Origin: Tubiluchus corallicola
Taxonomy: Eukaryota > Animalia > Priapulida
Length of the DNA: 64,000 nucleotides
NCBI GenBank assembly: GCA_030141605.1
Contig: JAQGDQ010000485.1
Coordinates: 104,412-168,411 of the forward strand
Direction: 5' to 3'
This document shows, one piece after another, positions 1 through 64,000 of this stretch (position 1 is the stretch's first letter; every line of letters begins with the position of its first letter). The notes under the pieces were generated by a model that saw only the letters and a list, made by a program, of their open reading frames with translations, was not told the DNA's origin and searched no databases. The position numbers and the translations under genes were made by a program.

Positions 1-164
1 GTGGTCTTACAAGGCTCGCCCATATTACTCGATTTTGTTCTGCAGTAAAACCACTAATAATTTGTTTAAAAATGGTGCACAGAAATCACAGCTAAACTGT
101 GCTGAGTGCACGATGTTTCAAACGTTTTAATGATAAAGAACATATGTAGTTGAAGTGCTGAAAT

Positions 165-254
165 ATTCGAATCTATAATTTTAGGTTTGAGTCGAATTCG
201 AACGTTGGAATTCGATTCGATTTTTCGAACTCGAACGTTTGATGCTCACCCCTA
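165..254. mobile_element. Terminal fragment of an hAT(Ac)-like non-autonomous element
   Basis: TTCGA-rich block ending ...cgaacgtttgatgctcaccccta. Its reverse complement matches tagggatgagcatcgaacgttcgagtt at 56772-56798. TAGGG(A/G)TG ends resemble Ac-type termini. Confidence 0.4.
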
Positions 255-765
255 ATCATTGCATGTCATTGATTTGTAATCTTTCATTTATGACTTTTGA
301 GGATGCTAGTTGGACGGCGTTTCTGAGTTTTGATTTGGTTATTGTCCAAAAGTTCCGTTTAGTGTGCCATGTATTGCCGTAACATCATTTTATCTGGTGC
401 ATAACCATCTTTAGCTGTTTTGTTTCTGGTAGTCTCATGTACTAGGTTGTCTTATTTGCTTGCAATTATTTATGCACTTTGATTATTTTAAGGCAGTCAA
501 TTACTCGTCCAAAAAATTTGTGGTGATATGTACATTTCTGGCATACATTTTTATAATCATGTTTCGATTATGTGTAAAAATTTTTACTCTTTATAATATG
601 TAACATATATACAGTTAGACATTTAAGGAAACCAATATGTATCGAAACACTTTTTTGTTTTCTGTATGATATTATCACTTTACGAATTACAAATGTGAGA
701 ATTCGTACATGGGAACATTTTTTATATGTCGTACTAGTCGGTGAAGATTTGTACAACCTCACTAC

Positions 766-1288
766 TTAAAGGAAAACCGGGCAATTGCATAGAAGTTAGT
801 TCAAAATAAAGTATGCTCTAACATGTTAAAAACTACAACAGCGTTCTTTAAATCGAAGCTTAGGTTAAGAATTAGTTTACCTCGGATACTCAAATTTTGT
901 TAAACTTTCAAAGCTACGTACCGCTTGGCAAATCCACTAAACTGGCAATGGCGCCCTTTTCTCAAGGCGCAGTATCGTTATAAGCAAGATCATATTCGTG
1001 TGTGAGGTAAGTGGATGTAGAGCTCATTTTCGTGTTATCAGATCAGCGTCTTATAGAAATCTTCGCTTATGCAAGCTGATTATGCAGGAAGATGCCTGCC
1101 AGTGAACAAACTGTCGTTAGTTTGTGACATAAGCGATTGCGGTGTTTGGTTGCGGTAATTGTTAATTAACTATAAGGTAATTATTCATTTATTGGAAACA
1201 ATTGCTAACTTTTATAGGCACAAAATGTATGTTTTGGACAGTAATTAAAATAAGATTGAGTCTAATAAATCCTCCGGTTTTCCTTTGA
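766..1288 (+). mobile_element. Kolobok/T2-like MITE family A, divergent copy
   Basis: TTAA|AGGAAAACCGG ... CCGGTTTTCCT|TTGA termini; internal blocks shared with the copies at 2586, 7781, 19847 and 30229. Confidence 0.8.
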
Positions 1289-1819
1289 AAGACCTGTCAG
1301 AATAACAGCTGATTTAAACAGGTTATAGAGCAGTGTTTAGGCCTATAGTTAGCATGTAGTGGTATTTTAGCAACATTTGTTAATAGGACCTATGATTTTA
1401 AGCTAGCAGCATGTTAAAAATTTTATGTATTTTGACTGAGTTAATGTAATGCTTTTACGTGAAGTTCTAAAAAATACATAAGATTTAATGGTTTTAGTCT
1501 TCATTATTTGTGACAAAAAATAAGTAATTATAGTAACAAAGTTTCACGCATTTACAAAAATTGTTGTGGTGAATATGGCTTAAAAAAGTGCAAGGTTCTA
1601 ACAAGATATATTATATATCTTATATATATAAATATAGTCTTATTATATATTGCAAAATGCACAAAGTACCATAATACTCATGAATTCAGTCGTCATGACT
1701 GAAAAATTATATAAACTGATATACATGTAATTAAACTTTTATAAAATGTATGGGCTTCTAAAGCTTGGAACGATGCCTTAAAATGGTTTAGTATCAATGC
1801 AATACAAATAGAATGCATG

Positions 1820-2316
1820 TTCCCAGGATTCACGGGGGAGAGAAGAACGTATCTTTGCTACGTTACACATGTAGCTTCAATGTCTGACTGTTCCTGCACG
1901 GTAAGTATGGTTACTTGGTGCAGACTTAGTGCAAATTAGTCAGCGTCAAGTGATAATTGTGTTGGCACCTTTCAAGTGTAGGGGTGGAGAAGGAAGGCGG
2001 TTTTCGTTTCGGAAAAGCTGATGCGTCACTAGTTCAGAGATGTAAGCGAAGGTTTCTGCGCTCGTTTGTGAATTTGTCGTTTTATTTGTTTTCGCGAGTA
2101 CAAAGCATTATTAAATTTACAATTACTTTTACTAGTGCATTTTATGTGAATGAATTTGGACTTTAATGGCTTTATTTTTTATCGCAGATATAGTTCGACT
2201 GTATTAAGACAAAAATAAAAAACACATTAACTACAGCGTGTTTCCTTTTTATACCAAAACAAGAATTTTCAATTTGGAGACTGCCGTCTCGTCAAGAAAG
2301 GACGCTTGCACATTTT
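1820..2316 (+). promoter_or_regulatory. Candidate promoter and non-coding 5' leader exons of the zinc-finger array
   Basis: Donor-like CACG|GTAAGT (1901) and GAT|GTAAGC (2042), acceptor ttatttttatcgcAG (2186-2187) and donor TTT|GTAAGT (2317) bound an ATG-free 129-nt exon at 2188-2316. Locally CpG-containing. Motif-level evidence only. Confidence 0.35.
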
Positions 2317-2585
2317 GTAAGTGCAACTATTGTGCCTGTCTTTCCAAAGTTATATTTATAATGTATCCTTAATAGTTAGGTATTTTAAATTATGCATGAA
2401 ACAAGGTAATTGATATTTTAAGTCCACTTAGAGGCTCTCTATGGTCACGAAATTGTAATTTGTTGCTGCGTACGGCCTGTTTCAGAGTTTTTTGCAATTT
2501 GTAATTCTCATCTCTGCTGTTAATAATGAATATAGTAATTCTATGCATTGGCTACTCAGAAATACAAATAAAAATGAGTAAACCA

Positions 2586-3111
2586 TTAAAGGAAAACCGG
2601 ATGATTGTGTTAACACGAGTTCAGAATAAAGAATACAATAGCTTTTTTTAAATCAATGCTTAGATTAAATAATAATTACCTCGGATACTCAAATTTCGTT
2701 AAACTTTCAAAGGTACCCGCGACTTAGTGAATCTACTAAGATTGGCAACGGCCCCTTTTTGTCACATTCGCATGGCCGATAAATAGAAGGCAGTACCGTG
2801 ATAAGCATGATCATGAACTGCAGTGTTTGTTTCTGACGTCATATGACGTAGAGCCCGTTTTCGTGGCATCACGTGTTTAAGCAGTAACACTTACGTAAAC
2901 ATGCTTGACACGCAAGTTAAGATGCCTGCCATTGCACAAACTGTGGTTAGTTTCTGATGTAAGCAATAGCTGTGTTAGGTTGCCGCTAATTAACTTTCTA
3001 AGCTAATTATTTAAAATATAAGAAACAATTGCTAACTTTTATAGGCAAGAAAATGTGTATTTTGGGCGGTAAATTTAACTGAGCCTAAACAATCGTCTGG
3101 TTTTCCTTTAA
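2586..3111 (+). mobile_element. Kolobok/T2-like MITE family A
   Basis: TTAA TSD at both ends; TIR AGGAAAACCGGATGATTG / CAATCGTCTGGTTTTCCT. Confidence 0.88.
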
Positions 3112-3276
3112 ACAAGATAGTAAAATTAAAGTTACGTATAAACTGTAAATAACAAATCACACACTCTAGCCTCATCAAACATGTTATTGTTTTCATTATC
3201 ATACAGTAAATTGTCGCTAATAAAAACAACTTTAATCCTTGCATTATATGATTGTAATTATTATATTACCCTAAGT

Positions 3277-3843
3277 CAGTGGTTCTTAACCTTGTTGGAT
3301 GTACCGAACCCCACCAGTTTCATATGCGCATTCACCAAACCCCTCTTTAGTGAAAAATAAAATATGATTTTTTTCAAATTCAAGACATAGATATGTTTTT
3401 TACTGGTACACAAAATGAGCCGTGCATGAACATCACCTTGTTCAAAGAACAAAACCAACACAATGCATAAACTCACAACAAATTACATACCTGCAAATCA
3501 GTGTGCTTCTGCTGTTGCCTTTGAGAGACCAGTTCAGATATGCGTGCCTTCACCTCAGCAAGTGCCACTCTCATGTCATTTTCACAGCAAAGTCTGTTCC
3601 TTTTCTTCGTTTTTATGTGTAGCATCCTCGAAAAGGATTGCTCACAAAGATATGTTGTAACAAATGGTATAAAAAAATCCAGGGCTTTCTTAGCAATAAC
3701 TGGATACTTGTTCATTTGTCGACACCAAAACGTTGAGAGCGTTGTTATTCTGAAAAGTTGCTGTTGAACCTGGCTCTGCCGAACCCCTGAGATCGACTCA
3801 CCGAACTCCTAGGGTTCGATCGAACCCAGGTTAAGAACCACTG
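3277..3843 (-). mobile_element. hAT Buster/Charlie-group deletion derivative carrying the transposase C-terminus
   Basis: TIR CAGTGGTTCTTAACC / GGTTAAGAACCACTG; 8-bp TSD ccctaagt/ccataagt with central TA. The minus-strand ORF 3473-3715 (YPVIAKKALDFFIPFVTTYLCEQSFSRMLHIKTKKRNRL) is the hAT dimerisation region. Confidence 0.9.
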
Positions 3844-4376
3844 CCATAAGTACAATGAAAATAAGTTTTCTTTCACTACATTGTTGGCACAGGCGTATAA
3901 GTATGTTTCCAACTGGCTTTAATTTATTATTTGGAGTCAAATTAATACAAGCTGCTATGCTTTAGTTGACTGATTCGTAACATGTTGCATGAAGTTACAT
4001 TGACCGAGGATTTTCAGCGCTTTTTTTAAATTTCTTCGGCAACTGAACATTGTATGAGGAGATGTTTGTGGAAATTAATTTTGCATTAGTTCACAAGGTT
4101 CTTCAAAGGTTATCTGGTTGTATCGAGGTTTTAATAGTTAATAATCAGTAAAACCGCTATCAAGAGCAAGATAATGCCCACAGAGAGCCATAATCTTGTT
4201 TCTTGTCAACTTTGATCTATTTTACTGCGACGTGGAACAGGTGCTGACAGCACAATGTGGGCATAAATCGATTTGGGTTTACACGTTGTTCAGCCATTTG
4301 GACTAAATTCCTTTTAGCACAAACTTGTTTGCTAGGTTGTGTTTTCATTTGATATCAGTGGTGTTATAACATTCTG

Positions 4377-4755
4377 ATCATATTGAAAACTGGAGCCTCG
4401 TCTGATCACCGAAGTTAAGCAACATAGAGCCTGGTTAGTACTTGGATTGGTGACCGCCTAGGAATACCGGGTGCTGTAGGCTTACGGGATGCCCACACTG
4501 TATCTTGACACTAGCAGCCAATGGCTAGAGGGCGGAGGAGGTCAAGTGACTCAACAGTCTTGTGTAGAGGAGTAAACCTTCCTGATCAGGAGTGGAGCCC
4601 CGAAGGCGGACCAGTGCAGCATGCTCACTGACTCCGGCAGCTCCTGCAGCCAACCTGGTGCCAAACATATCGCTCCGCTTTCCTTTGGACTACACCAGGG
4701 AGGAAGAGAGGGGGTTCCTGTTGTCTGGGCAACTCAGTATGCCAACAACAACAAT
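4377..4755 (+). mobile_element. 5S rRNA-headed SINE (SINE3-type), internally deleted copy
   Basis: 4397-4483 matches the 3' two-thirds of 5S rRNA (CTCGTCTGATCACCGAAGTTAAGC...TTAGTACTTGGAT..GACCGCCT.GGAATACCGGGTGCTGTAGGCTT) with no oligo-T terminator. It runs into a body shared with 22850-23236 and ends in (CAA)n. Confidence 0.82.
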
Positions 4756-5000
4756 GTAAATGTAAGCAAAAGTTTGTACACAAAACGATATGATTGTTTT
4801 GGTGCAATGAATGCAAAGGAGCCTCTTCAGAATAACAAATAAAAAACAGTATCATCAAAAGCAATACCACATATTTGTAAAAGATTTGAGAAGCAGCTTA
4901 GGAAGGTATCCAAGGACTATTTAGTAAGAACTACTATAGTGTCAACAAAGGGCTTGCACAAATTATTCAGTCCAGGGAAGGCACTAAAACAGTTGATTTT

Positions 5001-5364
5001 TCTTGTGGAGATCGCTGGCGTCTATTAGAATTACATTGTAGAATGTTCCGTTGGAATGATCGTCTGACCGTGCGGAATGTTCTGGAACAAAGCTTCTAGA
5101 AACTTCTCGGGCATGCTATAGAAGGCAAAGCAGGCCGCTGAGAGGGGAGCACACTGATTCACACGGACGCCACTTACACATTCTCTTGTATACTTGTATT
5201 TTCAGATACACTCAAACGTTTTCCAGATTTTCACGTTTACTGTAATCATTTCGCATTCCTTCATACTTATGTGTTGTAGAATTCTCGCTTAATAAACTAG
5301 TTCAATTTGACGAAGTGTTTTCTGGTTTTCTCTATGAGCCTTCTGAGAGAAACAAAACACAACA
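5001..5364 (+). mobile_element. Solo LTR
   Basis: T(c)TTGTG...CACAACA termini; 5-bp TSD ATTTT at 4996-5000 and 5365-5369; TATA-like ctataga near 5117, AATAAA at 5291 and nGAAn heat-shock arrays inside. Confidence 0.65.
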
Positions 5365-5397
5365 ATTTTGCAAGAAGGTATTTCTAATTTTACATAA

Positions 5398-5404
5398 TAT
5401 ATAT

Positions 5405-5446
<42 letters not shown>
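5398..5446. repeat. (TA)n microsatellite
   Basis: Direct reading. Confidence 0.95.
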
Positions 5447-5452
<6 letters not shown>

Positions 5453-5725
5453 AGTACAGATACATTTTATCTATATATTTATTTATCTAACGAGCCATTA
5501 ATCACAGAAAAGGGGAAGTTAGAGCTCAGTATTCCACTTAAAATCAAGAATTTATAGTGAAGAATGTTATATTTTGAATTACTCAAATTACTGAGCATGA
5601 TTTGCACCTAGGACCTTCTTATTGGTGGTTAACTGTATTCTTATTGTTTCTGTAATAGCAAACAACCAAACTGGTTATAAAGACATTGTGAAACATGATA
5701 GCAAAGAAATGCTTTTGGTGGTCAC

Positions 5726-6152
5726 CAGGGGCGTATCAGGACTTTACGATGCCCTAGGCTGCTAGTTTTGTCCAGCCTATCTCTATTGTGAATTCATGGT
5801 TGTTTATCTAATAAGCAGATTAAACAATTACTTGTGGTGTATTAGAAACATTATTATCCTAGTTTCTACGTGGTCATTGTTAATTACATCTACTTGCATA
5901 GCACTCGTATAAAAGCATGCCGCACAACTGTTTGTTGTGTAATACCTTGCACCTGTTCATTATGTGGCACTTATATAAAAACTTCTCTCAGTGACTGCTT
6001 GTGTGGTGTGTTATAAAATGTGATTATTTACATGAATATGAAAGAACACACATTTTTCGAGGAGAATAAGAACTTTTTCTAAAATATGACACCCCTCAAA
6101 CTTTGGCGCCCTAGGCTATAGCCTAGTTAGCCTATTGGTTAATACGCCCCTG
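5726..6152. mobile_element. Old hAT-like MITE
   Basis: TIR CAGGGGCGTAT / ATACGCCCCTG and repeated GCCCTAGGCT subterminal motifs; TSD degenerate (gtggtcac/gctgttac). Confidence 0.6.
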
Positions 6153-6236
6153 GCTGTTACATGGCATATAATTTGACTGAAAAGCTATGATGTGATTTTA
6201 GGTTCTCACTGAGAAGTAAACCATTATTGAACAGCA

Positions 6237-7043
6237 ATGGAACCATTGGTCTACTTTAAATGCACAGCCTGTTCTGAATGTTTTGTTTCTGAGGACATTT
6301 TCTTTGCACACACCCGTACCTGGCATTGTAAGATCTTGATTAGTGAAGGTCAGGATGCGGAAACAGAGGATGAAGATGAATATTCTATCTGTGCTGGCGA
6401 GTTTGAAAGTGCAGCTGACGATAATTCTTGTACAATATCCAGTGCTTCTGTATGTGAGAAAATCATTGATTATACAGCTGGTGATTCTGAAAGTGACAAA
6501 TACGTTGATCATAATAAGGAAAGTGATATTAAAAGTGAGCCAATGCCTCAATTCGGTGAGGATTTTCCAATTTTCGAGACTAATGCTCGAAGCAATGATC
6601 ACAGTGCGGTATTAGATGATGGTCCAGCCAGCACCATAATAAATCAACTACATCTTTCTGACTTTTATTCAGGGGTGCGACATATTCAGGAGAAACCACA
6701 TCAAATACCTGCTAGTCAGAGCAATGTTTTACCACAGATAACACTACACCAAAGTCAAAAGAAAATTAATAAAATATGCTACGCGAAAAAATTATTATCG
6801 TCTAAAGGACAGTCGGTAAAAACGACAATCGAACCATTCGGCTCGGCTGAAAAGCAGCCGCGAAAAGAGTCGGCTTATTTCTGTCGCTTTTGTCGGAGGC
6901 CATTTTGTGCGCCTGCACATCTAATACGACATGAACGAATTCACACAGGTGAAAAACCTTTTGTGTGCTCCGTGTGTCAGCGGGGTTTTGCCCAGGCGGG
7001 TAACTTAAAAGCTCACATGAAGACGCATCGTATGCCTGATTGA
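6237..7043 (+). CDS. C2H2 zinc-finger protein unit 1 (268 aa; conserved N-terminal module plus 2 C-terminal fingers)
   Basis: Intact ORF with in-frame upstream stops; fingers CRFC..HERIH and CSVC..HMKTH joined by a TGEKPF linker; acceptor AG at 6200-6201. Confidence 0.93.
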
Positions 7044-7088
7044 TGTTAGTGGTAATTAGTGGAGCAGTGTGGATTACTTGCATGGACC

Positions 7089-7651
7089 TTAAGGGAAAGG
7101 ACAAGTCATTCAGCTTGTTGGGTTTATTTTACTGTTATCACTGTTAGAAAACTCTAACAAAGAAATTTGCAAAGAACTGCCCATATAGTATAAACTTAAA
7201 ATATACTACCTCTGAATAGAAATTTTCAGGCGCAGTGGTTGCCGCCATTCACTCGACAATCATGATGTAACTGGGAGACTTCGTGACTTTTTGTAAACTC
7301 GTCATGGCTTTCCGTAACCATGCGCTGCTTAAAACTGATTCAAACTTCTGCAGCTTACATAATGCTCATGAAAAAATATTACAAACTTAGCTTTGTAATT
7401 TCTTTGTAAAAACTTAATACACTTTTGGTGAAGATTGACAGTGCGCTACTTTTCTTCAAGACGAATGACGTAGCTGGAAGAAGAATGGGTATTGAAAATT
7501 GGAGCGCCCAAGCATGAAATGATCGCGACTTTAAAGTGATTTTACTAGTTACACAAGGCGCTTATTGCAGCTTTATTACTAAATCCTTTTAGCATTTTTT
7601 GTGAACATTGAAATGAGCGTAATCTCTTGGGAAGCTTGGCCTTTCCTTTAA
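7089..7651. mobile_element. Kolobok/T2-like MITE family B, in the 3' region of unit 1
   Basis: TTAA|GGGAAAGGACAAG ... CTTGGCCTTTCCT|TTAA. Confidence 0.7.
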
Positions 7652-7780
7652 GTATGTGTGAACAGAACCATTATGAAAGTAACAACAGCAGTGTTTCAGT
7701 TGAAATAGAATCTTGTCAACTCTTATGTGCAGCTGAGCCTGTATGAAGTCATTAAATTATTTTTCATTTCTATGACTTTA

Positions 7781-8321
7781 TTAAAGGAAGACCGGACGAT
7801 TGTTTAGACTCAATCTCATTTTAATTTACTGTCCAAAATATACATTTTCGTGCCTGTAGAAGTTAACAATTGTTCCTTATATTTGAATAATCAGCTTAGA
7901 AAGTTAATTAACGGCAACTGAACACGGCCATTGCTTACATCAAAAACTAACCACAGTTTGTGCAATGGCAGGTGCCTACCCTTGCGGGTCAAGCACGTTT
8001 GCGTAAGTGTTACTTCTTAAATGCATGATGTCACGAAAAATGGGCTTTACATCATATGACATCATGAAACTAACACAGCAGTTCATGGTCATGGTTATCA
8101 CGGTACCGCCTTCTATTTGTCGTGACAAAAAGGCGCCGCTGCCAATCTTAGTAGATTCACTGAGCCGCTCGTAGCTTTGAAAGTTTAACTAAATTTGAGT
8201 ATCCGAGGTAATTATTATTTAATCTAAGCTTTGATTTAAAAAGAGATATTGTAGTTTTCAATATTTTAGAGCATTCTTTATTCTGAACTCGTGTTTACAC
8301 AATCATCCGGTTTTCCTTTAA
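7781..8321 (-). mobile_element. Kolobok/T2-like MITE family A
   Basis: TTAA TSDs and both TIRs; reverse complement of 2586-3111. Confidence 0.88.
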
Positions 8322-8637
8322 GGATTTTAGGAAAATGAATCTTTTTTTCTGTTTTTGTTCAGTGCCTCGCTTTCCGGCATTTCACAATTAATTTATTAAT
8401 CCTGTGACTTAATGTGTACAAAGCTGAATGCAAATTTAAACTATTTTTGTAATGTATAAAATTCAATAAAACAATCTAATTTCTTAATTTAATCTGTTAG
8501 TATCTTTGCAAATAAGAATAGAACAAAATAGATCACCGGAAAGTTTAAAATATCACATGAACCTAAACTGTCCTTTGTACTGCTTTCACATGCATTTTAG
8601 GTTTTTCTTGGTGAATAAAGATTGATGAACAAACACA

Positions 8638-9663
8638 ATGGAGCCAATGATTTACTTCAAATGTACAGCTTGTTCTGAGTGTTTTATGTCAGAGGATATT
8701 TTTTTTGCACACACCCGTACCTGGCACTGTAAAATACTAATTAGTGAAGGTCAGGATGCATATACCTCTACCTTGCATAGAGCCGGATCAGTTTTTGACG
8801 CGAAGACTTACATTTCCACTGAGGAGAGTTTTCATGCAAAAAATGACATTTATAGATCCAGTGGTGTTCAAGCTAATGAAGAGAAAAGCAGATGTACACC
8901 GGCAGTTTCGACTGACCTTCGTGGTACCCCCCATTCTCTCCTTGATGAAGGTACTTTAAAAGTGGAGCCAAGCTCTGAACTTGATTACTGTTTAATGGCA
9001 GGAAGTGGGAGTGCAAGCGAAATGGTAAGTTCGCTAAATTATGCCAGCAGCATTACTGTAAGTAATGTAGCGTGGAAACAATCACCTCGTCTTTTGTCAA
9101 GTGAATCATCTGTTTATCAGGCCGCACGGGGAAAGGTTTTTTCCCAGGAAGTAAATCAGACATCAGAAAATAAAGTGAAACAGTGGGATAAGAAAAGTGT
9201 GCTTGGTAAAGCAAAGATGTTCAAAGATCAGTACAGTACAAGCAGAATGCAACCTTCTCCAAGAGCAGATTTTTCGCAGCCAAACAAAGAAGTGCATATT
9301 GAAACGCAAAGACCTAAGAGAAGGACAGTGTATATCTGTCACGTTTGTGGTAAAGCGTTCAGATCAGCTGCTCTTGTTGACCAACATGGACGCATTCATA
9401 CAGGTGAAAAACCTTACTCCTGTGATGCGTGCGGAAAAAAGTTTACTTTTGAGTGGAACCTAAAAACTCACACTAGAATTCACACCGGTGAAAAACCATA
9501 TTCCTGTCACGTGTGTGGAAAAAGTTTTGCTGTAGTGTCCAACTTGAGAGCCCACGTGAAAATTCACACAGGTGAAAAACCTTTTACATGTTCAGTTTGT
9601 GAAAAAGGTTTTACTCAGAATCGTGACTTAAATAAACACTTGCTGATACACAGTAATTTCTGA
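8638..9663 (+). CDS. C2H2 zinc-finger protein unit 2 (341 aa; N-module plus 4 fingers)
   Basis: Intact ORF; four Cx2C-x12-Hx3H fingers with TGEKP linkers; acceptor AG at 8599-8600. Confidence 0.93.
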   Translation: MEPMIYFKCTACSECFMSEDIFFAHTRTWHCKILISEGQDAYTSTLHRAGSVFDAKTYISTEESFHAKNDIYRSSGVQANEEKSRCTPAVSTDLRGTPHSLLDEGTLKVEPSSELDYCLMAGSGSASEMVSSLNYASSITVSNVAWKQSPRLLSSESSVYQAARGKVFSQEVNQTSENKVKQWDKKSVLGKAKMFKDQYSTSRMQPSPRADFSQPNKEVHIETQRPKRRTVYICHVCGKAFRSAALVDQHGRIHTGEKPYSCDACGKKFTFEWNLKTHTRIHTGEKPYSCHVCGKSFAVVSNLRAHVKIHTGEKPFTCSVCEKGFTQNRDLNKHLLIHSNF

Positions 9664-10173
9664 TGTTTGAAGCACTGCGTGTAAGAAATTTAATTGGAGA
9701 TGAAATGCTGTTAGTTTTGCCTTGTGAATAATGTGGCTTGTGGTGTACATATGATAGCATCTCTGGAGACTGCAGAGATAGGATCTCTGGAGACCCTATA
9801 ACCAGGGCTGGATTACCCTAATTAGGCTATTATAGGCTACAACATAAGGCCCTCAAACTTGATGCGTCCTAAAATATTTTGAAATATAACTTTTTTTTAA
9901 ATATAATTTTTTGGAAAATGAGTATGATATTTTGACATTTTGCATTGCTGAATAATTCATTTAACTTTAAAAAAAGAAAACCTAAGAGTACGAAAACCCA
10001 ATTTTAAAAGGGGCCTCTGTTTGAGACCCTTTATTTAAGATAAAAGGCCTATGTTTCAGGCAGCTTATACAATGCATGGCAAAGAAATGTTCTAAGAAAA
10101 TGTACACTGGCATATAACATGCTAGCTATTTGCTCACAGGGTACTGAAAAGTCATGATGTGGTTTTAGTAAAG

Positions 10174-10240
10174 CACACATCTATAGGTGAAAAACCTTAC
10201 TCTTTCTGTCTGTACAGAAAAAGCGTTTCTTCAGAATAGT
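10174..10240 (+). pseudogene. Decayed zinc-finger linker/finger fragment downstream of unit 2
   Basis: ggtgaaaaaccttactct...agaaaa(a)gcgtttcttcagaatagt reads GEKPYS...RK/AFLQNS with the cysteines lost and a frameshift. Confidence 0.5.
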
Positions 10241-11440
10241 GTAAGTATTCTAACTCCTCCTCGGCTGGAGCTGCCCTCAAACTCTTTCGAACCCGTCTGA
10301 AATATATTTCACTTGTGATACAGTGTATATTTTAACAACATTTACATACAAGGAAGTAAAATTATTGCAAATTCTTTAAGCAAACTAAAATAGGTTGTTT
10401 GTCAATAAAAATATTATTCAAGAAATACCAATATTTTACTATTTATTGCAAACCAAATTAGCACATTTTTTAACACAACCGTAGTGAAAAAAAAACAGAT
10501 TTTACAGATGTTACCAGAACTTGATGAGCCCCAAGCCTAAGGCACCAGAAAACCCTTCATAAACATAAAGCTTAAAAATTCGTCTTGAAATTTTATACCA
10601 CTTACATACTGGCTTTTTACATACAGGACTTCAATCGGCAGTAACACTGTATAAGACGCAAATTTAAACTCCCGCGATTATCTTTAGACGCAGCCATTTT
10701 GACGATAAGTCATTTGAATAAAGTTTAGATAACATTGTGTAAACTTTGAAAAAATAATCAAAGCATTCGTAGCACACACGTTGCTAACTGAGTAAAATTT
10801 TAAATTACTGTATCTTGTCAATAAGTTTAAAAATACGTTAAACTTATTTTTGCGGATCTGGGAAACCCGCGCACAGGTCCTGGTGGCACCTCTTAGACAA
10901 CAGAGAGGGCGCAAAGAAATACGCCGATCACTGCAAAGTCACAAATAATTGTATGGCTGATTGCCACTATGGATTTGAATAATTGTTAATTTAATTTTTA
11001 TTGTCGGTTTTTATCGGTGCATTGTTTCCGTAATTAAAACGGACTAGCAGTTATAAACAAAGAAAAGCAATGGTGGTTTTTAACTAGTGTTAAGCTGATA
11101 TTAAAAATTGTAAGTGAATTTCTATTTCGTTCTTGAAAATTTTTTGTGAAAAAGTTTGTACTTCACAAAGCTTGCATGACAACGGAGAAGTTTCTAAGCC
11201 TAGTAGTACTGCAAAAATTATAATTAAAATTATGATTCTGCCTCTCAGCGGAATCTTTTTGATTTAACCGCGGTTTTTATTTATTATTATTTGCGTCTGC
11301 AAACTCACAGGTTTAGGGCCAAACTCTTCTGATTCTATAACTTGCTTGCCACTTGCGAAGTCTGAGAGACCTAATCATAACACGGTTACCGACATTTTTA
11401 CCGAAATTGAGCTATATTTGATGCTTCAACAATTTCACTA

Positions 11441-11800
11441 TTAAGTGAATTCCAACACGAGATATGAAGAAGTGGGCTCTGATGTTAGTGCGAGAGTGGT
11501 GTAGAAATAATTTAGAGTTGTGCTCACTGATGTCTTTATACTGATGCATGCTGGTCTAGAAATAAATTTACCACTACATAAAATTGAATTACCACTGATG
11601 TCTATAGCAGTAAGATCTATAGCATCACAGCATTGTTCAAGAGAAGATACAGAATCTGATTCAATATCAGAAGTTGAACTAATACACCGCCATTGAGTTC
11701 TTTCTAAAGCATCCCTTAGAGTAACATACTGAGGTGAGCCAAACAATGCATCATGCTCAAGTATTGTCCTAACTACAGCTTTGTACAGAGGGTTCACTCT
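11441..11800 (-). mobile_element. Degraded CR1/L2-group LINE fragments
   Basis: The minus ORF contains LYKAVVRTILEH...SP...LERTQWR, like the LYKSLVRPILEY..VWSP..LE.VQRR post-RT motif of CR1/L2 ORF2. Confidence 0.55.
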
Positions 11801-12717
11801 CCATGTAGGGGGATTTATGTGTGATCTGTCACCCACTGTATCAAAGGTCATAGAGCCTGTAGGTTTCAGGTTATTTTTACAGTTTTCCAATAGTTTTATA
11901 GCCTCCTGTAGTTTTTGAATTAAGGTTTTACACAGTTTTAGTACGTGGCTAGGCGGGGTTGAGTGCTTGTGCATGAATAAATGTGGGCTGAAATGCTTTG
12001 AATTGCATTTCTGCTTTGAGTTGATTTCTGTTGCTTTTACCTTCTATACATACACAAACACCTAAAATATGTCATCACCCTGTGAATATACTTGTATTTT
12101 TAATAAGGGGCAGCTGACCAAGTGACCAATAGGTCTTTCGCTGCTCCTTCTCAGCTGCAATGAAATGTAAAAGTAATTATGACGAATTTAACTGCTAAAT
12201 TGAATTGGATTGAATTGTGGGCCATATGCATTTAGAAAATTTCCATCAGGAGCAGAGACAGAGATCACGGAAGTTGGCGACACCATTGTTCAGTGTTTCT
12301 AAAGTCAGGTAAAAATTATGCCCCAAATTGGCTGATTGCTGACCCCACTGTTGGAAGAAAACCGAAAGTAAGGTCAGGGAGACTTCCTTTCATTGTTAAT
12401 TAACGATGGCTTGTAGTATACCAATTGAAAAGTCTCGGTGAGACAGACAGAATTGTATGAATTATGCCTAGATTGGCTGACCTCTGAGCCCATGACCTCC
12501 CTGGGGAAAAATGAAATTGGGGAGTGGGATTAATGTTTCCAAACTCAAACAACGGCAAATGAAAGGTCTCCACGAGAAGAAATGAATGGTATGAGCTAAG
12601 CTCAGACTGGCCAACCATTGACTAGGAGGGAAATAACTAATGAGACTTCACAGACTAAGTGATAATTTTTTGTGGTCGGGGATACAAATGCTTCAGGTGG
12701 AACAGTGGGTTGTAGTA

Positions 12718-13259
12718 CACCCATATCTCGGTTTGCCGGATAACTTGGGGGGACGTTTGTCCGAATTTGCCAATTGTTCGCATTACCGATACTAAGCTAA
12801 TAAAGTAGGTGCCATGTACGTATTAGGCTCACAGTAATGTAGAATCAATCACCAAATTGTCTCAGAAACGTTTCCTAGGCCGCTCCTATGCAAAAGAATA
12901 TATAAAAACTATCGGCAGTTGACTCAAATAACTCTGCATAATTGACTTTACATTTTTTCTGCACATGCCTAAATAAGATACTTTTGTGCGATCAATGAGC
13001 TTTTACTATATTTATTTTGTTTTACTTCTCTTTTTTGCACTATAGTACACGTAGAAACAATCATGTTAAGTACAGTTGTTACACACTGCTTGGTAACACT
13101 AATGTAACAATGTAAACAAAGTGGCGGGCCACCAACAAGCGGTCAGCTCGTGAAACATTAAATTGTGTCCGTAGTATGCTGGACTTTTTAACGGTCCAGA
13201 TTTTGTCCGAATCTTCCAGTATCCGTAAAAGTGAGGTCCGGCAAACCGAGATATGAGTG
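12718..13259 (-). mobile_element. Tc1/mariner(pogo)-like MITE family C
   Basis: TA|CACCCATATCTCGGTTTGCCGGA ... TCCGGCAAACCGAGATATGAGTG TIRs; reverse complement of 18477-18922. Confidence 0.75.
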
Positions 13260-14170
13260 TGTATCAAATGAAAGGTCTTGTTAAAGTGAATTGAGTGGCA
13301 TGAGTCACACTCACATTGGTTGACCCCCGACACCTTAGTCATGTGTCAAATGAAAGGCCTTGATAAGGTGAATTGAGTGGCATGAGTCACACCCACATTG
13401 GTTGACCCTCGACACCCTAGTCATGTGTCAAAAGTGAGAAGTTTCAATTTTAGTTTCTATGCAAGTTTTCAGTGAGGCAAATCAAATGATGAACTTTGAC
13501 CCACATCTGATTGACCCTTGCCCCCAGGTCACGGTCAAGAAGTGACAAGTTCTGATTTCATTGAAATTTGAAACTGTTAATATCAAGCTCAACAGTACTT
13601 AAGTACATATTATTTAATTATTCTGAAAAAAATTTCAATGTAAATACGAAACAAAAACTGTTACTTAAAACATCTCCCTGTCCCAGAAGCAGAATCTTAC
13701 CAGAGTTTCTGTCACCATCAAAACTGTTCACTAGAGATTCATAAATTATTATGATGTTACATGATGTCGAACTATTACTTAGTCGTCGGATTCACTGAAC
13801 TCAAGATTATGGATTAGAAATGACGTCAGTGCCGCCGTCTTGAATTTAAGAGGGCAAATCAGAAATCTGACTCTGTCAGTCGATGCAGTGTGCGTTTTAA
13901 TTTATTTCTGTAAAATTTCATGATGGTGCATTGAGAATTGGCTGAGTCTTAGGCTTTTTGAAAATCACGCTATTGTCACCATCATGAATTTAATAAGGCA
14001 AATCAAGAATTTGACTCCAACAGTCGATGCAGAATTCATTCTAGTATATTTATATGCTTCGTGCGAATTGGCAGAGCCTTAGCCTTTCTTCTAAAGTAAT
14101 GTTGTCACAGCTATCTTGAATTCAGAATGACAATTCGAAAATCGGACTCCATCAGTCGATGCCAATTTTC
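13260..14170. repeat. TE-associated degenerate tandem repeats (82 bp x2; ~125-140 bp x3)
   Basis: tcaaatgaaagg...tgacccc unit duplicated at ~13260-13430; three units with GCC(A/G)TCTTGAATT...GACTC...CAGTCGATGC-like motifs at ~13830, ~13975 and ~14105. Confidence 0.55.
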
Positions 14171-14299
14171 CTCTAGCATATTTCTGCAAAGCTTCATGAC
14201 AATCTTTTCCAAATGACGTTATTTTGTAATTACAATTATGTTACTAATTAATTATGAAATCTAAATTGAGAATGGGGGATCAAAAACCCAACTCCATGT

Positions 14300-14777
14300 T
14301 CCGTTCCAGGCCCACCCGCGATAAGTGAATTTCCGTGAGGTAGGCACACTATACTTATTTTAGTAGTTATACATTATTTTAAGTTTTCATAAACCTTCCC
14401 CACACTCTTATGCATAACACTTTCCATCAGTCAACCAATCGTATATTGTGTACAATCTCACCTGGGCAAGTAGTGTCTCAAGCGGGCACAAGTACTACAT
14501 TTCGTTTTTGGTGTGTATTCATCCGCCGAATAAATACACTATTTACTGTAAATGGTAATTTTTCATGATTTATAATATTCTTTTAATGTTAGAATTAATA
14601 TTTTTAATATATTTTTATACATTTTGTGATTTTTTATGCAAAATTCATCAAATCTATACTTTACTGTACAGTACGTACTACGCATGTGCAAAAATATTTT
14701 AGACGGAGTACCGCAAAAACCCGCGAAACAGCGAAAATACCGCGATAAACGAACCGCGAAGTAGCGAGGGAACACTG
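14300..14777. mobile_element. Tigger/pogo-like MITE with the left end lost
   Basis: Right TIR ...CCGCGAAGTAGCGAGGGAACACTG|TA and repeated ccgcga motifs. Confidence 0.55.
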
Positions 14778-16087
14778 TACACTAATGCAGTCAGTTGATG
14801 TTTTGCAAAGCTTGCAATCTTTTTGACAAATACGATGATGATACTCTGTAGTGGGTTTCTGTGCCAATAATTACAGCCATTGCCTACCTTTGTGCCTGCT
14901 CTGCTTACCTAACCACCACGCGACAGCAACATTCCACATGCTCCTCTGCTTGACTGTCTATTATCTATCACTAACTTAGTGTCAGTAAACAATAACCTGT
15001 TTAGGTTCAACACCTCTAACCATTATATCTATTTTTATGCTTGTTAGAACTGACAAAAATATACCTAAACCCTTTCTTGGTGTAGTGGCAAATGGTGTCA
15101 GCCACTTTTTGTTTTCACTGTAGTGACGTCTGTCGCATTTTTTTCAGATACTGTGTAGTATCTGATCTGTATGCAAAATTTCTCTCCATGAATACAAGCT
15201 ATTTTATGATTATAATTACACTCCTGCAAAAATGAGAATATAATCACCTCTCAAAAAACTAGAACTATAATATGTAAACCTACTCCCATGACCTTCTTTC
15301 TCCAAACTGTTTTTAGCACTATCCTGTTCTCACTGACCTACCTTGCTTTTCCTTTTTCACATTTATTACATATTTTTTTCTCTCTAGTACAAAGTACATA
15401 TACTAACAAATGCCAGGTGCCACTTGCTGGTTGGCCGCTGCTTTGCGATATGCTTCAGTGAAACCTAAAGACATGTGCTCACACTTAGCATAGCCTCTGT
15501 GGTTAACGCATTTCTAGGACCAATTTTTACGTTTGTTTTCATAAACAAGAAATCTGTTCAAATCTGTTCATAATTGTTCAAAGAGGAAAAAAGTTCTATT
15601 TGTAATGTTAAGAATGAGGACAATTGAAATGAACAATGTATTGTTAAACTAATTCATATTGAATAGAATGCTAGTCTAACTGTATTTCTACTGGCTGTGC
15701 CACTTAAATTTAGGTCGTGAGCCGCTACTGTGTTACATGTTGCATCTGTAGGTTGAGTACTAGTGTTATTGAACCTAGGTAATAACGCAAACTTGAGCAT
15801 TAATTTTAGTATTTTAATCACATAATCACTATATGTATATATAGTTACATTGACTTAAATTTAACCTTCAATTGTTTATGTGTGGAGCATAGAATTGTCT
15901 TATGTGGAAGAAAAAATGCCACAATGAAAAACAAAAAACATCTATTGAGTCACATGTAAACATTGGTGACGAGGTGTTTAGAAATGTTTCGTTGTGTAGA
16001 TACTACGTGTAGATAGCTGAACATTTCTCATGTAATTTTAGGTTATGACTGAAGGCTAAACATTTTAAGACAAGCAAACGATTCAAC

Positions 16088-17458
16088 ATGGATCCTTTAA
16101 TCTACTTCAAATGCACGGCCTGTTCTGAATGTTTTATGTCAGAGGACATTTTCTTTTCGCACACTCGAACCTGGCACTGCAAGATTCTTGTCACTGAGGG
16201 TCACGATGCAGAGACTGTGCTTGATGTTAGCTTACATGCTTTTAGTGAAGATGACTCTGATATAGTTGACCTCAGTTCTTCTGGCATGTGTAACTCTACT
16301 GCGATGAATGACAGAAATGAATGTGCTACTCCAAAAGGCAATGCTGTTGATACTAGCTCACTTGCAAAGAAATATTTGGATGATAATGGTGTAAAGATTG
16401 AGCCAGTCTCTCAGTTAAACGATGGTATTACAACAGATGATGCGAGTGAAGAAGACCAAATCATGCGCATTGAAAATAGTGCAAGCATTGTAGCTCCATT
16501 TGATACTCGAGATGCAAGCATGAAGGATCCAGAAAGTGAAATCCTACCTCAGCCAGTAGATGAGACATTTGTCCAACAGGAACCGACTTTCAAGTTTATA
16601 GATGACAACGCTGGCATTGTAGCGCTGGCTGACGCTCATAGTACTAACAGAAAAGACCAGCAAAGCAGAAGCCCACCTCCGTTTACAACAAAGGAAACAC
16701 ACATTAAACAGGAACCATCAGTCATGTGTGTAGGAGATAGTGCAGGCATTTTAGTTTCAGATGATGCTCATGACACTAATGTAGAACATCAACAAAGTCC
16801 GAATCCATCTCAGCTTGCTGGTGGAAAGACGTGTATTCAACAGGAATCGTTCAAATTATCTGATGTGTCTGATTACACCTTGCTGGAAGCAAAGTGCTTG
16901 CCTCATAGAGGGAGGTGGACAGTGAGAAAAAGGACACATCTTGATAACTTGCCAGACATGTTTAAAAATCATATTACGAAAAAGAAAAAATCCGAAAGAA
17001 AACAAGTGCCAACGCTCAAGCCTTTTGGAAAACAAAATACAAGAGAATTTGCATATCAGTGCGGGAAAGCATTTCAATCAGTTGCAGAAGTCGAAATGCA
17101 TGACCGCTTTCACACTCATGCAAAACAGTACTCTTGCAATATCTGTAAAAAAGTCCTTTCTTCTAGAAGCAGTTTGAAGTCGCATTTTAGAAGTCATACA
17201 GGTGAAAGACCGTTTGTGTGTTCGTTTTGCAAGAAAGCTTTTCTACAGACCGACGCTCTGAGATCACATTTAAGAATTCACACGGGCGAAAGACCGTTCA
17301 TTTGCTCTTTTTGCCAAAAGGGTTTCGCTCAGTCTAATAATCTGACGGCACATATTAGAATTCATACTGGCGAAAAACCGTTTGTGTGCCGTTTTTGCCA
17401 AAAGGGTTTTGCACAGTCTTCCAACTTGAGAAGTCACAATAAGACGTGCCGTAATTGA
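16088..17458 (+). CDS. C2H2 zinc-finger protein unit 3 (456 aa; N-module, triplicated linker, 1 degenerate plus 4 fingers, the last C2HC)
   Basis: Intact ORF with TGERPF/TGEKPF linkers; acceptor AG at 16040-16041. Confidence 0.93.
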   Translation: MDPLIYFKCTACSECFMSEDIFFSHTRTWHCKILVTEGHDAETVLDVSLHAFSEDDSDIVDLSSSGMCNSTAMNDRNECATPKGNAVDTSSLAKKYLDDNGVKIEPVSQLNDGITTDDASEEDQIMRIENSASIVAPFDTRDASMKDPESEILPQPVDETFVQQEPTFKFIDDNAGIVALADAHSTNRKDQQSRSPPPFTTKETHIKQEPSVMCVGDSAGILVSDDAHDTNVEHQQSPNPSQLAGGKTCIQQESFKLSDVSDYTLLEAKCLPHRGRWTVRKRTHLDNLPDMFKNHITKKKKSERKQVPTLKPFGKQNTREFAYQCGKAFQSVAEVEMHDRFHTHAKQYSCNICKKVLSSRSSLKSHFRSHTGERPFVCSFCKKAFLQTDALRSHLRIHTGERPFICSFCQKGFAQSNNLTAHIRIHTGEKPFVCRFCQKGFAQSSNLRSHNKTCRN

Positions 17459-18476
17459 AAGGAACAACTGTGAAGCCGCTATAGTATTTGCAATTGTTAC
17501 TGTGTCGGTTCCCACGCAACATTTGTGACTCGATTTCTGCTCAGGAATGGGCGCAGTAATTATTGAAAACGTCAATGAAAAGGCTTGCTGCTTTCAAGCG
17601 CATGAAGTTGGTAAAGCTAAATGTTTGTCTTTAATAGTGACCCAAGAAGTAGCCTTGGAATTCGGTGTAATGGTCATCATGTGTGCTTGGCAACCGATAT
17701 TGCACAATGCAGATCTTAGTCAGTAAATCGATGTGTGACTTCTGTGAAAACTGAATGGTTTCATCTACCAGATTGGCTCCGTATAAAGATCCTTTTGGTG
17801 GAACCCGTATGTCGTATAGTCGTTCAAATGCAGCAGCGACTTCTGCTGGTTCAGCGTCACATCTTAGAGCTTTAGCATTGGAAATGAGCTCTTTCTGTTA
17901 ATGGTTGATTAATAGATTAATTGATATTACAACCATGTATGAATCGACGATATACAGTAATTCAATTAATCGAGAGCAAAATATGCTAAAGGAACTAAAA
18001 GGAAGTATGCTGGCATAAATTAACCGAGTCCTTCTATTTTTTCTGTATTTTTCTCATCTTCCACAATGCAGACAATTGTGAACGACAGTGTTGCAAACGC
18101 TGGGCTCCAAATTTGCTGATGTGTGATGAGTGTAGTGATGTACTCATAGAGTTATTAATGAAAAAGCAGGTATGTGTTTATAAAAATAGTTTCCGAGTAT
18201 GAAAAGTGGCAAGCTACGATGAAGACGTGAAGAAGTTGTAGGCTATATCTCACGGCAATCATCGAAAAATGTGGCTAAAACACTAAAAATTATCGCAAAA
18301 GATTAATCGTGATATCGAATTACAAGATAAGAGTGTAGCCGAATTGCAAAATTTCAAAATCGCCCATGTTTAGCTCTTACTGAGCGATGGATAATGGATT
18401 CCCAGTTTTTGCTGAGTAGTTGCAGGTGTTGTAAAAGGTAAACGTAGAAACTTTACTCTTATGTTGCTCTTACTGA

Positions 18477-18922
18477 ACTCATATCTCGGTTTGCTGCACC
18501 TCGCTTTTACTGATATCGGAAAAATTGGACAAAATCTGGACTGTCAAAAAGTACCGCATACTACGGACACACTCTCTTGTTTCGCAAGCTTATCACTAGT
18601 TGGCGGGCCTTCACTTTGTTTATATCATTACATCAGTGTAACCACGTGTATATCTCTGTGTATAAAAATATAGAGTCAATTATGCAGAGTTGTTTGTGTC
18701 AATTGCTGACAGTTTTTATATACTTTTGCATAGAGGCGGCCTGTAGAAGAAGTTTTGGAGACTATTAGGCATTTGATTCTACACTACCTAATGTAGTCTA
18801 CATTACCTATGAGTCTGATACATGGGGCCTACTGCGTTAGCTTAGTATCGTTAAAATACGGACAATCAGCGAACTCGGACCGACGTCTCGCCGCTTTTGT
18901 CTGGCAAACCGAGATCTGAGGG
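18477..18922 (+). mobile_element. Tc1/mariner(pogo)-like MITE family C
   Basis: ACTCATATCTCGGTTTGC ... GGCAAACCGAGATCTGAGGG|TA; homologous to 12718-13259 and 33457-33628. Confidence 0.72.
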
Positions 18923-19652
18923 TAGTTCATTTTAAACTTTTTTTGTGCTTCTTTAATTTGAGAATTCACTATGAGTGTTTTAAGTACAGTAGAAGTATGT
19001 TTGAATTTTCACTATTCAGTATATTGTAGTTTCAGATAAGATAGTCTTTATCGGCTACCAAAAAATAGAATGTGTTTTGAATTTTAAATTTATTACGGGA
19101 ATATTAACCCGCAAACTCTGAAGTACTGTATATTTCAAAAAAGGTTATAAAATAAATTTGTACATGTATCACTCCTACATGTTTAGAAAGGTCCAGGTTA
19201 GCAAGAAAGAAAACTAGTGATTTATTTAGCGCATCTGATAAGAAATTATCGTATAATATCATTACTGCATGCTCTCAGGCATCAGCTGCTCGTAAATAAT
19301 TGTTCAGTTTTCATGCAAGATAACGTAATTTCTTATAATACTATGTTGAAATGTTTTCACGTCATAATTAGTACTGGGGTTTAAGTTTTGAAGTTTTATA
19401 GACCACAAAATTTCAAGGCAAAAAATTTACTGATCTTTTAAATGTTGAATATCGCACATAGTTTCAAATGCATTACAAGCAAACAGTTTTTTGTATTCAC
19501 TTGCATTTTAGAATATCTGTAATATTTTAGCAATACAACAATGTCAATATGTTATAGGTTACGTATGTTTTGCTATTGTTATTTAAAATTTCTTATATAA
19601 TTTTTAGGCCTGTCTGCAGAGTAGACAATTGTTGATGGACTAAGAACTTAAG

Positions 19653-20520
19653 ATGGAGCCAATAATCTGTGTCAAATCACAGGCCGTTCCGAATGTTTTA
19701 TGCCAGTGAACATTTTTTGCATGCACCTGTACTTACTACTTAGCAATGTGTAGGATTCTGATTAATGTAGGTCAGAATGCATTTGACAATTCTTGTGGAT
19801 CCAACATTGTGAAGGTTAACGATACCATGCAGAGTGACCTGTATTATTAAAGGAAGACCGGACGATTGTTTAGGCTCAATCTCATTTTAATTTACTGTCT
19901 AAAATATACATTTTCTTGCCTATGAAAGTTAACAATTGTTCCTTATATTTGAATAATTAGCTTAGAAAGATAATTAATGGCAACTGAACACAGCTACTGC
20001 TTACGTCAGAAGCTAACCACAGTTTGTGCAATGACAGGCATTTTCCCTTGCGCGTCAAGCACATTTGCATCAGTGTTACAGTACTGTTTAAACGCGTGAT
20101 GTCACAAAAAATGGGCTCTACGTCATATGACGTCAGAAACTAACACAGCAGTTCATGATCATGCCTATCACGGTACCGCCTTCTGTTTGTCGGCCACGCG
20201 CACGTGATAAAAAGGCGCCGCTGCCAATCGTAGTAGATTCACTGAGCCGAGCGTAGCTTTGAAAGTTTAACGAAATTTGAGTATCCGAGGTAATTATTAT
20301 TTAATCTAAGCTTTGATTTAAAATAAGCTATTGTAGTTTTCAATATTTTAGAACATTCTTTATTCTGAATTCGTGTTTACACAATTATCTGCTTTTCCTT
20401 TAACAACTGCTTCCCTGTTACACCAAAGGAGGATTTTGATAATTATAGTAAGTGGGCCAAGAGTATCTCATGTGAAATATATGGTGGTCGCTCTGTGTGT
20501 CTCCGTGATGAAAAATTAAC
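19653..20520 (+). pseudogene. Decayed zinc-finger family unit (psi), interrupted by a MITE
   Basis: ATG GAG CCA ATA ATC TGT GTC AAA..TCC GAA TGT TTT ATG..ATT CTG ATT AAT GTA GGT CAG AAT GCA aligns to the N-module with frameshifts and stops; acceptor AG at 19606-19607. After the MITE the sequence reads NNCFPVTPKEDFD..SCEIY, similar to unit 4 NSGFPSSTRSNFD..SCEKY. Confidence 0.8.
19847..20403 (-). mobile_element. Kolobok/T2-like MITE family A inserted in psi
   Basis: TTAA TSDs and both TIRs. Confidence 0.88.
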
Positions 20521-20745
20521 CTTTCATGAAAGCTATTTGTAACAAAAAACTGTTGCCTATGGCAGATAATGAGTTTGCTGTCGATCATTTGTGTTTTTTC
20601 GACTGTAAAGTAAAATTAAAAAATAAAATAACAAATTTCTCCAAAAGTGAATCTCTTTCTTTTAATAGTTTAGATTATTGCACAAGAGAATTTAGTAATG
20701 CCTACAACATTTCTTTGTCCGTCTGTCGTTCTGTCCATTCATAAG

Positions 20746-22029
20746 TCTGTTCGTCTATAATTCTGTTTCTGGCCTTGTGAATAAAGTTTCAAGCCAAACT
20801 TTCTGTTCATCTATAATTCTGTTTCTGGCCTTGTGAATAAAGTTTCAAGCCAAACTTTCTGTTCATCTATAATTTTGTTTCTGGCCTTGTGAATAAAGTT
20901 TCAAGCCAAACTTTCTGTTCATCTATAATTCTGTTTCTGGCCTTGTGAATAAAGTTTCAAGCCAAACTTTCTGTTCATCTATAATTTTGTTTCTGGCCTT
21001 GTGAATAAAGTTTCAAGCCAAACTTTCTGTTCATCTATAATTCTGTTTCTGGCCTTGTGAATAAAGTTTCAAGCCAAACTTTCTGTTCATCTATAATTCT
21101 GTTTCTGGCCTTGTGAATAAAGTTTCAAGCCAAACTTTCTGTTCATCTATAATTCTGTTTCTGGCGTTGTGAATAAAGTTTCAAGCCAAACTTTCTGTTC
21201 ATCTATAATTCTGTTACTGGCCTTGTGGATAAAGTTTCAAGCCAAACTTTCTGTTCATCTATAATTTTGCTGGCCTTGTGAATAAAGTTTCAAGCCAAAC
21301 TTTCTGTTCATCTATAATTCTGTTTCTGGCCTTGTGAATAAAGTTTCAAGCCAAACTTTTTGTTCATCTATAATTCTGTTACTGGCCTTGTGGATAAAGT
21401 TTCAAGCCAAACTTTCTGTTCATCTATAATTCTGTTTCTGGCCTTGTGAATAAAGTTTCAAGCCAAACTTTCTGTTCATCTATAATTCTGTTTCTGGCCT
21501 TGTGAATAAAGTTTCAAGCCAAACCTTCTGTTCATCTATAATTCTGTTTCTGGCCTTGTGAATAAAGTTTCAAGCCAAACTTTCTGTTCATCTATAATTC
21601 TGTTTCTGGCCTTGTGAATAAAGTTTCAAGCCAAACTTTCTGTTCATCTATAATTCTGTTTCTGGCCTTGTGGATAAAGTTTCAAGCCAAACTTTCTGTT
21701 CATCTATAATTCTGTTACTGGCCTTGTGGATAAAGTTTCAAGCCAAACTTTCTGTTCATCTATAATTTTGTTTCTGGCCTTGTGGATGAAGTTTCAAGCC
21801 AAACTTTCTGTTCATCTATAATTTTTTTTCTAGCCTTGTGAATAAAGTTTCAAGCCAAACTTTCTGTTCATCTATAATTCTGTTACTGGCCTTGTGGATA
21901 AAGTTTCAAGCCAAACTTTCTGTTCATCTATAATTCTGTTACTGGCCTTGTGGATAAAGTTTCAAGCCAAACTTTCTGTTCATCTATAATTCTGTTACTG
22001 GCCTTGTGGATAAAGTTTCAAGCCAAACT
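20746..22029. repeat. 56-bp minisatellite, ~23 copies
   Basis: Unit TCTGTTCATCTATAATTCTGTTTCTGGCCTTGTGAATAAAGTTTCAAGCCAAACTT; units start at 20802 and 20858 (period 56). Confidence 0.97.
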
Positions 22030-22849
22030 GTTTGTTCTAACTTCTTCATCTTTAACTAATAAGTTGCTAATTAACTAATAACTAATAATCTAGGGTTGTC
22101 TCATTCAGCATGCTTTCCTGAAACCACAGCATCTGGTTTATAAGGTAAGATAAAATAAATTTTTGCAAGGAATTTACAATTCGCCAGACAGTTTAAATGC
22201 ACTAGCCCCTAACCCCGAAAAATATAGATTTAGCCATTTATTTGAGGTCACTTTTATTTGGATATCGAGTTACCGAGATTTGATATTTTTGATCCTGAAT
22301 GCCATTTGATTTTTTTTAAAGCACAGCTGACATAGGTAAGGAGTTTAATGTTTTCCTTGACCTTGAAATGCAGATTTAGTCATTTATTTGGAATAGTTTG
22401 GATATTGGGCTACCTAGGTATATCACTTTTGTGTTTTTGTTGGGAATCTTGGATATAACATGTCATAACATGAATGCATGTCTAGACTTTCTTCCTGTTA
22501 TTTTCCATCTCGAAAGTGTTTTAGGACCATAAGGCGAAGCTAGTAAATTTTGCTGCGGTAAATAACGTGGAGTGCAAAATGACCCCTGTAAGCCCCCGAC
22601 TGTTAGGTTCCACGGGAAGAATCGTGGAACTTTGTCTTTGCTGATGTTCTTTTTGAAACTAGTATATTTAGCCCAAATTTTTTTCATATCAGATATTTGC
22701 ATAATTAATATAAACAGTTAGTTTAAACAATATTTTCATTTGACAAGAAATATTATAATTGTAATAAGTACAATTTCAATAATGCTTTAAATAATACTAG
22801 ACCATTATGGTAAAGTTTCATCATTCATTGTGCAGCGCACAGGTACATG

Positions 22850-23236
22850 CTGTTGTTGGCATCCTTCTGTCTCGGAAGACAATGGAGTGTGCGCCAAGAG
22901 AGCCTGTTATTGATCACATTGATAGAGCTGCAGCGTCGACTGTGGCTGAGCGATCCGATCCTTGAACGTCTCCAGGGCGCACGCCTGGGCAAGGTGTATG
23001 GATATCCTGAGTTGCCCAGACAACAGGAACTCCCTCTCTTCCCTCCCTGGTGTAATCCAAAGGAAAGCGGAGCGATACGTTTGGCATCAGGTTGGCTGCA
23101 GGAGCTGCCAGAGTCAGTGACCATGCTGCGATGACCATGCCGCCTTCGGGGCTCCACTCCTAATTTGGAAGGTTTACTCCTCTACACATGGCCTTTGGGT
23201 CACTTGACCTCCTCCACCCTCTAGCCGTTGGCTGCT
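22850..23236 (-). mobile_element. 5'-truncated copy of the 5S-headed SINE, retaining the full 3' body and tail
   Basis: Reverse complement matches 4513-4737 and adds ~145 nt ending CCATTGTCTTCCGAGACAGAAGGATGCCAACAACA. Confidence 0.82.
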
Positions 23237-24124
23237 TGTACAGCTCCTCTGCTGAAACTTTACCATCATGGTCTTAGTATTATCCGAAGCATTATTGAAA
23301 TTCTGTACTACCAAGAACCTATTTAAGTACAATTGCAAGTAATCAAATAGCTAACAGGTATAACCTATATAAAAGCCTTTCAGTGAGTCGATACTCACTT
23401 ATAAGTTCCTTAGGTACATGATTACAAAAATTGTTATTTATTCTATTGGTAAGAAAGAAATTAAGAAAGTTATGTAACTTGTTTGTTGAATAGCGGGTTG
23501 AAAGGAACAAAAACGGTTGAATTCTGTATCAATAAAACGTGTTTATAAAAATTAATCAAAAAATGAAGATACAAACTGATGTATTAAAATCTAAAACAAG
23601 TCTAATACAAGTCAAGTCTATTTAACAGCATAATACCCTTGTATAAATAGAGATATCCAGTGATTACCAATGTATATTAATGGAAATAAAGAATATTATA
23701 TATATATATATATACATGTATAATATCCTTGAAAATGCGGATGTATAATTATAGTACACCATAATCTGAGGCTGTTTACTGCATTTTAACTGCAGGCATG
23801 TCAGGAAATGACATAAAAAACTATTGACAGTGTTACAGTGAGGCAGTGCCAGTTTAAATTTAATATAGTGTTACTGCATTAATATCCAATTCCACTTTGA
23901 AATTTTTCAATATGGGTTGAATCAAAAATCTATTAAGCAGTCAAACAACTAGGCACATATTCACGAAAATAATTCACAGACTTGTTGACTTGCAGAAGTT
24001 ACTGTAAACCTTTTATGAATCATTTAAGAAGTTGCTAAAGGCACAATACTTCTCTTTTTGAAAGTTTGTCATGTAATTTCTAGGTTGTGACAGAAAAGAA
24101 AGACTGTTGAACTAAAGGATCGTT

Positions 24125-25238
24125 ATGGAATCGATGATTTATTTCAAATGCACAGCCTGTTCTGAATGTTTCATTGCTGAGGACATTTTCTTTGCGCACA
24201 CCCGTACCTGGCACTGTAAGATACTGATTAGTGAAGGTCAGGATACAGACATCGCCTATTGACAACTTTGCAGCGTCCACAAACAAAAATTTTGATGCAG
24301 CTGACAGCTCTTATGGGAACTGCGATGTTGCTGCTAAAGATGTTGCTATCAGCAGATCTAAAACTTCGAGGAATCATCATCTCGGTGATGATCAAGACGC
24401 GGAAATTTCTCAAATTAACAGCGGCTTCCCAAGTTCCACAAGGAGCAATTTTGACATAATCAGTGGCTCCTGCGAAAAATACGATGTCTGCGCCTCTAAT
24501 GGTAATAATAGTCAACATTCTAATGTGTGTAACAATATGCCTGATAAAAATTCATCTCTCATAGAGACTAACCTTAATGCAAATGCAGTAAAGACCGAAC
24601 CGACCTCTCCATTAGATGATGTGGGTTACGGCATAAATGCAACGACTAATGTATGTGCACAAGCTGATTTGAACAGTATAAAAGTAAATGATGATCCTGG
24701 CATCGACAGAATAGAAGAACAACAGCAATCACTCTTACCTTTCCTGTCAACACTAGAGTGTGCTTCATCAACAGATATTTGCAGAAGTGCAAATGTTGCA
24801 CAGCCAATTAACTTATTTTCCAACCAGAGGAGATATTCAACAAGAGTAAATGAGTTACACATGCAAGCTGGCATATACCGGCCAAGCGAAAACGCTCTCG
24901 TAAAAGAATCTGCTTATTTCTGTCGATATTGCAGACGAGCGTTCAAATATCTCGAGCATGTTAAAAGACATGAAAGAATTCACACGGGTGAAAAACCTTT
25001 TTCGTGCAGTGTGTGTAGAAAACGCTTCAACCAAGAAGGGAATTTAAAAATTCACATGGTGACTCACACAGATGAAAAACCGTTTTCTTGCAACGTGTGT
25101 GGAAAACGTTGTAATCTAGAAAGAAATCTAAAAAGGCACATGAAAATTCACACAGGTGATAGACCTTTTATGTGTTCTATTTGTAATAAATGCTTTACTC
25201 AGTCTTCTCACTTGAAAAAACACATCGTGACCCACTAA
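24125..25238 (+). pseudogene. Zinc-finger unit 4 with a single frameshift near 24245-24252 (N-module plus 4 fingers; possibly a null allele or assembly error)
   Basis: ATG 24125 reads [45 protein letters not shown] (TGA 24260-24262). The adjacent frame is open to TAA 25238 with four intact fingers; acceptor AG at 24082-24083. Confidence 0.85.
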
Positions 25239-26592
25239 AATTGAAAATGTGTTGCTGTGACAAAAAAGCTTGGGCAGTCCTTGTGAAAAATCCGTATTTT
25301 TTTTACATTTCAAAGTATCAAAAATGACATTAAAATCTCGTGAAAACTCGTACCCGTACTCTTTTTGGGACAGAATGTTGCATTTTTAATGTTATGACAA
25401 AAAATTTTCTTCTTTATAAAACATGAATTCATTAATATACAGCAGTCTTGATATAGATCAATATTGTTTATTATTAAAAACATGTTGACTAATTTAATGT
25501 AGAACAAATATGGTGAAACATTTCATTAGCTATATGGGACCAGTCCTATGGAATAGACTAAGCTGCAATTCAGAATGTAGTCGCTCCCTTTCAACTTTAA
25601 AAAAACCGTCAGAAAAGAAATATTTCAAAAGTATATTTGAAGAATAACACAGTTTGATAATGGTAATCACCTGCATTCTTTTTCCACAGTAATCTTAATA
25701 AAACGTGACTGTGCTCAACAGGTTACTGAACACTTTAGAATCATGATCACAGTTCTTAGTTCTCTCTCCATTTCATCTTTCATTCACTACTCCCCCCCCC
25801 CCACTTTTATGTATATATTATTATTATTTCAATTATTAATCACTTCTTTAAGATTTCCACGTACAGTTTGGCCTATCAAGCTATGCTTTTAGGCTCAAAC
25901 TGTATGCATCAAAATTACTCTGTAATGTAATTTGCACATGTATCTGATGCATGAGAATCTCTTTTGTAATTTCTGGATAATATTGCATTTATATTTATAT
26001 TTACTTCAGTGAAATTATCTGTATTTTTATTATAACTGTTAGATGCAGAGTGGAAATAAATAAACTTATAACTTATTTTGTATACTATACATTTAACCAT
26101 CTTTACTTGGCTAAAAATACCAACTCTGGTCAGTATTTTTCTGTGATGCTTATGTGTCAAAAACAAAAATGAACAGCCAAGTGATTACTTCACGAAATTT
26201 TCGAATATGAATTATGTCAGTCTTAATAGAAATTGTTGCTTAATAAAACAAATTACTGATAAAAGATGAAAAGGGCAATAACGACAGCAGTTTGCTTGGT
26301 TAGTAATTGCGTGGGTGACAATAGTAAGCTCGTACACATGTTCTTATTGGGACAGAAGTCTTTTTTGCTTGTGCACAAAAAACTGAGGTCGCATTTGAAG
26401 ACACATATTAATCTGACGATGCTGCTTGATCATATTGTACTGCGACAGTTAATGCATGAATTTTAATGCTATATTTTTAATGTTGTGAAAAGATGTTTCA
26501 TTGTTTATAAGACATAAATTCGCTGATGTTTTATAAACTTAAGTTTTTTCAGTCTTGTCTTGAGACTGAAAAAGTGGTACATTAAATATGTA

Positions 26593-27095
26593 CAGTCAAC
26601 CTCGGATATAAGGGACACCTCAGAACCGGAAAAAACTGTTCCTTATATCCGACGTCCCTTATAGCCGTAGTCGAGTCAGACTGAGGGTGTATCTAGATCT
26701 GTACTTTTACCCATATTTTTATGGATTATTGCTACACATTCAGTGTAAACGGTATGTAGGAAGCTCCTTCAGTGATGCGAGATGTATGTGACCACGGAAA
26801 TCCAGCTGTTCGGAGGCCAAGTTTGTGGAAAATAGAGGTTAAAAATCAATCAATTTTGCTTTGATCATAGGGTCCCTTTTATGCGAGGTAATTTACCTGG
26901 GTTTTTATTACGCAGGACCTGAGGGTATCATCCCTTTCAACCGAAAGTCCCTTATATCCGAGTACCTTATATAGTATTTATATATATATATATATTTATA
27001 TATATTATTTACCTTAGATTTTTACAGAAGAAAAATGTTACGAAAAATCGGGATCGGTGTTAGTGGTTCCTTATAAGCGTGTGCCTTATAAGGGA
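26593..27095 (+). mobile_element. pogo/Tigger-like MITE family D (right TIR degenerate)
   Basis: TA|CAGTCAACCTCGGATATAAGGGACAC; body colinear with 29475-29913. Confidence 0.8.
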
Positions 27096-27959
27096 CGGTA
27101 GTTGATGTCTAACCCTGCTGTGCTTTAAATAATTGCAACGCGCTAAGTCAACTTACTTTTTAAAATGAATTTTTATTTAGCAACATTTCATGTTCTCCAT
27201 GATCAGCGGATTTTCAAATTACTCTAGAATCCCCTAACAAAGTAAATTTCTGATTTTGAATCGGTGTAAATTTTTGCTGCATTTATTAAACCGTTGGTAA
27301 TACTAATTGTCAGTTCTCGGACACTTGCATCTTTTGTGCAATAATAATAATTGGCTTCCCATGTTGCAGGATAAACCGTACTGTGTAGAGCTTTCGTTGA
27401 AGTTTTCAAAATGTGACAGGTGCAAAATTATTTTTTAAAGCAGTCCCCCAAAGTTTTGTTTAAAATATTTGGTTTGTTTCGTTTTGCATATTACTAAACA
27501 GTGCTAGATTTGGAAGTCTGGAACTCAACAGAAAGGATAGACTGAATGGGAGGAAATTTCATGATAATAAATGAATGGGGGGAAAAAGTAAATAATTAGG
27601 TTTCTTTAATCATCAGATTACAGAACGAAGTTGGAGACGTTTCAAATTTGTAGATGAGAGCTGATTATGGTGCTATTTTTTGATATGACTCAAACATTCA
27701 GCAAGTATTATATAATTATGCCATTGCAATTCTAGTGCCAAAAGCATGTTTTCATTAAGATAAGTGAACAGCATTGTTTGTAGTAATGATTTCGTTTTAT
27801 GGAGCTTGGCACCCTATGCTAGTGATGAGCTGGTGCAGAAGTTGCAACAAAGCGACGTAAATAAAGCTGCACATCAAGTTATGCAGTACCTGCACAATCG
27901 AAGATAGTGGTTTGTTATATTTCGTATATGTGTCATATTTTAAAACTTTGAAATTGGTT

Positions 27960-28187
27960 AATGAATCGCGTTAAAGGAAGCCTTAAAATCTTGCAAAAAA
28001 CCACATGGTAAACGTAAAACAACTTGGATAGCTAAGATAAATAAAGATGTTCAACAACTTCAACCAAATCTATCTTTAGGAAAACTTACGCTGTTAGTGT
28101 TAACTGCAGATAGAAGTGGGTGGAATGCTCTGATAAATGTTGATACCTCAATACCTACAATGGGTGGAATGAGATTTTGAAGAAGAA
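27960..28187 (+). mobile_element. 5'-truncated RTE-clade LINE 3' end
   Basis: Reads ALKEALKSCKKPHGKRKTTWIAKINKDVQQL...TADRSGWNALI...RF*, then a (GAA)n tail; 10-bp TSD GAAATTGGTT at 27950-27959 and 28188-28197. Confidence 0.8.
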
Positions 28188-28655
28188 GAAATTGGTTGTG
28201 TGAACTTTGAAGTCGTGTAGGCAAGCTTTTCTTAAATCATAGCAATTTAATTATCTTCTTTTAAAATTATGCTGCATTTCTTAGCGTTTGTAAGATAAAG
28301 ATTTAAATTAATTTATTTCACATTCACGGTTAATAATCAGTACAAAAGATCACAACAAAATACAAAGATTGCCAAAAATGTGAGGGCAACATGGGACCCA
28401 TAGGTTCTTCGCATGTTGGGATAGACACATCTTATGTCTGATGAGCAGTTTATATAAGTTGTAGACTAGAAAGCGCGCTTAAAGTTATTGAGTCGTTATT
28501 GACTTTGTGTCTTGGATTCGTGCCTCATGATTTTTGGTTACTTGTGGCCCATCCCTCTTCTGTTCCTTTAATTATTAGCATTAGTTACTGTTATATAAAG
28601 TAGTTTATTACCCTTTTATAATATTCTATTTTTCAACTTGCAGTACTAATCGTTA

Positions 28656-29187
28656 TTAGACTCAACCTCATTTTAATTTACTGTCTAAAGTATACATTTT
28701 CCTGCCTATAAAAGTTAACAACTATTCCTTATATTTGAATAATTAACTTTGAAGGTTAATTAACGGTAGCCGAACACAGCTATTGCTAACGTCAGAAACT
28801 AGCTTCAGTTTGTCAATAGCAGGCGTCTTCCCTTGCGCATCAAGTACATTTGCATAGGTGTTACAGTACTGTTTAAAAGCGTGATGTTTCGAAAATGGGC
28901 TTTACATCATATGACGTCAGAAACTAACACAGCAGTTCATGACCATGGTTATCACGGTACCGGCTTGTATCTGTCGGCCCAACGAATGTGACAAAAAGGC
29001 GCCGCTGCCAACCTTAGTAGATTCACTGGACCATGCATTGCTTTGAAAGTTTAACGAAATTTGAGTATCCGAGGTAATTATTATTTAATCTAAGCTTTCA
29101 TTTACAATAAGGTATTGTAGTTTTCAATATTTTAGAGCATTCTTTATTCTGAACTCGTGTTTACACAATCATCCGGTTTTCCTTTAA
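28656..29187 (-). mobile_element. Kolobok/T2-like MITE family A with one TIR missing
   Basis: Body colinear with 19847-20403; ends CCGGTTTTCCT|TTAA. Confidence 0.85.
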
Positions 29188-29474
29188 GTAAATTACAGTC
29201 ACCTTGATTCTAATCGGTACCATCACAAATCGCCAGTAGTCGGGAATAAAGGCAATTCTCTTGACCTTATTCTCAACAAGTTAAAATTACTACTTACATA
29301 ACACTAGACCCATATCATTACAATGAGTGTGGATAGAGAGGAGTTAATTCCAGTCTAGTATGACTAATCATACTAATTGAATCATTTCTCACAGCTTTTA
29401 GTTCTACAAATTTCTGCAGTTTCTATTTATAGCCGCTCATTCCATCTTGTACAACTGGCATGAAAAACTTTGTA

Positions 29475-29913
29475 CAGTCAACCTTGGATATAAGGGACAC
29501 GTCGGGGCCAGAAAAAACCGTCCCTTATATCCGATGTCCCTTATAGCCGAAGTTGAGTCAGACTGAGGGTGAATCTAGACTTGTACTTTTCTGCACTTTT
29601 ACCCATATTATTATAGATTATTGCTACATAGTCAGTGCAAATGGTATGTATGAAGCTCCTTCAGTGATGCGAGATGTATGTGACCGCGGAAACCGAGCTG
29701 TTTGAAGGCCGAGTTTGCGAAAAATTGGGGTTAAAAATCGATCACGGTTTCTATTATGCGGGACCTGAAGATACCGTCCCTTATAACCGAAAGTCGTTTA
29801 TATCCGAGTACCTTATATACGAAGATTTTTACATAGGAAAAACATTACGAAAAATTGGGACCCGTGTTGGTGATCCTTTATATAAGCGAGTGCCTTATAC
29901 CCGAGGTTGACTG
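29475..29913 (+). mobile_element. pogo/Tigger-like MITE family D, complete
   Basis: TA|CAGTCAACCTTGG ... CCGAGGTTGACTG|TA. Confidence 0.88.
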
Positions 29914-30228
29914 TACCACTGATTCTATCCCAGTCTGTTAAACTATTAAAGCAGAGATCACATTACCTGGACATCTTACTCGATCTTCCAATGAACTGTG
30001 ACTAGTCTGTGATTGTAGAAATAACATAAAATGAGTCTTCGTTATTGTGGGCATCAAGCTTACTGACCAGAAATTCTCTGTCAATGTATGGCTAGCTTTT
30101 TTTGTGAATTGGGGTCAAGTTGCCAAATTTCCAGTCAAGTGTATGCACAATATGTACAATTGTGAAATAAGAGGTTATGCAGCTCTTTCAGGACTCTAGG
30201 TGATAACCATTGGGTGCCTATAATTTAC

Positions 30229-30784
30229 TTAAAGGAAAACCGGTTGATTGTGTAAACACGAGTTCAGAATAAAGAATTCTCTAAAATATTGAAAACTACA
30301 ATAGCTTTTTTTGAACCAAAGCTTAGATTAAATGATAATTACCTCGGATACTCAAATTTCGTTAAACTTTCAAAGCTACGCGCGTCTCAGCGAATCCGCT
30401 AAGATGGACAGTGTTGCGTTTTTGTCACGTGCGCTTGGCCGACAAATAGAAGGCAGTACCGTGATAACCATGCTCATGAACTGCTGTGTTAGTTTCACGA
30501 CGTCATATGAAGTAAAGCCCATTTTTCGTGATATCATGCGCTTAAGCAGTACTGTAACACCTATGCAAACAAGCTTGACGCGCAAGGGAAGACGCCTGCC
30601 CTGCCAAACTGTGGTTAGTTTCTGACGTAAGCAATAGCTGTGTTCGGTTGCCATTAATTATCTTTCTAAGCTAATTATTGAAATATAAGGAACAATTGTT
30701 AACTTTCATAGGCAAGAAAATGTATGTTTTGGACAGTAAATTAAAATGAGATTGAGTCTAAACAATCGTCTGGTTTTCCTTTAA
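30229..30784 (+). mobile_element. Kolobok/T2-like MITE family A
   Basis: TTAA TSDs and both TIRs. Confidence 0.88.
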
Positions 30785-31494
30785 AGTGATTTGGCCTACA
30801 GTTGTAGTTTAGTGTTAATAGTGTCTTTATTAATAATGATGTGGTTTGAGAGCTTTCCGTTGCATGTATTTAACATATTGGGTAAGTACAATTACAATTC
30901 ACACAATACATACACAGTTTACAAAGATATAAACACATACATATATAAATGCTATAAAAACAATTACTACGTTATTAAGAATGCAATTATACATGTCAAA
31001 TTCAATAATTTAAACTAAAGACAGAACATCAAACTTTGACGTACAAACCCAATAAACTCGCCATTGTTTGTCGATGTTGTAGTCTCATAAACTTTGCATC
31101 ATGACAGGGAGGTAGTTGCAAATCATGCAGGATAACAGGTTTTGCCCCTTTGATGATCACCTATTTTTACTAGCCTAGTAAAAAGTAAGCAATTTTTCAA
31201 CAATAATACTGCCAAACCATTTCTGATAAATTAAACAATAGATTAAAAAGTTTATTAACTGCTGGCAAACCCAACTATTGATGACATAATAAATGAACAT
31301 AATTTTCAACAACACAAATATTCCATGAGCGTGTTACACGTGTTTGCAAAAGCGAAAATTGAAGTATAGTGCTACTGTACGAGATTCAGCATGATATACT
31401 AAACTCGACAAATTTTAAGATAAAAGATTCAAATTTCAAATTTACCTATGCGCTCACACATGAGCTTTCGAAAGTGTGTGCTATATCATAAACA

Positions 31495-31972
31495 AACACC
31501 TCTGAACTTAGAGGTACAGCACCTGTTTTTTGTGCAACTTATTTCTGATAAGTAGGCACTAGTTCCTGTCTAATTACCCAATGACGAAACACGGTGAAGA
31601 ACCAGCCGTAGGAACACGAAATTACTTTTGCGTGATAACAGTTCTGTCACGTAAGTCCTTCTTGAAAGAATAGTATGTTTCTTTTCAATATTTTAAAGAG
31701 TACATTGTTTTGACCTACAGTTTAAGATTGGGTCCAGTTTTTAACGAACACCTCTGAACTAAGAGATACAGCACCTGTTTTTTGTGCATCGTATTTCCGA
31801 AATATAGGTGCTAGTGCCTAGCTAACTAACCAATGACGAAATGCATGTCACAGTGAAGAACCAGCCGTGGGATCACGAAATTACTTTTGCGTGGTAATAG
31901 TTTTTTTTTCATTATTTTAAAGAGTATATTGTTTTCACCTACAGTTTAAGATTGGGTCCAGTTTTCCTTTAA
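31495..31972. repeat. Diverged ~230-250-bp tandem duplication ending in a Kolobok-like right TIR
   Basis: aacacctctgaact...ttaagattgggtccagttt occurs twice; the second copy ends CCAGTTTTCCT|TTAA, 60 bp upstream of the unit 5 acceptor. Confidence 0.7.
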
Positions 31973-32077
31973 GTAGAAGGATGCGTATTTTAACTTTATA
32001 TGAACATATAAATGTTTCTGTTTACTTTTTAGGTGCAGGAAAATAGCGAACAGCAGTGACAAAGCAAACAACATAAA

Positions 32078-32977
32078 ATGGAACCAATGATTTACTTCAA
32101 ATGTACTGCCTGTTCTGAGTGTTTTATGTCGGAGGACATTTTCTTTGCGCACACCCGTACATGGCACTGTAAGATTCTCATTACGGAGGGTCAGGATGCA
32201 GAGACTTCTATTGACAATGACCTTTCAAGTTATGACCGCAAGTCTGAAGAATCTTATGGATTTTCTGCCGTGGTCGCATCCAGTGATGATATTTCTGATT
32301 ATATAACTGACGCCAGCAAGTGTGCAGATGGAGACTTGATTAGTAAACAAAGCATTTTCAGTGATGAAGTCTGTCTGAAGCTCGAACCAGATTCTCAAAT
32401 AAATGACAAGTCTTTCACAGATGCTACGAGCCAAATGTCAACTCCAAAAACTAATATTGATATTGTTACTATTGAAGATGACAATAGCGGCTTAGATAAG
32501 CATGACACGCATACACCTCATTCTTTACCAGTGCCGCAGTATCTTGATCAAAGCATGTGCCAAAGCTCTCGTAGTTCAAACTATCGCTCTCCAAAATTGC
32601 CACCATTTCTCAGCCATTTAAAAATGAAAACGAAGCATCCGAAATTTAGTGCGACACTGCAGTCTCATTTCGGACAGTCCATGCCCGTGTCGGTCAGGTC
32701 AACAAAGTCAAATACCAGAAAGGAAACAGCATATTTCTGTCAGTACTGCCGGAAGGCATTTACAACATTCCAAGGGCTTCAAAGACATGAGAGGATTCAC
32801 ACGGGTGAAAAACCTTATTCTTGCAATGTGTGCGATAAACGTTTCACGGTGTCGTGCAACCTGAAAACTCACATGCGTGTTCATACTGGAGAAAGACCTT
32901 ACAAGTGTACTACATGCCAGAGCAGCTTTGGTCAGCTTTCAGAACTGAAAAGACATACAAGGTCACACACAAGGTGA
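32078..32977 (+). CDS. C2H2 zinc-finger protein unit 5 (299 aa; N-module plus 3 fingers)
   Basis: Intact ORF with TGEKPY/TGERPY linkers; acceptor AG at 32031-32032. Confidence 0.93.
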
Positions 32978-33101
32978 ACCTTACAAGTGCACTTTGACTT
33001 ACAAAAATAGTTGCAATAAACTTTCAGTACTGATTTACATGGTGAACTTTACAAGTGCACTTTGGCTTACAAAAATAGTTGCAATAAACTTTCAGTACTG
33101 A
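32973..33101 (+). repeat. 68-bp tandem duplication spanning the unit 5 stop and an AATAAA
   Basis: ggtgaac(c/t)ttacaagtgcacttt..gcaataaactttcagtactga at 32973 and 33041. Confidence 0.85.
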
Positions 33102-33456
33102 AAATGATTTGCAGGGTCACAGCAGAGAACGTTCGCCAGGAGTAAACGTGTTAAAACATCGTTGTCAACTTTCCGGACGAAGAATTCCTGCAAGACCACA
33201 ATGCCCAGGCATCAAATATGCCTGCACTGGAAAAGGAGATTTGGAAGAAAATGGGGAAAAGTGTTATGTATGTAGACCAAGGACGTCCACTGCAACTTTT
33301 CTAAGTTGGGAGGGCAGAGGAATATACCAGGGATGAGAATTTTCTGCGGATATGCGGAATTCTGAGTTTTTGGAAGACCAGTAGTGCCATTTTTGTACGT
33401 GTAAATTCGTTGAGAAAATTATTATGGACCCAGTATATTGTTTCACAAACTGACCG

Positions 33457-33628
33457 CTAGTTGACAGGCCGTCACTTTGTTTACATCACGTACATCAGTG
33501 TAGCCACATGTAGATCTCTATGTATAAAAATATAGAATCAATTGTACAGAGTTGAGTCAATTGCAGACAGTTTTATATACTTTTGCATAGGAGCGGTCAG
33601 TACTTAGGCGTTTTTGAGACAATTAGGT
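33457..33628 (+). mobile_element. Fragment of MITE family C
   Basis: Colinear with 18596-18770. Confidence 0.65.
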
Positions 33629-33817
33629 ATCATGTATCCTTGATAGTTGGGTATTTTAAATTATGCATGAAACAAGGTAATTGATATTTTATGTCCACTT
33701 AGAGACTCTCTGTGGTCAGAAAATTGCAATTTGTTACTAGCTTCAATGGGGTTTCGCCACCTTGAACCCCATTAGAGGAGGCCCCAAACCCCTGTCCTGT
33801 TTCAGAGTTTTTTCAGA

Positions 33818-34117
33818 GGATATAAGGGACTTTTGGTTATAAGGGCTGGTATCTTCAGGTCCCGCGTAATAGAAACCCAGTTAAATAGCCTCACGTATAA
33901 GGGACTCTATGATCAAAGCAAAATTGCTCGATTTTTAACTTCAGTTTTTCGCAAACTCAGCCTTCGAACAGCTCAGTTTCCGTGGTCACATACATCTTGT
34001 ATCACTGGAGGAGCTTCCTACATACCGTTTGCACTGAATGTGTAGCAATAATCCATAAAAATATGGCTAAAAGTACAGGTCTAGATACACCCTCGGTCTG
34101 ACTCAACATCGGATATA
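33818..34117 (-). mobile_element. Internal fragment of MITE family D
   Basis: Reverse complement of ~26650-26960. Confidence 0.75.
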
Positions 34118-35747
34118 CTTGTTGAAGTATTTTGAAATTGTGACCATTTAGTGTTAAGATATCGTGCATTTCAGCCATACTGTCTTATAAAATTATATAA
34201 ATAAAAATTTGCTTTGTATATTTGTCAGCTTGATTATTTTTTAGTTTAATTTTGTTTATTATTAAAAACATGTTGACTAATTTTATTTTGTATATTGTAC
34301 ATTTAACCATCTAAATGTGATTACTTCATGAAGTTTTCAAATACGGGTATGTTAGTCTTAATAGAAATTCTTGCTTAATATAACAAATTATTGAGGAAAG
34401 GTGAAAGAGTTAATGACGACAGCACTATACCTGGTTAGTAAATGGGTGGGTGACAGCAAAGAAAACTGCTTACCACCGTAGTGTCTCTGGCTATTTCTGC
34501 TTGTCAGGTAGGATACGTTGTACTCTATGTGCATCTGAAAGCGACTGATGCATTTTTTTGATTTAATTTGTTAGTTTTCGTAAATTAACTTTCGCAATAA
34601 GCCAGATTCCAGTTCCACCACACAACGTTAGTATTGCTGTACACATTCTTGATTGATTACTGCGATACTGTACTTTTATTAGTATTACAAAGCGAAATTC
34701 ACGTTTAAATTTCGCAGATCTGGTTCATTTGTATTGATTTTCCGCAGTAGATGGCGCCAGAAAGTCAGATTTGATAAAGTACGTTTATGTGATTTGTGAT
34801 TGCGTCAAAGATCTAAGTTACGTGATTCACAAAATATTAAAAAATCGTTTTTTAATTCCTTAAAATTTGTACTTTAAGATTATAGGGTTATTGTAAAAAA
34901 TTAATTTTTTGACATAAAAATCAAATTTAAGGAAAAAACCAAACATTCTAACATTCACCAATTTATAGAGTGGTTACGAAAATAAAAAAAACATTAGCGT
35001 TCATTCGAAAAGCAATTTACTGTATTTAATTTAACATAAATGTTTGACTCATTCTAGTTCATTACTGTAATTTAATAATTAATATCGGAAAAAAATTTAA
35101 AAGAAAGGAATAGGTACCAAATATGCTTTGTTACATATTATAATTCTCTATTATAAAAATTAATATTATCATACCGATACTGAGACGGGAATTGAACCTG
35201 GCACCCATGAATTACACGTTTAACATTTTGAATAATAGGCTACATAGCCCTTTAGTTAAGACCAAGATTCTAATGCTGATCTTATTTCATTCCGAACATC
35301 TTAACAATTATTGCATTGGTTGGTCGATCTAGAGCTAGAAGGATTGGGTCACTATTAAAATTTTTGTATTAAAGCTGGTTGGGTTAGGATTGCTGATTGG
35401 CACAGTTATGTTACGGGTACCAGCTGATCCGTATGTAAAAACTATTTTTTCATATCTTTCAAGGTCAAAGTCGAGTTTTGATTTTCTTTATTTTCACAGT
35501 TATGTTACGTGAGTCACATTACACAATCCTTTGTAACAGACACATTTAAAACATTTTAGCTGTTTCTTAAGTGCAGTAATAATTAACAGGTTTTACTCTT
35601 CGTACGTGACTTTTTTAAACATGTATTTTCATGTGAGATGCATTTAATTTTATTTATTTTTTACCATTTGTATGAACCATTAGTTCAGTTTTTTGTCTCT
35701 GATGTGTTTGTTATGATAAACTTTAAATTCATTTAGTTACTTAGTTT

Positions 35748-35748
<1 letters not shown>

Positions 35749-35835
<87 letters not shown>

Positions 35836-35963
35836 ACTTAACTTACTTGCTGGCTTGCTTACTTGCTTGCTTGCTTACTTACTTGCTTGTTTGCTTACTT
35901 ACTTTCTTGCTTACTTAGTTACCTGCTTGCTTACTTACTTACCTGCTTGCTTGCTTACTTACT
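35749..35963. repeat. (TTAC)n/(TTGC)n microsatellite
   Basis: Direct reading. Confidence 0.95.
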
Positions 35964-36599
35964 AAAACTGGATCAGTGCGAGCACAGCCAGCTTGAGTTT
36001 AAGCAGAGACAGACATGTTTGTATCCGAGGTAACTCAATATACACACAAGCGGTAAAAATAATTTAAAATTTAAAAGGCCACACTAGGTTACTAAATTTA
36101 TCAATTTTTCACACAGTTTAGATAAAATTACATCGCACACAGCGAGTTACGCATATCAACCAGTAAAAAAAGTCTAACTGAATTTTCCAAAACATTTCAT
36201 TTGCTTTTCTGTGATTCGTACTAGTGAATAATATGATTAGTTATTTCAAAGGTGACATCTGTATGATATGTCTACCAGCTCTACATTTTTATTCAGATTT
36301 TTTTCTTTATTCCCGGGCAAACTTGGACCTGCTTGTTCTCTTGTTACTTGAAACAAATTGTCTCTTAATTATTTTAATTAATTGTTTTAATTTGCTTCTA
36401 AATTTTAAGCCCAAAAGTTTTTAAACATCATTCTTTTAGTAAGGCATAAAGGTCTCTGGTTTAAGCCACAAGTCAATGTATGATAATGTAAAGATAATTT
36501 ATTTCCTGAACTGTACATACGTAGGTCAAACGCACTTCTTAGATCTGTACATAATGCAACGATTCTGTTGATGCTGTCTAAGCAATTATAGCAACATGT

Positions 36600-37044
36600 T
36601 TAACCCTTTCAGTACCAAATTATTTTTAAAAAGAAAAAAATTTTGGCTTAGTACTTTTTGTTCCCAATGTATCCTGTGGGATCACAACATTCTTTGTCAT
36701 GTGCAAAAAAAACAAAGTCCGACTTTTTTAAAGGCACAATAAAAGCAAAAAATGTGCTTCATTTTGCAACTGCTGATAATTTTTTAAAGTATTTAAGATA
36801 TTTAGTGTGCACGCTATGCTGATCTGTACAAAGTCGTCTCTAAAGTACTGTACCTTGCGCAGTTTTTTATGCTATGTAGATTTACTAGTTTGTCATTTTA
36901 TCACTATTTTTAGTCAATTGTTATTGGCTTAAATGAAAATAACTGTTAACAGATCAAATAACTGTCAGTTTTAAAATTTTATTTATTTTAAAGGCAGAAA
37001 ATATTCTCTTAACCCACGGGATACAACGGGTATGAAAGGGTTAA
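36600..37044. mobile_element. piggyBac-like MITE
   Basis: TTAA|CCCTTTCAGTACC ... GGTATGAAAGGG|TTAA with subterminal inverted repeat tgtatcctgtggg / cccacgggataca. Confidence 0.75.
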
Positions 37045-37584
37045 GTATTTAAAAGTTTATGAATATTTTCATATTGTTGGATACTTTTTATAAAGCTTTT
37101 TGTACTGAAACAAACTCCGGCTCGGGTTTAAATTGTGAAGAATGGTTGTGGCAATTGCGATTTTAATTTTCATTAACTAACTGTAGGACGTCTCATATCA
37201 TGTCTGGGAAGATTTCTCGAAGATTGTCTAGTTTTTTTTCAGGTCAAAGTCAAGGACGATTATTTTAGCTTACTTTGGCTTCGTCTAAGAATGTGAGGTA
37301 ACAGAGAGGTTACATGAGAGGCTGTAGGTATACGTCTGATAGGATTTCTTTAAAAAAGCCAAGTCCAGACGACTTGATCTCATTAATTTGCTGCCCTAGA
37401 AATTGTATTAGGCTGTAACAGTAAACGTATTTACCTTCAGAACAGGTACTATGTTCATAATTTGTTAAATGCAGTAAACTGGTAATAAAAATATGTTTCT
37501 TACTTTCAATATATTTTCCAGCAAATTACGGCTTTCGGTTTAACTGAGACTTTTTATTGTACATGAATTACCTTTATTCTGTAT

Positions 37585-37930
<346 letters not shown>

Positions 37931-39145
37931 TGTCTTCCCCCTCCATCCGTACTGGAAATCATAAATACGTTGAAATCGCGAAGAACAAAAAATTTTGTAA
38001 ATCAACGATTTTATTTTTGGGAAAGCAAAAACGTAAAAAAGGAAAATAACGGCAAATCAGGAGGTCTGTTTTCGATAGTAGTTAATTGGTCGATGTAATA
38101 ACGCATAGTAGATTTAAATTTCATTGATTTGTGCATAACTGAGACGGCTGTTTTGCATGCGTGATGTAAACTTATCGATTTCGTCGACTATCTCAACCAG
38201 TTGCTTCAGTTATTTGGAATCCAGAACCTCCAAATACACCAAAAAAGCAACAATTGATAAGAATTACAATATAAATGAATTCAAGATGTACATTGTAAAG
38301 GAAAAAGCTTGCTAATTTCTTAAACCTAAGTAAAATAATAAAAACCATAGAAAATTTTATGTTATATTTATTGTCTCAAAAAATGGTAAGAGTATAAATT
38401 GTTAAAAATCATTTATTCTAATCAGCTATCCACTTTCCTAGGGGAACGCTGACTAAAGTGAATGGCCTTTGTTATCTACTATCTGAGTTTTTAAAAACAT
38501 GAAAATTTCGTGCATAGTTTCCCAAATACCATGCTCATTGCTCACTAAAAGCAAAAGTTTCTCATGGAAGCAGCAAACAAAGCTTTGCCGCTGAATTCCC
38601 ACGCTAAGAAACTTTAGGGCTGCCATTGGACGCACTTCCCCGCCTCGATTGTCGATTGGCTGGAGAGCAGCCTGTGAAATTAACATAGTGTGTAGGATTG
38701 TACTGCACCGTGGAGGTGACCCATGCGCAAAATCCAGACATTATCTTCCTCCGCGAATATAGTTCAATGACGTACGAAGGTTTTTCTACGAATTTGTATT
38801 AAGTATTCCTCGCAATGCTCGTCTTATTCTTCTTCGTCACGTAGGATGTTCTTCTAAGGCAGTTTCGCGTTGAAATTTTGTAAACGTGTTGGATTTTCGT
38901 GCGAGCAAGAGTATTTTGGCCGCTAGCCAAGTAGGTGCTGTCTAGACGCGCGCATTGATACGCGTGAATTCACCACGCCGTCCTCCACGCAGAGTGAAGG
39001 CGTTTGTGCACAGTCAGTTGTAACACTGCAGCTCACAAAGTGAGGGAGTATTTCGCGCGGGAGCCTGTTTCAGTTACTTTCCTCCCGTGCTGTGCAGAAA
39101 ACACATAATCAAATGTTTCGTTACCTATGTAACTACTGAGTGATA

Positions 39146-39230
39146 ATGCTAGGAAAGAGGATTAACAACCTAGAGATGTTTTCGAGTGGTAATACCAGTA
39201 TGAATTTCGCCGTGGATAAGGAGAAGCAAG
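39146..39230 (+). CDS. Pim: Pim exon 1 ([10 protein letters not shown]...EKQ/G)
   Basis: ATG preceded by an in-frame stop; donor CAAG|GTAAGG; phase 1 matches exon 2. Confidence 0.82.
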
Positions 39231-42200
39231 GTAAGGGTCATTGTCGTTTAATATGGTTGACTGAACTTCGTTTGTTTAAATTTTTGATTGTGTAGTTACG
39301 TGACTGTATTCTGAGCTTTTTAAAATATTGAATGTGATCTTGATATTGCTTATAAAGTTTTGTAATTAATACATTTTCTTGCAGGAAAAGCTGAAAAGCC
39401 AAAAGATAGCTTCGAGACGACATACCAAGTTGGACCTTTGCTGGGCAGTGGAGGCTTTGGCACGGTCTACAGCGGTTTTAGAATCAGGGACCATTTACCA
39501 GTGGCAATCAAACACATACCTCGGGAGAAAGTAACTGACTGGGGGCAGGTAAATATTAATTGATATTTTCAAATTGTGAATTTGAAGATAGTTTTCATTA
39601 ATTTATTTTTAGATTTGCTATCAAGTGCTGTATTAGACATGTTTCTTTCTGCTTTGTGTTAATTTCTTTTATTGTATTTCAGCTTAATGGATGTACAGTA
39701 CCTCTAGAAGTGTGCCTACTGCGTCGGTCCTCAAACATTCCGGGCGTAATCAAATTAATAGACTGGTTCGAGAAACCCACATCGTTCATAGTAATTATGG
39801 AACGACCCGAGAACGTTCAGGACATGTTCGATTTTATCACGGAACGGGGACCACTGGACGAAACGTTGTGCCGTTTCTTTTTCAAACAAGTGGTGGAAAC
39901 CATCATGCATTGTCAGCTAGTTGGTGTCCTACATGGTGATATCAAAGACGAGAATCTACTTGTGGATAAGAAAAGCGGACGGACCACGTTGATAGACTTT
40001 GGTTCAGGAGCCTGGCTCAAGGACGGGTATTACACTTCGTTTGATGGTAAGTCATTTGTTTTGCTTTGCACTTATGCCTGACTCTCACCTTCAAATTTTC
40101 TTGTAAAATTTTGTAAACAAGTTGGATATTTTTAATTCGAGTTTTACAGTACGTATAATTTTTTTTGACAAGTAATACATATGTAAATTGGTAAACTAAA
40201 TGAATGTGTTAGCCAATTTTAAACTTTTAAGAAAGTTATGACTTGTACAAGAAAAATTTGAACGTTTGAGTCACTTGCAGAAGTTTGATATATTTGTGAT
40301 AGTAATACTTAATTAAATATAATTTAGGCTAATAAAATTATTATAGTAACAATTTCATAATTCTCAGAGATATTCAGTTAATATAATTAATTCTGGGAAT
40401 GACCTTAATTCAGTGTTTTTAAGTCATACTGGTGTTCATTTCTCAAACATTAATATTTGTGATCATTAAACTTAAGTTCTTCACTGAAGTTGCATTTTAA
40501 TTAAATTCTAGTTTCAAATGTTTGAAATTATTGACCTCTTGAATTCGGTCATTCACAAATTCTTCGGATGTAGCTATACTTTTGATTCTCGGAATAACCC
40601 CCCATAAACCCTGGTGAACTTTATGCCAACGGTGTTATAAAATTTTATACCCTTTATTGCGCATTGTGTAGTAATAATTAATTCTGGGAAAATACGTGCC
40701 GTGCATACGAGACGAGACCCTGGACTGGTTCCCGTGTGCGCTATGCAGTCTAGCAGTCACAGCTTGCGCAATTGTTGAAATATTTTGAGGTTAAACTAAT
40801 ATTTGTGGGGTGTAGTGTTAACACGACGCCTCCTTCCTGAGATAGCAAAATGTTCTGGATGCATTTATTGGTGTTCCTGTGGATTCCCAGGCACGGCTAT
40901 GGCACTGTCTGGCGCAGTGAGAAGTGTTTTAAAATTTTTAAAATCATATACAAAAAATATTTTATTTATCATATTAATTTATTCTGATTCTTAATTATTA
41001 CGGTTTTTTAGCGTCCGCGTTTTGTTACTTAAAACTTAATGCATTTTTTCCAGTTGTGTTTTTCTCTTATCTTGAATGCTTTTCGATATCGCTGGCTTAG
41101 TACAAATACATTCATATTTCATGACGTAGACATATGGACATAGAGCATTTATTTTCTCCAATATAGTTTTATATCAAAAGTTTCTTAAATATTAAGTAAT
41201 TATAATCATGGAGCAGGGCAGGGAAGGACCATAGGGTCATCTAGTCTCCTGCCCTTTCTTAGAAATAGATCGGTATATTAAAAATTAACGGTGATGCTGC
41301 AGATAACTAAAATAAATAAGAAAAAATAGTACAAATTGTCAAAAAAGCTCAAAACAAGAAATAATGAAGTTAAATACATAAATCTAAACAAAACAATGCA
41401 TTTATTTCAGTAATTAGGATTATTATTATGCAGTAGTAGTAGTATTAAAGTAGTAGTTTCAAACGGGGTCTTATTAACAGGGCAATTTTATTAAGGTTTG
41501 TGTGCAAAGTTTAAAACTTTCATGAGTGAATGTTTCTTCTAAATACCAAGCAATGTAATTTGGAGTTAAAATCTGTGTGTGCCAGTAATTCATTCTTTTG
41601 ATGAATTGGGCGCAATCATCAATTGTTTGCACACTTGCTTGTCAGGAGTACAAGTAGTACTTAATCACGCGTGCGTGCTTTAAAATTTGCGAAAGAAAGT
41701 AATTATTGTACACCTATACTGTCTGCGCCTTGCTACGTATAGATATCCCATTATTCGTTGCTTCTCTTTTCTCTTCCACACCGTTCCGTTAATATTTCCG
41801 TTTCCTGCTCTCTCTCTCTCTCTCTCTCTCTCTCTAGTGACACACAAAGGCGTTTGCGCGGTTCATAAAGAACTCGTGAAATTCAGTCTAGACTTCACAA
41901 TACTTGCTAGCTATTTGCGAAACTCCAGACACCATTGTGTGCAATTCTATGGGACAGTCGGTTGACGCACGAAACAGCAGTGCTAAAGCAACAGGGGGTT
42001 GTCTTCCCTCCTAGCCACGCTGCCTCTTTTTGTGATTTTAGCTACTTTTCCTTGACCTAGTTATAGAGCTTGGGGAAGAAAAAGTTGTGGAGGTTGTGCT
42101 GACTAATCAAATGTGTGGGCGGCGAAGGTCGATTATATATTTGCAAAATAAACGCCATATTTAACAATTATGGCTCCAATACTGAAAGCTCATCATTCGG

Positions 42201-45200
42201 TTGCGTTCAAAATTTTCTAATTGCTATTGTTTACCTAAAATAATTAACCATTCAAGTAATAATAAACTTCAAAACTTGCGTAAACTTATTCTCAAATTGG
42301 TGTTTCTGTTATGTAGTAATTTTTGGATGCTACTGATGCAAAAACATTGTAACAAAATCACAGATTCCATTAATAATCGATTAGCTGATCATTAGATAGA
42401 CTGATTAAATCACGTTTGTGCGTTTTACCAATTTCTGTTACAAAGGCATATGACATATAAGTTTACTGTCTCTCTTTATGTATGCCACATAAGTGAATTT
42501 ACTGATTTTGTACTGAACACATTAAAATTCACTTTAAATACTTCTCTCCTAAGTGAATTTACTGATTTTGTACTGAACACATTAAAATTCACGTTAAATA
42601 CTTCTCTCCTAAGTGAATTTACTGATTTTGTACTGAACGCATTAAAATTCGCTTTAAATACTTCTCTCCTAAGTGGTATTTTGGGTGTTTGTGCAAAAAT
42701 TTGACGATACTACACTATACTGTCACAGATTAATACTCGAGTTCGGCGAGACGAGCCCAAAGCTTGGGAAATATGCTTGTAATGCTGTCACACAATAGAC
42801 TTGTAGTGGGGCGTAAGCCATTTTTAACCAATTTAGCCGAGTTCCACGACCAGCACCTGAGGTCCTTGAATTTGGCGTGGCAAGTCGCAAATTTCGACGG
42901 TGCGCCCAAGCGGAAAATCAGCCCGTGATTCGTGCGCAAGATATGTGAGGAATGTTGTACCCAGCACGCTTGTAGGTGCGCAAACCTGAATAAAACGCTG
43001 AAATTCAGTGAGACTGCTGCTAATTCCGCTGATTCGACAATTTTTATATCTATGGAGATATTTCTTGCAATGTTACCGCACTATTTTTTGAAGATGAACT
43101 TTTAAATGCATAATTGGTATTCTTAATTTATATTTAGTTAGCATAGAAAACAGTAAGCTTACCAACATGTGGGGAATTTGCGCCCCCTTCTCATAGGGTT
43201 GCCCTTCGGCACTCTCCCCACCGCCACACAGTTGTGCAAGATTAGAATTCCATCACCCGCCCTCTTCATATCATATTACTCCGCGAGGATGAGTTTATTT
43301 TTAGTGTGTTGCTGCTGCTGGCTGCATGTTGCGGTAGCTGCAATGCGCCGACTGCTAAACTATAGGCTGGCCTTATTGGGAGTGGACTTATTGGCTTCCT
43401 TCAGCATAAGATGGCCTGTCATGTTATTTGGCTTCAACTGGAACATTTTATCTTTCACTGTAGCATTGTGCGATTTCTTAGCACGGAATTTGACGGCAAA
43501 ATAAAATTTGTTGACGTGAATCTTGATTGGGGTTCGTCTTATTTCATTTTGTTTATTTTAGCTGTCGCCGGGGGTCGCTTTGCAGAAATAATTTATTATT
43601 GTTGTGATTTTGTCGGTTCTTCAACCGTCTTCTGGGTTAATTATAACGAATTGAAACCCGTCTGCTCGCCCCCACGTGGCCAAAAATATACCTATTCGTC
43701 TAGCGCTTTTGATAAAAATGAATGAGAATATGACACCATATCTCACTTAAAGTAAAAGACCCTATTTTTTGTTTTGCTTACTCGTTTTGTCTGTGTTCGT
43801 AGTGTATCAAGTGTGAAACCTGCTCGCCGAAAAACTTAGTTCTGGGAATGATGCTCTAAGCATTGGGCTAATTTCAAGATATCTCTTCACTGCTCTTCGA
43901 TTTTCACCGTTGGCAACTTGCCAAGACCATTGCAATGACGTCACAAGTGGAATTGATCTCTAACTGCTTAGTCCTACTTTCCCCTGCACATTATTATATC
44001 GCATCACCATTACTAGGCAATATAGACTTAGCTTGTGTTTGGGTTCGCTCGCTGGCATGGTTCCAAGTATACCAGTAATCAATATATTTCCTAATTAACT
44101 GTTCTGCCATGGATATATGAGTGTGTTGGCATAACCTAGTTCGATTGCATACCGAGGCTCTGGTGTAGTATAGATCGTTAGTTTCCAGTGCATCGAAATA
44201 TTTTGGTTTGTTTATTTTGACGACGGTATTGCAGATCGGGCAAGGTGATGATGCAATGAGCAGCAATTCTTAAAAGACTCTAGCGTTACTTAGCATTCTC
44301 CCCGTTAATGTTTTTTACGTTATTAAAACTTTGGCTAACGAAAGCTAATTTTCCAACAGCTGCTGTCAATTTTATTTTTAAACGAAGCCCTGTCATGAAT
44401 CTGAGCATGAGAAACCTATTGATGGTAAGCTTTGTGAAAGCGGCTTTTGTCATGCTTTCACAGAGATGGGCTTCACGAAGATTTCACTTGGAAATTCTGG
44501 CAGAAAAAATGGAATTTCGTTTGGAAACGGATTGTCGCTGTTACGCAAAAAATTAAGCTTCAAAAATTCTTTAAGAAAATTTTTTAAGCAGTAAATCAGA
44601 TTTATCTTCCGACATTCACGTTTTTGCGAAGTTAGCGTACAATGTTTAAATCACCTAGGGACAAAAGAACATTAATATTAATATGGAAGATCATTTGATT
44701 GATTGGTTAAGTCTGGTACGGGGGGGGACACGGTGATCCAAAAATTCTTTTTTAAAAAATGTTACTTGGCTAGTAAATCAGATTTATCGTCCGACATTCA
44801 CGTTTTTGTTGAGTTAACGTACAATGTTTAAATCACCTAGGGACAAAAGAACATTAATATTAATATGGAAGATCATTTGATTGATTAGTTACGTCTGGCA
44901 CGGGGAACACGGTGACCTCGTTTTCGTGCCAGTGATAGACTCGTATCGATTGTACAGTTCCCGCTCTCCCAGGGTTGCTTAGATACTGATCTGCACGGCA
45001 GCTTCCTCATCTTCTGGCATGCCAGGAGGCAGAGAAGCTAATAAATTGACGTGGCTGACCAGTCAGCATGATACCGGAAACTGAGACCTTAATTGAGCCA
45101 TCAAGTATGCAACTGAGTAACTAGGCATGATTTGATGTGTGCCTAGATAGAGAGAGCAAACAGCTTTTGCACAACATTGCCTAGCACACACACTGACAGA

Positions 45201-46529
45201 TAGGATTATCTGTTCACTTAATATAAAAACTAATTAATGCATAATAGTGTGCCTTCGAAGCGATGTAAATGTATTTTAGTACGTAACTAATCTTAATAAG
45301 CCTTTTCACAGTTTCGTAGTGCGCATGCGCATTTGCTGCAGGTCAAAGGTTAAGTGTACTACAGCAACGCGTTTTCGTGCAACCGTCATGTGACATGTGG
45401 GTAAAGCAAAACCGTTTGTCGCATCAGTTTTGTCACTTCAGTTCTAGCTAGCTGTTAAAAATGTTAATATGGCAGCAGCATGCTTTGTCTAGTGCACTTA
45501 ACCTTTGACCCTTCACGATCATCAGCAATCGCTGGAACTGTGAAAAGGCTTGTAAAAATGCAACATCAATGTTAAAAACTATCATTGCCTTTGGTCGTGG
45601 TTGTCATTGTCTTTTTTTATTTCAGGTACTAGGGTGTACTCACCACCTGAGTGGATCAAGCATAGCCGCTACCAAGCACGCAGTGCCACCGTGTGGTCGC
45701 TCGGCGTACTACTGTTTGATATGGTGTGCGGCGACATTCCATTTGAAGAAGATGCCAAGATAGTCAAGGGTGATCTAGTCTACAGAGGCCATCCATCACC
45801 AGGTAGGACATTGTTTTTGTCATTGTTTGATTTTGGTTGTCATTGTTCAAAATTAGTTTCCCATTGTCTAAAGTCTGACTACCCTTGTCAAATGAGATGT
45901 TCTCTATTATTTAAAATGCATATATATTTGCTCAAAATCAGCCCATAAGGATCTAAAATGGCTCTTTTTTGGATTATTTTTGCCAATTCCAGCACTCTGC
46001 GGTGGATTTTGGACATTCCATGTTCCGGGTTGTTGGCAAACATGCTGGTGTAAGCGATATTTCCGCAAGGCTGCCATTTAATTTGGAAATCCAGGCTTTT
46101 ACAAATAACAGTCCGCCTTAGCAGCCAGGTCAAGTTTCGAAAAACTACTTGAAGTTGTTGTTCAAACGAATGTGCTGATGGTGCAACTTGAGAACTTTAA
46201 CTCATTGCATTTCAAAAGCAGAACAACTTTGCAAATAAAAGCTGCAGTTGTTGATCTTTTTTCAGCCGTAATTTTGTTAAAATTAATTTCGGTCTCGAGC
46301 ACTGAATGTTTTTGTCTAAAATCATGCGTTTTTTTTTACGTTTGCAGAAGTCAAAGATCTGGTTGGCAAATGTCTGAGCCTATCTCCTCAAGAACGACCA
46401 ACTCTTGAGGATATCCTTGTACATCCGTGGATGAAAGGGAAGACGAGTGAGCCTTCGAGTTCCCTGCGACGGACCTGCACTCACCGCTCTCTGGACCAGT
46501 CCTCCACGAGCAGTTCGGAGAGTTTATGA
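39146..46529 (+). CDS. Pim: Pim family serine/threonine kinase, 5 coding exons, 323 aa: join(39146..39230,39385..39548,39683..40046,45626..45802,46348..46529)
   Basis: Phases are consistent across GT-AG introns. Motifs [28 protein letters not shown] hinge with the Pim proline, [50 protein letters not shown]; the C-terminal SSSESL resembles vertebrate PIM3. Confidence 0.95.
39385..39548 (+). CDS. Pim: Pim exon 2 (Gly-rich loop, VAIK)
   Basis: ttttcttgcAG acceptor; CAG|GTAAAT donor. Confidence 0.95.
39683..40046 (+). CDS. Pim: Pim exon 3 (hinge, catalytic loop, DFG)
   Basis: tgtatttcAG acceptor; GATG|GTAAGT donor. Confidence 0.96.
42490..42675. repeat. 60-bp tandem repeat x3 in Pim intron 3
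   Basis: aagtgaatttactgattttgtactgaac.cattaaaattc.c.ttaaatacttctctcct at 42491, 42551 and 42611. Confidence 0.95.
44560..44915. repeat. ~180-bp tandem duplication in Pim intron 3
   Basis: agtaaatcagatttatc...cacctagggacaaaag...cacggtga occurs twice. Confidence 0.9.
45626..45802 (+). CDS. Pim: Pim exon 4 ([10 protein letters not shown])
   Basis: tttatttcAG acceptor; CCAG|GTAGGA donor; 177 nt. Confidence 0.96.
46348..46529 (+). CDS. Pim: Pim exon 5 (to stop)
   Basis: tttgcAG acceptor; [29 protein letters not shown]...SSSESL*. Confidence 0.94.
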
Positions 46530-47821
46530 CGAAGTTGCAGCTCTCGTAGCACCTTCATCGTGATAATAGTACAACTGTGTCACTCGTGTCCAAGAGTCGT
46601 AGCCAAACTGCGGACAGCGTCTTGTCCGTCAACATATCATCGACGCTGCGGACACTTGAAAGCTAGGAATTGCAGCACAGGGTAGCAACCTTTGTTCTGT
46701 CTGGTGTCTGGATTGTGTGTGCGTGTGTATGCATCACATTGACAAGGTTATCGCCTACTGTTTTGTGTGCGAACTCACTATCATTGACAACAGACATGCT
46801 GTGTGCAACATGAACAATGCAATGTGTACAAAGACGTTTCTGATCCATGCATATACCGCTATGCAGACTATGATCGTCAAGTCCCGATGCACCAATCACA
46901 TGGTGCTTGAACCAAATATACTTTATTTAATAGGAAATCTTCAATATGTAAATATTGTACATGTTATTTATTTCCTTTTTTGTGTTGAAGTTGTGATTGT
47001 TGTGTGCAAGGGCTGCTAATAATGTTTCATTCCAACTGTAAGGACTGTCTCAGCTGGGCGCAGCAATTATTATTACGTATTATTTCAGTAACAGCAAAAT
47101 TGTTCAGCACCAGACTACCACTGACAGCTCGCGTAGTAACCGTTTGTTGTTACGTTTTATTTTAGTCCCGAAGTTTACGAAATTGTTGATTAGTCAATTG
47201 AAATTTTGAAGTTCGTTTGATCCTTACGGATATTTGTCAGTTGGATGTCGTGATGTTTGTTTGTTTGTTTGTTGTTGTTGTTGATTTAATACGGTACGTA
47301 TGTATAATGTTGGTTTGAATTTGCTCTGGTTAAACAGTAAGTAGCTTAGTGTACCATTGTACTGCCATTGTATATGTAATGTAGCTATAATGCAAGTGAA
47401 TTTCTCTGGTGTTGCGCAGTTCTGCGGCTATAACGATTGTTAAGCTCAACTTAGAAATGCTTATAGATAGCGTACTTTTGTTCTGAGGTTTACCGAAATT
47501 CAACTGCGCACTTGTGGCATGTAAAATTAAGCATTTTTACCTGCATTCGAAGTTATGTTTTTTACCACAGCTTAGATTTTTTTTGGAAGTTTTTGTGTTT
47601 CTCGTGAAACTGTTACGTATTATTTCCGTAGCAGCAAAAATGTTTAGCTCTAAGCTGCCACTGTTACCTCTCACTGTAGTCAGTCGCTGCTATTTATAAT
47701 TTTATGAAATTGTTGAATGGTTTAGTTGCTTTAGTAATCACTTATTGACTAAGATCATTTCACCATATGGTCTAGTAGTTTAGTATTTTTCCATGCACAA
47801 AGAGTGTTTTTTATTCTACTG

Positions 47822-48088
47822 CACTGTAGCGCCTACTTTGCTTTGCTGTTGACATGCTTCCTCCTGATTGGACGTCGTTAAAATTCCTGCATTCTCATTG
47901 GACGAGGCCTCACTGTAGCGCCTACTTTGCTTTGCTGTTGACATGCTTCCTCCTGATTGGACGTCGTTAAATTTCCTGCATTCTCATTGGACGAGGCCTC
48001 ACTGTAGCGCCTACTTTGCTTTGCTGTTGACATGCTTCCTCCTGATTGGACGTCGTTAAATTTCCTGCATTCTCATTGGACGAGGCCT
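47822..48088. repeat. 89-bp tandem repeat x3 in the probable Pim 3' UTR
   Basis: Near-identical units at 47822, 47911 and 48000. Confidence 0.95.
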
Positions 48089-48757
48089 ACTGAATTTTAG
48101 GCCTGTACGAGTTGTTTTATTCGACGCGTTTAGCTAATTAAGCGATGATATTAGGCAATTGGATAATGTGGTGTCATTTAGCATTGATAGAATTGTTCTG
48201 CAAGCTCCCCTTCCGTTGAGCATTGTATGTATTGTCATTGTGTATGCTGTCTGCCAGTACTTTTTACTACTACTGTGTGTGCTATTACTATTAGTATTGC
48301 TTCCATTGTTCTTTTGCATAGGTTGTCACATTATTATACATGTATGTTATCATAGTTAACCTTAGTAGTTAATTCTTGGTAGTCATTTGATCGATCGATT
48401 ACAAAGCAAAGCATTATTTAAGTATTAACATTTCTTCTTGAAAAGGAATTTGATTCTGTGTATGCCTCCAGGCATAACTATTTGCGCATGATCACTAATC
48501 AATCGGTAATTGTGCAGTCGTGGTAATGCACGACGATGCACTTACTTGAAAGGTTAATACTAATGCTTTGTAAACTTATTATCTACACCGATTTGTCAGT
48601 GATCAGTAATCGATCGATTTACCTGACCGTTAGTGTGGTGGAATCGTAGAATTAGTTTGCATCTTCTTTTTTTCTGGAGTTAGGATTGCTAACCCAAAAT
48701 CGTGGACTAAGACCCTGTTTTTTGTATATAAAGGTCTAAGATGGCTTGTATTTTTTT

Positions 48758-48789
48758 AATAAAATGTAAAAATGTGTGTGAACAATAAA
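48758..48789 (+). terminator. Candidate Pim polyadenylation signals (two AATAAA)
   Basis: AATAAA at 48758 and 48784 followed by T/GT-rich sequence; implies a ~2.3-kb 3' UTR. Confidence 0.4.
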
Positions 48790-48961
48790 TTTGTATTCGT
48801 GAATTTAATGGTTTTGTTATTATAGCTCCTTGCAGATTTGTTTAGCAACGTCTAGTAGAAGATTATTGCAGTAAACCAAATATCAGTTCACGTGACATAG
48901 AATTGTTATGCATGTAGTTATGAATTTGCAAAACGACAAAAACAACAAAAAATATTGAGTT

Positions 48962-49535
48962 CAAATCCACTAGGCAAAAAAATCAATAAGAACCAGGTTC
49001 AGTTAATCAAAAAATAGCACTAAAGAAGTTGGTCAAAATCCACTAGGCAAAAATCAATAAGAACCAGGTTCAGCTGATCAAAATATAGTACTAAAGAAGT
49101 TGGTCAAAATCCACTACACAAAAAATCAATAAGAACCAGCTTCAGCTGATCAAAAAATAGTACTAAAGAAGTTGGTCCAAATCCACTACACAACAAATCA
49201 ATAAGAACCAGGTTCAGCTGATCAAAAAATAGTACTAAAGAAGTTGGTCAAAATCCACTACACAAAAAATCAATACGAACCAGGTTCAGCTGATCAAAAA
49301 ATAGTACTAAAGAAGTTGGTCCAAATCCACTAGTCAGAAAATCAATAAGAACCAGCTTCAGCTGATCAAAATATAGTACTAAAGAAGTTGGCCAAAATCC
49401 ACTACACAAAAAATCAATAAGAACCAGGTTCAGCTGATCAAAAAATAGTACTAAAGAAGTTGGTCCAAATCCACTAGTCAGAAAATCAATAAAAGCCAGT
49501 TTCAGTTGATCAAAAAATTAGTGCTAAAGAAGTTA
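48962..49535. repeat. ~72-bp minisatellite x8
   Basis: Unit aaatccacta..caaaaaatcaataagaaccaggttcagctgatcaaaaaatagtactaaagaagttggtc. Confidence 0.95.
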
Positions 49536-50130
49536 ACCAGTTTAAAACAAAAAAAAACTCAAATGTGGCACTAAGTACTCTTTATGATTTCGAACTACGG
49601 GAGCCTCCTTGACAGAAGCGGTCATACCATGTTAAAGCCTACAATGATTTTTAACTAGTATAGGTCTTACTGTGGCCTGGCAGTGACTAGTATAGGTCTT
49701 ACTGTGGCCTGGCAGTGACTAATGAAGAACGTCTACAGCTGTAGTGTGCCATTAGTTGTCTTTCATTGATGTTTTCATTATTTTCACACAGAAAGTTACT
49801 CTATTACATCGCAAGGGAAAGATTTTTGTGAATGGTGCTCTATGATCTGTACATCATCAGCCGGTAGATTGCTTCCGGTTTAGCTTCCGGTTTCCGTCGG
49901 GGGTGATAATTCTGCTGTATCACGCGTGAAGTAAACACGTATCAGAATTACATACGTATATAATCTACACAAATGGCATACTTGCATACGTGAGCTGGTG
50001 CATCACTAATGTATATGAAAAAAATTAAATGGTTAGTTGCGTGTTGTGTTTGAACGCTCACCCATAAGCGTTAGCAGGTCTGACCGGCACGTAGTTAGAT
50101 TTCTAGGCAAGAACTCAAATTTTATAGCAG

Positions 50131-50275
50131 CAGGGCCTATTTCAGAGGGGGGAAGTGGGGATACTTCCCCGGGGGACTCGCACCAAGGTAACTTTTTTTA
50201 GCTTTATGCGAACATACTGCGATATGCGATACTCCTCTCTCCCTCCCCCTCTCTCCCTCTCCCCCCTCTCTCTCT

Positions 50276-50357
<82 letters not shown>

Positions 50358-50624
50358 CTGCACGCGCGCCGTTTGCCAGTATTGACAAGTATTAAGGACT
50401 GGTCTTGAGAATAAAGCAGTTTTTCTTTCAATAATTCTTTCCTTTAACAACTGTATAACTCCATATTTTCTCTCCGAAAATGCTTCTCCGACGTTCTAGC
50501 AGTTCAAAAAATTTTTGGGCGCCAACCATGGTGGCGCCCGCTCCCCGGCGCTTCGCCCCCCCCCCCTGAGGGGGCCTCACGCGCCCCACTTCCTCGGGCC
50601 TCGCTTAAGCGGAAATAGGCCCTG
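50131..50624. mobile_element. hAT MITE family E with internal (CT)n
   Basis: TIR CAGGGCCTATTTC / GAAATAGGCCCTG; perfect 8-bp TSD TATAGCAG. Confidence 0.92.
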
Positions 50625-51294
50625 TATAGCAGTACTGGGTTTGTAGCAGTATTGGTTATGTACGTGGATTTTTGAAAAGCAGGAAAAGTTCAAGCAAGAG
50701 AAAGAACAACAGCTAGGCTATACAGTCTTTCAGTCTGGTATGCTAGCCTTTAACCATTGAAGTTAAACAACAAAACCTGATGTACAATGAATATAATAAG
50801 GCCTACACTACAGATAAATAATTGTAAAGTTATATAATTTTTAGAAAACGCTTGATAATACAAGAGCCATGGAAAGTGACCTGTTAACAACAACTTTTTT
50901 CATTACACTTCCACTGAACACAAAAACTGATCTGTTCACACGGCGATCAGACGCTGAGCACGTGCCTGGAGCTTAATTGGAAATAAAACAACCATTTAAA
51001 ATAATTGCAGGAGGCTTCATTACAATGGAGACTGAGAGACTGAATATATATATAGATAGTTTCTATCTGATATGAAATGCATCAGTCTTAAATATTCGTA
51101 CATTAATATTTTCTAACCGTATTTTCTACTAATGTCTAATGTAATCTTGTAGTAAAACTTGTCAGCTTGTGTAGTTATAGTCTATTCTTACCGTAAATGT
51201 TCTTGTAAATAGTGTATAAAGTCTGTTGTGGTGAGGATCCTAAATCATGTTGTTCAAACTATCTGATCCAATCCTATAATAAATTATGTTTAAA

Positions 51295-52010
51295 CTAAAT
51301 TAAATAGCAATGTAGGCCTGTTTTAACTAACTGTGACAACAACAGTTAGCAGTACGAGCAAGAAAACACCTAACACCCAGAACAGGCCTAAATTAAATAG
51401 CAATGTAGGCCTGTTTTAACTAACTGTGACAACAGCAGTTAGCAGTACGAGCAAGAGAACACCTAACACCCAGAACAGGCCTAAATTAAATAGCAATGTA
51501 GGCCTGTTTTAACTAACTGTGACAACAGCAGTTAGCAGTACGAGCAAGAGAACACCTAACACCCAGAACAGGCCTAAATTAAATAGCAATGTAGGCCTGT
51601 TTTAACTAACTGTGACAACAGCAGTTAGCAGTACGAGCAAGAGAACACCTAACACCCAGAACAGGCCTAAATTAAATAGCAATGTAGGCCTGTAGGCCTG
51701 TTTTAACTAACTGTGACAACAACAGTTAACAGTACGGGTAAGAGAACACCTAACACCCAGAACAGGCCTAAACTAAATAGCAATGTAGGCCTGTTTTAAC
51801 TAACTGTGACAACAACAGTTAGCAGTACGAGCAAGAGAACACCTAACACCCAGAACAGGCCTAAATTAAATAGCAATGTAGGCCTGTTTTAACTAACTGT
51901 GACAACAGCAGTTAGCAGTACGAGCAAGAGAACACCTAACACCCAGAACAGGCCTAAACTAAATAGCAATGTAGGCCTGTTTTAACTAACTGTGACAACA
52001 ACAGTTAGCA
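51295..52010. repeat. 93-bp minisatellite, ~7.7 copies
   Basis: Units start at 51295, 51388 and 51481 (period 93). Confidence 0.95.
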
Positions 52011-53344
52011 GGCGTTTTAAATCAACGTGGCGCTTCAATTTCCTTAAAACAATCGATGCACATTTCATTGCTATCTTGGTTGCCATTACAAAAATAAAAT
52101 TCTAAAATTCCGAGCTTCAGTTGTCCTGCACGACATTTGATATTGATTTCACGGCGTCTAGACGAATTTCAATCCCGCCTTAAGACAACGGTGAAACGGG
52201 CATCGCGAACATCAAGTAATGCAACAAGAATTGAACGCCATTTGCGCGCATGCGCCGTTGAGACATTGATTGAACAAATTCAACACGAAATTCTGAAAAA
52301 TTGGCTACTCAAAGAACTGAGCAGACGTTACGTAAGGTAAAGATGCTCCCGATAGTTGATTCCATTGTAAGACATAATTCAAATATAGGCCTAGGAATAT
52401 ATGGTCCGTAAATACAGGGTGTCCAAAAAATCGTTCCCCCAAATTAACTCGTTACTCTGTATCCCGGTAGAGGCATTTGTAAAAGTGGCCCACACTATCG
52501 CGTAACCCGGTTTGTCCTCTTTCTAAAGACCCAAGAATTTTCTTCCAACATCATCAATAATCGCCTCTAATCAGGACGTTTTTATACGCCGCGCAGGAAA
52601 TGTCACTACCAGGACAAAAGGGCTACAGGTTGGTTTTAGAAACTGTTTTTTCTGAAGCGAATGGCTAAAATATATATATAATCTTTATTTGACATAAAAA
52701 ATCGATATTCATAACTATAAAAGCATAAAAGAACATCGCAGCATGAGAGGAAAATTCACACAACTGTTAAAGGCAAATGCGTCCAGTGCAAACTAAAAAC
52801 TACTGTGCCAAAAATTTAAAACAAAAATATACATTATAATATTACACCGAAATTATAAAATATATTGTAGGATCTTTCTATAGACTCATCATCGGCATTT
52901 ACCGCTCACAAATTAGTGGCTTAAAGTTTGGCAAAAATGGCAAAGAAAAACAGTGCATTACCAAACCCTTGAGGGCTCTCAGAGTTCCAGGTTCCCACAT
53001 GCCTTACGATCCCCCCAAATCGCGAAACATCATCTGATTATTCTTTTAACATCATTTTTCAACAACTAAATCTAAATCGTGTTTTAATAGAACGTATTTA
53101 ATCCAGGTCACAAATAATTGCAATTTCACTGTTCTTTATGAAACACCATCCGTCTTTATTTAGCTCTCTAGCATTTTCTGTTTTTACTATAATCTATAGA
53201 ACGGTTTATTAATGGTGACGCGATGTATTTTTCTTGTTTTTTTGTGTTAAGTACTTATTATAATTCTGAGTTTTACTGACCAAGAAGTTTTTCAGCTGCA
53301 CGCGATATAGTGTATATTTAATAGCTGTTTTCTCCGTCATCCGC

Positions 53345-53405
53345 CTCCCCCCTCTCTCTCTCACTCTCATCTCATTCCCCGCCCTCTCTCTGTTTCTCTC
53401 TCTCT

Positions 53406-53475
<70 letters not shown>

Positions 53476-53580
53476 CCTCTCCCCCTCTCTCTTTCTCTCT
53501 CTCATCTCCATCCCCCTCTCTCTCTCTCTTTCTGTTTCTTTCTCTCGCTCTCCTCTATCTCTCTCACTCACTCACTCTCT
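53345..53580. repeat. (CT)n-rich microsatellite
   Basis: Direct reading. Confidence 0.93.
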
Positions 53581-55061
53581 TTGCGGCAAGTAGGACGTAT
53601 GATTCAAGGAAGACAACTTTATACTAAGTAATTGTTAATTTAGGCCCGCTCCAGTATACAAAAATAAATTATGTAGTTGTGTAAAGTTAATTTGTTTGTA
53701 TAATACTTGTGATTCGTTTGAAATTATATCTAATTTAAGTATAAAATGTTATTCGTTGTACATAGTGTGAAACTGGATTTAAAAGATTTGTTATGTGAAA
53801 ATGTAATTTGTTGATTTGAGCCTGCAAAAAGAGGCACCTTTGTGTATATATATATTCATTTCTTCAATAAAGATTTATTATTAATATTAATATTATATCA
53901 CTCTCTTTCTTTCTCTCTCATCTCCCTCCCTCCCTCCCCCTCTCTCTCTCTTTCTCTCTCTTTTTCTGTCTTTTTCAAATGAAATTGTCACAACTGTGCC
54001 CTTGCAGCATTTTTGGCAATAATATAACTTAGTCGGTTCATAGTCGGTTCTTGCTTTTTCGTTTTTTTTTCAGCAAATACAGATTGGTAGGACGAGAATG
54101 AACAGCGGCTTAACCGTTGGGAATGTGTAAACTACATACGACTAAAGATTTTAACTTTTAAAATAGCGTGTCTGTGAAAAAAGGCTTAGCAAAAAAAGGA
54201 CAAGCTTGATTTAACAAAAACGGAATTCGTTTGTCAATATATTTAAATGGCGAGGGAAGTATGTAATAGCCTACACCGTGCCACACAAAGTGCTGAATCA
54301 TTTTGCGTTTTTCCCATTTCGATCTACTTTGCTGTTTAGCCGTATGGCATTATTTCATATTGATCCGTCCCTTTTCAGAGGCTTTCTCTTTGCGCCTCGT
54401 GTAAATTAACTTCTTTCTCTTTCCCTTTCCCTTTCACTATAGCTGCGTTCGTAAAGTCTGCGGTGTGTAAAAGCAATTTTTTCCTGCGCGATGTACGCCA
54501 CCATTTATTGAATTTTGCGTGGGAATCCTGCAAGGCTCAGTGCTGACGCCCAATCAGAGTTGGCACGGTGCCAACTCGTCCTCGTGTGCGCAGTTACTGT
54601 CGTATTGATTTGTGTCGAAATGTCATGTGAAGCTTGGAAGCCAAAGCGGCTGTGTCACTATGTGCTAGCAGAGACTACTCTGTTCTCCAAGCTGTAGTGA
54701 CTATTGCGCTCAACGGCGCATGTGCAAACACGTCGTCTCAGGCACTTCCTTCCGGTAGTGTTTTAGCAGTAGTAACGCAGTTTAATTTTTATAAAACCCC
54801 GTCGATAAATTTGCGTTATTAAAGCATTCAGTATGTTGCACTTAGTCCCAAGGAAAACTTTGCCAGTAAAGCAGTTTTATAATATCCCATCGATAACTGA
54901 CTGCTGATAGCTAGTAGTCAGTTACCGTTACGGCTAGACTGCCAGAAACAGTTGGTTTTTATCTTCCAAAAGATGAGACACGTTAATTAATCAAATTCGC
55001 TGTAGACAAAGATGAATTTCATCATGTAATTGTTGTACAATGCAGCTAGTTGCGTGATGTA

Positions 55062-55242
55062 CAGTCAACCTCGGATATAAGGGACACCTCGGGACAGGAA
55101 AAAACAGTGCCTTATATCCGATGTCCCCTATACCGAAGTGGAGTCAGACCGAGGGTGTATCTAGATCTGTACTTTTCTGTACTTTTAGCCATATTTTATG
55201 GATCATTGCTACACATTCAGTGCAAACGGTATGTAGGAAGCT
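55062..55242 (+). mobile_element. Left part of MITE family D, cut off by a microsatellite
   Basis: TA|CAGTCAACCTCGGATATAAGGGACAC; colinear with 26593-26765. Confidence 0.82.
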
Positions 55243-55746
55243 AAAATAAAGTAAAGTAAACAGTAAAGTAAAGTAAAAGTAAAGTAAAGTAAAGTAAAGT
55301 AAAGTAAAGTAAAGTAAAGTAAAGTAAAGTAAAGTAAAGTAAAGTAAAGTAAAGTAAAGTAAAGTAAAGTAAAGTAAAGTAAAGTAGAGTAAAGTAAAGT
55401 AAACTAAAGTAAAGTAAAGTAAAGTAAAGTAAAGTAAAGTAAAGTAAAGTAAAGTAAAGTAAAGTAAAGTAAGGTGTAAAGTAAAGTAAAGTAAAAGTAA
55501 AGTAAAGTAAAGTAAAAGTAAAGTAAAGTAAAGTAAAGTAAAGTAAAGTAAAGTAAAGTAAAGTAAAGTAAAGTAAAGTAAAGTAAAGTAAAGTAAAGTA
55601 AAGTAAAGTAAAGTAAAGTAAAGTAAAGTAAAGTAAAGTAAAGTAAAGTAAAGTAAAGTAAAGTAAAGTAAAGTAAAGTAAAGTAAAGTAAAGTAAAGTA
55701 ATGTAAAGTAAAGTAAAGTAAAGTAAAGCGGAGGAAAGTAAGGTAA
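55243..55746. repeat. (AAAGT)n microsatellite
   Basis: Direct reading. Confidence 0.97.
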
Positions 55747-56800
55747 ACACAAAAGGACATTGAGAAAACACCCAGTCAGCCAGTGCTCTGTTATCCAAAG
55801 CGCCTTTTGTCAACACCAAAATTCCAGTATATTTAAAGTTAGAACTCCGTGGACTTTTTATAGTGGGATCTCTTTTCTAGGCCTTTCCTGCTGCTAGATT
55901 TTGTTCAGACTGACTTCTTTACCTTATCCGGTCTCACTGGAAAACCCAGAAAGTCATTGGAAGGCCACAAATTCACATCATTACGTAGACATCAGTTCGC
56001 TAAACTCCATCAACGAAACCGGATGGGTAGGAAAGCTGGTCTGTTTCTCACCCTCCACATGATTTCCTTTTAACAACTTCCGAGAAATAACACGAGATGA
56101 TGTCTGTGAGAAAGTTAAACGTTCCCAAGATGTATAGCCTTCAATGGGAACTCGTGAAACCTTACACCAAATCGTGACAGGACACGCTGGTTCCCTTCCG
56201 CGTGGAGTAGGTCAGTGTACTATACAAACAACTCTCACTCTTTCTCTTTTCCAAGGAAACCAAGCAGCAGAAGGACAGACAGCGCCGCGGGTGGCGAGCG
56301 ACGACCTTAACAATAAGCTCCAAGGTTCTCTGGTTGATGATCGAAGTTTACAGCGCCGGGACAATAACGCAGCAGAAATTGTTTCTCGACATTTGCAACG
56401 ACAGTCAAGATCTTTGGGGTCACCTTCGGACGTCCTCAATGGCATAGAGAAATTCAAGACTTTATTGCCTTTGAATAATGAGCAATCAAGCAGCAAACCA
56501 TTCACAAATTGCCAACAAATGGCGCGCATTTGCTGTTTGCATTCTTGAATAACTGTCGTTGATGTTGTTATTACATTCTACAGTAGGTGCTATACAGAAA
56601 AAGATTATACGAGACGAAGTGATCTCAATTGTAATGATAAGTAACAAATCACAGATGAATTGAATAAAAAGAGGACCGCTATTGCGTGTCGAAAAATGAT
56701 AATGTCGTAACCTGCATTTCTTGTATTTCTTGAATAACATTCGTTAATGTTTTTTTCGTTGATGTTGTTATTAGGGATGAGCATCGAACGTTCGAGTTAT

Positions 56801-57028
56801 AAATCCACTGGGCAAAAAATCAATAAGAACCAGGTTCATTTAATCAAAATATAGTACTAAAGAAGTTGGTCAAAATCCACTAGGCAAAAAATCAATAAGA
56901 ACCAGGTTCAGTTAATCAAAATATAGTACTAAAGAAGTTGGTCCAAATCCACTAGTCAAAAAACCAATAAGAACCAGGTTCAATTAATCAAAATATAGTA
57001 CTAAAGAAGTTGGTCCAAATCCGCTTGG
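56801..57028. repeat. Second array of the ~72-bp minisatellite (x3 plus partial)
   Basis: Same unit as 48962-49535. Confidence 0.92.
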
Positions 57029-57623
57029 TCCTAAACCAAATATTATCAGTTCACATGACATAGAATTCTTATATACCGTTAGACTGCAGCACTAGTGAAG
57101 TCATGTTTCTGCAGGGCTGGGAAAAATTTACAGACGCCAAAAGATTATGTGACACGTTCAATATTTAAATCATTGTGACAGCTTCACTCTGCGACAAAGG
57201 TTAGTTGAAGGTTGAACGAAACAAAGGTTGAATATCAAAATCGCATTGATTCGACAAGAAAGTAGTGCCGATTGAGACTGAGCGCAATGTGGCCGCTTAG
57301 ATAAGCACTGGATAACAACGTTGCCTATAAATTACAACGATTGAAGTTGCATGCTGATGACGTCAAGCCAAGCTTCACAGCCTCGGTTTCAACTATTCTT
57401 GAGAAAACGATAAAAAAACATTTCCGACCGCCCGATAAATCACCGTGACGTTTGGCACGAAGCCAAGAACTCTGCATAGGCGTTTGTGCAAGTTGCGCAA
57501 TCTTGCATGTAGGTGGGCACAAAGCGTCATTGCGTCGTCTGAGTTGGAAGATTTTAATCTTGCATTTATTTAACTTTCTGCTTTCATTATGTGGTTTATC
57601 GTGCAATTGTGCGACTTGTGCAA

Positions 57624-58659
57624 TTAAAGGAAGACCGGACGATTGTTTAGACTCAATCTACTTCTAATTTACTGTCCAAAATATACATTTTCTTGCCTAC
57701 AAAAGCTGGCAATTGTTTCTTATATTTGAAAAATAACCTTTTAAAAGTTAATTAACGACAACCGCCCACAGCTATTGCTTACGTCACAAACTAACAACAG
57801 TTTGTGCAATGGCAGGCATTTCTCTTGCGCGTAAGCACGTTTGCGCAAGTGTTGCTGCTTAAACGCGTGATGTCACGAAAATGGGCTCTAGAATTAGAAT
57901 TAGTTTATTCACCGTAACGATTTCACATAACATAAGTAGGCAACGATAACTATATAATTAACAAAATTAAAATTTAACTACAAAACAAAAAAATCATAAA
58001 CAGAGGGCAAATTTCTTTACCGAATCAACAAAAATATCGCGTTTTAATGTAGGGGCACAATAGTTCTTCACTCATACGTCTTAACACATCTCCAACAATA
58101 TTTCATTAACGACGTTAAATTTGGGGAGTGCATAAGGTTACAAATGCTCGAAAAGTTCAACTCAGAATGTTCAATTCGTAAATCTTCTGTCACCGGACAT
58201 CTCAATAAGACGTGGGCTTCTGTTTGAACTTCTTCCTCACATGTACATAATCTGTCTTCTCTCGGTATTCTGGACCAACGTCCGATTTCTACCATGAGAT
58301 TATGCGATGACATCCTAAGTCTGGTAAATTCAACTCTTTGGTAGGATTTCAGATTCCATATCATTATAGACTTTATGAGGTTCTAAACATGGGTTGAGTT
58401 CTATAAATGTCAAAAATTTTGTTCCCGTTTTGTTACGAATTGTTGCCGGAACATCGTCTTTGATATCAGTAGAAAGGATTTTTTGGAGGTACGTGTATCC
58501 TTTGGTATTGTGGATCGTCCACCATACCAGTTCTTTGACTTATCAGTTTCAATAGCAAATTTTTTTGTGACTGTTGTATTCTATTCTGGAGGCTGGGAAT
58601 TCTAGCTTCCATCTACATCATATGACGTCAGAAACTAACACTGCAGTTCATGATCATGC
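57624..58659 (-). mobile_element. MITE family A split by a LINE insertion (57624-57890 and 58612-58659)
   Basis: TTAA|AGGAAGACCGGACGATTG left end; the body stops at atgggctcta and resumes at tctacatcatatgacgtcagaaac. Confidence 0.8.
57891..58611 (-). mobile_element. 3' fragment of a non-LTR retrotransposon (RTE-X-like C-terminal Cys/His domain)
   Basis: ORF 58068-58364 reads TRLRMSSHNLMVEIGRWSRIPREDRLCTCEEEVQTEAHVLLRCP; minus-strand AATAAA plus (CTAATT)2 tail at the junction. Clade assignment is from memory of the motif. Confidence 0.75.
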
Positions 58660-59031
58660 ACCGTCGCTGTTTAAGACAAAAACCTCCTCTGTGAAGTAGA
58701 CCCTGATTCTTAGAGGAAAAGAATCGAACTCATATAACCGAATGTACGGAAATACGTTCAGGTCTGAATTAACAATGGTGTTTTGTGAAAAACGTACTAT
58801 AACGTCACAAGTGTGAACTTGCCTTAAAGTAGAGAAAAGCCACTGATGAGGATAGCCTTCATCAACGAGGCAAGAGTCAACATCCATGCCACAGTCAGGG
58901 CGAGATTCATAAACTTGTGGGCCCTAGGCCAAACTCATCAGTGGGCCCCAAACCTATAGAAGTGTTGGCATGTTCATTTGCACATTAAACTGTTATACAA
59001 AAACGGTGCTAGAACACAGCCTTGCTGAACC

Positions 59032-59204
59032 TGACGCGCAAGGGAAGATGCTTGCCATTGCACAAACTGTGGTTAGTTTGTGACGTAAGCAATAACTGTG
59101 TTCGGTTGCCGTTAATTAACTTTCTAAGCTAATTATTCAAATATAAGAAATAATTGATAGGCCAGAAAGTGTATATTTTGGATAGTAAATTAAAATGAGA
59201 TTGA
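59032..59204 (+). mobile_element. Fragment of MITE family A
   Basis: Colinear with 30576-30755. Confidence 0.78.
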
Positions 59205-60063
59205 TTTTGAAACAGATTCAGATTTAGATTGTGAAAAATTTGAAAAAATAAGGAAGCATTCGTGTTAAACCATTCACAAGCTAATCACAAATCACTTTAT
59301 GTTGTCGATAAGATTAATACGTTTTTAGTTACATAAGTTTTTCAAAACAGGTAAGCGTCACGCCAAGTTATATGACTTTGTGTGAAAAGTTCTTTTTTGT
59401 GACATGCTCTAAAATTGCCGTTTCTTCACCTTTAAGAACCATTCCTGTCTCGCTGAATAACCAAAAAAAACTGATCCTATTCTAAAGCACCTGGCCAGGA
59501 AGGAGGTAGAAAATTACTGAAGCTCTGTGGAAATAAACGTCATGATCGACGAAGACATGTAGGGATCTTCCATTAACTAATATTCGTCCAAGATAAAACG
59601 TGCTTGCGCGTCATGATAATCAAACAAACAGTATCTTTGTAGTACGAACAAACAAATCAACCCCGCTACGAACTCTCCGTCCCCTTTCGCTCTCTGAGCT
59701 CGACTTTGCGCCCCTCGAACCTTGGATTTGTTGTTACAAACGCCAAGCGGAGGAATTTACGCGACGTCTGCAGAAAAACGCCCAGACAACCTTGAACAAA
59801 CCGCTATGCACATTAAACAGTTATACAAAAACGGTGCTAGAACACAGCCTTGCTGAACCTGGCGTGATTTACGATGTCTGAGATTAGTGACAGCGTCAGC
59901 ACATATTCTGTGTCCTCAATTCGGCTGATGCAGCAGCAATCAGATACTGATTTTTCACTTTTTCGTTTCGTCTGCCCTGATTTTGATATGCCATTGATTT
60001 TGTGTGATAGCGGCGTTTTCATAAGATGAAAGTAATACCACTTTTCGAAAGAAACCAGTCGAA

Positions 60064-60468
60064 ATGATGATGGCAAAGATGATGATAATGATGCGGATGA
60101 TCATGGAGATGGTTATCATAATGATGATGATGATGATGACGACGACGATGATGATGATGATTATGAAGATTATCATGATTATCAAGATGACGATAATGAT
60201 AATGACAATGATGGTGATGTTGATGATGATTATGACGACGACGACGACGACGACGACGATGATGATGATGATGATGATGACGATGATGATGATGTTGATG
60301 ATGATAATGATGACGATGATAATGATGATGATGATGATGATGATGCCGATGATGACAATGATGACGATGATGATGATGATGATAATGATGATGATAATGA
60401 TGATGATGACGATGATGATGATGACGAGGACGACGATGATGATGATGACAAAGATAATAACCATGATA
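60064..60468. repeat. (GAT)n/(GAC)n trinucleotide microsatellite
   Basis: Direct reading. Confidence 0.96.
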
Positions 60469-61384
60469 TGATTTTGCATATTATTCTATGGTTTCTGGCC
60501 TTCGAAAATTTGCAAACGTTGGACTGGTCAAGTTATTAAAGGAGAAGTACACGAAATAGAATTGAAAACACTGTCCATTCAACTGCATTGCGTAAATCAA
60601 GCACAGCAGACACTGCAATGTAGGTGGAATGTCCTACTTTTTTGGAGTGGCTATTTTTTGCATTTAGTCGTACTAATATTTGTGTTTTTGTAGTTTAAAC
60701 TTCATATTCCTGGTAAAGCAGTAACTATATATTTTGTAGCTAATTACGACACGAAACTTCAATTTTTGTTGGCCGCCCTGTACAACATTGTGTTTGCATT
60801 CAGCAAACATTAGAAAGTTTTTAATAAAAACATTAAAATTAAAATGTCAGCTATATTGCCATTGTGTTTATGCATTCATAAGCTCAGCAAACTTTTGATT
60901 TTACAGACAGCGTTAAAATTACTAGACTGCAGCAAAGTACATTGAACACGGAATGTAGTGGGTGGAATACATACATACTGGTCTTCCGTGAAAAAACTGC
61001 TGTTATTTCAGGGACCGTACGGGGGGGGGGGGGGGGGACTGAGCGCAGATCAACTTCGAGTAGCGAACTGTCTCACACCCCCACGATTGAAAAATGCCCG
61101 GATTTCAGGCACCACTTTTGGCGGCGTAGAAAAATTTCGAGATTTCCTTTTGTGAAATAATTTTTATTTTTTCAACATTTGGCCGGTGCCCGAAAAAGTT
61201 TGTGGTTGCCCGAAAAGAATGCGTTTGCCCCGAATTCAGGGGACTCCGGCTCGTTCGCCTATACTGGTGCCCTAGTTTTAAAAACGTAATTGGAAACGGG
61301 CATTCGATTGCGTTCTCCTAATTTCGTTATAGTAAACAGTACTTAAAGTTTCTGCGCATTTTTATCAGTAGAGAAGTGATATAT

Positions 61385-62295
61385 ATAATATGATATGATA
61401 TGATATGATATGATATGATATGATATGATATGATATGATATGATATGATATGATATATGATATGATATGATATGATATGATATGATATGATATGATATGA
61501 TATGATATGATATGATATGATATGATATGATATGATATGATATGATATGATATGATATGATATGATATGATATGATATGATATGATATATGATATGATAT
61601 GATATGATATGATATGATATGATATGATATGATATGATATGATATGATATATGATATGATATGATATGATATATGATATGATATGATATGATATGATATG
61701 ACATGACATGACATGACATGACATGACATGACATGACATGACATGACATGACATGACATGGCATAACATAATATAATATAATATAAGGTATATAAATATA
61801 ATATATATAATATAATATATTATAATATAATATGATTTGATATGACGTGATGTGATGCAATGCAGTACAATACAATGCAATGCAATGCAATGCAAATAAT
61901 AAGTTTGAATCGTTTATTATTTATTGAAAATATATTATATTATATTATATTATATTATATTATATTATATTACATTATATTATATTATATTATATTATAT
62001 TATATTATATTATATCATATTATATTATAGACCTATTATATTATATTATATTATATTATATTGTATTGTATTGAATTGTATTGTATTGTATTGTATTGTG
62101 TTGTGTTGTGTTGTGTTGTGTTGTGTTGTGTTGTGTTGTGTTGTGTTGTGTTGTGTTGTGTTGTGTTGTGTTGTGTTGTGTTGTGTTGTGTTGTGTATCA
62201 TATCATATCATATCATATCATATCATATCATATCATATCATATCATATCATATCATATCATATCATATCATATCATATCATATCATATCATATTA
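61385..62295. repeat. Compound pentanucleotide microsatellite (ATATG, ACATG, ATGCA, TTATA, TTGTA, TTGTG, TATCA)
   Basis: Direct reading. Confidence 0.97.
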
Positions 62296-62819
62296 TATAT
62301 ATATAATCGTTTTAACATAAGAAACAGTTAGCTTCACTGAAATAAGAGAGCAATGTGTTTAAATAGGTAATCTTCTAATTCGTTGGCCTAACCTAAGTTT
62401 TGATGGCTAATGCAGTTCTGAGTAAGAAGTATAAAAAATTCTAATTTCATTCACCGGTTTTTATAAGTGTAAACGGCCTTTATTCAGCAGGCAGGTTCAA
62501 CTGTGACTGTTTATTGCTTGTTTAATTATTCATCAAGCGTAAACTCTGAAAATAACGCTTGCTGATTTTCTAAATTTGCTGCGCAGTAACCGTGACATTT
62601 TCAACAGATAACTTGTAAACTTTGCAGCTGAGCTACGTTTGACGTCATCAGCATTAATCTGTGGGAGTCACGTGACATCTACTTGACAACTGATAACGCT
62701 CAATCATAGAACACGTGTCTGTTTCACCGCTTGTTCAGGTGTTACTGAATTATACTAATTATTATCTTAACTGCGTGGGGTTCTATAGACGAAGGGAAGA
62801 TAAATCCATGAAGGGAGAG

Positions 62820-63068
62820 CAGGGCCTATTTCAGCCTAGGCGAGGCCCGGGGAAGTGGGGCGTGCGAGGCCCCATGGGGGTGGGGGTGGGGGTGGGGGGA
62901 TGCGAGTTATGGGCGTTAGCTACCATGGTTGGGGCCCAGAAAATTTTTGAACTGCTAGAACGCCGGAGAAGCATTTTCGAAGAGAAACTATGGAGTTATA
63001 CAGCTGTTAAGGAAAGAACAATTGAAAGAAAAACTGCTTTATTCTCAAGACCAGTCCTTAATACTTAT

Positions 63069-63140
<72 letters not shown>

Positions 63141-63239
63141 CAGTATGTTCGCATAAAGCAAAAAAAAGTTACCTTGGCGTGAGGCCCCCCTAGAGGGTGA
63201 GGCCCCGGGGAAGTATCCCCCCCCTTGAAATAGGCCCCG
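62820..63239. mobile_element. hAT MITE family E with internal (GA)n, inverted relative to the copy at 50131
   Basis: CAGGGCCTATTTC ... GAAATAGGCCCCG; perfect 8-bp TSD AGGGAGAG. Confidence 0.9.
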
Positions 63240-64000
63240 AGGGAGAGTAATAAAGAAAAAATCAAAAGGAAAGAAGATAGAAGGAAGGAAGGAAAGAGCG
63301 GAGAAAGAATTAGAAAACAAAGAAAGTAAAAAGTGCACATAGAAAGGACGAGGAAAGGGAGAATGAAAAAATGAAAAAGAAGTGAGGGGAGTAAGCACTA
63401 AAAGAAAGAAAAAAGGAAAAGGCAGGTGAGGGGAAGACAAGAAGAATGACGGAAGAAGAGACAAAGAAAAATAAAATAGAACAAAAAGAGAGAGAAGAAA
63501 AGTAAGTCAAACTTGCAATTATGAAAAAACGAAACGTTAAAAAAATTAAAAATCACCAAATAAACAAAACAGTAAACAAACAAATGCACGAATGAATGAA
63601 TAAATGAATGAACGAACAGACAACGAACGAAACAAAGGAATTAAAAAAATTAGTGTGAAAAAATCAACAAAAGACCAAGAAAAGAGAAATCGAAGAAGAA
63701 CATCACAAAAGATAAAAAAAGAAAAAGAAAATATGACGATTGATATTGAAAGATAGAATGACGAAAGAGGGAATGATTAAAGAGAAAAGTAGAAAAACAC
63801 AACTGCTAATTGGATTAATTATAAAAGCCATTAAGCGCACCTCAGGCAAAATTGGACAATTAAGTGACCCCAACATAATGAACGTTTCTCGTGCAAACTA
63901 CATTGAGCTCCTGCTGATAAATCTTAGACATCACGATTCAGGATTCTCACGAACTGTTCACGTGATCTAAATATGGCGGTTCTATTATGATACAGCATGC

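What the first reader, a model, noticed from the sequence alone, without database searches (positions are those of the whole stretch)
1820..33000. Six zinc-finger coding exons each begin at a splice acceptor but seem to lack private first exons: a shared-leader cassette locus or an SL trans-spliced operon
Seen: every unit, including the pseudogene, has a T-rich ...TTTAG|G or TTCTAG|G acceptor 35-46 nt before its ATG (AG ending at 6201, 8600, 16041, 19607, 24083, 32032). In the four intact units there are in-frame stops between acceptor and ATG, so the joined sequence is non-coding. Between the unit 1 stop and the unit 2 acceptor only ~450 bp is not MITE, and it holds an AATAAA (8465) just 130 nt before the acceptor, leaving little room for a promoter, first exon and donor. 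The psi-to-unit 4 gap is likewise largely MITE, satellite and SINE. The best leader-exon candidate is upstream of the whole array (donors 1901, 2042, 2317; exon 2188-2316). Inference: either one promoter splices to any of 5-6 mutually exclusive complete terminal coding exons, so a single locus makes a ZF repertoire (like lola or mod(mdg4) but with no shared coding exon), or a polycistronic pre-mRNA is resolved by spliced-leader trans-splicing.
Basis: partly seen in the sequence, partly recalled or inferred. Interest (0 to 1): 0.82.

Follow-up and report, generated by a model that had tools for sequence, protein, structure and literature searches.

The report
Priapulid zinc-finger array sharing one leader
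In what is likely a priapulid worm genome, six tandem copies of a zinc-finger coding exon (four intact) each start behind a conserved, predicted splice site and with their own start codon, and they are likely all spliced onto one shared non-coding leader, so that one promoter would supply several different gene regulators predicted to pair through an unnamed front-end zinc module; no RNA evidence was obtained.

Summary
The observation largely holds. Six paralogous units each have T[T/C]TAG|G 35-46 nt before their ATG (14 of 1,252 window ATGs do). Synonymous sites are near saturation, so selection likely keeps the site. Stops and mixed phases exclude a shared coding exon. Four units are intact, one is frameshifted and one is a fingerless remnant. 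The unit 1-2 gap holds about 450 bp outside two MITEs and no good donor. The only ATG-free, CpG-rich exon candidate lies upstream of the array (2188-2316). The animal is likely a priapulid. All units begin with an unnamed 40-residue zinc module; every named relative found is from Priapulus, and it is predicted to homodimerise. No transcript could be tested. Odds: shared cis-spliced leader 0.45, separate genes with private first exons 0.33, spliced-leader operon 0.12, mod(mdg4)-type trans-splicing 0.07. Shared non-coding leaders are known, mostly for gene pairs; a whole transcription-factor cassette array would be a new variant.

The parts
1780..2041 (+). Candidate promoter and first exon(s) of the shared leader; alternative donors at 1901 (ACG|GTAAGT) and 2042 (GAT|GTAAGC)
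   Evidence: CpG 21 vs GpC 26 in 1780-2356, like the Pim promoter (41 vs 49) and unlike 1290-1780 (4 vs 17); donors. Inferred.
2188..2316 (+). Candidate non-coding leader exon, 129 nt, T-rich acceptor and GTAAGT donor at 2317
   Evidence: Only ATG-free, unmasked internal-exon candidate listed upstream of unit 5; stops in all three frames. Inferred.
6202..7043 (+). Unit 1 coding exon: ATG 6237, 268 aa, N-terminal module plus 2 C2H2 fingers
7088..7652 (.). TTAA-flanked MITE A in the unit 1-2 gap
   Evidence: 18-nt inverted arms, 89% complementary
7779..8326 (-). TTAA-flanked MITE B; sister copies at 763-1289, 2580-3130, 19844-20403, 28653-29203, 30213-30785
   Evidence: self-BLAST; ends
8465..8470 (+). 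AATAAA, candidate polyadenylation signal of unit 1, 135 nt before the unit 2 acceptor
8601..9663 (+). Unit 2 coding exon: ATG 8638, 341 aa, module plus 4 fingers; probable orthologue or close paralogue P0139 (65% over 336 aligned residues)
16042..17458 (+). Unit 3 coding exon: ATG 16088, 456 aa, module plus 4 fingers
19608..19843 (+). Pseudo-unit: acceptor, ATG 19653 and decayed module, cut off by a MITE; no finger array found
24084..25238 (+). Unit 4 coding exon: ATG 24125, module, frameshift near 24245-24260, then an open frame with 4 fingers (mutation or assembly error not resolved)
32033..32977 (+). Unit 5 coding exon: ATG 32078, 299 aa, module plus 3 fingers

Best explanation
The array is a set of old tandem copies of one zinc-finger coding exon, each with its own start and stop codon, and it likely works as one locus in which a promoter near 1.8-2.0 kb would make a non-coding leader (exon 2188-2316) that is spliced to one coding exon per mRNA. 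Shown: the acceptor-like sites, separate reading frames, absence of a shared coding exon, purifying selection on the module. Inferred: the acceptor chosen would define the terminal exon and its own poly(A) site, with upstream units skipped as intron, which would explain why transposons fill every gap without killing the units. Each protein has a 40-residue N-terminal zinc module, a fast-evolving linker and 2-4 C2H2 fingers; the module is predicted to dimerise, so the products would be dimeric DNA-binding regulators, possibly mixing partners.
For: Acceptor motif at fixed spacing in 6 of 6 units vs 14 of 1,252 ATGs although synonymous sites in the module are near saturation (pS 0.41-0.80, pN 0.015-0.097, 10 pairs). 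Unit 2 has 458 bp of non-MITE upstream gap with no GTRAG and best donors scoring 1.8 and 0.7 against 5.1-7.2 for the four Pim donors. The leader region is CpG-rich like the Pim promoter, while the unmasked DNA in the 500 bp before acceptors u1-u4 and psi holds 8/25, 3/8, 6/11, 2/14 and 8/17 CpG/GpC. Synonymous CpGs are most depleted at the start of each coding exon (module odds ratio 0.07, p 0.001; linker 0.38), as expected inside a methylated gene body and not next to a start site; Priapulus is predicted to methylate DNA (PMC8821070, passages). Priapulus relatives have several RefSeq accessions for one protein and an isoform with 17 extra N-terminal residues, which fits spliced, variable 5' leaders in the family. 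Three family proteins each list a longest Logan contig of 7,155 bp, suggesting a second tight array (at most about 3.0 kb non-coding in all). Dimer model: score 0.63, best of 3 controls 0.02, runs agree in at least 87% of contacts, pLDDT at least 78.
Against: No junction or transcript was seen. The large gaps hold donor-like sites (11734, 14340, 22145, 22336, 30882, 31651) and first exons need no acceptor, so private first exons are not excluded for u3, u4, u5. The proposed leader donor 2317 itself scores only 0.9 on the matrix that rejects the unit 2 gap, so that matrix is not decisive. CpG depletion fades toward each stop codon (fingers odds ratio 0.67, not significant; fingers vs the rest p 0.13), which could mark separate transcription units or promoters in the tail of the previous unit. 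No selector or docking motif was found. T-over-A skew is as strong upstream of the leader (0.088 in 1-1750) as in the gaps (0.016-0.035), so the true start could lie outside the window. In Priapulus the 8 named family clusters lie on 7 scaffolds, so members also occur at separate loci.
Confidence: 0.45

Rival explanations
1. Ordinary tandem gene cluster: each unit is a separate gene with its own promoter and private non-coding first exon in the gap or in the tail of the unit before it.
For: This is the usual layout of single-coding-exon gene families (for OR genes PMC7055050, passages: only 7 human and 7 mouse loci share 5' UTR exons). Gaps of 4.2-6.8 kb have room and donor-like sites. CpG depletion fades toward each stop. 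A TAA|GTATGT site at 7652 and GTG|GTAATT at 7052 could serve unit 2. Family members lie on 7 Priapulus scaffolds.
Against: Unit 2 has only 458 bp outside MITEs, including unit 1's likely poly(A) signal. The unmasked DNA before the acceptors is CpG-poor; other CpG-rich windows in the gaps (10651, 14501, 18151, 7251) fall in or beside probable repeats.
Confidence: 0.33
2. Operon: one polycistronic pre-mRNA is cut into single mRNAs by poly(A) cleavage and spliced-leader trans-splicing at each acceptor.
For: AATAAA 135 nt before the unit 2 acceptor matches nematode intercistronic spacing (median 124-129 bp; PMC7668243, passages); a TAYYTT lies 100 nt upstream there. The probable 7,155-bp three-ORF contig would fit a polycistronic RNA if it came from RNA.
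Against: The nearest AATAAA is 398-1,512 nt upstream for the other four acceptors and gaps reach 6.8 kb. No held paper joins priapulids with SL trans-splicing (0 mentions in PMC7986045). A cis leader exon candidate exists upstream.
Confidence: 0.12
3. mod(mdg4)-type system: internal promoters make donor-less outrons in front of each unit, and these are trans-spliced to the common non-coding leader.
For: It would reconcile the lack of local donors with the CpG recovery near each unit's 3' end. The mechanism is shown for Drosophila mod(mdg4) (PMC12692577, abstract).
Against: All units lie on one strand downstream of the leader, so nothing forces trans-splicing; no direct sign.
Confidence: 0.07

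Closest known systems
Drosophila genes that share a promoter and 5' non-coding exons (130 genes in FlyBase, e.g. Ip259/RpS27A; PMC4528330, passages)
   Same: One leader, separate complete coding regions, no shared coding sequence.
   Different: The examples in the passages read are gene pairs; here it would be five or six paralogous transcription-factor exons in one array. Those cases have transcript support, this one does not.
Mammalian olfactory receptor genes sharing 5' UTR exons (7 human, 7 mouse loci; PMC7055050, passages)
   Same: Tandem paralogues with the whole ORF in one last exon behind non-coding exons; occasional shared leader.
   Different: There sharing is the exception and most genes have their own promoter.
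Drosophila mod(mdg4) (PMC12692577, abstract) and lola (recalled)
   Same: Array of alternative 3' exons carrying different DNA-binding or variable domains; products carry an N-terminal oligomerisation domain (BTB, recalled).
   Different: They share coding exons. Here no coding exon can be shared, and each unit carries its own copy of the predicted dimerisation module.
Nematode SL2 operons (PMC7668243, passages)
   Same: Acceptor before each ATG; one gap with about 130 nt from AATAAA to acceptor.
   Different: Four of five gaps are longer; no SL known to me in this phylum.
Lineage-specific zinc-finger families with N-terminal dimerisation domains: insect ZAD-ZNF (PMC12649048, search listing), Opbp (PMC5716193, passages), BCL11A/B ZnF0 (recalled)
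   Same: Conserved N-terminal interaction module, variable linker, C-terminal C2H2 array, tandem expansion.
   Different: The module has no Pfam match at E <= 0.05; it is a C2H2-like finger with invariant C9, C12, F22, H25, H30, C31, L34 and an extra C-terminal strand; all 8 named clusters are Priapulus caudatus.

Membership tests
Shared-promoter / shared 5' non-coding exon genes | Separate complete coding regions with no shared coding exon | tested here: met
   Stops before each ATG, differing phases; no shared N-terminal extension among 17 relatives that have one
Shared-promoter / shared 5' non-coding exon genes | Splice acceptor upstream of each ATG | tested here: met
   Sequence motif in 6 of 6 units, conserved against diverged flanks; use in splicing is inferred
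Shared-promoter / shared 5' non-coding exon genes | Transcripts join the same donor to several acceptors | not testable with these tools
   No usable transcript data (see Tried and rejected)
Shared-promoter / shared 5' non-coding exon genes | One promoter upstream, none in the gaps | tested here: inconclusive
   CpG profile favours 1.8-2.3 kb, but repeats confound the gaps and depletion fades at 3' ends
lola / mod(mdg4)-type locus | Common N-terminal coding exons (BTB) | tested here: not met
   No upstream coding exon can join in frame
lola / mod(mdg4)-type locus | Tandem alternative 3' exons with different finger arrays | tested here: met
   Five units with 2-4 different fingers, 31-38% identical in the pairs listed for u1, u2, u5
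lola / mod(mdg4)-type locus | Internal promoters and trans-splicing | not testable with these tools
   Needs cap mapping and allele-phased reads
SL trans-spliced operon | SL RNA gene and leader on mRNAs | not testable with these tools
   No genome held; Rfam shows no SL family in the window
SL trans-spliced operon | Short poly(A)-to-acceptor distance at each downstream gene | tested here: inconclusive
   135 nt in 1 of 5 gaps; 398, 456, 744, 1,512 nt to the nearest AATAAA in the others; real poly(A) sites unknown
ZAD-, BTB-, KRAB- or SCAN-type zinc-finger proteins | Named N-terminal domain | tested here: not met
   No such Pfam hit on any unit or on the 45-residue module at E <= 0.05
ZAD-, BTB-, KRAB- or SCAN-type zinc-finger proteins | N-terminal domain that self-associates (works-like feature) | tested here: inconclusive
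   Model supports a homodimer, 0.63 vs best control 0.02; prediction only

The most novel reading that the evidence does not exclude
Priapulids build a transcription-factor repertoire from arrays in which one promoter and non-coding leader select among complete zinc-finger coding exons, each carrying its own copy of a phylum-specific dimerisation finger, so that exon choice plus mixed pairing yields a combinatorial set of DNA-binding dimers: a lola-like outcome reached with no shared coding exon.
Probability: 0.3. Interest if true: 0.75.

Novelty: new variant of a known kind. Interest (0 to 1): 0.5.

Why it matters
If the shared leader is real, new transcription factors could be added by duplicating a single exon behind an existing promoter, with the dose of each set by splice and poly(A) choice. 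That is a cheap route to zinc-finger family expansion, distinct from whole-gene duplication in KRAB or ZAD clusters. If instead an SL is joined, it would place trans-splicing in a phylum for which my searches found no report. Whatever the RNA shows, the N-terminal module defines an unnamed priapulid zinc-finger family with a predicted dimerisation domain.

Tried and rejected
No RNA holder listed for 5900-9700. Contigs of X1 and X2 laid on 1-18000 at 90% and of X2 on 1300-17500 at 80% showed no joint at any acceptor among the rows displayed; the tables were cut (77 joints hidden; 111 loose ends and 85 pieces hidden), X2 matched mainly repeats with 61 of 84 contigs under 90% alike, and it is only guessed to be RNA. 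This is no evidence either way. No whole genome is held. The full-length protein search returned generic finger arrays in the 120 rows shown. The metagenome scan gave 2 loci from 124 pattern hits; L001 was read and looks like GC-rich bacterial DNA, L002 was not read; both rejected as chance. The Atlas search of the module gave unnamed or generic C2H2 clusters at 0.91-0.93. PDB sequence and fold searches gave only weak finger matches: best E 0.0022 to a designed finger array, no Foldseek hit at E <= 0.001, best Z 4.2; this does not show a new fold. Shared k-mers before the acceptors and complementarity to the leader intron did not exceed resampled controls. tblastn with 67 family proteins found no further unit besides the pseudo-unit; a finger-linker-like stretch near 1825-1860 gave no hit. 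A shared coding exon was rejected. Promoter-motif and skew scans did not discriminate. The module tree (53 rows, 39 columns, bootstrap unsettled) only separates the window units with 17 Logan proteins from named Priapulus members. Chimeric Priapulus isoforms were not counted as support, since mismatched junction calls across tandem paralogues are a known artefact (PMC4528330). One SL survey paper I wanted was not held. Splice matrices and motif lists use recalled general frequencies, not ones trained on this genome.
Full report
Organism. No genome is held. A Pim kinase gene lies downstream (39146-46529). Its third exon is 95% identical to an unnamed Logan protein and 70% to Priapulus caudatus Pim, the best named hit, against 55-65% for the other 118 rows shown. 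All 8 named clusters among the 30 family proteins looked up are P. caudatus; the other 22 are unnamed Logan records. The window is therefore likely from a priapulid other than P. caudatus. Two earlier notes on this genome reached the same guess; they are not independent evidence.

Anatomy. Six paralogous units lie on the + strand between 6.2 and 33.0 kb. Units 1, 2, 3 and 5 are intact single-exon ORFs of 268, 341, 456 and 299 aa with 2, 4, 4 and 3 C2H2 fingers. Unit 4 has its ATG at 24125, shifts frame just after the N-terminal module and then runs open through four fingers. The pseudo-unit at 19608 keeps only a decayed module. All start with a module of about 40 residues that has no Pfam match. 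A profile of it finds 57 representatives among 1.84 billion proteins. Of 58 family proteins examined, 49 matched the module pattern; its first cysteine lies within 15 residues of the start in 31, at 16-60 in 17 and later in 1, and the 17 longer N-terminal extensions share nothing at E <= 0.01. The family therefore has no common upstream coding exon.

The acceptors. All six units have T[T/C]TAG|G 35-46 nt before the ATG; 14 of 1,252 window ATGs do, these six included. The units are paralogues, so this is one ancestral site kept six times. It is kept while its flanks have diverged to 0.23-0.40 identity and while synonymous sites in the module are near saturation (pS 0.41-0.80, pN 0.015-0.097). 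That points to selection on the site, and a 3' splice site is the simplest reading. On my recalled-frequency matrix five of six rank in the top 0.2-3.4% of AGs, unit 1 only in the top 24.5%, and the four Pim acceptors in the top 0.1-1.7%. Stops between acceptor and ATG in units 1-5 and mixed phases mean that the joined exon is non-coding. Priapulus records fit a spliced leader region in this family: four accessions encode P0154, two encode P0159, and P0180 differs from P0143 only by 17 extra N-terminal residues.

What is joined. The unit 1-2 gap is the tightest test. Two TTAA-flanked MITEs fill 1.1 kb of it. The rest is 458 bp, holds AATAAA 135 nt before the acceptor, has no GTRAG, and its best donors score 1.8 and 0.7 against 5.1-7.2 for Pim donors. 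MITE B has donor-like sites (8003, 8208), but its copies in the gaps are 85-89% alike and so are likely younger than the units. Against this, the proposed leader donor 2317 scores only 0.9 on the same matrix. The other gaps are 2.1-6.8 kb and carry donor-like sites at 0.5-1 per kb, like the flanks, so they neither show nor exclude private first exons. Upstream of the array, 2188-2316 is the only ATG-free, unmasked internal-exon candidate listed before unit 5, is closed in all frames, and follows a CpG-rich stretch with donors at 1901 and 2042. I could not confirm that this stretch is single-copy: the X1 bin 1801-2400 has high summed depth, which the repeat starting at 2357 may explain.

CpG profile. 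P. caudatus is predicted to have all DNA methyltransferases and methylation (PMC8821070, passages). The leader region has CpG/GpC 21/26 and the Pim promoter 41/49; the unmasked DNA before acceptors u1-u4 and psi is lower (8/25, 3/8, 6/11, 2/14, 8/17; u5 has only 68 unmasked bases). Synonymous CpGs are strongly depleted in the modules (odds ratio 0.07) and linkers (0.38) but not significantly in the finger arrays (0.67); the contrast of fingers with the rest has p 0.13. Methylated exon starts favour a distant promoter. The fade toward each stop, and CpG-rich DNA after units 3, 4 and 5, leave room for promoters or transcript ends there. I first saw this contrast on a 60/40 split chosen after viewing the data and report the boundary-based test as the fair one.

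Other arrays. XP_014674169 and XP_014674171 both list a 126,250-bp scaffold. P0148, P0149 and P0151 each list a longest contig of 7,155 bp; if that is one contig, three ORFs leave about 3.0 kb for two gaps and flanks. P. caudatus 'ZNF852-like' isoforms mix three module variants with two following segments, which indicates tandem copies inside one annotated locus but may be mismapping. The 8 named clusters lie on 7 scaffolds, so any single-locus repertoire is per cluster, not the whole family.

The module. AlphaFold2 with a 36-row alignment gives two strands, a helix and an extra strand at 33-37, mean pLDDT 70, pTM 0.44. Folded as two copies with zinc, it scores 0.63 with a best control of 0.02; runs agree in at least 87% of contacts, pLDDT is at least 78, and residues 30-34 of one copy touch 6-11 of the other. 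That mark was reached by 21 of 30 microbial proteins solved as pairs and 0 of 23 solved as single chains; in eukaryotes by 17 of 29 pairs (animals 7 of 16; only 1 of 7 without an older solved relative) and 0 of 30 single chains. The alignment was not used and the calibration held no ligand. The model supports self-association but does not show it. Heterodimers were not tested.

Comparison and novelty. Sharing a promoter and non-coding exons is known for 130 Drosophila genes (PMC4528330, passages) and for 7 human and 7 mouse OR loci (PMC7055050, passages). mod(mdg4) joins common exons to variable 3' exons in trans (PMC12692577, abstract). Nematode operons keep about 125 nt between poly(A) site and acceptor (PMC7668243, passages). 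I found no paper on a zinc-finger array behind a shared non-coding leader (0 papers), none on this priapulid family by title (6 listed), and none reporting SL trans-splicing in priapulids (passages of PMC2566580 and PMC2481426 mention priapulids only for phylogeny). The library lacks most subscription papers, one SL survey was not held, and no supplements were read.

Verdict. The sequence observation is real apart from the unit count. The shared-leader model is the best single reading at 0.45, with ordinary separate genes close behind at 0.33, an SL operon at 0.12 and mod(mdg4)-type trans-splicing at 0.07. One 5' RACE or long-read experiment would decide it. Interest 0.5; new variant of a known kind.

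Noticed in passing
window 39146-46529 (+): Five-exon Pim kinase gene with a CpG-rich promoter at about 38500-39230; used to place the organism.
   Followed up: yes
window 763-1289, 2580-3130, 7779-8326, 19844-20403, 28653-29203, 30213-30785, broken copy 57623-59214: Six copies of one 550-bp MITE, mostly TTAA-flanked, within 31 kb over the array against one broken copy in the other 33 kb; TTAA flanks and purine-starting ends suggest a Kolobok-type element (name recalled).
   Followed up: partly
window 4365-4740 (+) and 23004-23239 (-): 5S rRNA-headed repeat, probably a 5S-derived SINE, and a partial inverted copy of its body.
   Followed up: partly
window 3287-3844 (-): hAT transposon remnant with a dimerisation-domain hit.
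   Followed up: partly
window 20746-22037: 56-bp satellite, 23 copies, 96% matches, with an AATAAA in most units, inside the psi-unit 4 gap.
   Followed up: no
window 11441-12043 (-) and 17631-17897 (-): Open frames of 200 and 88 codons with no Pfam match, probably transposon remnants; 17459-18476 is CpG-rich and holds an exon-like stretch ending at donor 18170.
   Followed up: partly
window 32969-33101: 68-bp tandem duplication over the unit 5 stop, giving two AATAAA signals (33015, 33083).
   Followed up: no
window 34456-35722: CpG-rich unmasked stretch with a YY1-like motif at 34751 and a strong acceptor at 35499; possibly an upstream promoter or exon of Pim.
   Followed up: no
window 8625-8627 and 16045-16059: Upstream ATGs between acceptor and main ATG in units 2 (overlapping, out of frame) and 3 (four-codon uORF).
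   Followed up: no
proteins P0140, P0142, P0155: Family members that appear to carry the N-terminal module twice in tandem.
   Followed up: no
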